Positions 1-64,000 of a DNA stretch of 64,000 nt are shown here, one piece after another. Source of the stretch: a bacterium (lineage in GTDB: Bacteria > SAR324 > XYD2-FULL-50-16). The notes under the pieces were generated by a model. That model had not been told where the DNA came from. It saw only the letters and a program-made list of their open reading frames with translations, and searched no databases. Position 1 is the first letter of the stretch, and each line of letters begins with the position of its first letter. The stretch lies in contig JAHJTV010000066.1 in NCBI GenBank assembly GCA_018829445.1, positions 79,649 through 143,648 of the forward strand. The letters run 5' to 3'. Made by a program: the position numbers and the translations under genes.

Positions 1-304
1 TATATTTTGTTTCAAATTTCTGCGCTATGGGGAATATTGGACCGGTTAACAGACCCCCGGTTGGTATTTCCGTTAAGGAATTAACAAAGCAGCCAAGAGC
101 CTTCTGAGCGATTTCGCATTTATCTTTTTCTAATCCATTTTTTTGTAGTACTACTAAATCATTGAGAAAATTAGTCAGTAGATTTCCCTTGAATTGATTG
201 TAAGCATAAGACACCGTTCCCCTGGAGGAGTCGAGTGAACGCAGAGGAACATCTTCTACCTTGGAAAGCCCAAGCATTCTTTTACGCTTTCGTCTGGATC
301 CCAT
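1..304 (-). CDS. hypothetical protein, N-terminal part only (gene runs off the left edge)
   Basis: Not in the ORF track. Reading the minus strand from ATG at 304..302 gives an open frame to position 1 (MGSRRKRKRMLGLSKVEDVPLRSLDSS...TEIPTGGLLTGPIFPIAQKFETKY). No family recognised. Confidence 0.3.
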   Translation of the reverse strand, partial: MGSRRKRKRMLGLSKVEDVPLRSLDSSRGTVSYAYNQFKGNLLTNFLNDLVVLQKNGLEKDKCEIAQKALGCFVNSLTEIPTGGLLTGPIFPIAQKFETKY

Positions 305-464
305 TGTTTTTCTCCGATGGTTAAATGAAAAGTAAAAAATTGTTTATAAACCATTTTGCTAATGCAAGGGTGTGAAAAATTTCCGGGTTGATTCACAGCC
401 TTTACAATCCTGCACTTCCTTACCACGAATTCTTAAAAATTACAAAAAATATTTGCTTTGTTCG

Positions 465-589
465 GGTTGTTTTTCTTTAATCGTATAAATAGGATAGAGG
501 CGTTTGGGGATAACCGGGGGTATTTTAGGTGTAATTTGAGAGTCTTTCCTTGAAGAGCATTTCCTTCATGTTTCCAATTCGAATGGCAC
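465..589. repeat. copy 1 of a ~125-bp direct repeat bracketing the toxin-antitoxin pair
   Basis: Hand alignment with 1577..1701 (offset 1112 bp): long identical blocks (AATCGTATAAA, AGGATAGAGG, GGTGTAAT/AGTGTAAT, TTTCCTT, AAGAGCAT, CTTCATGTTT, CAATTC). Roughly 75-80% identity with a few 1-2 nt indels. Confidence 0.85.
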
Positions 590-684
590 CGGCCAGGTAT
601 TAGGTCTCAGATTCCCTGACTATAAATCACTCCTGTTTTCTCACATTATTTGAAAGAGACCATCCCAGTTGGAGTTATTGAGCA

Positions 685-747
685 TGGGAATAGGGTCTTG
701 TATTTTGACTTTATATGAATATGTCAAAATTAAAGACCTGACCCCCA
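685..747. repeat. imperfect inverted repeat; arms belong to a dispersed GGGGGTCAGGTCTTT-N-ATTTTGAC family
   Basis: GGGAATAGGGTCTTGTATTTTGAC (685..708) faces GTCAAAATTAAAGACCTGACCCCC (723..746), 18/24 complementary with a 14-nt spacer. The right arm recurs at 58403..58429. Confidence 0.7.
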
Positions 748-848
748 GTCCTTTTACTGCACTGATGGTGGTTTAACGATGCTCTTTGTCACGGAGCTTT
801 GGGAAAACAACCTACCGTAGGCGATATGCAGTCCGGTTTATAAAATTG

Positions 849-1166
849 TTATCTGTCCATAACAGCGCGGTCTTCCAAAATATACAGCCTAAGTTTTCTC
901 TCGCTTCGCATGACATAAAGTATGTAAACCTGGTTCTTGTCAATGCGATAGAATATATAGCAAGGACCAACTATGATTTCAAGATAGTCAGTATTGTGTA
1001 ATTCAGGAGGAGTTTTACCAGATTTTGGGAATTGCTTCAGACGTTTTACCGATGCAAAGACGTCTTTTACTAATTTTTTTGCTGCACTAGGTTTGTCGAG
1101 AGCTATATATTCTGCAATTTCATCAAGGTCAATGAGTGCTGGCTCGGCCCATATTATTTGAGCCAT
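849..1166 (-). CDS. type II toxin, RelE/ParE superfamily (ParE-like)
   Basis: 105 aa. N-terminal IIWAEPALIDLDEIAEYIA and C-terminal YRIDKNQVYILYVMRSERK are typical of ParE/RelE toxins. Its start overlaps the upstream antitoxin stop by 13 nt. Confidence 0.85.
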   Translation of the reverse strand: MAQIIWAEPALIDLDEIAEYIALDKPSAAKKLVKDVFASVKRLKQFPKSGKTPPELHNTDYLEIIVGPCYIFYRIDKNQVYILYVMRSERKLRLYILEDRAVMDR

Positions 1167-1411
1167 TTACTCATCCTTTCCTCTGCTTCTATTTCAGAAT
1201 ATATTCGACCTTCAAAAGCCGCTTTCTCGCCTTTTGCAATTCCCTCAAGAATACTCATTCTACTTTGCATTTGCTCAAAGTCATCGACATCAACAAGATA
1301 AGCGGACGGCTGTCCATGCTCTGTTATTAGTACAGGCTCTCTTGTTTTATGCAAGTCAGCAAGTATCTTGGTTGCTTGTCTTTTTAATGTTGTAACTAAT
1401 TCTGTTTTCAT
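1154..1411 (-). CDS. type II antitoxin, Phd/YefM family
   Basis: 85 aa. LKRQATKILADLHKTREPVLITEHGQPSAYLVDVDDFEQM matches the Phd/YefM N-terminal fold signature. Sits upstream of and overlaps the toxin. Confidence 0.85.
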   Translation of the reverse strand: MKTELVTTLKRQATKILADLHKTREPVLITEHGQPSAYLVDVDDFEQMQSRMSILEGIAKGEKAAFEGRIYSEIEAEERMSKWLK

Positions 1412-1576
1412 AATAGTGATACTATTCTATCACTTTTTAAGTTGCAAGTAATATTTTGAAGATAACACATTGAAACACATTGATAAGCAGAGTTTTCTCT
1501 ACCTCTTTCAGTTCAAAGCCTTAAACGTAGAGAAAATTCTATAATATGATCATATTCGATTTGGTAATCTGAATTG

Positions 1577-1701
1577 GGTTATTCACCTTCAATCGTATAA
1601 ACAGGATAGAGGAATTTTGGGATATCGGGGGTATGTTATAAGTGTAATCTGAAGTGTTTTCCTTAAGAGCATCCCCTTCATGTTTACAATTCAAGCGGCA
1701 T
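1577..1701. repeat. copy 2 of the ~125-bp direct repeat
   Basis: See 465..589. Lies ~166 bp upstream (minus-strand sense) of the antitoxin start; copy 1 lies ~161 bp upstream of the ORF starting at 304. Confidence 0.85.
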
Positions 1702-2289
1702 CAGTGAGGGAGTTCAAGATGCCAATTGAACTCCTTAACCTGGACGACAAACTGAACGCCCTGAAGTTGGATTTCCTGTTCAGAGAACTCACCGCCCTGT
1801 CAATCAACGAAATCGCCCCTGACATATTGATCAATCTTGAAATCACAATTTGTAATCTCAAGCAAACACCCCACAGACGCGATTCTTTTAGCGTGCTATG
1901 TGGTATATTTTTATCGCTAAAAGATCTGCCTGTAAGGGGTATTACATTGTAGATCAAGAAATTATATGAATGCTCTTGATGAAGTTTTTTCCTTTACCGG
2001 GAGATACAATCGCAATACGCAGTAAAACGGCTTTGACAGAAAAAACGGCCGGGTACAGAGTTAAGCGGTTTTAATGGAAAACTCTCTTTTGGAGTTGATC
2101 AATCCGATTTTTTTTTGGGCTGGAGATACGACAGTCTTTGACAGTATGATATGTATTGACAGGCGATGTTGAAGAGGTCTCAACCGATTTTAGAAACCGT
2201 TTCTTCATCACCATCCCGGAAGAGCTGGGGAAGACCCGGACAAGACGATCAAGAAGAAACTGGAATAATGGCTGAAGCAGAGGCTGTTA

Positions 2290-2546
2290 ATGGAGAGCCT
2301 ATGATTTGCCGACCGCTACAGCAGAAAAACCGGTTTGCAGCCGGGGAACATCCGGGTAAAGGAACAAAAGCACATCTGGAGAAGCCCGTCGAAAGACGGG
2401 ATCATCAACTGGCTCCTGATCTTCGCCCCAAACAGACTCTGGAATACGTGATTGCTCACGACATCTGCCACCTGAAACACCGCAACCACTCAAATAATCA
2501 GTGGCGATTGCGGTTAACTGAATGCATTTGTATACAAATCGTTTGA
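2290..2546 (+). pseudogene. relic of a YgjP/DUF45-type (M48-like) metal-dependent hydrolase, frameshifted and 3'-truncated
   Basis: One frame (2401 mod 3) reads NIRVKEQKHIWRSPSKDGIINWLLIFAP, cf. family pattern RWGSCs..G.I.lNW.Li.aP. The frame of ORF 2166..2546 continues QTLEYVIAHDICHLKHRNHS, cf. idYVvvHELcHLkh.NHS. The frame switch is at the C-run around 2425-2432. WGSCS has degraded to WRSPS and HExxH to HDxxH. Confidence 0.55.
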
Positions 2547-2559
2547 CAACAATACGGTG

Positions 2560-3162
2560 TTACTTGATTCCAGTTAGCAAAAAAATAGGATATTTACCAT
2601 GTGGTTTGCAAGCGACACTCGCTGACGTAATTTTAAGATTTTTAAACCCAGCATCTTTTGCGGAGGTTAAAAATTTTTTCCTATCAAATCCAAAATGGAA
2701 TACCCCCGTATCTTCCGTGTGAAAGCTACCATCTTCTTCATCCAAATCTGCAATTGCTAATATTCCATTTTCATTTAACATCTCATTGAAATTATATAAC
2801 ATAGTTGGTATATCTTCAACATGATGCATTGTCATTGACGAGATAATTCCATCAAATTTTTTATCTAATTTGGTTTTTGATAAATCCATTTCTAGTATTT
2901 CAAGTCTGCATCCCAGTCTATTTCTTTTGGCTTCCAATTCCTTGTTCATGGAATCGGAAATATCTACAGCAGTAATTTTCCCAACAAATGGAGCTATTTT
3001 TTCTAACAGTAAACCAGTTCCAGATCCAAAATCCATTATTTGCATGGATTTATGAAATGTATAACTTTTCAGTATAGAGTTAGCGATATTTTCCACATTA
3101 TTGACTCTTTTTTCATCTTGCTCATAATTACCTGCCTTTTGTTGAAAAAAATCTTTGGTCAT
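2560..3162 (-). CDS. class I SAM-dependent methyltransferase
   Basis: 200 aa. Motif I IMDFGSGTGLL, then AVDISDSM and ISSMTMHH (Methyltransf_11/25-like). Confidence 0.85.
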   Translation of the reverse strand: MTKDFFQQKAGNYEQDEKRVNNVENIANSILKSYTFHKSMQIMDFGSGTGLLLEKIAPFVGKITAVDISDSMNKELEAKRNRLGCRLEILEMDLSKTKLDKKFDGIISSMTMHHVEDIPTMLYNFNEMLNENGILAIADLDEEDGSFHTEDTGVFHFGFDRKKFLTSAKDAGFKNLKITSASVACKPHGKYPIFLLTGIK

Positions 3163-3570
3163 ATTGTATTCCTTTGTAAACGTATAGGATTAAATGGAGT
3201 GGTTGATGAAAAACGGACTTATTCCGTACGAAAAATCAGACAGCTTTTGCCCTCATATAGTCAGGAAATATCATGCATTCTGGAGTTGAATAGTGGAGGG
3301 ATTAACATTCAGACCGTAGGATATTCTATAAAAAAACACCATGGGAACTGTATGTCACATCTTCTTGACCAAAAATATCAAAGACAAAAAGAAACATTAA
3401 CAAGTATAATATGATAGCTTTTTTATATCAGCCTTTTTTTCAGTAGATTTGTGATTTGAGAGTCAAATTTTCACACCAATACTGTTAACAGCAATATTGA
3501 TTATCCGCAACTTGCATCCCTTACTGTGAGCAGTAAAGTTGATTATCGCCAGACAAGACCGAGCTATCGC

Positions 3571-3620
3571 TCTCCCTCCAATAAAATCATTAATTTAATT
3601 TTGATTTTATTGGAGGGAGA
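3571..3620. other. perfect 19-bp-stem hairpin / palindrome
   Basis: TCTCCCTCCAATAAAATCA (3571..3589) and TGATTTTATTGGAGGGAGA (3602..3620) are exact reverse complements with a 12-nt AT loop. It lies just 3' of the minus-strand MBL gene, with no flanking U-run on either strand. Confidence 0.6.
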
Positions 3621-3661
3621 ATGTTTCCATAATAGCCTCGATGCTATTTTGAGGTGTCACA

Positions 3662-5218
3662 TTATACGCGGACCGTTTCACCCGAAAAAGGAACAAAGGC
3701 TTCAAACCCCTCAGACTGCAGTTTTTCGGCAAAACCCAGCGATTGCTGTTCTTCACCGTGTACTACCGCGATCCGTTTAACGTTCAAATTGGATTTTTTC
3801 AAGAAGGTTAGCATTTCGGATTGATCAGCATGAGCACTGAATCCGTCCAATACTTCCACATGAGCCTTGAGTGGATATTCTTTGTTGAGAAATTTTTGCA
3901 CGGGCGGCTTCCCCTTTCTGCCGGATTCCTTATACTCCAGACCTTTTTCCATGAGTCTTCGGCCCAGGGTATGCTGTGCCATAAAACCGACAAACAGGAT
4001 AGTGGTTGCCTCATTATGGATTTTGAAACGAAGATGATGGAGAATCCGTCCGGCTTCACACATTCCCGAAGAGGCAATTACAATATGGGGCGACATATCC
4101 CGGTTTAAGGCCATGGATTCCTCGACCGATTCGATAAACTTCAGCTGAGCAAAGGCAAACGGGTTTTCACCTTTTTCCAGAAAGGTTTTATGAGTGGCTT
4201 TATCATATACTTCCGGATGATCGCCAAATACCTTGGTGATCTTGCTGGAAAGCGGACTATCTACATAAACCGGCAGTTTTGGAATGCTGTTTTCATTGTA
4301 AAGCTCATGCAGCAGGTATAAAACCTCCTGTGTACGACCATAGGAAAAAGCAGGAATTATGATAGCGCCTCCCCTTCCTACTGCTTTGTTTATAACGGTT
4401 GCCAATCCTTTTTTTAAATCACTGACCGGATCATGGAAACGATCTCCATAGGTGCTTTCCATGATAAGCAGATCAATATCCCTGTCCTCCTCTGCAAATT
4501 TAAGGGTGGGATCATTTATAATCGGTTTGCCGAATCGTCCGATGTCTCCGGTAAAGCAAACCTTTAGCTGGCGACCATTAACAGTGTGACGGATGATACT
4601 AAAAGCTGATCCCAGGATATGTCCGGCATCATAGAGAGTGCAGACTGTATTTTTGGCAATCTCAACTGTATGGCGGTATGGTATGCCGTTAAATTGGGTC
4701 AGGGATTCTTCAACATCTTTGGAAGTGTATAAAGGCTCAATTCTCTCAAGACGATACTCTTTTGTAAGCTTGTCTATTTCTTCCACATCCAGGCGATGTC
4801 CATTCTTTTTAAGGACTTTCTGAATATCCCGTTTTTCTTTATTGGTGTGCTGTTTCTGAGTTAAAACAGCCCGTGCGGTTTTGTAATTGAGATAAGTGGC
4901 ATCCGATTCCTGAATATGAGCTGAATCAAGCAATAACGGTTTACAAGCATCCTGACTGGCAGAAGAACAGAAAATTTGTCCTTTGAAATTCTGTTTGGTC
5001 AGGTAAGGAATGCGACCCGAATGATCAATATGGGCATGAGACAATATTAAATTGGTGATCATCCGTGGATCAAAGGGAAATGACCGATTTTTGGCATTTG
5101 TTTCCTGCCTTCGCCCCTGGTACATACCACAGTCCAGTAATATCCGGTCCTGCTTTGTGCTGATCATGTGCATTGAACCGGTGACTTCCCGTGTTGCTCC
5201 GTAAAATGTGACATTCAT
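3662..5218 (-). CDS. MBL-fold metallo-hydrolase, beta-CASP/RNA-metabolising type
   Basis: 518 aa. HxHxDH motif (LSHAHIDHSG). Length and C-terminal GFSAHAD motif are typical of beta-CASP ribonuclease-like proteins. Confidence 0.85.
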   Translation of the reverse strand: MNVTFYGATREVTGSMHMISTKQDRILLDCGMYQGRRQETNAKNRSFPFDPRMITNLILSHAHIDHSGRIPYLTKQNFKGQIFCSSASQDACKPLLLDSAHIQESDATYLNYKTARAVLTQKQHTNKEKRDIQKVLKKNGHRLDVEEIDKLTKEYRLERIEPLYTSKDVEESLTQFNGIPYRHTVEIAKNTVCTLYDAGHILGSAFSIIRHTVNGRQLKVCFTGDIGRFGKPIINDPTLKFAEEDRDIDLLIMESTYGDRFHDPVSDLKKGLATVINKAVGRGGAIIIPAFSYGRTQEVLYLLHELYNENSIPKLPVYVDSPLSSKITKVFGDHPEVYDKATHKTFLEKGENPFAFAQLKFIESVEESMALNRDMSPHIVIASSGMCEAGRILHHLRFKIHNEATTILFVGFMAQHTLGRRLMEKGLEYKESGRKGKPPVQKFLNKEYPLKAHVEVLDGFSAHADQSEMLTFLKKSNLNVKRIAVVHGEEQQSLGFAEKLQSEGFEAFVPFSGETVRV

Positions 5219-5446
5219 ATGACTATCCTTATTTTCAGGTAACTGTTCGGTAGACTGAAGACTCCATATATAAAGAATTCAGGCATGGTCAAAGTGTTAT
5301 AATCGGGTCCACGATATGAAACTATCACCAGCATAGAAAGACAGGAGCAGACATGACAACTACTATTAAAGAGAGTTTGGATTCAAATCAATGAATCTAA
5401 TCAATTGAAATAAAAGAGATAGATATTGCATGCTGTTATCAGCCCT

Positions 5447-7180
5447 TTATTTACCTATCTGCTCTTCCTCTTTGAGTATTCGTCTTATCACTTTACCGAC
5501 GATGGATGTCGGCACTTCGGTGCGAAACTCGATTTCGCTCGGACATTTGTATCCGCTGAGTTTACTCCGGCAATGATCTATGATCTCCTCTTTTTCGGCT
5601 GATTGACCGGGGCGGAGCTGGACAAAAGCCTTGACTTTTTCTCCCTTTTTTTTATCCGGAACACCAATTACAGCCGCCAGCGCCACTTTGGGATGGGAAA
5701 TGATGATCTCTTCAACTTCGGCAGGATAAACATTAAATCCACCAACCAGAATCATATCTTTTTTTCTGTCGGTAATGATCAGATATCCCTCATCGTCTAT
5801 TCGACCGATATCCCCGGTCAGAAAAAATCTTTCGCCATTCAGCTTACGAAAATCAGCTTGATTGGCATCAGGACGATTCAGGTACTCTTTCATCACATGG
5901 GGGCCGTGAACGGCAATCTCTCCCTCTCCTCCTTCGGGCATTTCTATCAGGCCAGTTTCGATATCCACTATTTTGACTGTTGTATTGATACAGGGAAAAC
6001 CTACTGAGCCTATTTTTCGACCTTCAAGACTGGTAGGATTGATGCCGATAGGCAGACACTCGCTCATTCCGTAACCCTCAAAGATAATGGCACCGGTTTT
6101 TTTCTCAAATCGAGCCAGCGTCTCAGTAGCCAAAGGAGCTGCTCCTGAAGCGCAGCAAATGATGGAACTCAAATCAAAATCATCAATCATGGAGTGATTG
6201 GTCAAAGCGGTAAAAATGGTGGGAACCGCGGCCATTATGGTAACCTTGTATTTTTCTATGGATTGTAAGGCTTCCTTAAACGGTGGGTTTCCATTGCGGG
6301 GATCGGGTATGCAGACCACCTTATTACCGGCAAGGCAGCACCAGAGCATGGAAGTCCATAAACCAAAAATGTGATACCAGGGAAGGATCCCCAGGTAGCA
6401 ATGAAAACCACCCGATTTTGCCTGACGGGGTAATCCACCTGGTTCTTGTGAGAATCGAGCCCATTCGTGCAGATTCATAACTGCAAAAACCAGGTTGGAA
6501 TGGGTCAGACAAGCTCCTTTAGGACGGCCCGTTGTTCCACTGGTATACAGTATCATGGCCAGATCCTCATTGGGGGCGATGTCCGGGCTCGTTTTCAGCG
6601 GGGAGCTGCCTTTTAACAGATCATCAAAAAACAGGTGTCCCTCTTCATAACTTCCGGCCTTGGGTATTTTTCCCAGAACTCCCCCAAAAAATCCCTTAAT
6701 TTTTGGTAAGTAAGACTTAACCCCACATATAATCACGGTTTCTATTCCTGTATTTTTAACAGCAGTTACCGTGGTTGGATAAAAACCGGGATGGTCCATG
6801 CAAAACACAACTTTGGCGTCACAATCCTGGAGCTGAAAATTAAGTTCATCCGCCGTATAGAGAGGGTTACAGGTGACACAGACAGCACCTGCTTTTAATA
6901 TTCCAAAAAAGATCTCCGGGAATTGAGGGATATTGGGAAGAAAGATGGCAACACGATCACCTTTTGCTACTCCCATCTTCTGCAAAAATCCTGCTACTTT
7001 TTCCGCGGCCTCTTTGATCTGAGAATAAGTGCGGGTTGCGCCCTGGAAAATCGTAAAGACTTGTTGAGGGTATTTTTCTGCGGAATCGTCCAAGAAAGTA
7101 AACAGCGGTTTTTGGTATCCATCCAGTTTAAGTGGAACACCTTCCGGCCAATTTTTAGGGGATTCAATTTTGGAATTCAT
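5447..7180 (-). CDS. AMP-dependent synthetase / long-chain acyl-CoA ligase
   Basis: 577 aa. AMP-binding signature ILYTSGTTGRPKGA, then GYGMSE, TGDIGRIDDEGYLIITDRKKD and a C-terminal K (GKVIRR). Confidence 0.9.
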   Translation of the reverse strand: MNSKIESPKNWPEGVPLKLDGYQKPLFTFLDDSAEKYPQQVFTIFQGATRTYSQIKEAAEKVAGFLQKMGVAKGDRVAIFLPNIPQFPEIFFGILKAGAVCVTCNPLYTADELNFQLQDCDAKVVFCMDHPGFYPTTVTAVKNTGIETVIICGVKSYLPKIKGFFGGVLGKIPKAGSYEEGHLFFDDLLKGSSPLKTSPDIAPNEDLAMILYTSGTTGRPKGACLTHSNLVFAVMNLHEWARFSQEPGGLPRQAKSGGFHCYLGILPWYHIFGLWTSMLWCCLAGNKVVCIPDPRNGNPPFKEALQSIEKYKVTIMAAVPTIFTALTNHSMIDDFDLSSIICCASGAAPLATETLARFEKKTGAIIFEGYGMSECLPIGINPTSLEGRKIGSVGFPCINTTVKIVDIETGLIEMPEGGEGEIAVHGPHVMKEYLNRPDANQADFRKLNGERFFLTGDIGRIDDEGYLIITDRKKDMILVGGFNVYPAEVEEIIISHPKVALAAVIGVPDKKKGEKVKAFVQLRPGQSAEKEEIIDHCRSKLSGYKCPSEIEFRTEVPTSIVGKVIRRILKEEEQIGK

Positions 7181-7286
7181 GCCTGTCTCCTACTCTTAAA
7201 GTCGGTTATACTGATCAAAAAAGTTAAACAAAACGCTAATAACATAAAACTAGTCTTGCTATTCAAATCATTGACATCACTATCGG

Positions 7287-8030
7287 TTATCTACGGTTCT
7301 CCTCCATTTGTTCCTCATCCGGTTGGCTAAGTATTTTTTGACGACCGGCAGCCTGTTGAAAAAGGCGATCAATTACATATCCTCGCATGACCCTGGCAAT
7401 CCGGGACAAATCTAACGTCAGCATTATTGCTTTATCGATATCGGTTCCTTGAATCAGGCGTTCATGAATTTTCATCTCCTCATTGACGATTTTTTGCCCC
7501 AGTTTTGAATAATAAGTGATCTCTTTTAAGGATAATCCCAATTCAAAGATCTGATGCAGAAGATTACCTAAAGCCAGATCCTCGGAATCAAAGCTGTCTT
7601 CCTGTAGTGGGATCAACAGTTTTGCCTTTTTAGCTTCTTTAACCTGCCTGGCATTTAAACCGGTCTGTTTGCAGAATGTCTCCTTATCTATTTTAACCGA
7701 ATCCCCTCTGCCATATATCGTATCATGCATCTCGATCAGAGGCGCGATCTCTTTACCGGAATCTTTTTGTAACAGAATTTCTTTTATCCTGGTCAGTGAG
7801 AGACGATGCTGGTCCTGCAGCTTACGGATGAGGTTTATCCGTTCAACAAAAGAAAATGGATAAAACGCCACATTGGGACTTGTTTTGACAGGTGCAGGCA
7901 ATAATCCCTCTTTGATATAAAAAAGAATGGTTGGTTTTTTAACGCCAGTTGCTTCTGCAAGCTCCCTCATCTTAAGCATTTGTTTGCCGTTTGTTGCAGA
8001 TATCGGTTGGTTCAACGGTTTTTCCTTCAA
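7287..8030 (-). CDS. MerR-family transcriptional regulator
   Basis: 247 aa. N-terminal MerR HTH (MRELAEATGVKKPTILFYIKEGLLP). Lies directly upstream of the acyl-CoA ligase on the same strand. The exact start among M1/M18/M21 is uncertain. Confidence 0.75.
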   Translation of the reverse strand: MKEKPLNQPISATNGKQMLKMRELAEATGVKKPTILFYIKEGLLPAPVKTSPNVAFYPFSFVERINLIRKLQDQHRLSLTRIKEILLQKDSGKEIAPLIEMHDTIYGRGDSVKIDKETFCKQTGLNARQVKEAKKAKLLIPLQEDSFDSEDLALGNLLHQIFELGLSLKEITYYSKLGQKIVNEEMKIHERLIQGTDIDKAIMLTLDLSRIARVMRGYVIDRLFQQAAGRQKILSQPDEEQMEENRR

Positions 8031-8245
8031 TACTTCCTCCGGATTCCAGGATTGTATATTTTGTAAATGTCACTTACCTTTAATGAGTTATAACGAAAAC
8101 TGTCAAGTGTTACTTTGTGTTTTGGTAAATCCCCTCACCTTGCAGGTTTATGAAAAGTATCTTGCCGAAAATGTAAAATACGGAGTAAATATCAGAAGGT
8201 ATGAAATTTTGACCACTCAATGAAAATGCAAAACAGGGAGGTCTT

Positions 8246-8617
8246 GTGAATCAGAGTCTTTTTAAGCAGATTTTGAAGCTAATCAGATTTGTGCTGTTGA
8301 GCAACACGGTGCTGGCAGGTCTTATTGCTGTGGTCGGATACTTTAGAAGATGGGAAACGGGTTTTCAATATGGAGAGGGATTTTCCTTTGGCGGGTTTGC
8401 CATTATTGGGGTTGGAGTTTTAAGCCTTATTGGTTTTTGGAGTTCTACAAGGGATTTTTCCTATCAATACTCTCAATCTGCTGGGAACCAGTCCATTCTT
8501 GATAGATCCGTCCAGCTTTCATCAGAAGTACTGCAAAAGTTCAGCTTCCAAATTGATACCATCCTGTCCGGAGCTCTTGCAATTGTCATTGGAGCCATTC
8601 TTCAAACCTGTTTTTGA
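8246..8617 (+). CDS. small integral membrane protein, unknown function
   Basis: 123 aa. GTG start preceded by GGGAGG. 3-4 hydrophobic helices. Confidence 0.5.
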   Translation: MNQSLFKQILKLIRFVLLSNTVLAGLIAVVGYFRRWETGFQYGEGFSFGGFAIIGVGVLSLIGFWSSTRDFSYQYSQSAGNQSILDRSVQLSSEVLQKFSFQIDTILSGALAIVIGAILQTCF

Positions 8618-8689
8618 AACGGGTTTTTTGTTTTAAATGGATTTCAGGATAATATTGACATCTTCAACAGACTATTTCTTGGGCTGTGC

Positions 8690-9637
8690 TTAGTTTTGGA
8701 TATTGAGTGGAACCTGGCCATTTTCTAGCCGACGGATATTTTCTGCCACTTCCCTCACAATTCCGCTTATGGAGACATCTGTCGATCCGGCAATGTGCGG
8801 TGTTGCTATTACATTGTATCTAAAAATAGCATCATTTGGATCAGGGGGTTCTTCCCAGAAAACATCCAATCCTGCTCCTGCAATCAGCCCTGAGGCAAGT
8901 GCATCTCCTAGTGCATCATGATCAATCAATCCACCCCTTGATAGATTGATTACGTAGGCACTTGATTTCATTTTGGCCAACGAAGATTGATCAATTAAAT
9001 GATGGCTTTCGGTTGTATCTGGAAGGCAAAGAATCACAAAATCAGATCGTTGTAACAGGTAATGTAAGTCTGTTGGTGTTCCCACCCATTCCAATCTCAG
9101 GTTTTTCGCGGCCTCTTCCGTGTTGTGACGTTTAATTCCCATCATTTTGACATCAAAAACCCTTAGCCTTCGGATCAAAGCCTGGGCAATACCTCCCAAT
9201 CCAATAAAACCGACTGTTTTTCCTGTCAAGGCCATACCTTGTGGTTCTCCCATCTTTCTATTCTTCAGGCTGTTTGCCATACCCCTGACATCTCTTGAAA
9301 GTCCTATCATCAGGTATATTCCCAGTTCAGCTACCGAGTCAGCATTTCCTGAAATATCGGTGGGAACATTGGCTACCAATACTCGGTGTTTTTTTGCTGC
9401 ATCAAGATCAATCATTTCGATTCCCGAACCACACTGTTGAATCAATCGCAACTGATCGCCAGTTTGAATGACTTCTTCGGTAATTGGGCTCATGGTGGGA
9501 ATCAATACATCGAATTCTTTGAGACTCTCAACTTTAAATTTTCCTGTTGCTACAAAATGATGATGAGGCAGTTTTGCCTGAATCAAACCTAAAAATTCTC
9601 CCCATGCATTTTCGGGAGCCGCAAACAGAATGTTCAT
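8690..9637 (-). CDS. D-isomer-specific 2-hydroxyacid dehydrogenase family, NAD-binding
   Basis: 315 aa. GxGxxG (GFIGLGGIAQAL), then NLSRGGLID and TPHIAGST catalytic-region motifs. Confidence 0.85.
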   Translation of the reverse strand: MNILFAAPENAWGEFLGLIQAKLPHHHFVATGKFKVESLKEFDVLIPTMSPITEEVIQTGDQLRLIQQCGSGIEMIDLDAAKKHRVLVANVPTDISGNADSVAELGIYLMIGLSRDVRGMANSLKNRKMGEPQGMALTGKTVGFIGLGGIAQALIRRLRVFDVKMMGIKRHNTEEAAKNLRLEWVGTPTDLHYLLQRSDFVILCLPDTTESHHLIDQSSLAKMKSSAYVINLSRGGLIDHDALGDALASGLIAGAGLDVFWEEPPDPNDAIFRYNVIATPHIAGSTDVSISGIVREVAENIRRLENGQVPLNIQN

Positions 9638-10018
9638 GTGAAAAATCCTTTAGATGACTGTTAAATTTTTTGAGGAAGAAGAGACACGGTTAATCCTTGT
9701 GATTGGATTTGCATGAATTGATTCGGCGCTATAATGTCTTTGATCTCTTCACGTCCAACGCAAGGTTACAACTTTATCAAAACAGTCTTATTGGAGCAAT
9801 AGTGGATTGGCACGAATCAGATTAAGTTTGTTCAACGTAACAATGCCTTTATCAATGCTGTTCCAATCTTTTGTGAGAGCAACATCCGATATTTGCAGTT
9901 GATTTTTAATCTTGAATTGGACAGTATATCGCAAGTTATCTATTATCAATGTTCTTGCATTTTGTTTGAATATTCCGGCACATTTTTTTGGATGTAAATC
10001 ATTTAGAAAAGGGGAAAC

Positions 10019-10690
10019 ATGGATGTTATCGATGCTATTAAAAGCAGGAAAAGCATAAGAGGTTTTAAACCGGATGCGGTATCAAAAGAACTATTAAAAG
10101 AGATACTGGAAGCGGCCTGCAGAGCCCCCTCGGCTATGAATACTCAACCGTGGGAGTTTTATGTGGTCGGGGGTGATGTTTTGAAGAAAATGAGAGTGGA
10201 GATTGTGGACAGCCTAAACAGTGGTGTTCCGATTATCCCGGAGCACAACGTAACCGGTTGGCCCAAAGAAAGTGTATTTCGTGATCGACAGGTTGGTTTG
10301 GCCATTGAGCTTTTTAAACTGATGGATATCCAGAGGGAAGACACTGAAAAACGGGCTGCCTGGATGGAGAGAGGATTCCGCTTTTTTGATGCTCCGGCGG
10401 TGATTATTATCGCCAATGATTGTCAGTTAACCGAAACCGGTCCATTACTGGACTTAGGAGCAGCCATGCAGAATATCTGCTTAGCGGCTTTGGCTCAAGG
10501 CCTTGGAACTTGCATTGAAGATCAGGGGGTTTTATATCCGAAAATCTGCCGTAAATATGCCAATATCCCTGAAAACAAACGAATTGTGATCTCCATTGCC
10601 ATTGGCTACCCGGACCCTGATTTTCCAGCCAATAAACTGGTTAGTAGCCGGGAAGCCGTGGACAAAGTCACGACCTGGACAGGATTTTAA
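10019..10690 (+). CDS. nitroreductase-family protein
   Basis: 223 aa. RKSIRGFKPD...APSAMNTQPWEF is the nitroreductase N-terminal signature. RBS AAGGGGA lies upstream. Confidence 0.85.
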   Translation: MDVIDAIKSRKSIRGFKPDAVSKELLKEILEAACRAPSAMNTQPWEFYVVGGDVLKKMRVEIVDSLNSGVPIIPEHNVTGWPKESVFRDRQVGLAIELFKLMDIQREDTEKRAAWMERGFRFFDAPAVIIIANDCQLTETGPLLDLGAAMQNICLAALAQGLGTCIEDQGVLYPKICRKYANIPENKRIVISIAIGYPDPDFPANKLVSSREAVDKVTTWTGF

Positions 10691-10771
10691 GAGTTATTGA
10701 GTTATCAATGAAGCGTACGACCTAACTAACTGAAACATTTATCGTTTGTTACTTTGCGAAAAAACTGGCAT

Positions 10772-11215
10772 ATGAAAATAGAGAATCAGGTTTGCTCGGT
10801 TGATCAGGCAAAACGATTAGTAGAACTTGGAATTCGTCTGCAAACCTTCTTTCAGTGGGAATTGCCCGTTAATACAAAGAGGTCTGATCCGGATGTTTTT
10901 TCCTTGTCTGTTGTTTCGTCTATCCCCGGGAAAAAGGTCATCTCTTACCCTGCTCCAAGTGTGGCGGAACTTGGAGAACTGCTGCCCACTGTTATCAGTC
11001 TGGAAGAGGAAGATCTTTTTATCCAGGGATCATTGGGAAAACGTCGGGGTGAATTCCACTATATCTGGTTTCAATCATCGCTCGACAATGTGGAATGGGA
11101 GCTATTCCCTGCCATTGAAAAAGATACCGAAGCGGAAGCCAGGGCGGAGGCCTTAATCTGGTTGATTGAAAACGACTATGTCAAACTTGAGGATTTAAGG
11201 GAGGAGGCTGGATAA
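10772..11215 (+). CDS. hypothetical protein
   Basis: The ORF track gives 10754 (TTG); the first ATG is at 10772. No domain recognised. SVAELGELLP...ALIWLIENDYV weakly recalls small phage-associated hypothetical proteins. Confidence 0.5.
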   Translation: MKIENQVCSVDQAKRLVELGIRLQTFFQWELPVNTKRSDPDVFSLSVVSSIPGKKVISYPAPSVAELGELLPTVISLEEEDLFIQGSLGKRRGEFHYIWFQSSLDNVEWELFPAIEKDTEAEARAEALIWLIENDYVKLEDLREEAG

Positions 11216-11435
11216 AACCATTGATTCTTGAGTAAAAAACTCAACCTTCCGTGATCGGTTGTTTTATACAAAATGATCGACATACCGGAAATATTGGCAG
11301 GTTTTGATCTTTTGTCAGCTTGTTACACTTACTGCATAATTCCCCTTGTTTCTCGTTCATTGTTCTGATAATAATACGTTTTCATAACAAGAGAAGGCGA
11401 ACTATCTGTTATTTGAAAATAGAAAGGAGAGAAGA

Positions 11436-12797
11436 ATGAAAGGCAATTATGATATTCTGATTGTCGGAGCCGGAACAGCCGGCGTTTATTTTGGCTGGCA
11501 AATGGCATTGCGTGGCCATTCAGTGTGCATTGTCGAACGTAGTAAAAGAGAAAATGTTGGAAAACGGTTAGAAGTTTTTCATATTGATAGCATTAAATTC
11601 AGTGAATTCCAGGTTCCCCCACCCGAAGAGACCTCACCGGAGTTTTTCTGCAAATTCGATACGGGTCTTTTTTATGCCCCGGATGGTTCTTGCCAAAAAG
11701 AAGTAACCTATCCCTTTCATGTCATGAGCCTTCCGCTCTTCCTGCAAAGAATGTTTGAACTGGCTGAAGAGGCAGGGGTTCACTTTGAATTTGAGACCAG
11801 CTTTGAGTCTCTTGTTCTCAAGAGCGGTAAAATCAAAGGAGCGGAAGTTAAACACCAGAATGAAATCTGGAAAATAGAAGCAGGTCTGTTGGTTGATGCA
11901 TCGGGTATCAATGCCCATGTACGTTCACAGCTCCCTCAAGATTATGGTATTGAAACGTTTGAACCGGGCCCCAATGAGAAATTTTATGTGGTGCTGCGGT
12001 ACATAAAATGGCTGGGTACGGACTATCCAAAGATCCAGTATACAAAAAGTTGGAGCTTTTATAAAACCTGGCTGGCCCCTTCCACCGATGAGAGCAGGGC
12101 TATTATCGGGGTTGGTGCGACCGGATCATATGATCATGGGGAGGAGGTGCTCAAAGATTTCTTCAACACAATTGAACTGCCACCATATGAGATCGAACGT
12201 TTTGAAAGAGGGGTAACCCCGTTTAGACGTCCACCTTATTCGTTTGTCAGCGATGGTTTCCTGTGCCTTGGAGACGCCGCTTGCCTGACAAAACCCTTTT
12301 CCGGTGAAGGCGTAACAGCAGCCTGGAAACTGTGTCAAATTGCGGCTGATGTGGTAGATAATGCCTTGAAAAGCGGCCAGCTATTGTCAGCCGAAGCCCT
12401 GTGGGATATCAATGTACAATACTATCGCAACCAGGGTGCCAAATTCGCCGGAATTCTTTCCACGGTACCTTCTGCCGCCAACACCAGTAAAAAAGAGAAC
12501 CATTATATGTTCCGAAAAGATATTGTGTTTTCCTCGGAAGATTTCACAGACATGAACAGGGATTTTGAAATGCACCTGTCCATGGGAAAGATCCTGAAAA
12601 TAGTATTCAATCTGATTAGCGGTGTTCTTACCGGAAATTACTCGTTGGCCAGTCTGAAAGCCATGCTGAAATCGGTTACTATTTCCGGAAAAGTGAGACA
12701 ACACTATGAGAATTATCCAAATACTCCCAAAGAGTTTCACTCCTGGATGCTTGTGGCAGATACCTTATGGAAACAAGCCAATGCTGAAATGGCATAG
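11436..12797 (+). CDS. FAD-dependent oxidoreductase (geranylgeranyl-reductase-like)
   Basis: 453 aa. N-terminal dinucleotide fold DILIVGAGTAGVYFG...VCIVER, then GDAAC motif. Strong RBS GAAAGGAGA. Confidence 0.8.
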   Translation: MKGNYDILIVGAGTAGVYFGWQMALRGHSVCIVERSKRENVGKRLEVFHIDSIKFSEFQVPPPEETSPEFFCKFDTGLFYAPDGSCQKEVTYPFHVMSLPLFLQRMFELAEEAGVHFEFETSFESLVLKSGKIKGAEVKHQNEIWKIEAGLLVDASGINAHVRSQLPQDYGIETFEPGPNEKFYVVLRYIKWLGTDYPKIQYTKSWSFYKTWLAPSTDESRAIIGVGATGSYDHGEEVLKDFFNTIELPPYEIERFERGVTPFRRPPYSFVSDGFLCLGDAACLTKPFSGEGVTAAWKLCQIAADVVDNALKSGQLLSAEALWDINVQYYRNQGAKFAGILSTVPSAANTSKKENHYMFRKDIVFSSEDFTDMNRDFEMHLSMGKILKIVFNLISGVLTGNYSLASLKAMLKSVTISGKVRQHYENYPNTPKEFHSWMLVADTLWKQANAEMA

Positions 12798-12824
12798 TCA
12801 CTTATTCACATAAACATTTAGCTG

Positions 12825-13025
12825 TTGGCGATTGGCAGTTGGCTTATAGTGAAAGCCATTCTGGATCAGCCCGGTCCGATCCCACGCTTTGTCGGGGTTC
12901 ATCTCTTTGCCTATAATACTACCATTACGGATGTTTACAATTTTGTTCAAAGCCTTGATCCCGACCGTGTAAAGGTTGTCAGGGCAGATGAATTTCTCCT
13001 GGCTGCAGAGCAGTATCTGAGCTAG
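12825..13025 (+). pseudogene. orphan 66-codon ORF, possibly the C-terminal remnant of a larger gene
   Basis: TTG start with no RBS, wedged between the oxidoreductase and the GPH transporter. RFVGVHLFAYNTTITDVYNFVQSLDPDRVKVVRADEFLLAAEQY reads like the tail of a folded domain rather than a standalone protein. Confidence 0.3.
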
Positions 13026-13028
13026 AAA

Positions 13029-14396
13029 TTGAGTATAACCATAACAAAAAAAAATGGAATGAAATCATTACGTCTGTCTACAAAGATTTATTACCTGTTC
13101 GGTGATATCGGGGTTTCCACTTGTTTATCGGCCATTGCCTTTTTTATGCTCTTTTTTTTCACGGATGTGGCTCATCTTGATCCCGCCCTGGTGGGAACCG
13201 TTCTATTGATCGGCAAACTATGGGATGCTGTCAATGATCCCCTGTTTGGCTGGATCTCCGATCGAACCCAGTCTCGTTTTGGTAAACGACGGGTATATCT
13301 CCTATTCGGCACAATCCCGCTTGGTCTCTCCTTTGTTTTACTTTGGATGATTCCGACAGGGGCTTCCAATGCCTTGGCTATTGTCTGGCTGCTGGGAACT
13401 TTCTTTCTGTTCTATAGCTTTATCACTATTGTTTCTGTGTCGTACTATGCCATGACACCGGAACTTACACGCGACTACGACGAGCGCACCAGTCTGACCA
13501 CTTTTCGCATGATCGGTGGCAGTGCCGGGTATATGGCCGGCGCAGCATTACCGCCCCTGATTGCCGGGCTTTTTGTTACGGAACAGATAGGTTGGAGGGT
13601 GATGGGGCTTTGCCTTGGCGTTTTTACAGTACTATGCCTTTTTATCACTGCTTTTGGTGTAAGAATAGATGAGAATATGGAAAGTCCGCCTTCGACCATG
13701 CCTCCGATTAAATCAATTCTATCCTGTTTTAAAAACCGACCCTACAATTACATTCTGATCCAGGGCGCAATTACCGGGATGTCATTTATGCTGATCATGT
13801 CTTACATGTCCTTTTACTTAACCTATCAACTGGATATGAGAGATCAGATCCCGCTGATAATGGCATTGTATATCGGCACTATCGCACTTTTTCTATTCTT
13901 CTGGAAATGGCTTGCAGATCGGTGGGCCAAGGGACCGACGTATGCATTGGGACTGTTTATAGCCTTTGGCACCCTTGCGTTATCCTTTTTTTTACCCCAG
14001 GGACGAAGCAACCTGATCTATGTTATCCTGTTAATATCCGCATTCGGTATGTCAGCCCAGTGGGTGCTTCCCTGGTCAATTTTACCGGATGTTGTGGAAT
14101 ATGATGAATTGATGACCGGTGAGCGACGGGAAGGAATGTATTATGGCCTCAGAGGACTCCTGGGGAAAATTTCCGATGCCGTAGGTATATTTGTGGGTGG
14201 CTGGGTGCTTAAGCTGTTTGCATTTGTCCCGGAAACCGCCCAGACTCCGGAAACCCTGTTTGGTATTCGCTTGTTTTTCGGACCGATCCCTGCTCTGCTG
14301 ATATTTATCAGCCTGCCTCTCTTGATCTGGTTCCCCATCAATCGTCAGATTCATGCTGAAACACTGGAAAAGCTGAAATTAATGCGATTCAATTAG
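13029..14396 (+). CDS. MFS transporter, glycoside-pentoside-hexuronide (GPH):cation symporter family
   Basis: 455 aa. GPH signature DAVNDPLFGWISDRTQSRFGKRR. About 12 TM helices. Alternative ATG start at 13059. Confidence 0.85.
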   Translation: MSITITKKNGMKSLRLSTKIYYLFGDIGVSTCLSAIAFFMLFFFTDVAHLDPALVGTVLLIGKLWDAVNDPLFGWISDRTQSRFGKRRVYLLFGTIPLGLSFVLLWMIPTGASNALAIVWLLGTFFLFYSFITIVSVSYYAMTPELTRDYDERTSLTTFRMIGGSAGYMAGAALPPLIAGLFVTEQIGWRVMGLCLGVFTVLCLFITAFGVRIDENMESPPSTMPPIKSILSCFKNRPYNYILIQGAITGMSFMLIMSYMSFYLTYQLDMRDQIPLIMALYIGTIALFLFFWKWLADRWAKGPTYALGLFIAFGTLALSFFLPQGRSNLIYVILLISAFGMSAQWVLPWSILPDVVEYDELMTGERREGMYYGLRGLLGKISDAVGIFVGGWVLKLFAFVPETAQTPETLFGIRLFFGPIPALLIFISLPLLIWFPINRQIHAETLEKLKLMRFN

Positions 14397-14401
14397 TATT
14401 G

Positions 14402-14438
14402 AACAATAGGGCTGCCCGTAAGGCCGCCCTATTGTTTT
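14402..14438 (+). terminator. Rho-independent terminator after the GPH transporter gene
   Basis: AACAATAGGGC (14402..14412) pairs with GCCCTATTGTT (14426..14436), followed by TT(AA). It begins 6 nt after the stop codon. Confidence 0.7.
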
Positions 14439-14524
14439 AAGATGTGTTTTATCCGTTTAATTCCCATCTCACCCCAATTCCCGCCTGAGTTGCGGATTGG
14501 CAACGGCCGTCTGATATTTCTATG

Positions 14525-15289
14525 TTATCCCTCGTTCCATGCCGGCTTATCTCGGTGTTTTGAATGTGATTTTGTTTTTTGGCCTGTCAATCCATAGTTC
14601 CAGAAGTACCATTTTTTTACATGCAGAAATTTTCTAACAGGTGTTTTAATAACAACAAGCAGCAGTCCGATTGAAAACAGGCACCAGACAGCAGGCCACT
14701 CATTGAGGTTATTGGTTAGTAGATGGGCCAATGATGGACCGACCAGCGCGTGATAGAGTGTCATTCGCCATGATCCATACAAAACGGGTAAAACAAAGGC
14801 GGGAATGGTGTATCCCAAGGTATATAAATAGCTCAGTCCATTCAGGGGAATATTCCAGGCAATATGCCAACTGCCGTGAACGGAGCAGATATTCTGTGCG
14901 CAAATAGGCTCCGTTCCAATAAGGCAACTTCCAGACCAGGCAAAAGGATACAGTTTGATGATCATTATTATGGTGCCGGCAAAACAGACGGCATAGACAT
15001 AATATGATATTTTATCCCGGATCTGCTGCGGAATAAAATTCATCGATACCATATTTATGAAAAACGGCTGAAAGGCTATGTGCAAGTAACCTAACACGGT
15101 TAAGACCTGGTTTACATGAGAGCTGCAATTATCGATGTATGTATAGGTTATCGCTTGTAATAATTCCATTAATGAAAAATACCCCAATGGTATCCAGAGC
15201 TCTTTTTTTTCCTTTTTTACTGCCACATAGATCGTACTTGTAAGCCCTACGGTTGCAAGCACAGCGGACGCCTCACCACTCCAGCACAT
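14525..15289 (-). CDS. multi-pass membrane protein (possibly DUF5765-like)
   Basis: The ORF track start is 15334. The internal ATG at 15289 (MCWSGEASAV...) has RBS GAGGTGA upstream and matches my recollection of the MCWS N-terminus of that family. 6-7 TM helices. Confidence 0.6.
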   Translation of the reverse strand: MCWSGEASAVLATVGLTSTIYVAVKKEKKELWIPLGYFSLMELLQAITYTYIDNCSSHVNQVLTVLGYLHIAFQPFFINMVSMNFIPQQIRDKISYYVYAVCFAGTIIMIIKLYPFAWSGSCLIGTEPICAQNICSVHGSWHIAWNIPLNGLSYLYTLGYTIPAFVLPVLYGSWRMTLYHALVGPSLAHLLTNNLNEWPAVWCLFSIGLLLVVIKTPVRKFLHVKKWYFWNYGLTGQKTKSHSKHRDKPAWNEG

Positions 15290-15433
15290 ATACTCACCTC
15301 TTTTATAAGATTGATTGAAAGTTACAAAATTCAATAAAATGAGTCCATTCCGTAAAGTATTATCATATTCAATTTTAAGGCTTTTATCTCAATAATCGAG
15401 AAGCCATGGAAATTCTAAACCGCTGTCATGCTG

Positions 15434-15466
15434 GATCCCCGGTCAAGCTGAGGACAGGCCCGATTC
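15434..15466. repeat. short GC-rich repeat unit (GATCCCCGGTCAAGCTGAGGACAGGCCCGATTCC)
   Basis: Near-identical to 39481..39512 (TCCCCAGTCAAGCTGAGGACATGCCCGATCC). Confidence 0.75.
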
Positions 15467-15503
15467 CATAAGCGCTTACTCAAGCAAATATTACCAGGAG
15501 CAA

Positions 15504-15659
15504 GGATTACGGTAGGGCGGGGTTACATCCCCGCCAGAACCAACTCAAAGTCGGCCATGTAAGGCCGCCCTACCGTCAAAGTCGGCCATGTAAGGCCGCC
15601 CTACCGTTTTGAAAAACTAAATTTTGTATCGAACACATCCTTATTTAAGCGCTTATGGG
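15504..15659. repeat. composite REP-like intergenic repeat, copy A (contains a perfect 31-bp tandem duplication)
   Basis: GGATTACGGTAGGGCGGGGTTACATCCCCGCC...GGCCATGTAAGGCCGCCCTACC...TTTGAAAAACT.AATTTTGTATCGAA.ACATCCTTATTTAAGCGCTTATGGG recurs at 35970..36094 with about 8 substitutions. 15545..15575 and 15576..15606 are identical tandem units. GGTAGGGCGG / CCGCCCTACC form nested inverted repeats. Confidence 0.9.
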
Positions 15660-15704
15660 ACTTGATCCGGCATCTATGGGATTTAACCATAAATCTAAAA
15701 CCCT

Positions 15705-15731
15705 GGATTCCGGCTCGAAAGCCGGAATGAC
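15705..15731. repeat. short palindromic unit GGATTCCGGC-TCGAAA-GCCGGAATGAC
   Basis: 8-bp perfect stem. Same family as 40247..40270 (GTCATTCCGGC-CTTGA-GCCGGAAC). Confidence 0.7.
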
Positions 15732-15758
15732 AAAAAATCGACTGTTCGGAGCGGACTC

Positions 15759-16043
15759 ATAACTCAAGTTTCGCACCTGTTTTGATAGCTGGTGTTCATA
15801 CTGATAAGCATTTTTTATTCATGGGACTGCCTAAGAGCTCTTAGTGATCAGTAATTGGCTGTTAGCTTTAATCTGACTCGCTTCGCTCCATTATATTGAT
15901 ATTATGATAAAACGTACCAAAGGTGCTCAATATAAAGCAAAAGGCTAACTGCTAAAAGCTGATTGCTTTTCTAATACTACTGCTATCTAAAAACGCTGAT
16001 AGAGTTTTAAAAGAGCAAAACAAGGGTGCGAAACTTGAGTTAT
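15759..16043. mobile_element. MITE-like 285-bp element bounded by perfect 19-bp terminal inverted repeats
   Basis: ATAACTCAAGTTTCGCACC (15759..15777) and GGTGCGAAACTTGAGTTAT (16025..16043) are exact reverse complements. Complementarity continues inward (TGTTTTG / CAAAACA). The interior is AT-rich and non-coding, with a perfect 14-bp palindrome CTAAGAGCTCTTAG (15831..15844). Confidence 0.5.
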
Positions 16044-16091
16044 AAAATCTAAATATAAAAGGTTTGAGCAAACTGAGTGTAAAACAAGCGT

Positions 16092-16140
16092 AAAAAAAAG
16101 GGCTCTGTTTTGGAGTTTTCTCAAAACAAAGCCCCTTTTT
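16092..16140 (-). terminator. Rho-independent terminator of the HK-RR operon (bidirectional shape)
   Basis: On the minus strand AAAGGGGCTTTGTTTTG and CAAAACAGAGCCCTTT form an imperfect ~16-bp stem followed by TTTTTTT. It lies ~50 nt after the response-regulator stop. Confidence 0.7.
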
Positions 16141-16192
16141 CAGGGGGGAAAGACGATCAATCAAGATGGGAAAAGATACAGGTGTTCCGGAT

Positions 16193-16903
16193 TTAACTGG
16201 TAAAAATATAACCGGCAATGCGAACACTTTTGATAAATATTGGGTTTGATGGGTCAGGTTCAAAGTATTTCCTAAGACGCATGATAAAGTTATCAACCGT
16301 GCGGGTTTCCATTTCCGTACTTACATTCCAGACCTTATCCAACAACTCTTTGCGGGATACAATCCGGCCCTTATTAACAACCAAATACTTTAAAACCATG
16401 GCTTCATGAGATGTCAGACAGAATTGACGAGCTCCGGAACGGCAACTCAGGTCATCGAAATTCACTTCATTGTTGCCGAAATAATAGATAGGAGTCACAT
16501 TGGACGCCTCATTATACCAGGTCTTCCTTCTGAGCATTCCCTTGATTCTTGCCAGCAACTCCTGCAAATGAAAGGGTTTGGTGAGGTAATCATCAGCTCC
16601 CAGTTCCAGACCCAATACTCTGTCTTTATGTTCGGTTCGAGCTGTCAGCATCAGGATCGGCAATCGGGGGGATTTTTCTCTGATGCTCCTGGCGACTTCA
16701 AACCCGTTATAGTAGGGCAGCATAATATCAAGGACAATCAGGTCAAACGAATACGACCTGAAATATTCCAGGGCTTTTCTACCGTCATCTGCCCTGACTA
16801 CCGAATAACCTTCTTCCTGAAGATTGTATTCCAAACCAATGGCCAGTGTTTCTTCATCTTCAACCAATAATATCCTGCTTCCCTTATAATCATTGTTATC
16901 CAC
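16193..16903 (-). CDS. OmpR/PhoB-family response regulator
   Basis: 236 aa. REC (RILLVEDEE...DLIVLDIMLP...LTAR) plus a winged-helix C-terminus (LTSHEAMVLKYLV...VDNFIMRLRKYFE). Overlaps the upstream kinase gene by 8 nt. Confidence 0.9.
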   Translation of the reverse strand: MDNNDYKGSRILLVEDEETLAIGLEYNLQEEGYSVVRADDGRKALEYFRSYSFDLIVLDIMLPYYNGFEVARSIREKSPRLPILMLTARTEHKDRVLGLELGADDYLTKPFHLQELLARIKGMLRRKTWYNEASNVTPIYYFGNNEVNFDDLSCRSGARQFCLTSHEAMVLKYLVVNKGRIVSRKELLDKVWNVSTEMETRTVDNFIMRLRKYFEPDPSNPIFIKSVRIAGYIFTS

Positions 16904-17918
16904 GATTCACCTCCTGTCTCTGTCGCATTAATCGGGTAATTTTCAATAAGCTGCTGAGATATCGCTTTCGGGTGACATTAAAAATCGGTAGTTTAATTCG
17001 AAAGGTGGTTCCTTTATACTCCCCGTCACTGAACAGCTCTATCTTCCCCCCATGGTGCCTGACTATTTCCTTCACCAGATAAAGTCCTAAACCTGTCCCT
17101 TTCACATTCGGAATATTCGAATTGTAGATGCGATGAAATTTGTCAAATACTTTTTTTTGCTCCGGGAAAGGAATTCCGATGCCGTTGTCGCAGAATTCGA
17201 TCACAATCATTTTTGTATTACGTTTGAGGTTTATTATGATTTGAACGGGATCTATGGAGTATTTGATGGCGTTGTCAAACAGATTTCTAAAAACTGTTTT
17301 TAAGGCGTTGAGATCCGCCACAAACTGAAGTGAAACTTCTCCACGAATCGTCACAGTATCAACCGGCAGTTTAAGCTGTTGTCGAGCTTCGTCAATAACC
17401 GTTCTCAACGCAGAATCGGCATTATAGACCTGACACTCAAACAGCATCCTTTTCTGCTCAAGTCCGGTAATCTCCAAAACAGAATTAACAAGACCGGTGA
17501 GGCGGTTTGTATCCCTTCTCATCATTGCTATGAACTCTTTCTGTTTTGAGCGGGGAATATCGCGGTTATCCATGGTATCCAGGTATAATTGAATGGAGGC
17601 CAGGGGTGATTTAAGTTCGTGGGTGATATTTCCTATAAAGTTATCATACAGTTTGGCGATTTTTAACTGGATATTCAGGTTTCTGAAAATCAGAATCATG
17701 CCCAGGTAGATGGCAGCAAACAGGCCACAACCGCAGATCAGTATGATCACATCTATCCCTTCCGTCGTTACCCGGGATGCAATGTCCTTTTCGATTTGTG
17801 TGATGTTAAGATGGTTAAAAACATACCTGAATATCCAAAGGCCCAGGAGTGAGAACAGGGCCAGTTGGGCAAAAATAAACACGATAAGGTAAAATAGTTG
17901 TGAACGTCTTTTTTTCAT
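16896..17918 (-). CDS. sensor histidine kinase (2 TM, HisKA + HATPase_c)
   Basis: 340 aa. H-box ITHELKSPLASI, N-box FDNAIKYS, G-boxes DNGIGIP and GTGLGLYLV. Confidence 0.9.
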   Translation of the reverse strand: MKKRRSQLFYLIVFIFAQLALFSLLGLWIFRYVFNHLNITQIEKDIASRVTTEGIDVIILICGCGLFAAIYLGMILIFRNLNIQLKIAKLYDNFIGNITHELKSPLASIQLYLDTMDNRDIPRSKQKEFIAMMRRDTNRLTGLVNSVLEITGLEQKRMLFECQVYNADSALRTVIDEARQQLKLPVDTVTIRGEVSLQFVADLNALKTVFRNLFDNAIKYSIDPVQIIINLKRNTKMIVIEFCDNGIGIPFPEQKKVFDKFHRIYNSNIPNVKGTGLGLYLVKEIVRHHGGKIELFSDGEYKGTTFRIKLPIFNVTRKRYLSSLLKITRLMRQRQEVNRG

Positions 17919-18411
17919 AGGGAGAGATAAGGTTGTAGTGTAACTCCTCTGTTAACAAGTCACCAAAGGAAAGTAAATACGTTCTCAATGTATGATCCCC
18001 CCCTAACATAATGATTTGTACTCGTTTCTTCCAGAGGGCACCATTATTTTTACCGTTCTTTTACATTGATTCATCAATATCAGGGGCATCTCAGAGCTTA
18101 TCTCCTTCCTGGCGAAGCTTATTCCGATCAAATAAAAAAAGGATAAACAAAGGCTAGATAGTTCATTCCCCTTATTTTTTTTGAGATAGGCTCTCTTTTT
18201 ATGATGGCAATGGCAATGGTTAATACGCTGTTATCGGTAAAGCGGCAACGGGAATCAAACAGGGGAAAATCCTTTGTTTTGATAAGAGAAAAATTCATAA
18301 ACAAAACTAACAATATCTCCAGCAATGGCGCTGATCATATCTGCTTCTCCGGTTTATGAGTTTAACCAGGTTAGCCCTTAAAATCAGCGATGGGGATTCA
18401 ATAATCGAATA

Positions 18412-18816
18412 TCATACTCTGCCAAACTCTTCTATTGCTCGTAGTACATCCCTGCGACTGAGAAGTCCTACCAGTTGTTTTCCATCCACCACGGGAAACC
18501 GTCTGAAATTGTTATTCTGAAACATCTCCACAGCTTCTATAATTGATCGATTCTGATCAATGGAAATCACCTCTGTACTCATGTACTTTTCCACCTGCCC
18601 GCCTGGCAATTCGTGCATCGTCATCTCCAGCAAAACTCCCAGACAATCCTTCTCAGAGATAATGCCGACCAGATCTCCTTTGTTGTTTATTACCGGGGCT
18701 CCTGATATGGAATGTTTTATCAGGATTTTGATAACCTGATGTATGTCGGAATCCGGTTTAAAAGAGATGAGATTATTCTTGATTGTCATATAGTCTTTAA
18801 CCAGTTTCGTTACCAT
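18412..18816 (-). CDS. CBS-domain pair protein
   Basis: 134 aa. Two CBS repeats (ISGAPVINNKGDLVGIISEKD; FRRFPVVDGKQLVGLLSRRD). Confidence 0.85.
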   Translation of the reverse strand: MVTKLVKDYMTIKNNLISFKPDSDIHQVIKILIKHSISGAPVINNKGDLVGIISEKDCLGVLLEMTMHELPGGQVEKYMSTEVISIDQNRSIIEAVEMFQNNNFRRFPVVDGKQLVGLLSRRDVLRAIEEFGRV

Positions 18817-19146
18817 GTGTACTCCAATTATGACGGTTTTTTTTTAGTGTTGCTTGGTTAAGATACTTTTAAAGCTGTTGATCACAATTGCCAACGGATG
18901 TGATCATTTGGGTCGAAATGGAGCTGATCTCATTTTATATGGAAAAAAAGCAAAGTCAACACGGATCACTTTTGCCTTCTCGTTGATTCCCGTCTGCTGT
19001 CATTCAAGCAAATGTAAGAAACTTCAATGCTTTTAAGTTTTATTTTTTACTTTTTTCATTCTATTATTTAACTTTCACGATATAGAATAACAGACGTTTC
19101 AAAACCGTCTTGATTGATTGCAGATTAGTTTTCCCAGTCTTAGCCA

Positions 19147-20718
19147 ATGATACCCAGATTTTTAGATAGTTATTTCCTTTTCCGATATCAGAATTCCGAT
19201 TTTATCACTCGGCAAACGGTAAGAGTTCTTTCAACTACCATAATATTCTGTGCACTAATAGTAATCGGTTTATTTTCCTATTTTTTATTTCTGGATCTCT
19301 CTTTTGGTAATTCCATTGGAAGGACATTTGCGCTGTTTGGTTGCCTGGTTTTGCTGGTTATGATTCGAAAAGGGCATTATCTGTTAGCAGGCACTCTTTT
19401 CTTATTGCTTATTTTTTTCCTGGTTTGGTCGGTGATGTTTACAGAAGAGGTTGACCTGTTAATGAAAGCCGATACTATCGCTTTTATAATTTGCACATTT
19501 TCTTCCTGCGCCTTAGTGTTAAACAAAAACAGACGGTTAGTCATTGTTTATTGTCTTTTAAATATCGCAATACTTGGGATATTTTGTTTTCATCTAATTT
19601 CCATGTATAATCTTTCCAGTAATTTGGTATTGGAATATTTTTTCGACAATTCTCTTGCACTGTCTTTTATCGCCTTCATCTCCTACCAAGTTATTACCAT
19701 CAACACCAAGGCGCTGGATAAGGCAAATGAGTCGATTCAAGCGGCAAATCTCGAGATACAAAAAAACAGAACATTAACCGAAACGCTGGAGCAAAAAGTA
19801 TTGGAGCGCACCGAGGCGCTTTCAAAGAACAATGAAGAATTACAGAGGGAGATTCTTGAACGGGAAAAAGCGGAAAACAGGCTGAGAGAAACCCAGCAAA
19901 AACTGGTGGAGAATGCACACAAGGCAGGTATGGCAGAAATAGCATCGGATACCCTTCATAACGTTGGAAATACTTTGAACAGTATAAAAACATCTGCACA
20001 CGTTATAGAACAGAACCTTAATCAGAGTCCGCAAAAAAGGTATTCCAAAGCGTGTGATCTGATCCGGAAGCATCGGGATGATCTTGATACTTTTTTGATA
20101 AAAGACCCCAAGGGGAAAGCTGTGCTGGAATATTTCCTGAAGCTGGATGAGGAGTTCATCAGGGTTTTCGACGAAATAGGAGACAATACCAATTATCTCA
20201 ATGAAAAAGTGGATACCATCTCAAATGTAATACTTGCGCAACAAAACTATGCCGGGACATCATCCCTGATAGCATCCGTAACCCTAACCGACGTAATAAA
20301 TAATGCATTGGCAATCATTCCTGAGCTTATTGAGAATCTTAACATCAAAATCGTTAAGGATTTCCAATCAACACCGACAATGAATCTTCAAAAGACAAAA
20401 ATATTATTCACCTTCGTTAACCTATTTAAAAATGCGGTTCAGGCCATGAGTGCTTGTGACTCCAAAAACAGAATCCTGACTGTAAAAGCATTCACGGAAA
20501 AAGCAAAAGTGATCGTTGAAATCTCTGATACCGGAAGTGGTATTGCTCCTGAAAACCGGAAAAGGATCTTCAATCATGGTTTTACCACCAGGATAGATGG
20601 ATATGGGTTTGGGCTGCACAGTTGTGCAAATTATTTAAGCGAGATGGGAGCAACCATCGAAGCTCAGAGCGAGGGGTTAAATAAGGGCTCCACCTTTATT
20701 CTCACTTTTCCTGTTTAA
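19147..20718 (+). CDS. orphan membrane sensor histidine kinase with an LHNVGN-type H-box
   Basis: 523 aa. About 6-7 N-terminal TM helices, a coiled coil (LEIQKNRTL...EREKAENRL), H-box MAEIASDTLHNVGNTLNS, and HATPase_c motifs (SDTGSGIAPE, GYGFGLH). No adjacent response regulator. Confidence 0.8.
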   Translation: MIPRFLDSYFLFRYQNSDFITRQTVRVLSTTIIFCALIVIGLFSYFLFLDLSFGNSIGRTFALFGCLVLLVMIRKGHYLLAGTLFLLLIFFLVWSVMFTEEVDLLMKADTIAFIICTFSSCALVLNKNRRLVIVYCLLNIAILGIFCFHLISMYNLSSNLVLEYFFDNSLALSFIAFISYQVITINTKALDKANESIQAANLEIQKNRTLTETLEQKVLERTEALSKNNEELQREILEREKAENRLRETQQKLVENAHKAGMAEIASDTLHNVGNTLNSIKTSAHVIEQNLNQSPQKRYSKACDLIRKHRDDLDTFLIKDPKGKAVLEYFLKLDEEFIRVFDEIGDNTNYLNEKVDTISNVILAQQNYAGTSSLIASVTLTDVINNALAIIPELIENLNIKIVKDFQSTPTMNLQKTKILFTFVNLFKNAVQAMSACDSKNRILTVKAFTEKAKVIVEISDTGSGIAPENRKRIFNHGFTTRIDGYGFGLHSCANYLSEMGATIEAQSEGLNKGSTFILTFPV

Positions 20719-20764
20719 GGCTAATTTTATATCCATCTTTTATGGTAAAAAACTGCCTCAAAAT

Positions 20765-22063
20765 CTAATCCATCATGTTGGGTAGAAACATAATAATTTG
20801 TGGAAACGCGATCAGAAAAGCCACTTGAATGGCATCGGCGATCAGGTGGGGGTAAACACCCCGGAAGATCTTTTTAATGGGGACACCGGAAATACCTTTG
20901 ATAATAAAAACATTCATTCCCACCGGAGGTGTAATCAATCCCATCTCCGTCACTCTGACGACCAGAATTCCAAACCAAATAGGATCAAAATTCAAATGAA
21001 TGATGACGGGATAAAAAACCGGAATAGTTAATAATACTATTGCCATGGAATCCATGACACAACCGAGTACTAAAGTGATGAGAAGAATAATGATCAGAAT
21101 GGCGTAACGGTTTATGGAGAGATCGGATACAATAGTTGCCATATTTGAAGGCAGTTGCGAAACCGAAAGGAAATATCCGAAAATCATAGCTCCCATGATA
21201 ATCAGGAAAAGCATGCCGGTTGTGGAGCAAGTGTGCTTTAGACTATCCATGAAAACCGAATAGGACATTTTCCCCCTGGCCAGGGCGAAGAAAAAGGCGC
21301 CGAATGCACCAACACCTGCTGCTTCAGTGGGTGTGAATATTCCAGCGTAGATTCCTCCGATTACAACGACGAATAAAACCAAAACCTCCCAGGTTTTTTT
21401 GAGAGAGGAGAACCGTTCCCTCATGCTGAATTTTGGGCCTCTGGGACCGTGGTGCGGCTTAAAAAAAGTCAGGTACCAGATGGTGATCAGATAGAAAACC
21501 GCTTCCATAATACCCGGGATAAAACCGGCCAGAAAGAGCTTTCCAATGGATTGTTCCGTTATAATTCCGTAGATGATCAGAATCACACTGGGAGGAATGA
21601 GAATTCCGATGCTTCCGCCTGCGGCAATGGCACCGGTAGCCAAACCATCATCGTATTTGTATTTTCTCATTTCCGGAAGCGCGACTGCACCTAATGTTGC
21701 AGCTGTTGCCAGACTGGAACCGCTGATGGCAGCAAAACAGGCGCAGGCAATAATTGTTGCCTGGGCGATACCGCCTCGAAAATGCCCGATCCATTTGTAG
21801 ATGGCATCAAAGATATCCCTGCTCAAACCGGCTTTGAAAGCAAACGACCCCATCAGGATAAAAAGGGGAATAACACTGAGGTCATAGTTGGCAAAAGTTG
21901 AGTAGGGAACCGATTTAAGAAGTCCAAAAGCCGGATTTAACCCGATTAGAAATGCAAATCCCCCAAATCCCACCAAAGCCATCCCAGCACCAATCGGAAA
22001 ACCGGAAAACAGCAGGACGATCAGTATTCCAATCCCAAAAAACCCAACTAAGAGCGGATCCAT
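20765..22063 (-). CDS. dctM: TRAP transporter large permease
   Basis: 432 aa, polytopic. Typical DctM N-terminus (LLVGFFGIGILIVLLFSGFPIGAGMALVG). Overlaps the small permease gene by 16 nt. Confidence 0.9.
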   Translation of the reverse strand: MDPLLVGFFGIGILIVLLFSGFPIGAGMALVGFGGFAFLIGLNPAFGLLKSVPYSTFANYDLSVIPLFILMGSFAFKAGLSRDIFDAIYKWIGHFRGGIAQATIIACACFAAISGSSLATAATLGAVALPEMRKYKYDDGLATGAIAAGGSIGILIPPSVILIIYGIITEQSIGKLFLAGFIPGIMEAVFYLITIWYLTFFKPHHGPRGPKFSMRERFSSLKKTWEVLVLFVVVIGGIYAGIFTPTEAAGVGAFGAFFFALARGKMSYSVFMDSLKHTCSTTGMLFLIIMGAMIFGYFLSVSQLPSNMATIVSDLSINRYAILIIILLITLVLGCVMDSMAIVLLTIPVFYPVIIHLNFDPIWFGILVVRVTEMGLITPPVGMNVFIIKGISGVPIKKIFRGVYPHLIADAIQVAFLIAFPQIIMFLPNMMD

Positions 22064-22566
22064 CTTGAAAGCACCTCCGAAGCTGAACTGATAAACTGTT
22101 CGATTAATATGAGAGTCAGGACTAAAAAGGCTAAGGCAACCATACCGACAAACGGAAATACGGGGATGTATAAAACCGGGGAGGTCAGGTTTGACTCAAA
22201 CTCGTCAATAACATAAATAAACGACTGCCAGGTGATGGGTATAAAAAGCACCAGCATCAGCAGATTGCTCAGACTCTCCAAGACTTTTCTGGTAAAATCG
22301 GAAAAGTTCTCAATGACAAGGTCAACTCCGATATGCATTTTTTTTTGGGCACAGAAGACAATGCTGAAGGGAATGACAATGGCCATCATGAATTCCACGA
22401 TCTCAGCCGCTCCCTGGATGGGACTGTTGAAAATGTATCGAAGGAGAACGTCAACAAACGTTAGAAACATCATTATAGCAAGGGCCCAGGTAGAGAAGGT
22501 ATTCAACACTTTTACTATCACTTCATTTACCTTGCCCAGGGGATTCCCTTTTTCTAGAACTGACAT
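22048..22566 (-). CDS. dctQ: TRAP transporter small permease
   Basis: 172 aa, 4 TM helices. Positioned between the DctP and DctM genes. Confidence 0.85.
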   Translation of the reverse strand: MSVLEKGNPLGKVNEVIVKVLNTFSTWALAIMMFLTFVDVLLRYIFNSPIQGAAEIVEFMMAIVIPFSIVFCAQKKMHIGVDLVIENFSDFTRKVLESLSNLLMLVLFIPITWQSFIYVIDEFESNLTSPVLYIPVFPFVGMVALAFLVLTLILIEQFISSASEVLSRWIRS

Positions 22567-22656
22567 GGTACGGTTCCCATAATAGAATAAAAACAGCTAA
22601 TTCCGACATTCCTGGATCTATCCAATGGTGATGGATAGCTGATTGTTTTGTGGGTT

Positions 22657-22688
22657 TTCCTCCTCCCATGACTAAATGGGAGAAGGAA
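22657..22688 (-). other. intercistronic stem-loop between dctP and dctQ
   Basis: TTCCTCCTCCCAT (22657..22669) pairs with ATGGGAGAAGGAA (22676..22688), 12/13 complementary with a 6-nt loop. This shape is typical of mRNA-stabilising hairpins after binding-protein genes. Confidence 0.5.
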
Positions 22689-22699
22689 TCACTGGATTG

Positions 22700-23731
22700 T
22701 TAAAACATCGCAAGGAGAGCATCAAGAATTTCCTGGGCTTCCGGATGACCATCGGCTTTCATTTTTGCAAGCCAATCTTCCCAGATAGGTTTGCCGGCTT
22801 CCTTCAACCATTTTTCTCTTTCACTCTGAGGCAAAGGATAAATATTCATTTCATAGCCCTTATCCATTGCTTCCCGAATCATCGCTTCCCGAGCCGTATC
22901 AAAGAAATTTCGTCCCCAGAATCTGGCACCGTTGAGTCCGCTTTCTCTGGTAAAAATGTCCTGAAGATCTTTTGGCAGGCTATTCCACTTATTCTTGTTC
23001 ATGGCAATGGAGAAGTATACCACCGGGAATGATGTGTCGAGAGTATAATATTTTACCACTTCATAAAGCCTGAAAGTAAGGATCGATTCCCATGATCCAC
23101 CCATTCCATCCGTAACTCCTTTTTGCATAGCGATGTAGTTGTCCGGCATGGGCACAGACATTGGAACACCACCCAATGCTTTCATCATTTCGGTGGAAGG
23201 TCCCCCCATCATTCTTATTTTTAATCCCTGCAAATCTTCTTGTGCCTTTACCTGTTTTTCTGTCGTGATCAAGAAGTAAGGATCTGTTGTATAGAGCAAC
23301 AGAATGTGATTGTCGGCAAACTGTTTTCTGATCTGCGGGAATTTTTCATAGAGTTTCCACAGGGCGGCACTTCCCTCTTCGGAGGTTTTAAACGGCAGTG
23401 ACGGCATGCTGATGACATCCGCCAGAGAAGTCATTCCCGGCCAATATGGGTGAAAACACCAGCCCATGTCTGCAATACCGTACTTGACTGCATTCCAGGT
23501 ATCTTTTCCCTTGGCGAGGGTTTGACTATGGTATCCCTTGATTTTGAGTCTGCCACCCGAGGCTTTCTCGATTCTTTCAACCCAGGGTTTCCAGGCTTGT
23601 GATGTACCCCAGCCCAATTCAGGATTCTGATTTGCAAAGGTCAGGGTGATGGTTTCTGCTTGTGCAGAGAAAGACAAAACCATGACAAAACCAAGTCCGA
23701 CCATCAGTTTTACCCATAAGCTCTTTTTCAT
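22700..23731 (-). CDS. dctP: TRAP transporter substrate-binding protein
   Basis: The ORF track start is 23785. The ATG at 23731 follows RBS AAGGAGA and gives a signal peptide (MKKSLWVKLMVGLGFVMVLSFSAQA). DctP-family length and motifs. Confidence 0.9.
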   Translation of the reverse strand: MKKSLWVKLMVGLGFVMVLSFSAQAETITLTFANQNPELGWGTSQAWKPWVERIEKASGGRLKIKGYHSQTLAKGKDTWNAVKYGIADMGWCFHPYWPGMTSLADVISMPSLPFKTSEEGSAALWKLYEKFPQIRKQFADNHILLLYTTDPYFLITTEKQVKAQEDLQGLKIRMMGGPSTEMMKALGGVPMSVPMPDNYIAMQKGVTDGMGGSWESILTFRLYEVVKYYTLDTSFPVVYFSIAMNKNKWNSLPKDLQDIFTRESGLNGARFWGRNFFDTAREAMIREAMDKGYEMNIYPLPQSEREKWLKEAGKPIWEDWLAKMKADGHPEAQEILDALLAMF

Positions 23732-23790
23732 TTTTATCTCCTTGAAATAATTTACACAACCAGAAGAAAAGGATAAAAACCTCACCAGCT

Positions 23791-24123
23791 TCAGCGAGGA
23801 GTAAATAAAACCGATCTGCTATCAAATTCCATATCCTTGACCAATTTGTCAAGCTCCCCAAATTTCATGCAGAAAGACTGGCAATGCTTTACGCATGCTG
23901 GATCTTCGCCGGTTTTGAACCGACTTGCGCAGAGATCGCATAACTCGGTTAAAAAGGGCATATAGTCAATAGCCACCGGTTTTTTGACGGCCTCATAAAC
24001 ATATTCCGTGATTTTTATTCCACATTTTCCAGCCGGATAGTCATGCTCCTGCTGGCAGGCGACTGCACATGTCTGGCATCCTGTACAAAAATCATAATTG
24101 ATGAGTAATCCATACTTTAACAT
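23791..24123 (-). CDS. small 4Fe-4S cluster protein (electron-transfer subunit of a Mo/W oxidoreductase)
   Basis: 110 aa. CTGCQTCAVAC, CDLC and CVKHC cysteine motifs. RBS AGGAGAG. Lies immediately downstream of the truncated Mo-enzyme gene. Confidence 0.75.
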   Translation of the reverse strand: MLKYGLLINYDFCTGCQTCAVACQQEHDYPAGKCGIKITEYVYEAVKKPVAIDYMPFLTELCDLCASRFKTGEDPACVKHCQSFCMKFGELDKLVKDMEFDSRSVLFTPR

Positions 24124-24132
24124 TTTTCTCTC

Positions 24133-24726
24133 CTACAGATCCATGCTGCTGATTTTTACAAGGGTTGTCTTATATTGCCCCCCACCAAATCCCGAATCAC
24201 TATATTGCGGACCGGGGATAAGCTGATTGATCTGGTAATCCCAGACTCCAAACAGATCCGGTTCCTTGCCGTTCATCTCCGGTTTCCACCAGGAATGCAA
24301 GGTGTGGATCATTTGGGGATGAACCCGCAAGGTGGTACGCACCTTGCGTTGTACCCTGCCCAGATCGTTTTCAAGAAAAACCCACTCCCCGTCGTAGACA
24401 CCATATTTTTTTGCTGTTTCCGGGTGAACCTCAACATAGGGCTCCGGACTTTTTCCCCGCAACCAGGGGATGTTTCTGTGTTCGGAGTGAAAGAACAGGG
24501 TTGATCGAGCACCGGTAATCATGATCAAGGGGTACTTCTTAAAAAGTTCCGGAGTCCTGACAGGACTCTGCGGCGGCTCATCATAATAAGGCAATGGATC
24601 CAGCCCCCAACTTTCATACATTTTGGAACACAACTCGACCTTACCGGTTTCGGTTTCAAAGCCGGGTTTTCCGTCCTTTCTCAACAAGCCTCGCTCATGA
24701 CAAAGATTAAAAAACAGTGGGTATCG
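24133..24726 (-). pseudogene. 5'-truncated molybdopterin oxidoreductase; only the C-terminal ~195 codons (molybdopterin dinucleotide-binding domain region) remain
   Basis: GFETETGKVELCS...LPYYDEP...FFHSEHRNIPWLR...PYVEVHPETAKKYGVYDGEWVFLEN... is the C-terminal quarter of a ~700-900-aa Mo/W-bisPGD enzyme. The frame is open only back to the stop at 24727..24729, with no ATG and no upstream Fe-S or Mo-binding N-domain. Confidence 0.7.
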
Positions 24727-24764
24727 TCATAGCCAATGCATTGATGCGGAAAAGATCCGAATAG

Positions 24765-25787
24765 AAACTTCATCTGGCTCTTGCCGAGATTGAAGATCTT
24801 AAAGATAATCTTGAAGCTGAGAATGTCTATCTGAGAAAGGAGATTCGTCTTCAGCATAAACACAAGGATTTCATTGGCCAGAGTGAAATTGTCAGGAATG
24901 TCCTCAATCGTGCCGAGCAGGTGGCAAATATAGATACAACTGTGCTGGTGCTGGGTGAAACCGGAACAGGAAAAGAGCTATTGGCCCAGACGGTTCACAA
25001 TCTGAGTCACAGAAAAAAACGCCCAATGATCCTGGTGAATTGTGCGGCACTACCCTCAAACCTGGTTGAAAGCGAGCTATTTGGCCATGAAAAGGGAGCG
25101 TTTACCGGGGCTCATTCCAAACGGATAGGGCGCTTTGAGTTGGCTGACGATTCAACCCTTTTTCTGGATGAAATCGGGGAATTGTCCCTGGAATTGCAGG
25201 CCAAGCTGCTTAGGGTGCTGCAGTTTAACCAGTTTGAACGGCTGGGAGGAAACAAAACGATTACAACAGACGTAAGAGTAATCGCTGCCACCAATCGAGA
25301 CCTTTTGCAGTTGGTTAATTCCGGAGAGTTTCGCATGGATCTTTATTATCGTTTGAATGTCTTTCCCATTGTGGTTCCGCCCTTGCGAAATCGAAAAGAA
25401 GACATCCCTGAACTGATCAGGTTTTTTGTTAAGGAATTCTGCGTAAAAATGGGGAAGCAGATTGGTACGATATCCCAAAACAGTATGCAAAAGTTGCAGA
25501 ATTATCACTGGCCGGGAAATATCAGGGAGCTGAAAAATATAATCGAGCGGGCAATGATTGTGACAACCGGCAGCATTCAAAAAATTGAACTTCCGGAACC
25601 GCACACTTCCGTCAATACACGGGTGAGAGCCCTGGTGGATATTCAAAGAAACCATATCCTGGATGTCTTGAATACGACAAATTGGCGCATTCGCGGGAAA
25701 AATGGAGCGGCCGAGATTTTAGGTCTTAAACCGACCACTCTGGAAGCAAAAATGGCCAGGATCGGAATCAGACGTGTGCGCAGATAG
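24765..25787 (+). pseudogene. 5'-truncated sigma-54-dependent transcriptional activator; AAA+ and Fis-type HTH retained, sensory N-domain missing
   Basis: The frame opens at 24765 right after a TAG. It reads LALAEIEDLKDNLEAENVYLRKEIRLQHKHKDFIGQSEIVRNVL..VLVLGETGTGKE (Walker A), ESELFGHEKGAFTGA, and a C-terminal HTH (AAEILGLKPTTLEAKM). The coiled-coil linker normally follows a GAF/PAS domain that is absent. The first possible start is GTG 24921, already inside the AAA+ domain. Confidence 0.7.
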
Positions 25788-25827
25788 TTGGATAGTTGAT
25801 TATAAGTTCTCCTGTTCGAAATACTCC

Positions 25828-28449
25828 CTAATCCGATATTGTTCTGATGGATTCAATAAGATGCGGAAAGGCGTCCAAGACAGACTCAATTTTTACCACA
25901 TCATAATTTCTGCTGTGGATGACCAGATTCTTTCCATATTCAATTAAAACATCCAAAGAATACTCTTTGCCGAATTCCAAGATCTGACTGCCAAAGTCCT
26001 TGATTTGATCGAATGATTCGTTTTGACGGACAGTATCCCAGCGTTTTTTGAAGTCACTTTCCAACCGTTTAGCTATTTCAGGAAGTAGCGCTCGTGTCTC
26101 AGGTGTTATCGGCCTATGTTCCTCTTCTTCACTGGCAACCTGTTTTAGCTCCTTTTTTTGATAATTGTAGTCAAGATACTTACACAATTCATTTATTAGC
26201 TCTTCCCATATTACCGGTTTAGTCAGGTAGCTGTTAAAACCTTCCTGCATGATAGAAGCAATGTCCTTATCCATTACCGAAGCTGTGATGGCAATAATGG
26301 GGATTTTTTCCAGTTCATGGTCTTTTCTAATCAGACGGGTGGCATCAACGCCACTCAAAACAGGCATTCTGATATCCATCAAAATCAGATCGGGTCGATG
26401 CTTTTTTGTTAAGATAACAGCTTCCTGCCCGTTTTGGGCAGATATGATATTAAGATTGGTTGATCTAAAAAACTCTACCAGGATCTCACGATTTGAATCG
26501 ACGTCGTCTGCCACCAACAAAGTCCCTCCTTTGAATTCGATATCCGAAAGATTAAGTTTTTCTGAGGCTTTTACTTCGGGAATATCGGTTCCTATGGAGA
26601 CATCCGGTATTACAACCTCAAAAACGCTACCTTTACCGGGTTCACTTGATAGAGAGATTGTTCCTCCCATCATTACCACCAAACGTCGAGTAATAGCCAA
26701 TCCAAGGCCGGTGCCGCCATATTCCCTGGTAATCCGTTCATCCTGTTGTTTGAACGGATCGAATATGCATTCCTGGAACTCTGCCGGTATCCCAATTCCG
26801 GTATCTTCCACCCCGAATACCAGGTTAATTTCATTAGTATCGGTTTTTTGATCACTTTGAATTGTTTTTGTGTACAGTTTCACCATTCCTTCCCGCGTAA
26901 ACTTAAAGGCATTGCCCAATAGATTAAGAAGCACCTGGCGCAACCGGATTTCATCCAACAACAGATTGTCGGGGATATCCTCGGAGACTTCCTGCAAGAA
27001 TCCAATTTGTTTTTGTGATATCTCCAGGGAGAAGATTTGTTCCATTTCAAAAAAAATATGGCGGACGTTAATCTGGCTTCGACTAATTTCCATTTGACCG
27101 GCTTCGATCTTTGAAAGATCAAGAATATCGTTTATCAATGTCAACAGTCCCTTTCCACTGGATTTGATCGATTCTAGGTAGCCCAGATGCTTTTGATCCA
27201 TATTGGTGAGACGCAGTAGATCGGAAAAACCCAGGATAGCGTTCAAGGGAGTGCGAATCTCATGGCTCATGTTAGCGAGGAAAGCACTTTTTGAGCGGTT
27301 GGCATCTTCCGCTTTTTCTTTGGCAGTCTGCAACTCCTTTTTAATTTGTTCCCTATGAATGAGTGCTCCCAGATCATTTGCAATTGTTTTCAAAACATTT
27401 ATTTCATCCGGAGTCCAGAAACGTGGTTTACGACATTCATTAAATCCAAGAACTCCCCACAACTCTCCTTCAGAAAAAACAGGAAGAAGCAGAATCGATT
27501 GAATATCAAAAGCGTTCAGTGTTTGTTGAATCTCTTCTGAAAAATCGGTTGTTTTCCCGCATACAAATTGACCGTCTCTTAATTGATCGTGCCAGTTAGC
27601 TGTTTTTATTAAGGTAGCAGCAAATTTCTGCATTTTGTCTTTTTCATCTGGCCTTTTACACTCTTCAGTTGTCCATTGGTGGTCCAAAGCAGTACATTCC
27701 CGACTGCCATTCTCGAGTACTGCACATTTAAATATGTAGGCTTTGCAGGCTTCTACGCCTTGTCCTATCTGTTTCAAAGCCTCGGGAATCGCCTGTGCAA
27801 GATCAATTGATTTTAATAATTTTTCTGCTGCCAGATTGGCTGCTTTTAAAACACTGCCGTGGTATCGGAGTGATTCCTTTGAAGATTCTGCAGCATTAAG
27901 AGCGACTTTCAGTTCCTTATTTAAAGCTACCAACTCGCGCTGCTGCTCCACAGCATTTTCATATGTGGATAAAAGCAGATCCAGGATTTGTATCCGATCC
28001 GTATTCAGGAAATGTTTTTTACCGGCAAAAAAGACTTCCACACCCATGGTTACCCCGGATTCCTGTCTCAGTTCCATGTTTGCCAGAATATATTCAATAC
28101 GGGACAAAAGGAAATTATTGTCATATGGTTTCATGATGAAATGATCTGCTCCGGCTGCAAGCCCTTTGATCACGTCTTCCGGTTCGGTAAGGGAGGTCAG
28201 GATAATCACCGGAAGGTTTTTAAACCGTTTGTTGTTCTTGATTCTGCGGCAGAGCTCAAAGCCTCCCATTTCAGGCATAACCACATCACTGATTACCAGA
28301 CCGGGGATGTCGGTTTCCAGGAACCGAAGGGCATCCAATCCATTTTCGGCAATTGAAACGAGATACCCCTGCAGTTCCAGGGTATGCTGAAGCTGCAGCG
28401 CCTGGGTTTGACTATCTTCAACTATCAGTATTCTTATCTTGTCTGCCAT
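25828..28449 (-). CDS. hybrid sensor kinase: REC - helical extension - GAF - HisKA - HATPase_c - REC - C-terminal helical (HPt-like, His-less) module
   Basis: 873 aa. REC1 (RILIVEDSQ...[13 protein letters not shown]), a GAF-like region (ACKAYIFKC...[15 protein letters not shown]), H-box [16 protein letters not shown]-boxes DTGIGIP and GTGLGLAI, and REC2 ([10 protein letters not shown]...[13 protein letters not shown]). Confidence 0.9.
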
Positions 28450-29692
28450 TTTGGATCTCTTTTTTTTCTAATTGATACCCTTTTTCTTTGAAAAGCTGTT
28501 CACAAGCCTTTACTACATTCGGATCATATAAAGTCCCGCTGTTGGAAGAAATATGATCCAATGCCTTATCCAGATCGTAGGCAGGTCGGTGCGGTCTGGA
28601 AGTGGACATGGCGTTCATCACATCTGCCACAGTCAGGGTGCGGGCCTCAATCAGGATTTCATCTCCTGAAAGTCCCAGGGGATAACCCGAACCATTCCAT
28701 TTTTCATGGTGTTGAAGGAGAATATCCGCCAGAGGCCAGGGAAATGAGGTTTTATTGAACAGATTGAAGGCAATCCCGGGGTGGGATTGTATGATATACT
28801 GTTCATTTTCAGTCAATATCCCATTCTTGTTTAATATGGACTCATTGACCTGGAGGTACCCAATATTGTGTACATGCGCCGCCATTTTTATTCCCTGGGT
28901 TTGCTTTTTGGAGAGCTTCAATTCTTTGGAGATATTGCATGCCAGGTTTGCTACCTTCAGAGCACTGCCGGTTAAATAAGGCGTACGATATTCAATTGCC
29001 CGGCTGATGGATTGGGCAAGCCCGTCTGTTGTCAATTCCAAATCGGATATTTGACTCTGTGATTCCTGCCTCATTTTTTCAAAAACCTGGAACTGCTCTT
29101 CAAGTTTTGGATGTGATCTGACTATTTCCCTTAACTCCCTGTTAGATCTTTCCAAATCCCTTTTGTTTTTAAGAGCTGTCTCATAGGTCGCAAAAAGAAG
29201 ATCAAGAATCTGAATTCGGGTTGAATTGATCTGGTGCTTCTTGCCGGCTAAGTATATCTGGAGTCCAATATTGGAACCACTTTGCCGACAAACTTTCTCG
29301 TTGATAAGAATGTAGTTGATACGAGAAAGCAGATATGCTTCATCATAAGGTTTTACTATAAAATGATCTCCGCCGCATTCCAGTCCCTTGATGATGTCTT
29401 CGGGGTCTGAGAGAATCGTCAGCATAATTACGGGAATTGTGTTCCATTTTTCATCGGATTTAATGGTACGGCAGAGTTCGAACCCGTCTATTCCAGGCAG
29501 GAGAGTATCACAGATAATAACTTCAGGTTGAAAAGTCTTGAGGGATTCAAGGGCTTCCGCACTATTGCTGGTAAGGGTAACGGCATATCTTTTCTTTTCC
29601 AGTAGAGAGCGAAGATTTATTGCCTGGTTTAGATTATCTTCCACTACCAGAATATGAGCTTTTTTCGAAGATTCTTTATCTTTTGCCACCAT
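28418..29692 (-). CDS. response regulator with an HD-GYP-type output domain whose HD dyad reads HN
   Basis: The ORF track start is 29809. The ATG at 29692 follows RBS GGGAGG ([20 protein letters not shown]). REC ([13 protein letters not shown]). Output domain motifs are [10 protein letters not shown] (canonical HDxGK) and [14 protein letters not shown] (HHExxDGxGYP). Overlaps cheB by 17 nt and the downstream hybrid kinase by 32 nt. Confidence 0.85.
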
Positions 29693-30755
29693 GATTATCC
29701 TCCCTATGAAGTGTGAGTTGAACAAGTTTTTCCGCAATTTTCTCAGGAGGCAGCTCAAATATGGCTGCTCCCAGTTTTTGCGCTTCGCCGGGCATGCCAA
29801 AAACAACACAGCTCTCTTGCTGCTGAATGATGGTGACAGCTCCCAGTTCTTTCAAACGCAGAAGGTCGCGGGCTCCATCTTTGCCCATTCCCGTCAGCAA
29901 TATCCCTACTGCATGACGTCCAAAAACTTCGGCAACCGATTGAAACAAATGTGAAACCGCAGGGCGCATATTCTCCTGCGGATGACCATTACAGAGAATC
30001 ACCTGATTTCTTGAATTGATTCCCATTTGAAAACCGACAGGAGCTAGATAGACATTACCGGGTTTTAGATAGTCTCCATGCCTTGGTATATGAATAGGAA
30101 GCTGAGATGTCTGGGATAGCCAGTCGACAAATCCCTGTAAAAAACCTTCGGCGATATGTTGAACGATGACAATGGAAACGGGGAAATACTTCGGGAGCAG
30201 CGAAAGAATGATTTGCAGCACCGGTGGTCCACCGGTTGAGGCACCTATAGCCACAATTCTGGGAGGGAAATAACTTAACCGGGGAGTTGTATCGTACCAG
30301 ATTTGCTGCTGTGAATGTGATCCCCTGGAGTCTTTTTGTTTATAGCGACGGATTACTTTAATCTCTGACATTGTTTTAATGGTGTCCACCAACTCTTTCG
30401 CTTTTTGCTTAAATTGTGGATGGTCAAGCCCCGGTGGTTTTTCCACCATGGAGACCGCCCCGGTTTTCATCACCTGAAAGGAGGTTTCCACACATTTCGG
30501 ATCCAATACGGCGGTTACAATAACTATGGGAACCGGCTTTAATTCCAGTATTCTACGAGTAGTTTCCAGCCCGTCCATTCCAGGCATTTGGATATCCATG
30601 GTAATCACATCCAGTTTACGGTTTTCGATAGCTTGCAATGCTTTTTCACCACTTTCGGCTGTTCCGATAACATTGATATCGGGGTCAAGATTCAGAATGT
30701 AAACCAGAAGGTCACGAACGACCAAAGAATCATCCACAACCAACACATTGATCAT
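29676..30755 (-). CDS. cheB: protein-glutamate methylesterase CheB (REC + methylesterase)
   Basis: 359 aa. REC (INVLVVDDS...VITMDIQMPGMDG) and an esterase domain (IVAIGASTGGP, VQHI, GMGKDGA). Confidence 0.9.
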   Translation of the reverse strand: MINVLVVDDSLVVRDLLVYILNLDPDINVIGTAESGEKALQAIENRKLDVITMDIQMPGMDGLETTRRILELKPVPIVIVTAVLDPKCVETSFQVMKTGAVSMVEKPPGLDHPQFKQKAKELVDTIKTMSEIKVIRRYKQKDSRGSHSQQQIWYDTTPRLSYFPPRIVAIGASTGGPPVLQIILSLLPKYFPVSIVIVQHIAEGFLQGFVDWLSQTSQLPIHIPRHGDYLKPGNVYLAPVGFQMGINSRNQVILCNGHPQENMRPAVSHLFQSVAEVFGRHAVGILLTGMGKDGARDLLRLKELGAVTIIQQQESCVVFGMPGEAQKLGAAIFELPPEKIAEKLVQLTLHREDNHGGKR

Positions 30756-30913
30756 AATTTTCCTCTGAAGTTTTAAAAAGAAGTTGGTTTCTGGCAGAGA
30801 ATATCCCCCCGTATCGCTGGTAAACTAATATGTACTTATCTGAATTCATGGAACTATATAATAGAGGTTACTTATTTTCGGACTCTCCTCCAATTCCGTA
30901 ATTGAAAGCCTGT

Positions 30914-33205
30914 TTAAATCATATGCCTGATTACATCCAGTAGATTGTTCTGGTCGAAGCTGCTCTTCATGATGTAAGCGTTAGCGCCGGCTTCCATGCC
31001 ATGTTCACGATCTTCCTTTGACTCAAGGGCTGTCACCAGTATCACTGGTAAATCCGATAGTGTTTCATCCTCTCGAATATTGCGAGTCAGGTCAAAACCA
31101 TTCATTCGAGGCATTTCAACATCGGCAACCACCAAATCATACGGTCGCTCTTTCAATGAAGTTATGGCATCCAGGCCATCCACCGCAGTATTAACCTCGT
31201 AACCAGCGGACTCCAATATATTCTTAAGCAGTATCCTGGCCGTTACCGAATCGTCCACCACCAGCAAACTGTTTTTATGCCCTGCTTTTTCCGTTTCGGT
31301 TTTTACCATGGTGATTAAGTCTTTACCGATTTTTCTAGTGTGTTGCATTAAATCAGGAACATTGAGAACTGGTACGATTTTTCCTTCATCAAAAACGACA
31401 ACACCGGCAATCATTTTCACTCGGGGCAACTGTTTTCCCAGGTTTTTTACCAATCCTTCCCGTTCACTGATAACCTGCTTCACGGAAACTGCAATACGAT
31501 CATTGCCATATCTTAACACAACGATCTGTGTCAGATTTTCGTTTTTCTCCTGTTTTCGAGATAGTTCCAAAACCTGATTAAGGCTTACAACAGGCACTGT
31601 TTGATCATCTACCAGAATCGTTTCCCGGCTTTCAACGGTCTTAATCTCTCCGGGTTTGATTTGGAGTACCCGTTCCACATTTACGGTAGGAATTAGGAAA
31701 TATCGGCCCGCAGTTTGTAGAAGAACTCCCCGGAACAGTGAAATACGGACCGGCAACTGCATCCTCAGTGACATACCTTTGCCCGGCTCCGATGTCAGCG
31801 CCAGATTACCATCAAGTTTATGGGTCTTTTCCTGAACAATGGACAATCCAAGACCTCTTCCGGAAATATCGGTAATGATCGGACTGGTTGATACTCCTGA
31901 CCGAAATACCAGGGCATGAATTTCATCGGATGATAACTCTCTCTCCCGGTTTTGAGAGATGACGCCCTGCTTAATGGCAATGGATTCCAGTTTTTCCGTG
32001 TTTATTCCCCGACCATCGTCTGATACAGTTAGTTCGATCAAATTTGCGTTAAGCTGCGAAATGGTAACTTCAATTTTTCCCTGCCGGTTTTTACCGAGGC
32101 GTTCCCGTTCTTCCGGTAACTCAATGCCATGATCGACAGCATTTCGGATCAAATGAATCAACGGATCTTTCATCTCTTCGAGAATACGGCGATCGATTTC
32201 AATTTCACCCCCATCAATCATCAGTAAAACGTCCTTCTTCTGATCCCTGGCAAGATCGCGTACCATTTTAGGGAAAAGTTCCATTAAAGATGAAAATGGT
32301 AGCATCAAAACTTTTTTCATATCGTCCAGTTGCGAATCGACTGCCTGACTCAAAAACCGGTGATTCTCTTCCACCGCTGTTTTCAGTTTTGTAAGTTTAC
32401 CCTCGATCTCCTTTATAAATAACTGATTCCATTTCATAAAACTCAATAGACTGACAGTTGAAAATGTCTTCGCCTCATCAACTATTTTGTCTGTAGGCAT
32501 TCTCCCCGTCGGTGTTTGAAGGCCAAGCTTTGCCCATTCCTTATGCCATTGCTCCAGAGAGTTGATTACTTGCCTAAGATTCTCTTCATGTTCTGCCAAA
32601 GCTGACTTGGAAAAAACCATTTCCTCGGTCTTCAGAATAATCTGATTCAGTCGACTCAGTGAAATGCGTACGGTATCGGAGAGTTTTATTTCGGACGGCA
32701 ATGATTCCTTTTCGATTTTTTTTTCAGTATTACCTGCACCTTTATCGACTATTTCGGGGCAGATTGATTCTGAAGTCTCATCGGAATCCGGCGGCTCCAC
32801 CCCTTCTTCTTCCATTATCAATTTTTTAAGATCTTCCAGCAATGGAACCAAAACATGTTGAGTGGTCTCAGGAGAGCTCAATCTTTCGCCAATGGCGTCC
32901 ACGGATTGATAAAGAATGCTAAAGTGTTCTGTCTTAGGGTACTGTTTCTTTTTTTTCCAAACACTAAAGAGATTCTCAAGAGATTTGCAGACCTCCTCGA
33001 TATCATTCTTGTCCACTGCTCTAGCAGCGCCCTTCAAACTGTGGGTTTCCCGGAAGATTCTTTCCAGGGCGCCCTTTCGTTCTCCATCATCGGAGGTTTG
33101 ATCGAGCATGACCAAATCGGAAGCGATGATTTTTATATGTTCATCGGCTTCTATGTCAAAAGCCGCTAATAATCTCTTTTTAAATTCTTTTTCACCCTGA
33201 CTCAT
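30914..33205 (-). CDS. cheA: CheA histidine kinase fused to a C-terminal receiver (CheA-REC)
   Basis: 763 aa. HPt (ETHSLKGAARAV), HATPase (HLIRNAVDHGIE, DDGRGI, GRGLGLS), a CheW-like domain, and REC (LLVVDDSVTAR...LVVADVEMPRMNG). No obvious P2 domain. Confidence 0.9.
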   Translation of the reverse strand: MSQGEKEFKKRLLAAFDIEADEHIKIIASDLVMLDQTSDDGERKGALERIFRETHSLKGAARAVDKNDIEEVCKSLENLFSVWKKKKQYPKTEHFSILYQSVDAIGERLSSPETTQHVLVPLLEDLKKLIMEEEGVEPPDSDETSESICPEIVDKGAGNTEKKIEKESLPSEIKLSDTVRISLSRLNQIILKTEEMVFSKSALAEHEENLRQVINSLEQWHKEWAKLGLQTPTGRMPTDKIVDEAKTFSTVSLLSFMKWNQLFIKEIEGKLTKLKTAVEENHRFLSQAVDSQLDDMKKVLMLPFSSLMELFPKMVRDLARDQKKDVLLMIDGGEIEIDRRILEEMKDPLIHLIRNAVDHGIELPEERERLGKNRQGKIEVTISQLNANLIELTVSDDGRGINTEKLESIAIKQGVISQNRERELSSDEIHALVFRSGVSTSPIITDISGRGLGLSIVQEKTHKLDGNLALTSEPGKGMSLRMQLPVRISLFRGVLLQTAGRYFLIPTVNVERVLQIKPGEIKTVESRETILVDDQTVPVVSLNQVLELSRKQEKNENLTQIVVLRYGNDRIAVSVKQVISEREGLVKNLGKQLPRVKMIAGVVVFDEGKIVPVLNVPDLMQHTRKIGKDLITMVKTETEKAGHKNSLLVVDDSVTARILLKNILESAGYEVNTAVDGLDAITSLKERPYDLVVADVEMPRMNGFDLTRNIREDETLSDLPVILVTALESKEDREHGMEAGANAYIMKSSFDQNNLLDVIRHMI

Positions 33206-33216
33206 GGTTAATCCAT

Positions 33217-35256
33217 CTAAAATGAGTATTTTCCCACCAGTAGTTTTAACCGTTGCCCAACATCGCTTAATTCTCCAGCGGACACTTCCAGTTGCCTGGA
33301 GTTGTCCAGGGTTTGTTCACTGGCTTGTCTGACATCATTCATTGCTTTTGACACCTGATCCATGCCCACCAGTTGTTGTTGGCTGGATACGGAGATCTGG
33401 GTTGCAGCCTGGGCGGATTCGGTTACGTTTTTCGCTAGTTTACGAATGGATTCTCCCATCAGCATCCCCTGTTTTTCCGTGGCATCCACCACCTTTCCAC
33501 CCTGTTCCGTTGTCAGAACTGTTTTACTTACAGCTTTTTGAATGTCATTCAGGATATTCCTGACATTGATAGTGGCCTCTTTGGACTGATCAGCCAGACG
33601 ACGGATCTCCAGGGCTACTACATTGAATCCTTTTCCGTATTCGCCGGCTTTAACAGCTTCGATGGCAGCATTAACCGCCAGCAGGTTTGATTGTTCGGCC
33701 AGATCCGCTACTGTGTTGATGATGTCCCCTATAATCTGGCTTTGCTCACTCAGTTTTATGGTGCTCTCAGCAATAAAATCCATCTGTTGTTTAATGTCAG
33801 CCAGTCCACTGATTGATTTTTCCGTTATTTCAATCCCATCCAGTGCTGCCTGTGAAACTGCCTGTGAACTGTCAGAAACCATTTTGGCCTTTTGATGGGC
33901 GATTTCGGCTGTCTGCCTGACTTCATCCACCGTGGTGGATGTTTCGCTGACGGCAGCAGCTGATTCGACGGAACTGGAAGCCAATTGGGATACGGATTCG
34001 GAGACCTGTTTGCTGGAACTTGCCAGGATATTGACACTCTCCATGATTTCGCTGATCTGAGTTCGGAGGTTTTCCGTCATGATGACCATATTGGCATAGA
34101 GTCCCCGCTTGTCATGGACTGATCCCAGATCCAAAGATAGATTACCTTTGGCTATTTCCGACACTATTCTTGCCACCTCTGCCGGTTCTCCTCCCAACTG
34201 GCGCATTACGGTGCGTACCAGAGTGAATACGATAACAGTACCTAATACAACTGTTAACAGAATACCGAAAATAACAACATTGTTAGCCAGGTTAGCAGTA
34301 TTAGCCGTCACTTTTGACCTTTCAGCCAGCAGGTTTTCTTCGATACTGATAAATTCTCCAGAATTAGCCCGGATTCCATCCATGGTTTTTTTCCCGAGGC
34401 CTGATGCCACCATAGTTGCCACATCATCCATGGAGATTGTAATTTTGTTCACCTCATTTCGGGCTTCTATTTCCGGATAAACCGCTTTCTCCAGCCACTC
34501 CTTTATCAAGGATTTCAGATCATCTATCTCCGATAAACCATTAACGAGATTTTCACTACTAGTAACAAAGTTTTTATATGTTTCCAGGTTTTTATTCAAC
34601 GAAGTATGCCCCTGGTGAAAAATCTCAAGTGATTCTTCCAAACCGTTCAGCAGAAATCCCCTCTTACCCGTTTCCATATTTACCAGATCTATTATCAGTG
34701 CTTGGACACGGTTTTGCCCCATTTGATTTTTATTTCTTTGGTGTTTTTTATCCATTGTTGATAAGACATCACGGATTTTATCGAAGATCCGTTTCCCATA
34801 AACCCTTGATTGTATCTCCTTGAAATTCGCCTGGACTTCGGCACCTTCGTTTACCTTTCTTTTTGCTGCTATCTGAACTGTGGCTATCATTTCGATCCAT
34901 TTTTCAGCCTGCTTTTCTATCTCCTCCAGCAGTCTTACCTGTGATGGATTATCACTAACCATGATTTTAGTAGCCGCCATCACTTTGGTAAAATCTTCCC
35001 GACCTTTGTTATAAGGGTCAAGAAACGTCTCGTTGCTTCCAACCAGAAACCCACGCAAGCCGGTTTCCATGTTTATCATTTCTTCCACCAGCCTGTTTCC
35101 GTTTCCAATCACTTTATAGGTATGTGTGACTAGTCTGGAGTCTTCAATCAAAGACTCTATGCTTTGATACACAACTATTCCAATCACAATCACCAGAATC
35201 AAAATAATGCTGTTACCTAATATCAGTTGAGTTCTGAACTTAATATTGTCTAACAT
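33217..35256 (-). CDS. methyl-accepting chemotaxis protein with duplicated CHASE3-like periplasmic sensor
   Basis: 679 aa. CHASE3-type motifs occur twice (HTYKVI...METGLRGFLVGSNETFLDPY; METGKRGFLLNGLEESLEIF). TM2, HAMP and signalling domain follow. The hairpin tip is divergent (LLAVNAAIEAVKAGEYGKGFNVVALEIRRLA). Confidence 0.85.
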   Translation of the reverse strand: MLDNIKFRTQLILGNSIILILVIVIGIVVYQSIESLIEDSRLVTHTYKVIGNGNRLVEEMINMETGLRGFLVGSNETFLDPYNKGREDFTKVMAATKIMVSDNPSQVRLLEEIEKQAEKWIEMIATVQIAAKRKVNEGAEVQANFKEIQSRVYGKRIFDKIRDVLSTMDKKHQRNKNQMGQNRVQALIIDLVNMETGKRGFLLNGLEESLEIFHQGHTSLNKNLETYKNFVTSSENLVNGLSEIDDLKSLIKEWLEKAVYPEIEARNEVNKITISMDDVATMVASGLGKKTMDGIRANSGEFISIEENLLAERSKVTANTANLANNVVIFGILLTVVLGTVIVFTLVRTVMRQLGGEPAEVARIVSEIAKGNLSLDLGSVHDKRGLYANMVIMTENLRTQISEIMESVNILASSSKQVSESVSQLASSSVESAAAVSETSTTVDEVRQTAEIAHQKAKMVSDSSQAVSQAALDGIEITEKSISGLADIKQQMDFIAESTIKLSEQSQIIGDIINTVADLAEQSNLLAVNAAIEAVKAGEYGKGFNVVALEIRRLADQSKEATINVRNILNDIQKAVSKTVLTTEQGGKVVDATEKQGMLMGESIRKLAKNVTESAQAATQISVSSQQQLVGMDQVSKAMNDVRQASEQTLDNSRQLEVSAGELSDVGQRLKLLVGKYSF

Positions 35257-35322
35257 TTTACCTCCTTGAATAATATGGACGCCAACTATAATGACGTTAT
35301 ATCGATATCTGCGTAACCTTTT

Positions 35323-35874
35323 TTAAACCTCTTGATTCACGCCGATTTTTTCATCCAGCAAAATTTTTACAATATCAAGAATCACCAGACGATCCCTGGT
35401 GAATCCCCTCAAGTACTCTGCCTGAATCCCGCTCAAGGTCTGCAAGGGTGGCTGAATATCAGCGATCGGAATAGAGTGTAAGCCGATGATGGCGTCTGTC
35501 AATATTCCAAATTCCATCACTTTGTTGTGAACGATAATGACCTGATTAAGATTGGTAATCCCTTTGTCCGGCAGATCAAAAAAACTCTTAAGGTCCATCA
35601 CCGAGAATATCTGCCCCCTGACGTTGATTATTCCCAATATGTAAGGCGGCAGAAACGGTAATGGTAGTAGTTCGCGTAAGTGAAAAATTTCATGTATATA
35701 CATGGCTTCAATACCGTAACGTTGATGTGCCAACTGAAATTCGACGATTTCAAGACAGATTCCTTCGAGTTGCTCATCCACCCTTGTAGCCGCAAGTTCT
35801 CTGGCACGTTCTCTTAGTATTTCCCTTTTTTTTTCGGGTGTAAGATTCGTCCTGTTCTCTCTTTCTTCAACCAT
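35323..35874 (-). CDS. cheW: CheW-like coupling protein
   Basis: The ORF track start is 35904; the ATG at 35874 (MVEERENR) follows GGTGAGG. CheW fold motifs present (GIINVRGQIFSVMDLK). Confidence 0.85.
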   Translation of the reverse strand: MVEERENRTNLTPEKKREILRERARELAATRVDEQLEGICLEIVEFQLAHQRYGIEAMYIHEIFHLRELLPLPFLPPYILGIINVRGQIFSVMDLKSFFDLPDKGITNLNQVIIVHNKVMEFGILTDAIIGLHSIPIADIQPPLQTLSGIQAEYLRGFTRDRLVILDIVKILLDEKIGVNQEV

Positions 35875-35969
35875 GTAGACCTCACCGGTTGGAATTTGAC
35901 ACATCCTGGAATTTGGTGTCGAAGTAAGGATTCATAATCGTTTCAATACGCACATTTTGCCAAAAGCAT

Positions 35970-36148
35970 GGATTACGGTAGGGCGGGGTTACATCCTCGC
36001 CAGAACTAACTCAAAGGCGGCTATGTAAGGCCGCCCTACCCGTTTGAAAAACTGAATTTTGTATCGAAAACATCCTTATTTAAGCGCTTATGGGGTTATA
36101 TCCCCGCCTGTAATTCCTTCAAGGTGGCCATATAAAGCCGCCCTACCG
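35970..36148. repeat. composite REP-like repeat, copy B, plus an adjacent partial second unit
   Basis: 35970..36094 matches 15504..15659 (over 90% apart from the 31-bp duplication in copy A). 36092..36148 repeats the GGGGTTA.ATCCCCGCC ... GGCCATA.AAGCCGCCCTACCG unit. Confidence 0.9.
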
Positions 36149-36195
36149 TTCAGGAAATACGTAATTTACTCCAAAAAATACTTATATGAACGCCC

Positions 36196-37641
36196 TTATG
36201 AATCAGGTCTGGTTAAAATACTGATATATTTTTTTAGATTTCCTGCTGTCATCCCTTCGGAATTCGGAACCGGATTTTCATCTGCCGATTTCGATAGCAA
36301 AGAAAGCGCCTGGTTAAAATACCGGTTTGACTCTTCGATACGGGCTTGACTGCGGTTGAGGTTTCCCAGTAAAACACAGGCCAGAATAAAACCTGAATCA
36401 AGATAAAGTACCTTCTTTAGATCTCTCATCGCCTCATGGATATTGTTTGATTCTTGATAAACGTTGGCCCTTAGAAAATATAAATCGGGATTCAGTTTGT
36501 CGTCGGTAATACACTTGTTACATAACCTTAATGCCTCTTCAAATCTGGCTAGGTTGGTATAGATTTTTATTAACCACTGAATTGCCAGAAAATCGTTTGG
36601 ATTCTTCTCATGAAAAACCAATACCTTTTCCAGGGCTGACAGATAATGGCCTTTTGCGTATAAAACTCGGATTTTCTCCAGCCCCGATTCAACCGTAATC
36701 TCCGGATCAATTTTGCTCCCGATCTCAGTTAGTGCTGACTCTGAAGGGGAAGACATCTGAGCTATTGGAGAAGCTGGCGCCATGTAGGCGGCTTTATTGC
36801 CTTTTCTGTAAAACACGGCATTTGAGATTGTTTCGGCTTGGTATTGTTTGAACAACATCTGTGAAGTCTCTGCCGGACTGACAATCAGACAGCCGTCTTC
36901 TGCCAGATAACCGTAAAGAGAATCTATAACCTGTTTTACTCGGACCGGATCGAAATACATGAGAACATTACGGCAAAAGATGATATCCGACCCCTGAATT
37001 TTACTTGTTAGATGATAATCGATTGGATTCACAAGGTTGAGAATACCGAAATTCACCATTTTTTGAATGCTGGGCAAAAGCTGAAACCGGTTGTTTTCTG
37101 CAGGCTCAAAGTATGTCTCTAATAGCGGCGAAGGCATGTTTCTAAATGACCAATTTCCGTAACATGCTGATTCGGCTTTCTGCAAAGATTGGGAATTGAT
37201 ATCGGTGCCCAGGATTGAGATTCGCCAACGCTTCAAATCGGGAATCAACCGATCCAATAAAATGGCCACCGAATAAGGTTCTTCTCCCGAAGCACAACCG
37301 GCACACCAGATCTTCAGTTTCGGGTTGGTTTGTCGTCGCTGATCTATTAACTCCGGTAACACATGATACTCCAATGCATTAAACACATGACGATCCCTGA
37401 AAAAATAGGTTTCTCCCGTGGTTAGATAAAGGATCAGAATGTTTATCAACTTTGCCTGGTCAGGGGAGGACAGTATCCAACGAATACAAGTTTCAGCTTT
37501 CTGATGTCCAAATTCCGCTGCGGCAGAGGTCATTATTTTTTCCAGGTTTTTAAGCTTGTCCCTGGGATAGAATAGACCGGTTTTTTCCGCGATAAAATCG
37601 CTGAATCTTGTGAGCAGATGGTTTGATAGAGTAGGAGTCAT
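36196..37641 (-). CDS. cheR: CheR methyltransferase with C-terminal TPR domain
   Basis: 481 aa. CheR N-domain plus SAM-binding domain (ETYFFRD, KIWCAGCASGEEPYS, IFCRNVLMYF), followed by ~180 aa of TPR-like repeats. The start overlaps the upstream cheW stop by 4 nt. Confidence 0.9.
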   Translation of the reverse strand: MTPTLSNHLLTRFSDFIAEKTGLFYPRDKLKNLEKIMTSAAAEFGHQKAETCIRWILSSPDQAKLINILILYLTTGETYFFRDRHVFNALEYHVLPELIDQRRQTNPKLKIWCAGCASGEEPYSVAILLDRLIPDLKRWRISILGTDINSQSLQKAESACYGNWSFRNMPSPLLETYFEPAENNRFQLLPSIQKMVNFGILNLVNPIDYHLTSKIQGSDIIFCRNVLMYFDPVRVKQVIDSLYGYLAEDGCLIVSPAETSQMLFKQYQAETISNAVFYRKGNKAAYMAPASPIAQMSSPSESALTEIGSKIDPEITVESGLEKIRVLYAKGHYLSALEKVLVFHEKNPNDFLAIQWLIKIYTNLARFEEALRLCNKCITDDKLNPDLYFLRANVYQESNNIHEAMRDLKKVLYLDSGFILACVLLGNLNRSQARIEESNRYFNQALSLLSKSADENPVPNSEGMTAGNLKKYISILTRPDS

Positions 37642-38120
37642 GGCTTCAATAAGGTTTTTCCAGGGGTTTCAAGAGTTTTCTCCAGCATTTTTTCTACTTG
37701 AAATGAAAGCAATTGCTCCGGGTTACAGACATAGATCATTCCTTCGTCACAGGCAATCGCACCTTCAATATAGTTCATATCCGATAATATGCTGCTTGCC
37801 CGAACAATGTCCTGCACAGGCGGATCAGTGATACTGCATACTATATCGACCCAAAGAGCAAAAGTGCGTCCGGGCGTATTCGTTATAATCAATTGGTCTA
37901 TGGGATCCATTTCTCTGGCTGGTAAACCAAATAGTGAACGAGTATTAATTACCGGTATAATTCGTCCATAATAGTTGATTAATCCCAGAATCGCTTTTTG
38001 TGCCTCCAGCAAAGGTGTAACCTCAACCGCCCTTATTACTCTTTCAACCATTGAGACCTTAAGAGCAAATAGTCGGGTCTCTATTTTAAAAACAAGAAGT
38101 GAATTTAATGAATTTTCCAA
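37638..38120 (-). CDS. cheW: CheW-like coupling protein
   Basis: 160 aa. LVFKIETRLFALKVSMVERV...GLINYYGRIIPVIN is CheW-like. Confidence 0.8.
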   Translation of the reverse strand: MENSLNSLLVFKIETRLFALKVSMVERVIRAVEVTPLLEAQKAILGLINYYGRIIPVINTRSLFGLPAREMDPIDQLIITNTPGRTFALWVDIVCSITDPPVQDIVRASSILSDMNYIEGAIACDEGMIYVCNPEQLLSFQVEKMLEKTLETPGKTLLKP

Positions 38121-38184
38121 TTTCTACGCTCTCCATATCCATTTTTTGATATCATAGATTATTGAGAAAACAGTGCCGTGCCTA

Positions 38185-39300
38185 TCAAATCTGGGCCAAA
38201 TTTTTGTCAGTCACCGGAATCATAAACGTAAAATCACTGCCTTTCTCTTTCTCGCTATTTACCCAGATTTTCCCGCCGTTTTTTTCAATGAAATCCTTGC
38301 ACATGATCAGACCCAGACCGGTTCCCTTTTCATTATGAACACCGTCAGTTGTGTGATGGAGATCCAACCTGAACAGTTTTTTTGTATCAACCTCATCAAT
38401 GCCTACTCCGGTATCGGAAACCGTTACTTCTTGATGTTCTTGATGTTCTTTTGAGGTGATCCGGACACTCCCTCCTTCCGGGGTGAATTTTAGGGCATTA
38501 GATAGTAAATTACGGATGACGGTGGAGATCATGTTTGGATCGCCAAAGGCAATGGTTCCGGTTTTAATCTCCGATTGTAATTCAATCTTCAGGTTGTCTG
38601 CATTATGTTTCAGCAGAAGAATATTTTGTTGTGCAATACATCCCAGGTCGATTTTCATCGGATTAAATTCTATTTTATTGGTCTGGATTCTACTCCATTC
38701 CAGCAGGTTTTCCACCAGTTGATAGAGATGTTCAGATGTTTCCAGAATACTGCCTACAAGTTTTTTTCGTTTTTCGTCAGAATATAAGTTATATTTGTCC
38801 AAAAGCAGCTTGGGATAAGATAACAGGGCATGAAATGGCCCTCTTAAGTCATGTGCAATAATGGAGAGAAATTTATCCTTGGTGGCATTGGCCAGTTTAA
38901 GTTCCTCTTGCACATCCTTCAGTTTCAAGTGACTTCTTACCCTGGCCAACAGTTCAAGACCGTCAAAGGGTTTGCAGATATAATCAACGGCTCCGACGGT
39001 AAATCCTCTCAGAGTGCTTTCATTTTCGTTCCTGGAGGTTAAAAAAATTATTGGAATCTCACAGGTTTCAGGGTAGTTTTGCAGAGCTTGGCAGACTTCA
39101 TAACCGTCCATTCCCGGCATCATGATGTCCAGCAGGATCAAATCGGGTTTCAGCAACTTGGCTCGTTCAATTGCAGTCGGTCCGTCTTTGGCAAATGACA
39201 TACTGTGATTATCTTTTTCCAGTAGACTGGCAACAACTTGGATATTCTTGGCATTGTCATCCACAATCAGAATATTGTGTTTTTTGCTCCTTTCCATCAT
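38185..39300 (-). CDS. response regulator - histidine kinase fusion (REC-HisKA-HATPase_c)
   Basis: 371 aa. REC (NILIVDDNAKN...LILLDIMMPGMDG), H-box IAHDLRGPFHAL, G-boxes DTGVGI and GTGLGLIM. Confidence 0.9.
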   Translation of the reverse strand: MMERSKKHNILIVDDNAKNIQVVASLLEKDNHSMSFAKDGPTAIERAKLLKPDLILLDIMMPGMDGYEVCQALQNYPETCEIPIIFLTSRNENESTLRGFTVGAVDYICKPFDGLELLARVRSHLKLKDVQEELKLANATKDKFLSIIAHDLRGPFHALLSYPKLLLDKYNLYSDEKRKKLVGSILETSEHLYQLVENLLEWSRIQTNKIEFNPMKIDLGCIAQQNILLLKHNADNLKIELQSEIKTGTIAFGDPNMISTVIRNLLSNALKFTPEGGSVRITSKEHQEHQEVTVSDTGVGIDEVDTKKLFRLDLHHTTDGVHNEKGTGLGLIMCKDFIEKNGGKIWVNSEKEKGSDFTFMIPVTDKNLAQI

Positions 39301-39480
39301 CCTTCCCCTGAATAGTAATCAATTATGATTGTCTTTGTTCTTTTTACCGATTCGTTTGTTTTTTCCAGGGTTGGTTATTCAATTCTCTCCTTATGATTTT
39401 TTATCCCTTTTGGTGGAACCTGTTGAATACTCTTCGTTATCTTTAAAACTTGAGAGTATGGGTTTCTCTGTAATGCCGTA

Positions 39481-39563
39481 TCCCCAGTCAAGCTGAGGAC
39501 ATGCCCGATCCGGCATCCCGTGTTTTGAAATAATGATGGATTCCATGTCAAGCATGGAAGGAC
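39481..39563. repeat. cluster of short GC-rich palindromic (REP-like) units
   Basis: TCCCCAGTCAAGCTGAGGACATGCCCGATCCGGCATC (39481..39517) is related to 15434..15466. GGATTCCATG-TCAAG-CATGGAAGGAC (39538..39563) is a 7-bp-stem palindrome. Confidence 0.75.
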
Positions 39564-39640
39564 AACAACCCCGCTTTGGATGTTTTGTATATATTTATCC
39601 GGAATTATCAGCCAGGTACCAACTACTCTGAATCAATTTT

Positions 39641-40162
39641 TCAGCTCGCCATCTCTACCGGAACCTGTTGTCCGGCTTGCTGGACAATTTCAAGTTCGTC
39701 CATGGAGAAGATTTTTTCAATATCCAGGATGATAATAAATTGATCATCCTTTTTGCCCATTCCCTTTATATAATCTGTATTCAGCTGAGTACCAATACTG
39801 GGTGGAGGTTCTATATGCTCGGAATCAAGATTCATGACCTCACTCACTGAATCGACCATGGCACCAATCATGGTGACTTCATTATCTATTTCGATCTCGG
39901 TAATAATGGTGACTGTATTGACCGTCTTTTCGACTTCACCCATACCAAACTTTACACGCATATCAATCACCGGTACCACACTGCCACGAAGGTTTATCAC
40001 CCCTTTTAATATATCCGGGGTTTGCGGTATCTTGGTTATGGTGCCGTATTCCAATACTTCACGGACTTTTGAGATGTCAAAGGCAAATACCTCACCGTCC
40101 AGTCTGAAAGTTAGAAACTGCATAGTTTCAAGTGCCACTTTTTCTTCCATTTTATATCCCAT
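39641..40162 (-). CDS. cheW: CheW-like coupling protein
   Basis: 173 aa. FLTFRLDGEVFAFDISKVREV...GVINLRGSVVPVIDMR is canonical CheW. Alternative start at 40150. Confidence 0.85.
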   Translation of the reverse strand: MGYKMEEKVALETMQFLTFRLDGEVFAFDISKVREVLEYGTITKIPQTPDILKGVINLRGSVVPVIDMRVKFGMGEVEKTVNTVTIITEIEIDNEVTMIGAMVDSVSEVMNLDSEHIEPPPSIGTQLNTDYIKGMGKKDDQFIIILDIEKIFSMDELEIVQQAGQQVPVEMAS

Positions 40163-40246
40163 AGCAATATTAGTTTTTAAGAATTTGACAGTTGAAAGTT
40201 CTCTTCTACTTTACTGAAGTTATAAATTATATTGAACAGAGATTGT

Positions 40247-40326
40247 GTCATTCCGGCCTTGAGCCGGAACCAATAATGATTACAGTATCATAGAATCCAT
40301 GGATGCCGGGTCAAGCCCGGCATGAC
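40247..40326. repeat. cluster of short GC-rich palindromic (REP-like) units
   Basis: GTCATTCCGGC-CTTGA-GCCGGAAC (40247..40270) and GGATGCCGGG-TCAA-GCCCGGCATGAC (40301..40326). Same family as 15705..15731. Confidence 0.75.
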
Positions 40327-40502
40327 AACGAGAACTTTAGACTTACACGTTAAGAATAAATCAGGCGGTTAATACTGCAAAGACTCAAGTCTCTTTAACA
40401 TACCATTTAAAAATATATCCGTTTTACAGGTTAACCCCCTTGTTGATATTGAATTCAATAGTGCAACATTAATTCTAAATCTCCATGGAAAAGGACCAGT
40501 TC

Positions 40503-42554
40503 TCAATATCGTTCAAAAGCACTATCGTCCGCTATATCATCTCTCAAATCCAGGGCGACTCCCGGCAATTTCCTGACAGCCTCCATATGGTTGTTTTTTA
40601 TAACAGGCTGTTGAGTTTTCTGTGGAATCTTTGGTTTTGGTGTTTCGTGAGAGAATTGCTGAGCAGCATGAACCTTGACAGCATGATGCATGCTGGCCGG
40701 TTTTCTAGCAGACAATGATCTGCTCTGTCCGTTTAATTTAAAGAAACCGATAGTATCCTGAAGTTGTTGAGCCTGGGAGGACAATTCTTCCGAGGTGGAG
40801 GCCATCTCTTCGGTGGCGGCAGCATTTTGCTGGATAACCTGATCAAGCTGAAGAAGAGCTTTGTTAATCTGTTCCGCTCCGGAGTTTTGTTCGTTGCTGG
40901 AAGCACTAATCTCCTGCACCAGTTCGGATGTTTTCTGGATATCCGGTACCAGTTTATTTAACATATCGCCTGCTTTTTCTGCCACATCAACACTGGAAGC
41001 GGAGAGTTCCGAGATTTCTCCGGCAGCATTCTGGCTTCGCTCAGCCAGTTTGCGTACTTCAGCCGCCACCACTGCAAACCCCTTGCCGTGCTCTCCGGCG
41101 CGGGCTGCTTCAATGGCCGCATTTAACGCCAGGAGATTTGTCTGACGGGCGATCTCCTCAATGATGGAGATCTTACTGGCGATCTCTTTCATGGCGATCA
41201 CCGATTTGGATACTGCCTGCCCGCTTACTTCGGCATCTTTGGACGCTTTCTGAGAGATTTGCTCGGTTTGATTGGAATTATCGGCATTCTGTTGAATATT
41301 GGAACTCATCTGTTCCATGGACGCAGTAGTTTCTTCAACAGAAGCTGCCTGTTCAGTAGCCCCCTGAGAAAGCTGCTGAGCCGTTGAACTGAGCTGTTCA
41401 CTGCCGGAAGCTACGTTGCCTGCAGCGGACAGTACCTCCCCGACAACCTCTTTTAATTTGTCAACAGTGTTTTTGATCTCCTTATAGACACCCCTGATAT
41501 TGGTTTCATCAAATTGGATATCCAAATCTCCCTGTCCGAGCTTCTGAGCCACTTTGCTGATTTCCTGCGGATCTTTGCCCAGTTGTGCCAGTACTCCCCT
41601 GATGATGAACAACGCCAGAACAAAACCGATAATGATGGCAATCGCTGCCAGAACTGTGACCATCAAAATCCCCTGATCATTGTCTGCCTGAACCTTGGGG
41701 CCCAGAATATCCTGTTCCTGCTTGACTGAAAGCTTGGTATCTTCCACCGCTTTGGCGATCTCTGGCCCTAGTCTGTCCAGGGTACCTGAAGTTATCTGGT
41801 TGCGATCAAAAATTACTTTAACCAGCTTGGTAAAGTTTTCCGTGTAAATATTCTTTGCTTCGACAACCTCTGACAACCATTTTTGACGCTGGGGATTCTG
41901 CAGTTCCTTGTCGAGTATATCCAGGTTGTTCTGCATTTTACCGAACTCCACATTTACCCGATCGACATGACTTTGTTCATTTTCGTCAAGAAACTTTGCC
42001 ACGTAGATGCGCCCCAACAGCAAATGCTTCATGGAAAGGGCGGAATAAAAAGAGGCTGACATGTCATTATCTTTTTCAGCCGATTCCAGAATGGATGTCA
42101 GGGTGTTTTCCATTAGCTCCCCCTTTATATTTAGAATATCATTAACCAGCGAGTTGCGGACTTTACCGGCTTCTACAACTTTTTCAAACCCTTTTTCATA
42201 ATCCGTCAGAGCGGTGGTAGCCTGATCCACCAACCGGGCTCTTTCGGTGTTCTGGATCTCCTTATGGGCTTCTTCGAGAAATCCATCGGTTATTTTTACA
42301 TAATCATTATATTGCTCCTTATCTTGATCACTGCCAGTGATAATAAAATCCTTGACATTCATACGGACCATCAGCATGTTGGCCTGAACACTGCCCATCA
42401 AGTTCGTATCCCTGGCCAATCCCCGGTAGGTTTTAAAATTTGTTGAGGCGTTATCGATCGTAATGTACGAGATAACACTCACCAAGGCCAACAGAATTAG
42501 AATAAAGGAAAATCCAAAACCCAGCTTTTTGGCCAATGACATATCTTTAAACAT
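40503..42554 (-). CDS. methyl-accepting chemotaxis protein with large helical periplasmic sensor and aromatic C-terminal tail (..AFERY)
   Basis: The ORF track start is 42668; the ATG at 42554 follows RBS AGGAGGG ([15 protein letters not shown]...). TM1, a ~290-aa periplasmic domain, TM2, HAMP, and a canonical tip [34 protein letters not shown]. Confidence 0.9.
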
Positions 42555-42755
42555 TTCACCCTCCTGAAAAGGTTCAAACGGTATTAACTGATTTACAGTC
42601 ACTGTTTTTCTTAAAAAATCAGCGATCGTAACAGCTCCCTTATGGCAAGTACGATTCAATGAAAGCACATTGCCTGAAAAAATAACCTATCTCCCTGCCT
42701 ATCCTGAAATAGGTTAAAAAATGGTGTTTTATAATATTTCCAGTGAGCATTGAAT

Positions 42756-43283
42756 TTATATCTGTCTGGCTGTCTCCTTCTCATTTCTGCTGATAACAGG
42801 TTTTTTCTCCATTTTTTTACTGACATTTGAATGAACACGGCTATGGGTGTTTATAAAGTTTTCCCCGGAATATTTGGCAAAAAGAACCGTTTTTATTTTG
42901 TCAATAAACTCAACCATATCAATTGGTTTGGCGATGAAATCGGTGGCCCCGGCCTTAAGCCCTTTTGCCTTGAGCTCCGGAGTAATCAGATTTCCAGTGA
43001 AGAGCAGGATGGGAGTATCTTCCAATGATTTTACCGCCTTCAACCGTTTGCATAATTCAATACCGTTACTCCCCGGCATTTGAAAATCCAACAGAATGGC
43101 ATCCGGCTGATGAGCGTTTGCCATTTTAAATCCTTCCCCGGGATCAGTCGTTAACAACACTCGATGATATCGCAGGTTATGTTTAATTAACTGTTGAAAC
43201 ACCAACAGGTTTTCCAGAATGTCATCCACCACCAGGATTGTCGGAAAAACGGTCTGTTTTTTTTGTTTATCGGTTGTGACCAT
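42756..43283 (-). CDS. cheY: single-domain receiver protein (CheY-like) with a short basic C-terminal tail
   Basis: 175 aa. ILVVDDILEN...AILLDFQMPGSNG...FIAKP. First gene of the Che-like block. Confidence 0.8.
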   Translation of the reverse strand: MVTTDKQKKQTVFPTILVVDDILENLLVFQQLIKHNLRYHRVLLTTDPGEGFKMANAHQPDAILLDFQMPGSNGIELCKRLKAVKSLEDTPILLFTGNLITPELKAKGLKAGATDFIAKPIDMVEFIDKIKTVLFAKYSGENFINTHSRVHSNVSKKMEKKPVISRNEKETARQI

Positions 43284-43417
43284 CAGTTTGTCTCCATTGG
43301 GGATGAATAGATCCGGTTTTTCACCCGATCAACTGCAATAGCCGTCTTTTTCCGGTGTGTTTGGTTGTTTGTCGGATAGCCTGATAAGTCTTTATAGAGA
43401 TTTCTCAACTGGTCAAT

Positions 43418-43433
43418 TGCTCAAATCGTGCCC
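43418..43433 (-). promoter_or_regulatory. candidate sigma-54 (-24/-12) promoter upstream of the Che-like block
   Basis: The minus strand reads GGGCACGATTTGAGCA: GGCACG at -24 and GC at -12 with correct GG-N10-GC spacing, 135 nt upstream of the cheY-like ATG. The T residues of the TTGC element are missing (GAGC). Confidence 0.3.
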
Positions 43434-43596
43434 GAATAAACTTGTCATAAAAATCAGTTCATAAAGCGTTCAAGCAGGAGTGGAGGAAATTCAAGAGAAG
43501 AGGATCTGATTGGAAATGGGTGACATCCAATCAATTGGCGAAAAAGGTGATAAAAAATGGAAAAGTCTTAAAGGTGAACCACTTTTGATCAAAGTT

Positions 43597-45303
43597 TTAT
43601 ATCCTGTATTTCTTAAGTTTTCTATACAAAGTGGTCAAAGAAATTCCCAGTAAACCAGAAACCTTTTTTTTATCGTAAGACGCTTGTTTCAGGGCATTAA
43701 GGATAGTGTTTTTTTCATTTTTTATCAGTGAATCATTGACTTTTGGAGAGGTTGATTCCGGTTTTAATTTCTTTGGCAGATGTTCATGGGTTAAAATATG
43801 GCCCTTACTGACGGCAAAGGCATATTCGATAACATGAAAGAGTTCACGGATATTCCCTGGCCAGGAATAAGACAGTAGACGCAGGATAACCTCGGAAGAT
43901 ACATCCCTGACCTCACGGTTTTCCGAATGATTAAGCTCCTTTAAAAAATAGGAAACCAGAGCGGGGATATCCATTAACCGGTCTCGTAGCGGTGGCAGGT
44001 TGACGGAAATAACATCAAGGCGATAAAAAAGGTCTTCCCGGAATCGTTTCTGGTGGAGAAGCTCCTTCAGGTTCTGATTGGTGGCGGCAATAACCCGCAC
44101 GTCAACCTGGATGGATTTTGTGCCGCCGACCCTTTCAAATTTTTGCTCCTGCAGCACCCGCAGAAGTTTTACCTGCATTTCAAGAGATATTTCGCCAATC
44201 TCATCCAGTAATAAAGTTCCCTTATCTGCCAGCTCAAATCGGCCCACTTTCCCTTTCACAGCACCGGTAAAGGCTCCACGTTCATGACCGAATAATTCAC
44301 TTTCCAGAAGATTGACCGGGATGGTAGCACAATTAATGACGTGAAAGAGATTCTGAGAGCGACGGCTGCGATCATGAATCTCTCGTGCCACCAGTTCCTT
44401 GCCGGTTCCGGTCTCTCCTTCAATCAATACGGTGGTGTTGCTGTTTGCGATGGTGTCTATGAACTGAAAGATTTCGATCATCCTGCTGTCATTGCTAACC
44501 ATCCGGCCGAATCTCATTGCTCCCGTCTGCTCACTGATCACTCGCTCCTCTTCTCTTTTATCCCTGAAAAGCAGCAACCAACCCTCTTTTGATTCTTTTC
44601 CGTTTAAGGGTTTGATGGTCAAATAAACGGGAATAGTTGCCCCGGTTGACAAGTGAAACAGGGTCTGAATTTCTGAAATTTCTTTGGAATGCTCGGGAAG
44701 ATGCATCAGGATGCCGGACGGTCCGGCCACAAGCTTTCCCAGAATTGAAACCGCCGGTTTCCTGAGAGCTTTGTCCTCTGTCACATCCAGGATCCGGCAG
44801 GCTTTATTAGATAGCATCTCTATTCTGAGGTTGGAATCGAGGGTTATCACTCCTTCGGACATGCTGTCATAAGTTTTTTTTAAAAGAAGATTGGTTTTCT
44901 CTTTCTCCTTTTTTTCCTGTTTAAGTTTTTCTGAAAACTGTATTAAAGCCAGATTGCTCTTTACCAGACCCAGAATTTCATGAATATTCACCGGTTTTCT
45001 CATGAAGGAGTGAACCCCCAATTGATAACAGATCTGCACTTCTTTATCGGTTCCATAGCCGGTCAAAACGATAATCAGGTATCTCATATCGTCAGTGGAC
45101 TGCAACTGCTTGAGAAAATCGATCCCTCCCATTTTCGGCATCTTCAAGTCGAGAATAATGATCCGGGGTTGGAAGGAATTCATTAAACTCAATCCCTGCT
45201 CACCGTCTTCAGCCATCCTGGTTTCATACCCTTCACTGCTCAGGAGTACATGGAGCATCTGTCGGATATTTTCTTCATCATCAATAATCAGTATTTTTTC
45301 CAT
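43597..45303 (-). CDS. sigma-54-dependent response regulator (REC-PAS-AAA+-HTH, NtrC family)
   Basis: 568 aa. REC (ILIIDDEENIR...IIILDLKMPKMGG), a PAS-like segment, Walker A GETGTGKE, ESELFGHERGAFTGA, and a Fis-type HTH (VSGLLGISLTTLYRKLKKY). Confidence 0.9.
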   Translation of the reverse strand: MEKILIIDDEENIRQMLHVLLSSEGYETRMAEDGEQGLSLMNSFQPRIIILDLKMPKMGGIDFLKQLQSTDDMRYLIIVLTGYGTDKEVQICYQLGVHSFMRKPVNIHEILGLVKSNLALIQFSEKLKQEKKEKEKTNLLLKKTYDSMSEGVITLDSNLRIEMLSNKACRILDVTEDKALRKPAVSILGKLVAGPSGILMHLPEHSKEISEIQTLFHLSTGATIPVYLTIKPLNGKESKEGWLLLFRDKREEERVISEQTGAMRFGRMVSNDSRMIEIFQFIDTIANSNTTVLIEGETGTGKELVAREIHDRSRRSQNLFHVINCATIPVNLLESELFGHERGAFTGAVKGKVGRFELADKGTLLLDEIGEISLEMQVKLLRVLQEQKFERVGGTKSIQVDVRVIAATNQNLKELLHQKRFREDLFYRLDVISVNLPPLRDRLMDIPALVSYFLKELNHSENREVRDVSSEVILRLLSYSWPGNIRELFHVIEYAFAVSKGHILTHEHLPKKLKPESTSPKVNDSLIKNEKNTILNALKQASYDKKKVSGLLGISLTTLYRKLKKYRI

Positions 45304-45325
45304 CTGGAATCGATTTTAATAGTCT

Positions 45326-48073
45326 TTAGTATTCCATTTTTGACTGAGAAGGTTTCTTCTGGTCCAACACCTCTCTCATGGAGCCCACCAGTTTTGTAAT
45401 ATCCAAAGGTTTCAAAAGATATTTTTCGATTCCTATGTTAATGGCTTGCTCTTCCGAAATAATCTCACTGTAACCGGTGATAAGAATGATAGGGATATCA
45501 GGACGGACAGTTAAGAGATGCTCCGCCAATTCGGCACCTGTCATTTTGGGCATGGTTTGGTCTGTGATAACGAGATCATATTCATGGGGGCAGGAGCGAA
45601 ATGCCTTCAAGGCGTCCGTACTGGCATCGAATCCTGAGACTTTGTACCCGAGTTCCTTTAATATTTCACGTTCCATCACCATAACCGAGTGCTCATCGTC
45701 AACAACAAGAATTCGTTCCTGACCGCTCAATTGCTCCTTTGAAATCTGATCTATTTTTGATGTTAGAATAATGTCGGTTCTGGGCAGGAATACTTTGAAA
45801 GTTGATCCCTTGCCAGGTTTGCTTGATACGGAGATAATCCCCTGATGTTCATCGACAATCTTCTTTACGATGGAGAGTCCCAGCCCTGTTCCTTCATGAC
45901 CGCTTTTGGTTGTAAATAAAGGATCGAAGATCTTATTCATCGTCTTCTTATCCATTCCATGGCCGGTATCACTGACTGTCAATTCCAGATAAGCGCCAGG
46001 ATTGAGGTCAGGGAATACAGCCCGGTTTTCCGCATCCACTTTGATTTCTCCCAATGACACTGTCAATGTGCCTCCTGAATTCCGCATAGCATGATAGGCA
46101 TTGGTGCAGAGATTCATTACCACCTGATATATTTTGATGAAGTCGGTTAAGATAGATCCGCAATGGTTATCGACCTCCTGCTTGATCTCGATAGTTGTTG
46201 GCAGACTGGATCTGAGCAGTTTCAGGGTTTCCTTGATAATCGGTTGAATGGCGATCGGTTTATATTCACTGATAGTACCTCTGCTATAAGTCAGTATCTG
46301 CTTTACCAGGGCCGAAGCTCGATGAGTGGTTTCCTCGACGGGTTCCAGGAGTTTTATAACCTCTTCATTTCCCTCCAGCTTTTTTATTGCCAGTTGTGTA
46401 TATCCCAGTATCTGAAACAGGAGGTTGTTAAAATCGTGGGCAATACCGCCGGCCAAGGTGCCTAATGATTCCATTTTCTGTGCCTGGAACAGTTGCTGTT
46501 CCAATTCCAGACGTTTTTTTTCGATCTGCTTTTTTTCCGAAATGTCACGCCAGCTTGATCGACTAAACAGGATATTTCCCTGGTCATCACGGACCGCGGA
46601 AACATTAAGGCTGACGTCTATCTCACTTCCGTCTTTCCGCTTTATTTTGAGTTCAATTCCCTCAATTTTACCGGTTCTGACAAAAGTTGGAAAAACATGG
46701 TTCCTGGCGTAGGCGGAACTTTCAGGGGTATACATATCAAATATTGATCGACCGATTATCTCCTCTTTCCTGTAACCGGTTGAATCAGCCAGTGTCTGGT
46801 TACATTCGATGATACAAGCCGTTTTTACATCAACGGAAGCATACATATCGGGTGCATTATCATAAAGATCCAGATATTTCCTCTCCGATTCTTTTTTCTC
46901 ATTAAGGGATGATTTTATTTTTTCTTCCGCTGATTTTTGTTCGGTAATATCATTCGCAATAATTTGCACGCCGATGGTCTTTTTTTCTGCATTGGTGACC
47001 CTGTTGTAGGTCGCTAAAAACCATTTCTTTCCGGATGGTAATTGCACATAATCTTCATATGTTGATTCTATGTCAGAATAAACCGTTTTTTTGATTCTTT
47101 CATGATAAAGCGACGCATTTTTGGCATCGAACAGATCAAACAGAGTCTTCCCTGTAAAATCCTCCGGATTTCCGTTAAGCTCATGGGCAGCCGTTCTGTT
47201 AAAAGAGATGATCCTACCCTCGGTATCGTAATAACCGATTCCCACGCCTGCATTTTCAAACAGTAAACGGTGTCTCTCCTCACTTTCCTTCAATGCTTCC
47301 TCTGACTGCTTGCGCTCGGTGACATTCTTATCCAAACCTCGGTACCCGATGAGGTTGCCTTTATTATCTAATATTGGTGAGGCATTGGTCTGAAGACAGA
47401 TCTTTTTCCCGGTTTTGGTCAGATTCCAGTTTTCCAGATCAACAATCGGCTTTTTTTGAGCGGCGATCTCCTGGAAGGCTTTAAAAACACGATCCGCCTC
47501 ATCAGGTGGCATCAGATCAAAAGGAGTTTTTCCTAAAATTTCCCCAGGTCTGTATCCGAGAAGATCCTCAATTTTAGTGGACGCATAAGTATATCTGGAA
47601 TTATGATCTACCTCCCACACCCAATCTGACGAGCACAATACGAGGTCATGATATTTTTGTTGAGACTGTTTTAATTTTTCTTCCGCCATGCGACGTTTTG
47701 TATCAACCGTTGAGGCATACAACGCCAATTTCAGGGTAACCCTCAAATCTCTTTCCCGTATAGGCTTCAGGAGTAGTCCCAACGGCATGGCCAGTTTTGC
47801 TCTTTCCAGCTTATCATCATCCATATAGGCGGTTAAAAAAACAATGGGGATATCAAATCGTAACCGGATTATCTCCGCTGTTTCAATGCCGTCTAATATG
47901 CCTTTTAGTTTAATATCCATGAGAATGAGATCAGGACGATACGAATCTGCTTTCCCGATCGCCTCCTCGCCTATATCAGTGGTTGCAACAACCTCATGTC
48001 CCATATTATTTAGAATGGCTTTAAGCTCCATGCATACAATTGCCTCATCCTCGACAATTATTATTCTTGCCAT
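45326..48073 (-). CDS. hybrid sensor kinase: REC - 3x PAS - HisKA - HATPase_c - REC
   Basis: 915 aa. REC1 (IIIVEDEAIV...LILMDIKL), repeated PAS/PAC segments, H-box GGIAHDFNNLL, G-boxes DTGHGM and GTGLGLSIV, and REC2 (ILVVDDEHSV...LVITDQTMPKMTG). 22 nt upstream of the NtrC-like gene. Confidence 0.9.
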   Translation of the reverse strand: MARIIIVEDEAIVCMELKAILNNMGHEVVATTDIGEEAIGKADSYRPDLILMDIKLKGILDGIETAEIIRLRFDIPIVFLTAYMDDDKLERAKLAMPLGLLLKPIRERDLRVTLKLALYASTVDTKRRMAEEKLKQSQQKYHDLVLCSSDWVWEVDHNSRYTYASTKIEDLLGYRPGEILGKTPFDLMPPDEADRVFKAFQEIAAQKKPIVDLENWNLTKTGKKICLQTNASPILDNKGNLIGYRGLDKNVTERKQSEEALKESEERHRLLFENAGVGIGYYDTEGRIISFNRTAAHELNGNPEDFTGKTLFDLFDAKNASLYHERIKKTVYSDIESTYEDYVQLPSGKKWFLATYNRVTNAEKKTIGVQIIANDITEQKSAEEKIKSSLNEKKESERKYLDLYDNAPDMYASVDVKTACIIECNQTLADSTGYRKEEIIGRSIFDMYTPESSAYARNHVFPTFVRTGKIEGIELKIKRKDGSEIDVSLNVSAVRDDQGNILFSRSSWRDISEKKQIEKKRLELEQQLFQAQKMESLGTLAGGIAHDFNNLLFQILGYTQLAIKKLEGNEEVIKLLEPVEETTHRASALVKQILTYSRGTISEYKPIAIQPIIKETLKLLRSSLPTTIEIKQEVDNHCGSILTDFIKIYQVVMNLCTNAYHAMRNSGGTLTVSLGEIKVDAENRAVFPDLNPGAYLELTVSDTGHGMDKKTMNKIFDPLFTTKSGHEGTGLGLSIVKKIVDEHQGIISVSSKPGKGSTFKVFLPRTDIILTSKIDQISKEQLSGQERILVVDDEHSVMVMEREILKELGYKVSGFDASTDALKAFRSCPHEYDLVITDQTMPKMTGAELAEHLLTVRPDIPIILITGYSEIISEEQAINIGIEKYLLKPLDITKLVGSMREVLDQKKPSQSKMEY

Positions 48074-48516
48074 AAAGTGAACTCTGAAGGGTTATGTTCG
48101 TTTTAATCGAATCAAAAATCACTTGATCCTGGGGTAGAATACTACAACCTGGGCTACAAGCGGGTTAACGATCAATAGTCAATTAAGGATGCCAACCATA
48201 GGAATATGATAAAACATTTCCTAAATCAAACGAGTCACCATAAATTTTATCCTGCCATCAAAATATATTCAAGTTAAAAGAATCTTTAAGCCAAATCGAA
48301 AAAAGCTTTGTAATGCTTAACAAATACCTTGTTAACATTCAGGAGTCGTTTTTCTTGAGGAACTTGGCTGTATAAGCCATTGGATTATTTGACTTAAACA
48401 TATCGAAAATAGGTAAGATAAACTGGAATCGGCAGAGCAAAGTTGTTTTATAAGAGAATAGTATTATCAGTAGATTGACACTGAAACTGAGAGGAGCCTT
48501 ATCAGAATGTAGAGCT

Positions 48517-49065
48517 TTATTTTTCTGAACTGTTATTTGTCCGGTTATTAAAGACAATGAGCGCGTTTACAAATAGTTTTTTAATAAATAATACTTTTTC
48601 ACGATCTATCAGTTTTTGGAATTCGGAGTAGTGCGAATGGTCTAATGCCAGTTTTGGCGGGGAGTGGAAGTGTTTGTAGGTATTTCTTTGAAACATGGAG
48701 ATCAAGTCAATTATGGGGATGTTTTCATCCGGGTATTCTACAATCCATGATAACCTGGATATTAATTCAAATCTTACCCTGTCGGCCATCAAAAGATGCA
48801 CATCCATCATTTCCAGTTCATCCTGTTTACTGATGGATTGCTTTCTTTTTTGTAGTTGAGGGTGTTTTACACAATGGATGATTTCATAAAACGCATTTGT
48901 GCTTTTTTCCCCGGGAGATGCAAGATACAACAGGGTTTTGTCAGACAGATCCTTCAAGGTGGTAGACTCATCATAACTTTCTCTGAAGCGTTGATTCCAA
49001 GGAGTAAAGCAGACCTTTCCCAGGCGTTTTTTCTTATAGTGATTCAAATCGATGACTTTGGCCAT
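48517..49065 (-). CDS. hypothetical protein
   Basis: 182 aa with an ATG start. No domain recognised. Confidence 0.5.
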   Translation of the reverse strand: MAKVIDLNHYKKKRLGKVCFTPWNQRFRESYDESTTLKDLSDKTLLYLASPGEKSTNAFYEIIHCVKHPQLQKRKQSISKQDELEMMDVHLLMADRVRFELISRLSWIVEYPDENIPIIDLISMFQRNTYKHFHSPPKLALDHSHYSEFQKLIDREKVLFIKKLFVNALIVFNNRTNNSSEK

Positions 49066-49104
49066 TGAGGAATACAGTAATAAAGTTGTTTGGATTAATA
49101 TTCT

Positions 49105-49578
49105 TTATCTTGAAATTACAGCTACTTTTCCCTTTGCCAATTTAACCAGATCACGCGGAGTCATCTCTATTTGCAGCCCCCGTTTCCCGGCACTGAAGTA
49201 AATGGTTTCAAAGTTTTGGATGGAGCAATCAAGAATGACAGACAGATTCTTTTTTTGCCCCAATGGGCTGATTCCACCAACGACGTAACCTGTTGCTTTT
49301 TCTGCATTGGCAGGAGTTGTCATTTGAACCTTCTTAGCACCTGTTTCCTGTGCAAACAGCTTGAGATCCAACTGTTTATTGACCGGAACAAAGGCTACCG
49401 CAAGCTTGGTGGGATCATTATTCAACTCGGTTACCAGGGTTTTAAAAATCCGATCTGAAGGGATGTTCAGTGCCAGGGCTGCCTCTTCACCATAGGATTC
49501 TTCTGAACAACCTGGTGTGTACCGATGAAGGGTGAATTTTATTTTGTTCTTTTTAATAAGATCGATGGCAGGGGTCAT
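49105..49578 (-). CDS. ybaK: Cys-tRNA(Pro)/Cys-tRNA(Cys) deacylase YbaK
   Basis: 157 aa. TPAIDLIKKNKIKFTLHRY...KTLV...GYVVGGISPLGQKK is the YbaK signature. Confidence 0.85.
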   Translation of the reverse strand: MTPAIDLIKKNKIKFTLHRYTPGCSEESYGEEAALALNIPSDRIFKTLVTELNNDPTKLAVAFVPVNKQLDLKLFAQETGAKKVQMTTPANAEKATGYVVGGISPLGQKKNLSVILDCSIQNFETIYFSAGKRGLQIEMTPRDLVKLAKGKVAVISR

Positions 49579-49814
49579 GCGTTTTCCCTGAAAATCCTTA
49601 TGTTAATCAATCCAATGTATTGTATTCCCACCTGACGTAATAATGGATTGTATATCCTTCCTTGTCTTTCAATAATTTTGAATTACATTTTACATCCGGT
49701 CAACCCACGTTTTATGTGGGAAGTTAAGTGAAAGCATTGGATACAGTTTCTGCTGCTCTCACTGTCAATCTCCACAATTAAACCATCGCTGCTGGAATGT
49801 AAATCTGCCTCAGA

Positions 49815-50501
49815 TCAGTCTTTAAAGACTACACACTCATCAACGGGAGCTCGACCCACGCGAGTATTATTAGCAGGGACAGAAACGTCTTCATAACCAA
49901 AGGCGATACCGAATAAAACACCTAGATTGTCACCAAAACCGAAGACCTCCCTGGAAACCTGGGGGTGGTTTCTCATGGCGCCCATTGGGCAAGAGCTGAT
50001 TCCTAGTGATGTGAAAGCCAGCATTAAGGTTTGAGCATATAGACCTATATCCACGGCTATGGTTGCAGGGAATTCTTTTTCCATACAGATAAAAGCCATA
50101 TGTGGAGCGTCAAAAAATTCAAAGTTTTTCAGTAATGCTTTCAAGCGTCCCTCATGATCATCCCTGGCAATTCCCATTTCCTTATAGAGTGTGACAGCAC
50201 AGTCTACCTGCCGTTTGCGATAAACACCATCGAATTTTCCGGGATAATCAAAATCGGGACTACCGATATCGCCTGAGGTAACAAGCTCAATTAAACGATT
50301 GCGAATTGCATCTCGCGTTGCACCGGATGCGACAAAGACCCTCCAGGGCTGTATATTGCTGTTTGAAGGTGAAAGCTGAGCCAGTTCAAAAGCTTTTTGA
50401 ATGGTCTCTCGGGGGACAGGTTTATCTAAAAAGCCGCGAACGGTTCTTCTTGCTTTTAGAGTTTCCTCAAACGTCATGTTTATTTTGCCAGAATCAGTCA
50501 T
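49815..50501 (-). CDS. nitroreductase-family protein
   Basis: 228 aa. RRTVRGFLDKPV...SPSNSNIQPWRVFV is the nitroreductase N-terminal signature. Confidence 0.85.
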   Translation of the reverse strand: MTDSGKINMTFEETLKARRTVRGFLDKPVPRETIQKAFELAQLSPSNSNIQPWRVFVASGATRDAIRNRLIELVTSGDIGSPDFDYPGKFDGVYRKRQVDCAVTLYKEMGIARDDHEGRLKALLKNFEFFDAPHMAFICMEKEFPATIAVDIGLYAQTLMLAFTSLGISSCPMGAMRNHPQVSREVFGFGDNLGVLFGIAFGYEDVSVPANNTRVGRAPVDECVVFKD

Positions 50502-50863
50502 ATCAAATAAGTAAGAATTATTAATCGATTAAAAACCAATACCGCCAGATCGTCGGTATTATAAACAGAAACATGTTATCTTGTTTGCATTATAGTTACC
50601 TGTATGGTTATCGACCAGCCCAAAAATTCCTGGAGAATAGTTTCAAGTGTGCGATTTGGTAAACACTTTTTTCCGGTTGACCTCAGGAGAACGATAACCT
50701 ACCATAAAAACAGGGAATTAATTTTAAGACACCAGGAACTCTTGAGGTTATCTGTGTTTTTTATGAATATAATGATCAATGTTTTCATTCAGTGATAACA
50801 GATATTTCTGAATGGAGATCATTTGACTTAATCGATTAATTCAGCCCCAAGGGGGAGCTTATC

Positions 50864-51613
50864 ATGAAAAAACTGAGTCTGATGAGTTTGATCATCTGCT
50901 TTGTCATTTCATCAGGAAATGCACAAACGATAGATGACCTTCTGTTGATGTCAGAAGAATTCCCTCCCTATAATTATACCGAAAAAGGAAATCTGAAGGG
51001 GACATCTATCGATTTGGTTGTTTTAATGTTGGAAAAACTTCATTCCAAACAAACCCGTGATGATATTCATATGCTCCCCTGGGCCAGATCCTATAGAATA
51101 CTTGTAAATACGAAAAACACTGCTCTTTTTGCCGTAACCAGAACGGCAAAAAGGGAAAAACAGTTTAAGTGGGTTGGCCCTATTTCCAACGCAAGAAATG
51201 TACTGATTGCCAGAAAAGATGCGGCGTTGAAGATAAGAACCGCTGAAGATATTCAACACTATCAGGTTGGCGCTGTGCGAGATGATGCCGGACAACAACT
51301 GTTAATCTCCAAGGTCAACCTTAATAAAGATGATATTGTAATAGCCCATAGTGCCACAATGTGTGTTTTAATGCTCAGTAAAAAAAGAATTGACCTGTTT
51401 GCATATGATGAAAATGTCACAAAATGGCTGATAAAAAAAGAAAACCTGAACCTTGAAGATTATGAAACCGTCTATGTGCTGGAGGAGGGATTGCACTACA
51501 TTGCGCTTCATATCGACACACCGGATACATTAATAACAAGAATGCAATCCGTGTTAGATGAGATTAAAGAAAGTGGTGAACATGACAGCATTTTAGACAG
51601 GTATTTAAAATAA
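50864..51613 (+). CDS. periplasmic substrate-binding protein, family 3 (amino-acid/SBP_bac_3-like)
   Basis: 249 aa. Signal peptide (MKKLSLMSLIICFVISSGNA). EEFPPYNY...GTSIDLV is typical of SBP family 3. RBS GGGGGAG. Confidence 0.8.
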   Translation: MKKLSLMSLIICFVISSGNAQTIDDLLLMSEEFPPYNYTEKGNLKGTSIDLVVLMLEKLHSKQTRDDIHMLPWARSYRILVNTKNTALFAVTRTAKREKQFKWVGPISNARNVLIARKDAALKIRTAEDIQHYQVGAVRDDAGQQLLISKVNLNKDDIVIAHSATMCVLMLSKKRIDLFAYDENVTKWLIKKENLNLEDYETVYVLEEGLHYIALHIDTPDTLITRMQSVLDEIKESGEHDSILDRYLK

Positions 51614-51721
51614 AATTATCAAAGGCCGTTTAAAGACTTTTCTCATACTTTTAAAACCTATCGGGCGACCATTGATTATTCCTTTCTCAAACGAACGGGC
51701 ATCATTTAAACCAACTGACTG

Positions 51722-54013
51722 ATGATCGAGATATTTTTAAAACCAATTGATTACGCAAAAGAGCATCCTCTCGTTTTTCGCCTTCTTTTTTATATCCTGT
51801 TATTCAGTTCCGTGGTTACATTGCTTGCAACAGCACTCCAACTGTATTTGGACTACCAAAAAGATGTTGCACTGATTGAAAGGGAGCTAAAACAGATTGA
51901 AGAGAGTTATATGCAAAGTGTTGCTCTCAGCGTGTGGAAAGTAGACCGGGATCAAACCCAGACATTATTGGATGGCATTGCCAAGCTGCCCGGGATAGAA
52001 TACCTGGAAATCAAGTCAGAGGATGAACTGATCGCAAAGTCCGGAACACCCCCAACAAGATTGATTATCACCCGGGCATTTCCGCTGGTCGCTGTTTTGA
52101 AGAAGGAAGAAATAAGAGGATTTGGCACATTAAATGTCATTGCCTCCAAGGAGGAAGCTTTCCAGCGTTTGACCCAAAGGGTTGTTATCATTCTGAGCAG
52201 TCAAGCCTTTAAAACATTCCTGGTTTCTCTTTTTATTCTTCTTGTGTTGCACTCTCTTGTCATGCGTCATTTGGCGACGATGGCGAACTTTACAAAACAA
52301 TTGGATCTCGCCAATCTTGAAGATGACCTGGTTTTGAATCGGGACCACAGACAATCAAAAACCAGAACGGACGAATTGGACAGGGTGGTTACAGCGATCA
52401 ATGAAATGCGTTCCAGGCTTCTTCAGGACATTTTAATCCAAAAACAATCAGAGGAAGCCTTACGCGCCAGTGAACAGAAGTTTCGGGCCATTTTCAATCA
52501 AACCTTTCAGTTTATCGGGCTGCTTTCTTGTGAAGGACTTTTACTTGAAGTAAATGAAACGGCCTTGCACTTTGCCGGGATCACTGAATCTTCTGTTTTA
52601 AACAAACCATTCTGGGAAACTCCCTGGTGGGCTCATTCAACAGAAGTGAAAAAACGCATCGAAAATGCTGTCCTAACCGCTGCTGCCGGTGAATTTATAC
52701 GATTCGAAACCAGTTCCCAAAGAAGTGACGGGACTCTTTTAGATGTCGATTTTTCGTTAAAGCCCATAAAAGATGAAAGTGGGGAGGTTATCCTTCTTAT
52801 CCCGGAAGGCAGGGATATCAGCGAACGCAAAGAGACCGAACGTGAATTGCAGCACTTGAGGAACCTCCTTAAAAACATTATCAATTCAATGCCATCGATA
52901 TTGGTAGGTGTTGACCGTGATAACCAGGTAATTCAATGGAATGTAGAAGCAGAAAAGGCAACCGGGATCAAAGCAATTGATGCCCATAAGCAAGTGTTGA
53001 CCAAAGTCTTCCCCCAACTGGCAAAAGAAACGGAAAGGATCACCCAGGCCATAAACGATCGCATGATTCAAAAGAATCAAAAAGTTGCGATGGTTTTTAA
53101 TAATGAGACAACGTTCTCGGACATCACCATCTATCCCTTGATTTCGAATGGGGTGGAGGGGGCTGTGATTCGTATTGATGACATTACTACGCGCGTCCGC
53201 ATAGAAGAAATGATGGTTCAATCTGAAAAAATGGCTTCCTTGGGGGGACTTGCAGCGGGAATGGCTCATGAAATCAATAATCCGCTGGCAGGTATGATGC
53301 AGAATGCACAGGTATTAAGAAAACGACTCTCGGAACACAATATGAAAAACCTTCAGCTTGCAGAAGAGTGTGGTACGAGCATGGAAGCCATTCAAGCGTT
53401 CATGGAGAAACAGGGCGTTACTCAAATATTCAACTCCATACAGGAATCAGGTTTACGTGCCAACCACATCGTAAAAAACATGCTCAGTTTCAGCCATAAA
53501 AGCGATGCAAAATACAAGGAACACGACCTTGGTGAACTGATGGACAAAGCCATTGAACTTGCAGAAAGTGACTATAATCTTGCCAGGCAATACGATTTTA
53601 AAAAAATAAAAATTATTAAGAAATACGAAAAGAACATGCCAAAAACGCAATGTGAGGAGAATAAAGTCCTGCAGGTTTTTTTAAATATCCTTATTAACGG
53701 TGCCTACGCTATGGGTGAAGGTCTTGATGAAAAAAGGAGTCCCTGTTTTACACTAAGCATCAAGTCTGACGGCCAAATGGCATATGTTGAAATAGCAGAC
53801 AATGGGCCGGGCATGGAGGAGGCTGTGAGAAAACGAATCTTTGAACCATTTTACACTACAAAAGACATAGGAAGGGGAACAGGACTCGGATTGTCGGTTT
53901 CCTACTATATCATTTCAGACTACCACGATGGTTCGATTTCTGTTGAATCGGAGTTGGGAAAAGGATCTAAGTTTATAATTCGGCTGCCCTTCAGAAGACC
54001 TTCCCTTATTTGA
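51722..54013 (+). CDS. membrane sensor histidine kinase (periplasmic loop - HAMP - 2x PAS - HisKA - HATPase_c)
   Basis: 763 aa. Two TM helices flank a ~140-aa loop, followed by PAS segments. H-box AGMAHEINNPLAG, G-boxes DNGPGM and GTGLGLSVS. Confidence 0.9.
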   Translation: MIEIFLKPIDYAKEHPLVFRLLFYILLFSSVVTLLATALQLYLDYQKDVALIERELKQIEESYMQSVALSVWKVDRDQTQTLLDGIAKLPGIEYLEIKSEDELIAKSGTPPTRLIITRAFPLVAVLKKEEIRGFGTLNVIASKEEAFQRLTQRVVIILSSQAFKTFLVSLFILLVLHSLVMRHLATMANFTKQLDLANLEDDLVLNRDHRQSKTRTDELDRVVTAINEMRSRLLQDILIQKQSEEALRASEQKFRAIFNQTFQFIGLLSCEGLLLEVNETALHFAGITESSVLNKPFWETPWWAHSTEVKKRIENAVLTAAAGEFIRFETSSQRSDGTLLDVDFSLKPIKDESGEVILLIPEGRDISERKETERELQHLRNLLKNIINSMPSILVGVDRDNQVIQWNVEAEKATGIKAIDAHKQVLTKVFPQLAKETERITQAINDRMIQKNQKVAMVFNNETTFSDITIYPLISNGVEGAVIRIDDITTRVRIEEMMVQSEKMASLGGLAAGMAHEINNPLAGMMQNAQVLRKRLSEHNMKNLQLAEECGTSMEAIQAFMEKQGVTQIFNSIQESGLRANHIVKNMLSFSHKSDAKYKEHDLGELMDKAIELAESDYNLARQYDFKKIKIIKKYEKNMPKTQCEENKVLQVFLNILINGAYAMGEGLDEKRSPCFTLSIKSDGQMAYVEIADNGPGMEEAVRKRIFEPFYTTKDIGRGTGLGLSVSYYIISDYHDGSISVESELGKGSKFIIRLPFRRPSLI

Positions 54014-54186
54014 TGCTTTCAACCCTCAGTGGTTCGTAAAACAGAGCCTTAACTGTTGATTCTAAAAGGTAATTTCATCTGCAGATAAAATCAGATGTGG
54101 AAAAGAGAATCATGGATTATAATAATCAATTTTCAACACAACAAACACAAAAGATTAACAGTTTTATTGGCAAACAGGAGAAGGGT

Positions 54187-55587
54187 ATGATTAATACGCG
54201 GATCATCTGCACCATCGGACCTGCGAGCAACACGCCGAAGATGTTGCACAAAATGGCTGAAGAGGGGATGAACATTGTTCGGTTGAATATGTCTCACGGT
54301 GACCATCAATCTCATCTTGAAGTGATAGAAATGGCAAAGCAGATAAACAAAAACGCCCAATATCCCATTGCACTTCTACTGGACACGCAAGGACCTGAAA
54401 TTAGAACCGGATGTATGGAAATGGATCTTGTGGAGGGTGAAATAATAACCGTCAACACACCACCTCTTCCCGAACAAGTGGAAGGCTGCCTATATGTGAA
54501 CTACCCCCATCTGGTGGATACCGTCAAAGTTGGAGACCGCATCACTGTGGATAGTGGATTGATAAACCTTGAAGTAGTAGACAAAAACGAGCGAACCATG
54601 CAATGCCGAATTCTTGACGGGGGTTATATAAAAGGCAGACGGCACGTTAACCTGCCTGGTATTCATGTGGAAATCCCAGCTATTACCGAAAAAGACAAAT
54701 CGGATATTCTTTTCGGGGTTGAGAATGGCATCGATTATATTGCACTCTCCTTTGTCAGAAATGAAAATGCTATATTCGAGTTAAAGGAGCTTTTGGGAGA
54801 AAAAGGCTGCCACATCAAAATCATTGCCAAAATAGAGAACTATGAAGGTGTACAAAATATGGAGGAAATTATTAAAGAGGTTGATGGTATCATGGTAGCT
54901 CGCGGCGATCTTGGAATAGAAGTGAATATGGAGGATTTACCCAGCATCCAAAGACAAATCGCTTATCACTGTGCTGTTCATGGTAAAAGCCTGATTGTGG
55001 CGACCCATCTTTTGGAATCGATGATTGAAAACCCTATTCCTACCCGCGCCGAAATCACCGATATTGCAAATGCTGTATACGAAGATGCGGATGCCATCAT
55101 GTTGTCCGGGGAAACTGCCAGCGGGAAATTTCCCGTTAGGGCCATTCAGAGTATGAAAAAAACTGCTCAAAAAGCTGAACAGTATCCGGGTGTGCAATAT
55201 GCAAAAGATATTGTCAAAACGGACGATCTTCAGCACATTGCCTTCGCAGCCATACAACTGGTCGACGATCTGATGCTAAAAGGGATCCTCGTTTTTACAC
55301 AAAGTGGACGATCGGCTGTGATTGTCTCCCGTTGCAGACCTGCCCGTATAAGAATTTATGCCTTTACCAATTCTCCAAAAACCCAGTCCACCCTTATTTT
55401 GAATCGTTCTGTCTATCCATTTATCATCGAATTCCATGACGACTTTGAAAAAACAGTTCAGGAAGCCTTGGGAAGACTGAGAGAAACCGGTGATTTCCAA
55501 AAAGGCGATCAGATGATCGTTATCCACGAAATCGTTACCGAAAACGGTGATATGGCCCCATCGATCCAGGTACGAAACGTGTTCTAA
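54187..55587 (+). CDS. pyk: pyruvate kinase
   Basis: The ORF track start is 54097; the ATG at 54187 follows RBS AGGAGA and gives the canonical N-terminus MINTRIICTIGPAS. Also MNIVRLNMSHG, MVARGDLGIE and SGETA motifs. Confidence 0.95.
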   Translation: MINTRIICTIGPASNTPKMLHKMAEEGMNIVRLNMSHGDHQSHLEVIEMAKQINKNAQYPIALLLDTQGPEIRTGCMEMDLVEGEIITVNTPPLPEQVEGCLYVNYPHLVDTVKVGDRITVDSGLINLEVVDKNERTMQCRILDGGYIKGRRHVNLPGIHVEIPAITEKDKSDILFGVENGIDYIALSFVRNENAIFELKELLGEKGCHIKIIAKIENYEGVQNMEEIIKEVDGIMVARGDLGIEVNMEDLPSIQRQIAYHCAVHGKSLIVATHLLESMIENPIPTRAEITDIANAVYEDADAIMLSGETASGKFPVRAIQSMKKTAQKAEQYPGVQYAKDIVKTDDLQHIAFAAIQLVDDLMLKGILVFTQSGRSAVIVSRCRPARIRIYAFTNSPKTQSTLILNRSVYPFIIEFHDDFEKTVQEALGRLRETGDFQKGDQMIVIHEIVTENGDMAPSIQVRNVF

Positions 55588-55836
55588 TGCAAGAACTTTG
55601 ATGGGTTACCCTCTTTTCTAAATATGCCACAGAAGAGTGCCGATTGAGTCTCCTTATTTTTAATTTGTAGAAAAATGTTTCTTTTTAAGCATTAATGGAA
55701 TTTTTCATTGTTTCTTCCCATTTCAATATTTGCATTAATTTTCGTTTGATTTATCATAACTTTATTGAAGTAAAATAGCAGTCAAGACAAACAACCCGTA
55801 AGTGCTCTTTTCAACATTCCGAAGAGATAAAGTCAA

Positions 55837-57078
55837 TTGAAAGTACTCCATTCAAACATTAAGATCAGTGTTATAATCCTGAGTATTTCCATCCTTATCG
55901 GCGGTTTGATTAGCCTCATCATCGGCTGGACTGCTGAACGGTTTATTCTGATTACTCCGGGGATTGTAGTTTTTGATTCATTTTTTTTAGGAATTGCAGT
56001 TCTTGTCAGCATGTACTTCACCGGTAATTTTGTCGGAAAAATCAACAATAACAGCCTAATTTTGTTCCTTTCCTTCGGATTATTACTCGGTACAGGGATA
56101 TTCGCTTTTCTCGGTTTTTTTTTCAATTATCCGGCGGCTTTTATCTATTCCAGTAATAAAACGATACCTTTCTTATTAATTAATCTGCTGTTTTTTATTT
56201 CCATCAATATCATTTCCAGTGGTTTTGTCATTTTTCAGCATACTGTTGTTAAAAAAGAAAAAGCTCTGGCAGAAGAAAAAGTCATCAAAACCCAGATGGA
56301 GGCTGAACTCCAAGCTAACAAACGGGTTATGGACAGTATTCAGTATGCAAAAAGGATCCAGAGTTCTTTGTTACCAAGCGAGATGGATATAAAAAAACAT
56401 CTTCCTGATAGTTTTTTCATTTGGTTACCGAGGGATGTTGTCGGGGGCGATGTCTATTTCACCTCTTTTTTTGAACGTGGCTATGTACTGGCTGTTATTG
56501 ATTGTACCGGGCATGGAGTACCGGGTGCTTTCATGACTATGCTGGCTTCTTCAGGATTGAACAGAATTATTAATAGAGAAAGAATTCATGATCCCGCTGA
56601 AATCTTGAAACGATTGAACTTTTTTGTTAAGAAGTCACTGAATCAGGATACTGATGAAGCTCCTTCCGACGACGGTATGGATATCGCGGTCTGTCATGTT
56701 GATTTGCAGGAACGGACCCTGACATTTTCCGGTTCCCGTCTTTCCTTAACGTACCTCTACAATAATGAAGTCCATTCAATAAAAGGCGACAGGCAAAGCA
56801 TAGGATATAAAAAGTCCAATCTGGATTACAGTTTCACAAACCATAAAATACAAATTAAGGAAGGGATGTCTTTTTACCTGTATACCGACGGTATAATCGA
56901 TCAATTGGGTGGGGAAAAACGCTATAGCTTTGGTAGAAGACGATTTAGCAGCCTTATTCGTGAAGCAAGCGAAGAATGTTTCGATGCTCAACAAGATAGA
57001 ATTATCAAAGCATTTGAAAAATACAAAGGTAAAAACGAGATCCAGGACGATGTGACAGTTATCGGATTCAAAGTATAA
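55837..57078 (+). CDS. membrane-anchored PP2C-family (SpoIIE/RsbU-like) serine phosphatase
   Basis: 413 aa. About 5 N-terminal TM helices, a coiled coil, then a PP2C/SpoIIE domain (VGGDVYF, VIDCTGHGVPGAFM, TDGIIDQ, QDDVTVIGF). The TTG start is uncertain. Confidence 0.8.
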   Translation: MKVLHSNIKISVIILSISILIGGLISLIIGWTAERFILITPGIVVFDSFFLGIAVLVSMYFTGNFVGKINNNSLILFLSFGLLLGTGIFAFLGFFFNYPAAFIYSSNKTIPFLLINLLFFISINIISSGFVIFQHTVVKKEKALAEEKVIKTQMEAELQANKRVMDSIQYAKRIQSSLLPSEMDIKKHLPDSFFIWLPRDVVGGDVYFTSFFERGYVLAVIDCTGHGVPGAFMTMLASSGLNRIINRERIHDPAEILKRLNFFVKKSLNQDTDEAPSDDGMDIAVCHVDLQERTLTFSGSRLSLTYLYNNEVHSIKGDRQSIGYKKSNLDYSFTNHKIQIKEGMSFYLYTDGIIDQLGGEKRYSFGRRRFSSLIREASEECFDAQQDRIIKAFEKYKGKNEIQDDVTVIGFKV

Positions 57079-57275
57079 AGCGACTTAAAAATGGCTCTTT
57101 ATCGAAATGTTTATCCACACATCGATATTCAGTCGCCAAATACAGATTTGAATGGCATCTTTGTACTCAAAGATCAGAAAATCCCGAGTCGTAATCATTG
57201 AGGTCAATATTTTATAAAATGCAGTCTTGATCCATTTGTTTACAAAGGAGTCAAGACGAGTTGCAGGAGAAATTA

Positions 57276-58388
57276 ATGATCAAAAAGACAATTTTAATTC
57301 TAATCGCCATATTACATGTTGGGCTCAATTTGAATGCAGTTGTGTTGAAACATGAAGCGGACGAATTGATAGAATCCGGGCAGTATGAAGAGGATTATCT
57401 TTTTGTTGGGAACAGGCTTGAGTTTAGCGGAAAAGCCAAAGATCTGTTCGCCTTCGGGGAGACAATTGACTTTTCCGGTACAACAACTCTGGCAATAACA
57501 ACAGCTGCCAAATTGATTGGAGTGTCCGGATCAATCGGAAATGGAATCAAGGCCGCCGGACAAACAATAACTATTGAGGGAAAAACGACAGGCACCAGTT
57601 TTTTGGCTGGCGATACCATCCTGTTTGGTCAAAAGAGTCAAATCGATGGGGATACCCTGGTTGGAGCCAGAAAGGTCACTATCAAAGGGAAAATGATCGG
57701 AGATTTATATGCCGGAGTCGGTGAACTGTCTGTTCAAAATGAAATCCAAGGTAATGTGAATGTTTATGCAGGAGAGTTGACCATACCGGAACCGGGAAGA
57801 ATCACTGGGAATCTGATCTATCATTCTGAGCACGAATTGAGAGCAGAAGAAGCCGCACGCGTGGCAGGAAAAATTACTTTCGAAAAAACGGAAAGCAGCG
57901 AATCTTTCGATCGTTTCAATGAAGGTTTTTTTTCGGTATCGTTTTGGTTTGAGCTTTTCTTCAAGATCTCCTTCATTATTATAGGGCTCCTGATGCTCCT
58001 ATTACCCGCGACCAAAGCAATGGAAAAACGTCAAACCCATAAAGAGGTTTTTTCTCAATCCCTTTGGGGACTTATACCGATTTTTGTGTATCCCTCGGCT
58101 ATTGTCATTTCAATGGTACTGGTGATTACCATACCACTTGGGATCGCACTACTACTGGCTTTCTTCCCGATAATATTAACAACCAAGATCCTGGGTATAA
58201 CTTTAATCGGAAATTTAATCTCCAACCAACTAAGTCTCAATATAAACAGCCGTTATCTGTTTTTTCTTATCGCTGCCATCCTTTACTCTGCACTCAGCTT
58301 TATTCCCTATTTAGGCTTTTTACTCATGCTGATTGTAAGTAGCATCGGATGTGGATGGATCACATTCTCGCTCTTTCAAAAAAGATAA
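57276..58388 (+). CDS. beta-helical (bactofilin/polymer-forming-like) repeat protein with signal peptide and C-terminal multi-TM anchor
   Basis: The ATG at 57276 follows GCAGGAGA. Signal peptide (MIKKTILILIAILHVGLNLNA). Repeated G-x-[IV]-x-G/[IV]-x-[IV]-x-G segments (FSGKAKDLFAFGETIDFSG..., KVTIKGKMIGDLYAG..., IQGNVNVYAGELTI). 4-5 C-terminal TM helices. Confidence 0.65.
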   Translation: MIKKTILILIAILHVGLNLNAVVLKHEADELIESGQYEEDYLFVGNRLEFSGKAKDLFAFGETIDFSGTTTLAITTAAKLIGVSGSIGNGIKAAGQTITIEGKTTGTSFLAGDTILFGQKSQIDGDTLVGARKVTIKGKMIGDLYAGVGELSVQNEIQGNVNVYAGELTIPEPGRITGNLIYHSEHELRAEEAARVAGKITFEKTESSESFDRFNEGFFSVSFWFELFFKISFIIIGLLMLLLPATKAMEKRQTHKEVFSQSLWGLIPIFVYPSAIVISMVLVITIPLGIALLLAFFPIILTTKILGITLIGNLISNQLSLNINSRYLFFLIAAILYSALSFIPYLGFLLMLIVSSIGCGWITFSLFQKR

Positions 58389-58402
58389 TGGGGGTCAGAT
58401 AA

Positions 58403-58429
58403 TGGGGGTCAGGTCTTTCATTTTGACAT
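58403..58429. repeat. dispersed 27-bp repeat TGGGGGTCAGGTCTTTCATTTTGACAT, preceded by a partial tandem copy
   Basis: Reverse complement of 721..747 (ATGTCAAAATTAAAGACCTGACCCCCA) with one mismatch. GATAATGGGGGTCA occurs twice in tandem at 58384..58411. Confidence 0.8.
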
Positions 58430-58746
58430 TTTAATGGATGACCCCGATACTACCGAAACTATTTTGGTCGACCGCTCCTGTCAAAAGGCTGGCAAGCAAT
58501 CGCTCCAAAATGGAAGTGTCATTGACCATGGTGAGGCATTTGGGGGAGTTTTACGTCAGATGGAGCAGTCGACTTCCTGTACGGCAAGGAGCAGGGCAGT
58601 TGTTATGCGTTCTTTACGGCTGTAGTTCTTGTTAGATTTTCTAATACTTCCTCTTACCACAATTTGGAATTATCAGAAAAATAATAAAGTACACGCTTTT
58701 CCAATGGTGGGTTTTTGTAGAGCAACAGATGGGTTTTCGTTATGGT

Positions 58747-58774
58747 AATAAAGTCACCAAAATGACTTTATTTT
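58747..58774. terminator. stem-loop terminator between convergent genes
   Basis: AATAAAGTCA (58747..58756) pairs with TGACTTTATT (58763..58772) as a perfect 10-bp stem with a T-run on the + strand. It lies 20 nt beyond the csp stop on the minus strand. Confidence 0.5.
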
Positions 58775-58793
58775 AAGAAAACATATCGGCAAA

Positions 58794-58994
58794 CTAAAGC
58801 CGGGTTACATTCGCTGCCGAAGGTCCCTTTTGTCCCTCTTCGATATCAAATGAAACACGATCCCCCTCTTTCAGAGATTTAAAACCTGCTGAATTGATGG
58901 CGGAATGATGAACAAATACATCTTTTCCGCCTTCTTGTTCGATGAATCCAAACCCTTTTGAGTCGTTAAACCATTTTACGGTACCAGTAGCCAT
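58794..58994 (-). CDS. cspA: cold-shock protein (CspA family)
   Basis: The ORF track start is 59156. The real start is the ATG at 58994: [33 protein letters not shown]... (RNP1 KGFGFI, RNP2 VFVHH), 66 aa. Confidence 0.95.
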
Positions 58995-59951
58995 ATCGGC
59001 GATCTCCAATAATTGATAGTTGAATATAAAAAATCCCGGTTTCTTGCGTTGGGGGGTATGCCACTTTTGCTGTTGAGGATGTACACCTTTGGGAGGAAAC
59101 CAATGCACTTCACATAAAACAGTACATCTCCTCCGAGACTGAAGGAATACTGGCAAAAGTCAAGAACTAAATGATTTTTTATTTTCAATTGACATTTATT
59201 TTGCCAAAAATTGACACACATCCAACCGCTTTTACCTGTTAGGCAGCAATAGAACCATCCAAGAAACTGATAATACATCATTTCTTTGCGTTTTAAACTC
59301 TTTCATCGGTCATTTGAAGTGTAATTTTACATGGATCGTATCATCATAAATGGCCATAAAAAAGGGGACGTTGTTGACAAAGTGTACAAACTATTTTCTT
59401 CACAGTACCTATACTGCTGCTATTACAGAGACATCCACCTTCTTGCTGTTTTCTCCAGCAATATTCCCCATTGATCCAGGAATTTGACTGCGCGTATTTC
59501 CTGACTAGAGGTGACGGATAACGTTGGATCCGCGATCGAAACATTGCCATTTCCATAATATCGAGCTTTTTAATCCTTCTTATCTTACATGATGTAATGT
59601 CCTTGGAGAAACCTATCTCAGTACTCTTGGTATTTGCTTCCATTTATTTGAAGTTTATGTTTTTAAAATTATATACATAGGTCTTTATGTATAGATAGAA
59701 TGTCCCCAAAATACTTGTCGAGATGGTGTGAGGGGGCAAACATGCTGCCAGTGTTATAAGTTTGACTCTGCTGGATCATAGGGTATAATCATCAGTATCG
59801 GACAATACATTGTCTGTTTATGAATCATTTGCCCGTTGGATAAAAACGGTTGGTTTAACAGGTAAACTTGGCCATTTATGAAAACAGAGGCAGATAAAGA
59901 GACCTCCCGGTTCCTTCTTCAGGATGTGAAAAGCAGAAAAGATAACAAGAT

Positions 59952-60854
59952 ATGAAGGTTTTAATTCAATTGCTTATCATCAGTTTATTATTGCTGCTAT
60001 TTGTTGTTCTGGGGGTTTCATGGTATTTTACTTCCGGTTTGCTGCAACCGGGAAGCAAGGACTGTTCTGCAGAGCACTACGTTTTTTGTAACAAGCCATC
60101 TGAACTGGATTTACCTTTTGAAGATGTAGCTTTTCAAACGAAAGATGGGGTGACTATAAGGGGTTGGTATATTAACGGGAAATCTAAAAATGCCGGTATC
60201 CTGTTGGTACATGGCAGTAATGGTTCAAGACATGCCGGTTTAAGATATGCTCCCTCTCTGTATGAGAAAGGCTTTAATCTTCTGTTGATTGATTTAAGAA
60301 ACTGTGGAGAGAGTGAGGACTTTTACGATTCCATGGGATTCCATGAAAGAAATGATATCCATGCCGGGATTAAATTCCTCACAGAAATCAAAAACCTCTC
60401 TTCTATCGGGGTCTTTGGATTTTCCATGGGTGGCGCCGCTGCGATAATGGCAATGTCGGAGAACCCGTTAATCAAAGCAGGAGTGTTTGAATCATCGTTT
60501 TCAGATGTTGAGTCTGTCATTGCGGATGAGTTAAAAAACAGGTTCAGGATGTTCCCCAATCCAATGATCTCCTTGGTCAAATCTCTTTATGAAAAAAGAA
60601 TTGACGGGGATATTTCCAATTTAACGCCACTAATTGCTATTCCCAGAATATTCCCCAGACCCATTTTTATTATTCATGGAACAGGAGACAACAAGTTTCC
60701 CATCATACACGGAGTGAAGCTTTATATTGCTGCCAAATATCCAAAAAAGATATGGCCCGTCAAAAACGGAAAACATGCACGATCCTGGCAGGCCGATAGG
60801 GTCCGGGCGGAAAAGGAGGTGCCGCAGTACTTCCAGGAGCACTTGAAGTTATAA
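59952..60854 (+). CDS. alpha/beta hydrolase with N-terminal membrane anchor
   Basis: 300 aa. One TM helix, a nucleophile elbow GFSMGG, and a HG..D...P region. Confidence 0.8.
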   Translation: MKVLIQLLIISLLLLLFVVLGVSWYFTSGLLQPGSKDCSAEHYVFCNKPSELDLPFEDVAFQTKDGVTIRGWYINGKSKNAGILLVHGSNGSRHAGLRYAPSLYEKGFNLLLIDLRNCGESEDFYDSMGFHERNDIHAGIKFLTEIKNLSSIGVFGFSMGGAAAIMAMSENPLIKAGVFESSFSDVESVIADELKNRFRMFPNPMISLVKSLYEKRIDGDISNLTPLIAIPRIFPRPIFIIHGTGDNKFPIIHGVKLYIAAKYPKKIWPVKNGKHARSWQADRVRAEKEVPQYFQEHLKL

Positions 60855-61242
60855 AACCATCCCCCATTAATGGCTATTCTGTTACACCCTCCTTTTTTGA
60901 TGATTCTACTTTATCAGGAGAAAATGCCATTTCCTCCATTATCCAAGTGTTTACCGAAAGTAAGTGGTAATTTGGTCGAAAGGATCTCAAATCTTGATTT
61001 GGGTGATTTACGATCGAATGCCATAAATAGGTGATTAAGCTCTGAAAAAACACCCCGTTTTAAGCCTTAGAAGCAACTTTTAAAATATCGGTTTTTAAAA
61101 ATTATTCTCCCTTAAAGAGAAGTGATTCACCTAAAGTAGCCACAACATCAGTCTTCACCTGGAAAGTATTTATTAATAGGGGAGTTGGAGTGAGAAGAAA
61201 CAGTTAAGAGTTTCTTTACAAATCATAAGGAAGGCGCTATAT

Positions 61243-61271
61243 CCAGGGTTGTCTCAGTGAGACAATCCTGG
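61243..61271. promoter_or_regulatory. 29-bp palindrome CCAGGGTTGTCTC-AGT-GAGACAATCCTGG upstream of the sigma-54 activator gene
   Basis: 13-bp arms with 1 mismatch and a 3-nt centre. Shares the TTGTCTC/GAGACAA half-sites with the palindromes at 63161..63206. Lies ~125 nt upstream of the ATG at 61398. Confidence 0.4.
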
Positions 61272-61397
61272 TATTGTTTAAATCGTTCATTGGTAAAGTA
61301 AAGTGTTTAAAAAGTTAGTGTAGCCGGGGCAACAGTTCAAACTCTGATGTTAATCCGACTGCTTTGTCGTTTAACATACTTCGGAGCTAGTATTGCG

Positions 61398-63158
61398 ATG
61401 CTTGGAAGCAGAATTCTTTTTTTGAGTAAGCACAACGCAGTCAGAAGCCAATTGGCTGAAGCTTATGCCAGGCAGTTATGCAAAAAGGGCGTTACCATTA
61501 GTAGCGGCGGGGTTGATACAATTTTGCCTATACATCCGATTGTCTCAAAGGAACTAAAAAAGTTGGGTTGTTCGGATCAGGTTAGCAAATCAATCGATGA
61601 ATTCCGAGAAGATCGATTTGATTTGGTAATCACCCTCGGTATCGCAGCTAAAGATAGAATAACTGCATTGCCAGGGGCACCGGTCATGGTTCACTGGCGT
61701 GTTGATGATCCTTTAACAGATGACTCTCCAAAAATCTCCTCAAAGAAACAGGTCAATCAGTGTATCGATCAAGTCAAAACTCTGGTAACCCACTTGTTTT
61801 CCGATGGTTACCTCGATGCTATTATTCCGCAGAAGCGAAATACGGACCGGATTTTTGACAGTCTTTCTGAAGGCATTATCGCCCATGATATCAACAAAAA
61901 AGTCTTCCTGTTCAGCAAACGGGCTTCTGAAATAACCGGGATTTCAGAAGAAAAAGCGATGTCCTGTGAGTGTCATGACATTTTTGACAGCCCGTTGTGC
62001 GGTCCGAAATGCTCGTTTTGCAATGATAATTCCATAGATGAATTTGAGACTAAAGAATATAACTCCGTATTTTACGATTCAAACGGTGTGAGAAAGGAAT
62101 GCCATGTTACGGTGGTTCCCATCAGGAGTGAGTCAGGGGAAATGCAAGGGGTTGTTGCTTCTCTCCAGGATCTAACCAGCCAAAAATCGTTGGAGTGGTT
62201 GTTGGGAAGGGAAAAGGTTTACGAGGGTATTGTCGGAAACGATTCTAAAATGCTGCAGATTTTTCAACAAATCCGAGACGTTTCGGCCTATGAATATCCG
62301 GTCCATATCTCAGGAGAGACTGGAACCGGCAAGGAGTTGGTCGCGAAAGCAATCCACAACGAAAGTACCAGAAAGAGCGAACCATTTATTCCAATCAATT
62401 GTGGTGCTTTACCAACAGGTCTTATTGAAAGTGAACTTTTCGGTCATGTAAAAGGCTCTTTTACCGGTGCCATACGAGATAAAAAAGGACGCTTTGAACT
62501 CGCAAACAAAGGGACCATCTTTTTGGACGAAGTCGCCGACCTGCCGAAACATGTACAGGTTAAACTTTTACGGTTTTTACAAGAGGGTATTTTGGAAAGG
62601 GTTGGCAGTGAAAACAGCATAAAGGTCGACGTAAGGGTCATCAGCGCTACCAATGTTGATCTTCAGACGGCTGTTGATCAGCATGATTTTCGTGATGATC
62701 TGTTTTACCGGTTAAATGTCATACCCATCGATCTTCCTCCTCTGCGCCACCGGAAGAATGATATTCCCCTGTTGTGTGATCATTTTTTAAATCAGGCCAA
62801 CGAAGAAAATCAATCACAACACCTGCGTATGTCCAATCGAGCATTATCTTTACTGATGGACTACGATTGGCCCGGAAATGTACGAGAGCTTGAAAACGCA
62901 ATTCGCTTCGCCATTGTCAAATGCCAGGGACATACCATCAATCCCGACGACCTCCCTCCGAAGATCGGGAATTCCGAGAAGCCGGTCAGGTCAAGCAGTA
63001 ATGCCGTCCAACTGGACAGGCAAGCGGTTGTTGATGCATTGCGTGTTGCCGAAGGACACAAGGGGAAAACGGCCAAACTGCTGGGAATTGGACGCGCCAC
63101 TCTGTATCGTTTTTTCGAGAAAAATCCTGATCTCATTAAGAAGAGAGCTTCATCATAG
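61398..63158 (+). CDS. sigma-54-dependent activator with an N-terminal catalytically degenerate LMW-PTP/ArsC-like domain, a Cys-rich PAS domain, AAA+ and HTH
   Basis: The ORF track start is 61347; the ATG at 61398 (MLGSRILFLSKHNAVRSQLAEAYA) begins the LMW-PTP fold. The P-loop CxGNxCRS is replaced by SKHNAVRS. PAS carries CECHDIFDSPLCGPKCSFC. Also Walker A GETGTGKE, ESELFGHVKGSFTGA, and HTH TAKLLGIGRATLYRF. Confidence 0.85.
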   Translation: MLGSRILFLSKHNAVRSQLAEAYARQLCKKGVTISSGGVDTILPIHPIVSKELKKLGCSDQVSKSIDEFREDRFDLVITLGIAAKDRITALPGAPVMVHWRVDDPLTDDSPKISSKKQVNQCIDQVKTLVTHLFSDGYLDAIIPQKRNTDRIFDSLSEGIIAHDINKKVFLFSKRASEITGISEEKAMSCECHDIFDSPLCGPKCSFCNDNSIDEFETKEYNSVFYDSNGVRKECHVTVVPIRSESGEMQGVVASLQDLTSQKSLEWLLGREKVYEGIVGNDSKMLQIFQQIRDVSAYEYPVHISGETGTGKELVAKAIHNESTRKSEPFIPINCGALPTGLIESELFGHVKGSFTGAIRDKKGRFELANKGTIFLDEVADLPKHVQVKLLRFLQEGILERVGSENSIKVDVRVISATNVDLQTAVDQHDFRDDLFYRLNVIPIDLPPLRHRKNDIPLLCDHFLNQANEENQSQHLRMSNRALSLLMDYDWPGNVRELENAIRFAIVKCQGHTINPDDLPPKIGNSEKPVRSSSNAVQLDRQAVVDALRVAEGHKGKTAKLLGIGRATLYRFFEKNPDLIKKRASS

Positions 63159-63160
63159 CA

Positions 63161-63206
63161 TTTTGTCTCTTGAGACAAAATTTGTCCCGGTGCCTGCTGG
63201 GACAAA
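63161..63206. promoter_or_regulatory. two adjacent palindromes built from TTTGTCYC half-sites (candidate activator UAS, or terminator)
   Basis: TTTTGTCTC-TT-GAGACAAAA (63161..63180) is directly followed by TTTGTCCC-GGTGCCTGCT-GGGACAAA (63181..63206). The pair begins 3 nt after the activator stop codon and lies ~175-220 bp upstream of the candidate -24/-12 element. Confidence 0.4.
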
Positions 63207-63378
63207 AATAAATACTAAAAAAGACGTAATATCAATAATTAACAGATTCTCCCTTCAAACCGATAAACCCACCCACCTCAATCCGTTTGTCTCACCATCC
63301 TTGTATTTCCTAATTAATTTTTAAGGAATTCAATTTATGTATTTGTAATATTGAACTAAAATTAGTTTTAGCTGGAAT

Positions 63379-63394
63379 TGGTACGATACTTGGA
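63379..63394 (+). promoter_or_regulatory. candidate sigma-54 promoter upstream of the radical SAM gene
   Basis: TGGTACGATACTTGGA against consensus TGGCACG-N4-TTGCW. The spacing is correct, but -12 reads TTGG, not TTGC, and -24 has T for C. Lies ~130 nt upstream of the ATG at 63522. Confidence 0.3.
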
Positions 63395-63521
63395 ACATGT
63401 TCACCAAAGCTAATTCATTCTTGTTTAAACCATCAACTTATATAAAACCGACCATACTCACTCTTTAGTCGGTTGATGAACTTTCCAATAAGATTTTAAA
63501 GCTCATACAAAGGAGAACGCG

Positions 63522-64000
63522 ATGCTAAATGGAATCCATTTTTTACTGACTTACAAGTGTAATTTCGGTTGTGATCATTGTTTTTTGTATTGTGGTCCCT
63601 CAGCCAATGGGGTGTTTACACTGCAACAACTGGATGAAATCATGGCAGATGCAAAAAAAATGGAAACAGTGGATACAATCTACTTTGAGGGAGGAGAACC
63701 GTTTCTGTATTTTCCGCTGTTGCAGGCAGGTATCAAATCAGCCCGAAAACATGGATTTTCAACCGGGATTGTGACCAACTCATATTGGGCGACATCGGTT
63801 GATGATGCCATGCTGTGGTTGGCACCACTCAAGGAACAGGGAATATCCTATATCGGATTGAGCGATGATTCGTTTCACTACGGCACTAGAATAGATACCC
63901 CGCCGAAAAACGCATACAAGGCCTGTAAACTGCTGGGAATTGACTGCGATTATTTTTGTATTGATGAACCGAAGGTAAAGACAAAGGCTGAAAATAACAG
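63522..64000 (+). CDS. radical SAM protein, N-terminal part (runs off the right edge)
   Basis: Not in the ORF track in this frame. The ATG at 63522 follows RBS AAGGAGA: MLNGIHFLLTYKCNFGCDHCFLYCGP... (CxxxCxxC cluster motif), then YFEGGEPFLYF and GIVTNSYW. The frame is open to 64000. Confidence 0.8.
   Translation, partial: MLNGIHFLLTYKCNFGCDHCFLYCGPSANGVFTLQQLDEIMADAKKMETVDTIYFEGGEPFLYFPLLQAGIKSARKHGFSTGIVTNSYWATSVDDAMLWLAPLKEQGISYIGLSDDSFHYGTRIDTPPKNAYKACKLLGIDCDYFCIDEPKVKTKAENN

Follow-up and report, generated by a model that had tools for sequence, protein, structure and literature searches.

The twelve consecutive minus-strand genes at 25828-43283 of the window (the whole 64-kb stretch of DNA analysed here) hold a real Che-like cluster. 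It belongs to a widespread non-motility type in which a histidine kinase is normally the last gene, and in a small lineage related to sulfate reducers an extra receiver protein with a degenerate HD-GYP domain, here called the HN-GYP protein, has been added in front of this terminal kinase. Because the extra protein was added to a known cluster type, the arrangement is a variant and not a new kind of system. With moderate confidence, it is proposed that the region holds two systems, that a kinase relay is the main output of the core Che system, and that the HN-GYP protein acts as a modulator.

Gene content and two adjacent systems

The open reading frames and a Pfam domain scan of the window gave the twelve genes of Table 1, having the domain architectures that the first-pass annotation had described, as well as its overlaps of 17 nt between cheB and the HN-GYP gene and 32 nt between the HN-GYP and hybrid kinase genes. 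The signalling run is longer than claimed, with same-strand signalling genes continuing upstream to 48 kb. The HN-GYP gene starts with an ATG at 29692 preceded by GGGAGG, the CheW2 and cheR genes overlap by 4 nt, and the NtrC-like gene begins 22 nt past the end of the PAS kinase gene. CheA had no Pfam match for either P2 or H-kinase_dim, and its closest relatives (47-50% identity) sit in syntenic clusters; CheB is above the NCBIfam CheB-subfamily cut-off for PRK00742. The phospho-acceptor residues are intact in all receivers examined, and the stand-alone REC keeps D12/D13/D57/T87/K109.

Table 1. Signalling genes and repeats of the region, with positions in the window
Feature	Position	Strand	Basis	Assignment
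REC, single-domain CheY-like, 175 aa	42756-43283	-	Pfam	upstream system (module A)
4HB_MCP + MCPsignal, shorter length class, canonical tip	40503-42668	-	Pfam	module A
CheW1, partner of 4HB MCP	39641-40162	-	Pfam	module A
REC-HisKA-HATPase kinase	38185-39300	-	Pfam	probably module A
CheW2	37638-38120	-	Pfam	first gene of conserved core (module B)
CheR methyltransferase + TPR tail	36196-37641	-	Pfam	core
REP-like palindromic repeats between cheR and cheW3	35977-36147	.	recurrence of repeat within window	
CheW3	35323-35904	-	Pfam	core
MCP: two CHASE3 stretches + MCPsignal, long-class signalling domain	33217-35256	-	Pfam	core
CheA: Hpt-HATPase-CheW-REC	30914-33205	-	Pfam	core
CheB methylesterase: REC + CheB_methylest	29676-30755	-	Pfam	core
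HN-GYP protein: REC-ext, helical stalk, degenerate HD-GYP (HD_5), 424 aa	28418-29692	-	Pfam	
Hybrid kinase: REC-ext-GAF-HisKA-HATPase-REC, ~100-aa C-terminal helical tail	25828-28449	-	Pfam	
NtrC-like activator: REC, sigma-54 AAA+, HTH_8	43597-45303	-	Pfam	module A
Hybrid kinase: PAS x3-HisKA-HATPase-REC	45326-48073	-	Pfam	module A

Judged by receptor class and cluster type, the region consists of two adjacent chemosensory-type systems, the core (38120-25828) and a separate upstream unit (48073-38185) with the order PAS-HK-REC, NtrC-like activator, REC, shorter-class MCP, CheW and REC-HK, the module boundary lying near 38.1-38.2 kb. By length and best-matching signalling domain, the upstream MCP-CheW pair and the core MCP belong to different receptor classes. 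Compared with the CHASE3 MCP, the 4HB MCP lacks 21+21 residues, and against the Tar, Trg, Tcp and Vibrio Aer2 profiles it is short by ~11-17 residues; the core MCP and the CtpM profile are equal in length, and the CHASE3 MCP signalling domain is the best match of each of the 31 core-cluster MCPs among the loci retrieved. The 4HB-MCP/CheW1 pair is kept in locus L092 (76%/73% identity) and in nine further loci, its relatives occurring in canonical CheY-CheA-MCP-CheW-CheR-CheB clusters or beside PAS kinases and NtrC, and the metagenome locus L096 has the same order PAS-HK-REC/NtrC/MCP/CheW. A classical kinase follows the MCP-CheW pair in L093 and L095; the REC-HisKA-HATPase kinase of the window, in which the ext HMM detected no REC-ext, probably belongs to module A.

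A composite of two modules had been suggested earlier from the two MCP classes and from REP-filled spacers. The MCP classes and cluster types support the composite; the repeats do not mark its boundary, since they fall within the conserved core, where they separate cheR from the second cheW, two genes that abut or overlap in relatives. The GGTAGGGCGG... palindromes of the 35.9-36.2 kb spacer recur at 15.5 kb (15511-15605), this family having six matches in the window against none expected, but the hairpin tested from the 40.2-40.5 kb spacer, also claimed as REP-filled, is a single copy in the window.

The core family and its output position

The core order CheW, CheR-TPR, CheW, MCP, CheA-REC, CheB and outputs recurs in at least about 35 of the 80 genome loci listed, from many phyla; these loci were picked only by similarity to the HN-GYP protein and the scan was seeded by a REC motif, so family frequencies are biased. 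CheR-TPR occupies the same position in the family loci. The tip of the CHASE3 MCP, described as divergent in the first-pass annotation, has a motif common to the orthologous MCPs of L001 (Desulfobacterales bacterium HSG17) and L002, which makes it a family trait.

The assignment of the core to alternative cellular functions (ACF), already made in the first-pass annotation, rests on architecture (CheA-REC without P2, CheR-TPR, multidomain receiver outputs) and on context, as the ORFs of at least 150 aa in the 64 kb gave no match to flagellar, pilus, cheZ, cheC or cheD families, in agreement with the absence of fli/flg/mot/pil and cheZ/cheC/cheD genes noted before. Control of motility (gliding, pili or flagella) is very unlikely. 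CheA-REC fusions are known also in the flagellar classes F3 and F5 and in the Tfp class (PMC10782961), canonical CheY-CheA-CheW-CheR-CheB clusters contain relatives of the 4HB-MCP/CheW1 pair, and the view of the genome spans 64 kb; however, the window is without motility genes, CheR-TPR and multidomain receiver outputs are ACF hallmarks (PMC3447774), and the same core occurs in very diverse phyla, ending always in kinases or c-di-GMP enzymes among the loci listed.

The outputs share a module, REC-ext, which consists of a receiver domain and a ~60-residue beta-hairpin/helix extension. In most loci with a CheB, the ext HMM matches the gene that follows it, and 47 of the 50 ext-bearing ORFs sit in che clusters among the loci listed; two more proteins, chosen from the protein database by REC-ext similarity alone, belong to the same cluster type. 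A scan of 36 REC-ext proteins, made up of the window's own kinase and 35 proteins of other loci, gave 26 with a kinase ATPase domain, 6 with GGDEF, 4 with EAL and 1 with HD_5, the last a canonical HD-GYP, and in L003 a canonical REC-GGDEF and a REC-HD-GYP follow CheB. An earlier in silico catalogue already listed, for cheR-TPR clusters, regulators that join a receiver to an HD 'metal-dependent phosphatase' domain (cd00077; PMC3447774). On these domain assignments, the position after CheB is usually held by a receiver-histidine kinase, and a kinase relay, not HD-GYP, would be the output of the core.

The HN-GYP protein and its paralogous kinase

The REC-ext modules of the HN-GYP protein and of the hybrid kinase are paralogues by their similarity, having 48% identity over 180 residues without gaps, compared with 19-41% for the other REC pairs; in a neighbour-joining tree (no support values) the REC-ext modules of the HN-GYP proteins and those of the GAF-kinases fall into two sister clades that branch internally in a similar way. 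The triplet of cheB, REC-HD-GYP and REC-GAF-kinase, whose conservation the first-pass annotation had proposed to check, is syntenic in all four related lineages found (L001, L002, L005/6 and L007/8), the L007/8 contig ending within a cheB that is itself without annotation. The HN-GYP and kinase genes overlap by 4 nt in three of these four lineages, and the kinase orthologues come after the HN-GYP gene in L001, L006 and L007. The kinase has intact H, N, G1 and G2 boxes, and no Hpt partner or terminal regulator for it was identifiable within the 64-kb window.

The HN-GYP protein scores 119 bits for HD_5, against a Pfam cut-off of 27. Its degeneracy, as had been claimed, lies in the motif HDIGK, which reads HNIGY, having Asn for Asp222 and Tyr for the phosphate-contacting Lys, and in a second lost metal ligand, with Ser at the position of His189 of PmGH; additionally, RPY is changed to RPH. 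With the catalytic Asp, the second ligand and the Lys missing, a second-messenger-degrading output is unlikely, and by its residues the domain has probably lost metal-dependent hydrolysis and is probably catalytically dead; residual or altered hydrolytic activity is possible, since the HHE...GYP motif is still present, as are six of the eight metal ligands.

These retained features and the HD_5 score well over the cut-off, together with L003, where c-di-GMP outputs exist in the family, would agree with a single integrated twelve-gene Che pathway, the main output of which is second-messenger turnover by a REC-HD-GYP phosphodiesterase, the hybrid kinase being secondary. Such a pathway is nevertheless unlikely, as Asn replaces the catalytic Asp in all five clade members, the second ligand drifts (S/H/H/R/C at the His189 position) and Lys is Tyr, and documented cases with YN-GYP and SQ are inactive as enzymes (PMC3411652, PMC13090378); furthermore, a kinase is commonest at the output position and the two MCPs differ in length class and cluster lineage. 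From the output proposed in the first-pass annotation, the further phosphorelay is retained, given the kinase at the post-CheB position, and degradation of a second messenger is not.

The HN-GYP clade is rare, making up a single cluster at 50% identity out of 1.84 billion representatives. Its HD-GYP domain has a mean pairwise identity of 64% compared with 67% for REC, and 69 of its 165 positions are invariant; with conservation matching that of REC, the domain appears from these alignments to be under selection. The AF2 model has an HD-GYP fold (pLDDT 88) and a long stalk helix joining REC-ext to this domain, the top structural match of which is DvhD of Desulfovibrio vulgaris (PDB 9rbz), whose HD-GYP domain binds c-di-GMP and cannot hydrolyse it, the helical stalk transmitting the signal (PMC13090378). 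DvhD differs in being a dCache-PAS membrane protein that belongs to a Lap-like adhesin system and in its substitutions (HD to SQ, HH to MN, Lys kept), whereas in the window protein HH is intact and the residues lost are Asp, His189 and Lys.

A role of the HN-GYP protein as a receptor for cyclic dinucleotides, as in DvhD, is rather improbable; ligand would then shift the stalk and with it receiver or partner contacts, coupling the level of a second messenger to the Che-kinase relay. The match to a dead, c-di-GMP-bound domain, the ligand binding without metal and moving stalk helices of DvhD (PMC13090378), the strong conservation of the degenerate domain and the predicted stalk linkage to REC-ext speak for it. 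However, the Lys touching the phosphodiester in DvhD and PmGH is Tyr here, which disfavours canonical c-di-GMP binding and makes the ligand-sensing part of the model weak, RPY is RPH, and the extra PAS-like insert of the relatives is missing in the window protein, so sensing may lie elsewhere. Another receiver protein with a degenerate HD-GYP domain, with Asn likewise for the motif Asp, is PA2572 of Pseudomonas aeruginosa (REC and YN-GYP), which shows no phosphodiesterase activity on c-di-GMP and cooperates with the MCP PA2573 via protein-protein contacts of its REC domain (PMC3411652); it differs in its YN instead of HN motif, in lying outside any cheA/cheB/cheR cluster and in lacking a paralogous partner kinase whose input module matches its own.

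Proposed signal flow and known counterparts

Beside the observed anatomy, synteny, paralogy, degeneracy and conservation, we infer the following phosphotransfer steps and the modulator role of the HN-GYP protein. The core would belong to a phylum-spanning alternative-function Che family with fixed order, followed by one to three outputs, each starting with REC-ext. The double-CHASE3 receptor would control CheA through two CheW proteins, with adaptation via CheR and CheB, and the REC fused to CheA may serve as a phosphate sink. CheA~P would phosphorylate the REC-ext of both terminal proteins; by analogy with CheA3/CheS3 of Rhodospirillum centenum, for which this was shown, phosphorylation would turn the autokinase of the REC-ext-GAF-kinase on or off, and a further relay would start or stop. 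As a conserved pseudo-enzyme, the HN-GYP protein would most likely tune the relay by competing for CheA~P or by binding a partner, which may be the paralogous kinase, contacted through the stalk that both share, perhaps in answer to a nucleotide ligand.

The first-pass annotation knew of no characterised example of such wiring; for the kinase part an analogue exists in R. centenum Che3, where CheA3 phosphorylates the N-terminal REC of CheS3 and thereby controls it, the REC of CheA3 itself being a phosphate sink (PMC3868531). Like the window, Che3 has two CheW, CheR, one MCP, CheA with C-terminal REC, CheB, a receiver-fused histidine kinase and a single-domain receiver (CheY3). The likeness is one of component set and logic: CheS3 is a REC-REC-PAS-kinase of the HWE type, unlike the HisKA kinase with GAF and C-terminal REC found here, and Che3 is without an HD-GYP protein. 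The REC-HisKA-HATPase kinase of the window also resembles CheS3 in its architecture.

Myxococcus xanthus Che3 with CrdS/CrdA is likewise a Che-like cluster beside a histidine kinase and an NtrC-like sigma-54 activator, which serves as the pathway output (PMC3147164). In the window, by contrast, the NtrC-like gene is assigned to the upstream module and not to the core CheA, and the Myxococcus system has no CheA-REC-to-kinase relay and no HD-GYP protein.

The MCP gene comes first in the wsp operon of Pseudomonas, and in the window it lies between the second cheW and cheA. The Wsp output is REC-GGDEF, for c-di-GMP synthesis, instead of a pseudo-HD-GYP protein and a hybrid kinase. Similarly to the window core, Wsp (WspA-F, WspR) is a non-motility Che pathway having CheA-REC, CheR-TPR, two CheW and CheB, and in both the output gene directly after cheB starts with a receiver domain.

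Gene content and module boundaries

The twelve consecutive minus-strand genes described in the first-pass annotation were reproduced, together with their architectures, in the ORF list and by Pfam, in the order REC, 4HB-MCP, CheW, REC-HisKA-HATPase, CheW, CheR with TPR, CheW, MCP, CheA, CheB, REC-HD_5 and REC-GAF-HisKA-HATPase-REC. According to Pfam, the core MCP (CHASE3 MCP) contains two CHASE3 stretches, CheA is organized as Hpt-HATPase-CheW-REC with no match for P2 or H-kinase_dim, and CheR has its CheR domain at residues 77-261, followed by TPR at ~350-420. The HD-GYP gene starts with the ATG at 29692, preceded by a GGGAGG ribosome-binding site, and its annotated overlaps with cheB (17 nt) and with the kinase gene (32 nt) are borne out. 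The same holds for the reported lack of motility genes, cheZ, cheC and cheD within the 64 kb, as Pfam detected no flagellar, pilus, cheZ, cheC or cheD families among the ORFs of at least 150 aa. All nine receiver domains retain the acid pocket, the acceptor Asp, Thr87 and Lys109. The cluster includes the multidomain response regulators REC-HD_5, REC-GAF-HK-REC and REC-HK (Pfam), and the presence of such regulators in a cluster is an ACF criterion (PMC3447774); the TPR fusion of CheR is a further trait of this class. With NCBIfam, all CheA matches were sub-threshold and a CheB subfamily model was the only one above its cut-off, with no family-specific names otherwise. Rfam and tRNA scans of the window gave no matches, and a promoter and terminator scan was on par with shuffled sequence and is thus uninformative on operon structure.

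All twelve genes are present; however, the same-strand signalling run extends further upstream, including an NtrC-like activator and a PAS hybrid kinase. The proposal of a composite of two modules is supported, but the boundary lies elsewhere than first drawn. Judged by sequence, module A spans 48073-38185 and module B, the core, 38120-25828, because the 4HB MCP-CheW pair of module A recurs in other settings and the core MCPs match the CHASE3 MCP. In the fetched loci, all 31 core-cluster MCPs had the CHASE3 MCP signalling domain as best match, irrespective of their sensor domain, with identities of 40-55% for most family MCPs and 35-55% overall. The "divergent" tip motif of this receptor is real, although it is not peculiar to the window, being common to two related loci (L001 and L002). 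Compared with the 4HB MCP, the CHASE3 MCP has symmetric 21+21-residue insertions. Against NCBIfam profile lengths, it has the length of the CtpM profile, and the 4HB MCP is ~11-17 residues below the Tar, Trg, Tcp and Vibrio Aer2 profiles; these lengths are compatible with the presumptive classes 40H versus 34H.

In a metagenome scan with the 4HB MCP as query, the 4HB MCP-CheW pair was found in locus L092 at 76%/73% identity. Pairs of this type also occur in canonical clusters of CheY, CheA (no REC), MCP, CheW, CheR (no TPR) and CheB (L094, L097, L099 and L101), as well as adjoining PAS kinases and an NtrC-like activator in L096, in the same order as in the window, and in L093 and L095. The window locus at 38185-48073 (minus strand) and these last three loci lack a CheA; the MCP-CheW pair has an NtrC-like sigma-54 activator and classical histidine kinases of the PAS or REC type as its neighbours, in an order that is kept across unrelated metagenome contigs. 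Certain MCP-CheW pairs may possibly have kinases other than CheA as their targets, or a CheA from another locus. Together with the receiver signature described below, the CheA-less MCP-CheW-kinase module is the most useful by-product of the analysis. A sigma-54-like site, GGGCACGATTTGAGCA, is located at ~43418-43433 (minus strand), just downstream of the NtrC-like gene and ~135-150 nt upstream of the stand-alone REC gene, with GG-N10-GC spacing and a GGCAC-N5-GAGCA match with 3 consensus mismatches. The sigma-54 promoter search gave no significant site, as matches with ≤2 mismatches were already at chance level.

Coordinates of cluster features within the window
Feature	Position	Strand	Remarks
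PAS hybrid kinase	45326-48073	-	Pfam
NtrC-like activator	43597-45303	-	Pfam
4HB MCP	40503-42668	-	Receptor of module A
REP-like imperfect palindromes GGTAGGGCGG...CCGCCCTACC	35977-36147 and 15511-15605		Three arms per site
CHASE3 MCP	33217-35256	-	Core receptor
HN-GYP protein (degenerate HD-GYP)	28418-29692	-	424 aa
Terminal GAF-kinase	25828-28449	-	
REC-ext (receiver plus ~60-residue extension)	29120-29692 and 27880-28449	-	First ~190 codons of both terminal genes; consensus begins G.KhfINsd; about 50 ORFs in loci L001-L105
Kinase C-terminal helical region	25828-26140	-	Residues ~770-873, ~100 aa after the second REC; no Pfam match

Among the spacers previously described as REP-filled, the one at 35.9-36.2 kb holds a window-recurrent family, but a hairpin from the 40.2-40.5 kb spacer had a single occurrence when searched for in the window. 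The GGTAGGGCGG palindromes have 6 matches versus 0 expected in the window, including a second site at 15.5 kb. The REP spacer separates cheR from cheW in the conserved che operon and so falls within module B; in relatives, the two genes abut or overlap.

Core gene order and the REC-ext module

The nearest CheA relatives (47-50% identity) share contigs with the nearest HD-GYP relatives, and the closest named relative is Desulfobacterales bacterium HSG17 (L001), with 47-50% protein identity. Locus L002 encodes CheW, CheR-TPR, CheW, MCP, CheA-REC, CheB, REC-PAS-HD-GYP and REC-GAF-kinase-REC, and L001 and L005/6 have the same gene set with the cheB triplet divergent from the remainder. The synteny of cheB with the REC-HD-GYP and REC-GAF-kinase genes, which had been considered a coupled unit, is therefore found in L001, L002 and L005/6, and the terminal pair of HD-GYP and kinase genes is also present in L007/8.

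Beyond these relatives, a scan of one genome per species, seeded solely with the HN-GYP protein and annotated with the window's own proteins, yielded the order CheW-CheR(TPR)-CheW-MCP-CheA(REC)-CheB in ~35 of 80 loci among the matches listed. These belong to Desulfobacterota, Verrucomicrobiota (Chthoniobacter flavus), Ignavibacteria, several Pseudomonas species, Gemmatimonadota, Bacteroidota, Geobacterales, Acidobacteriota and others; the order of the window at 38120-29676 matches that of L001, L002, L011, L013, L017, L104, L105 and others. The part common to the family loci and the HN-GYP query is the REC-ext of the first ~190 residues and not the HD-GYP domain. An HMM of the extension matches the gene right after cheB in most CheB-containing loci, and 47 of the 50 extension-bearing ORFs, among the matches listed, are in che clusters. 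Moreover, two proteins picked from the protein database by REC-ext similarity only (P0077 and P0111) are encoded by the first or second gene after cheB in the same cluster type. The extension is confined almost wholly to the gene or genes right after cheB in this one cluster family, across many phyla. Pfam has no model over it; in the AlphaFold model (pLDDT 88), it forms a beta-hairpin (142-157) leading to a long stalk helix (159-236). By sequence comparison, a large Che family is recognisable by its fixed gene order and the REC-ext input module on the post-cheB proteins, and the module would predict direct CheA targets. Alternative-function Che pathways are common in genomes, with a known output for few.

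The outputs were surveyed with a Pfam scan of 36 REC-ext proteins (35 from other loci and the window's own kinase). HATPase_c, the kinase ATPase domain, was present in 26 and HisKA in 24, followed by PAS (13), GAF (11), GGDEF (6), EAL (4), Hpt (2) and HD_5 (1); therefore, the usual output of the family is a second histidine kinase. Tandem REC-ext outputs are common (L003, L011, L016, L019 and L039), those of L003 being a REC-GGDEF and a canonical REC-HD-GYP protein. In L011 and L104, the position of the HN-GYP protein is occupied by a short REC-ext protein with a Cys-motif tail, and the REC-ext of the L011 protein is a neighbour of the HN-GYP/GAF-kinase pair in the tree. The C-terminal tail of these short proteins (L011, 9932-10726; L104, 9163-9879) has a CxxC...HGxCPxC-type motif instead of an enzyme domain.

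Judged by architecture and context, the system is classed with a widespread family of alternative-function Che clusters that have kinase outputs. In the wsp order, wspA (MCP) comes first, followed by CheW, CheR, CheW, CheA and CheB, whereas in the window the MCP gene comes after the second cheW and before cheA. The Wsp output is a REC-GGDEF diguanylate cyclase (WspR), and the window cluster has no GGDEF domain by Pfam. A Wsp orthologue is rejected, since both output and gene order differ. A kinase module had been found in about 40% of regulators from cheR-TPR clusters, and receiver fusions of the "metal-dependent phosphatase" (cd00077) class were already catalogued (PMC3447774).

The terminal pair and its HD-GYP domain

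The first 180 residues of the HN-GYP protein and the GAF-kinase are 48% identical and 73% similar without gaps, compared with 19-41% identity for the other REC pairs of the region. In a neighbour-joining tree of 46 REC-ext modules (without support values), the five HN-GYP and five GAF-kinase modules form sister clades from the same loci with similar internal branching. The gapless identity and the sister clades are read as the outcome of one ancient duplication, after which the two modules were inherited together. The REC-ext of the canonical HD-GYP protein of L003 is placed elsewhere in the tree, which suggests that HD-GYP was recruited to the REC-ext family at least two times. The H, N, G1 and G2 boxes of the GAF-kinase are intact, and its C-terminal region is weakly conserved in the L006 and L007 orthologues, with no conserved His.

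The HD-GYP domain matches HD_5 at 119 bits (Pfam), and Foldseek recovered 9rbz, 4mcw and 4r8z with E values of 1e-10 to 1e-14, the best match being DvhD. A NosR-family assignment is rejected, as the best NCBIfam match reaches 167 bits against a cut-off of 400. Of the eight metal ligands of the reference HD-GYP protein PmGH, H221, H250, H276, H277 and D305 are retained, and the HHExxDGxGYP motif is present; in turn, E185 is replaced by Tyr (also Tyr in V-cGAP3), H189 by Ser and D222 by Asn, the Lys of HDIGK by Tyr, and RPY by RPH. The resulting HNIGY and RPH are found in 5/5 members of the clade formed by the window protein and four relatives (50-53% identity), and the His189 position varies as S/H/H/R/C, a drift read as the loss of one metal site. 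In HD-domain hydrolases, an Asp-to-Asn change in the HD dyad abolishes metal-dependent catalysis; by analogy, the HN-GYP protein would have lost it in the same way.

A decaying pseudogene is rejected because the conservation of the domain equals that of the REC domain, with mean pairwise identities of 64% versus 67% and 69 of 165 HD-GYP positions invariant. The domain is thus regarded as a maintained pseudo-enzyme or an altered enzyme. HD[ILV]GK occurs in 212 of ~245 homologues with a recognisable motif and HNIGY in five, namely the four relatives and one orphan unlinked to che genes. When 1.84 billion representatives were searched, the clade made up just one 50%-identity cluster, scoring 1007 bits versus 496 for the next match, and the clade itself is absent from the species-representative genome scan among the matches listed. 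The relatives have a ~89-residue PAS-like insert that the window protein lacks. The HN-GYP addition appears as a rare, lineage-specific and conserved pseudo-HD-GYP. The earlier interpretation is supported in part: that of an alternative-function Che cluster stands, and a c-di-GMP-degrading output is unlikely, given D222 to Asn, H189 to Ser and the kinase as usual family output, and the annotation-level inference of c-di-GMP degradation by this cluster would be corrected accordingly.

Proposed signal flow and neighbouring genes

In addition to the anatomy, synteny, paralogy and degeneracy that the cluster shows, a flow of signal from CheA to the kinase can be proposed by analogy with the Che3 system of R. 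centenum, in which CheA3 phosphorylates REC1 of the kinase CheS3 and its own REC acts as a phosphate sink (PMC3868531). The component list of Che3 is matched here by CheA-REC, a receiver-fused kinase, a single-domain receiver, two CheW, CheR, CheB and MCP (PMC3868531). The CHASE3 receptor would control CheA, and CheA~P would supply CheB and the two REC-ext receivers as well as the REC of CheA itself. CheA would phosphorylate the N-terminal REC of the second kinase, where the acceptor Asp is present, and the phosphorylated GAF-kinase may then direct an altered autokinase output toward a further acceptor. The HN-GYP protein would act as a competitor or partner that tunes the phosphate flow, possibly in a ligand-dependent manner.

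Precedents for inactive domains include DvhD, whose HD-GYP domain is catalytically dead but binds c-di-GMP (PMC13090378), and PA2572, an inactive YN-GYP receiver that is the partner of an MCP (PMC3411652). Searches of the literature found no HD-GYP protein shown by experiment to be the output of a Che pathway, and a paper on Geobacter che clusters has no mention of TPR, HD-GYP or hybrid outputs. A more specific and rather improbable reading is that the HN-GYP protein is a nucleotide-sensing pseudo-phosphodiesterase, sharing a Che-specific REC-ext docking with the hybrid kinase and gating the delivery of CheA phosphate to it. If so, a chemosensory pathway would sense the level of a second messenger at its output stage, and REC-ext would be an undescribed signature predicting CheA-target receivers in many phyla. 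Modulation of the relay or nucleotide sensing by the HN-GYP protein would make it a clear case of an HD-GYP domain repurposed within a chemosensory pathway.

Next to the cluster, an ORF at 24921-25787 (plus strand) encodes a sigma-54 AAA+/HTH_8 activator without an N-terminal regulatory domain, its AAA match beginning at profile position 19; it converges on the hybrid kinase gene, whose end is 40 nt away, and is either PspF-like or truncated. At 23791-24687 (minus strand), beside a TRAP transporter operon, two short adjoining ORFs that match 4Fe-4S (110 aa) and molybdopterin-dinucleotide-binding (184 aa) domains resemble small subunits, or pieces, of a molybdopterin oxidoreductase. Another sigma-54 activator, at 61347-63158 (plus strand), has an N-terminal low-molecular-weight phosphotyrosine phosphatase/arsenate-reductase-type domain followed by PAS, a phosphatase-type N-terminus that is uncommon as the input of an enhancer-binding protein.
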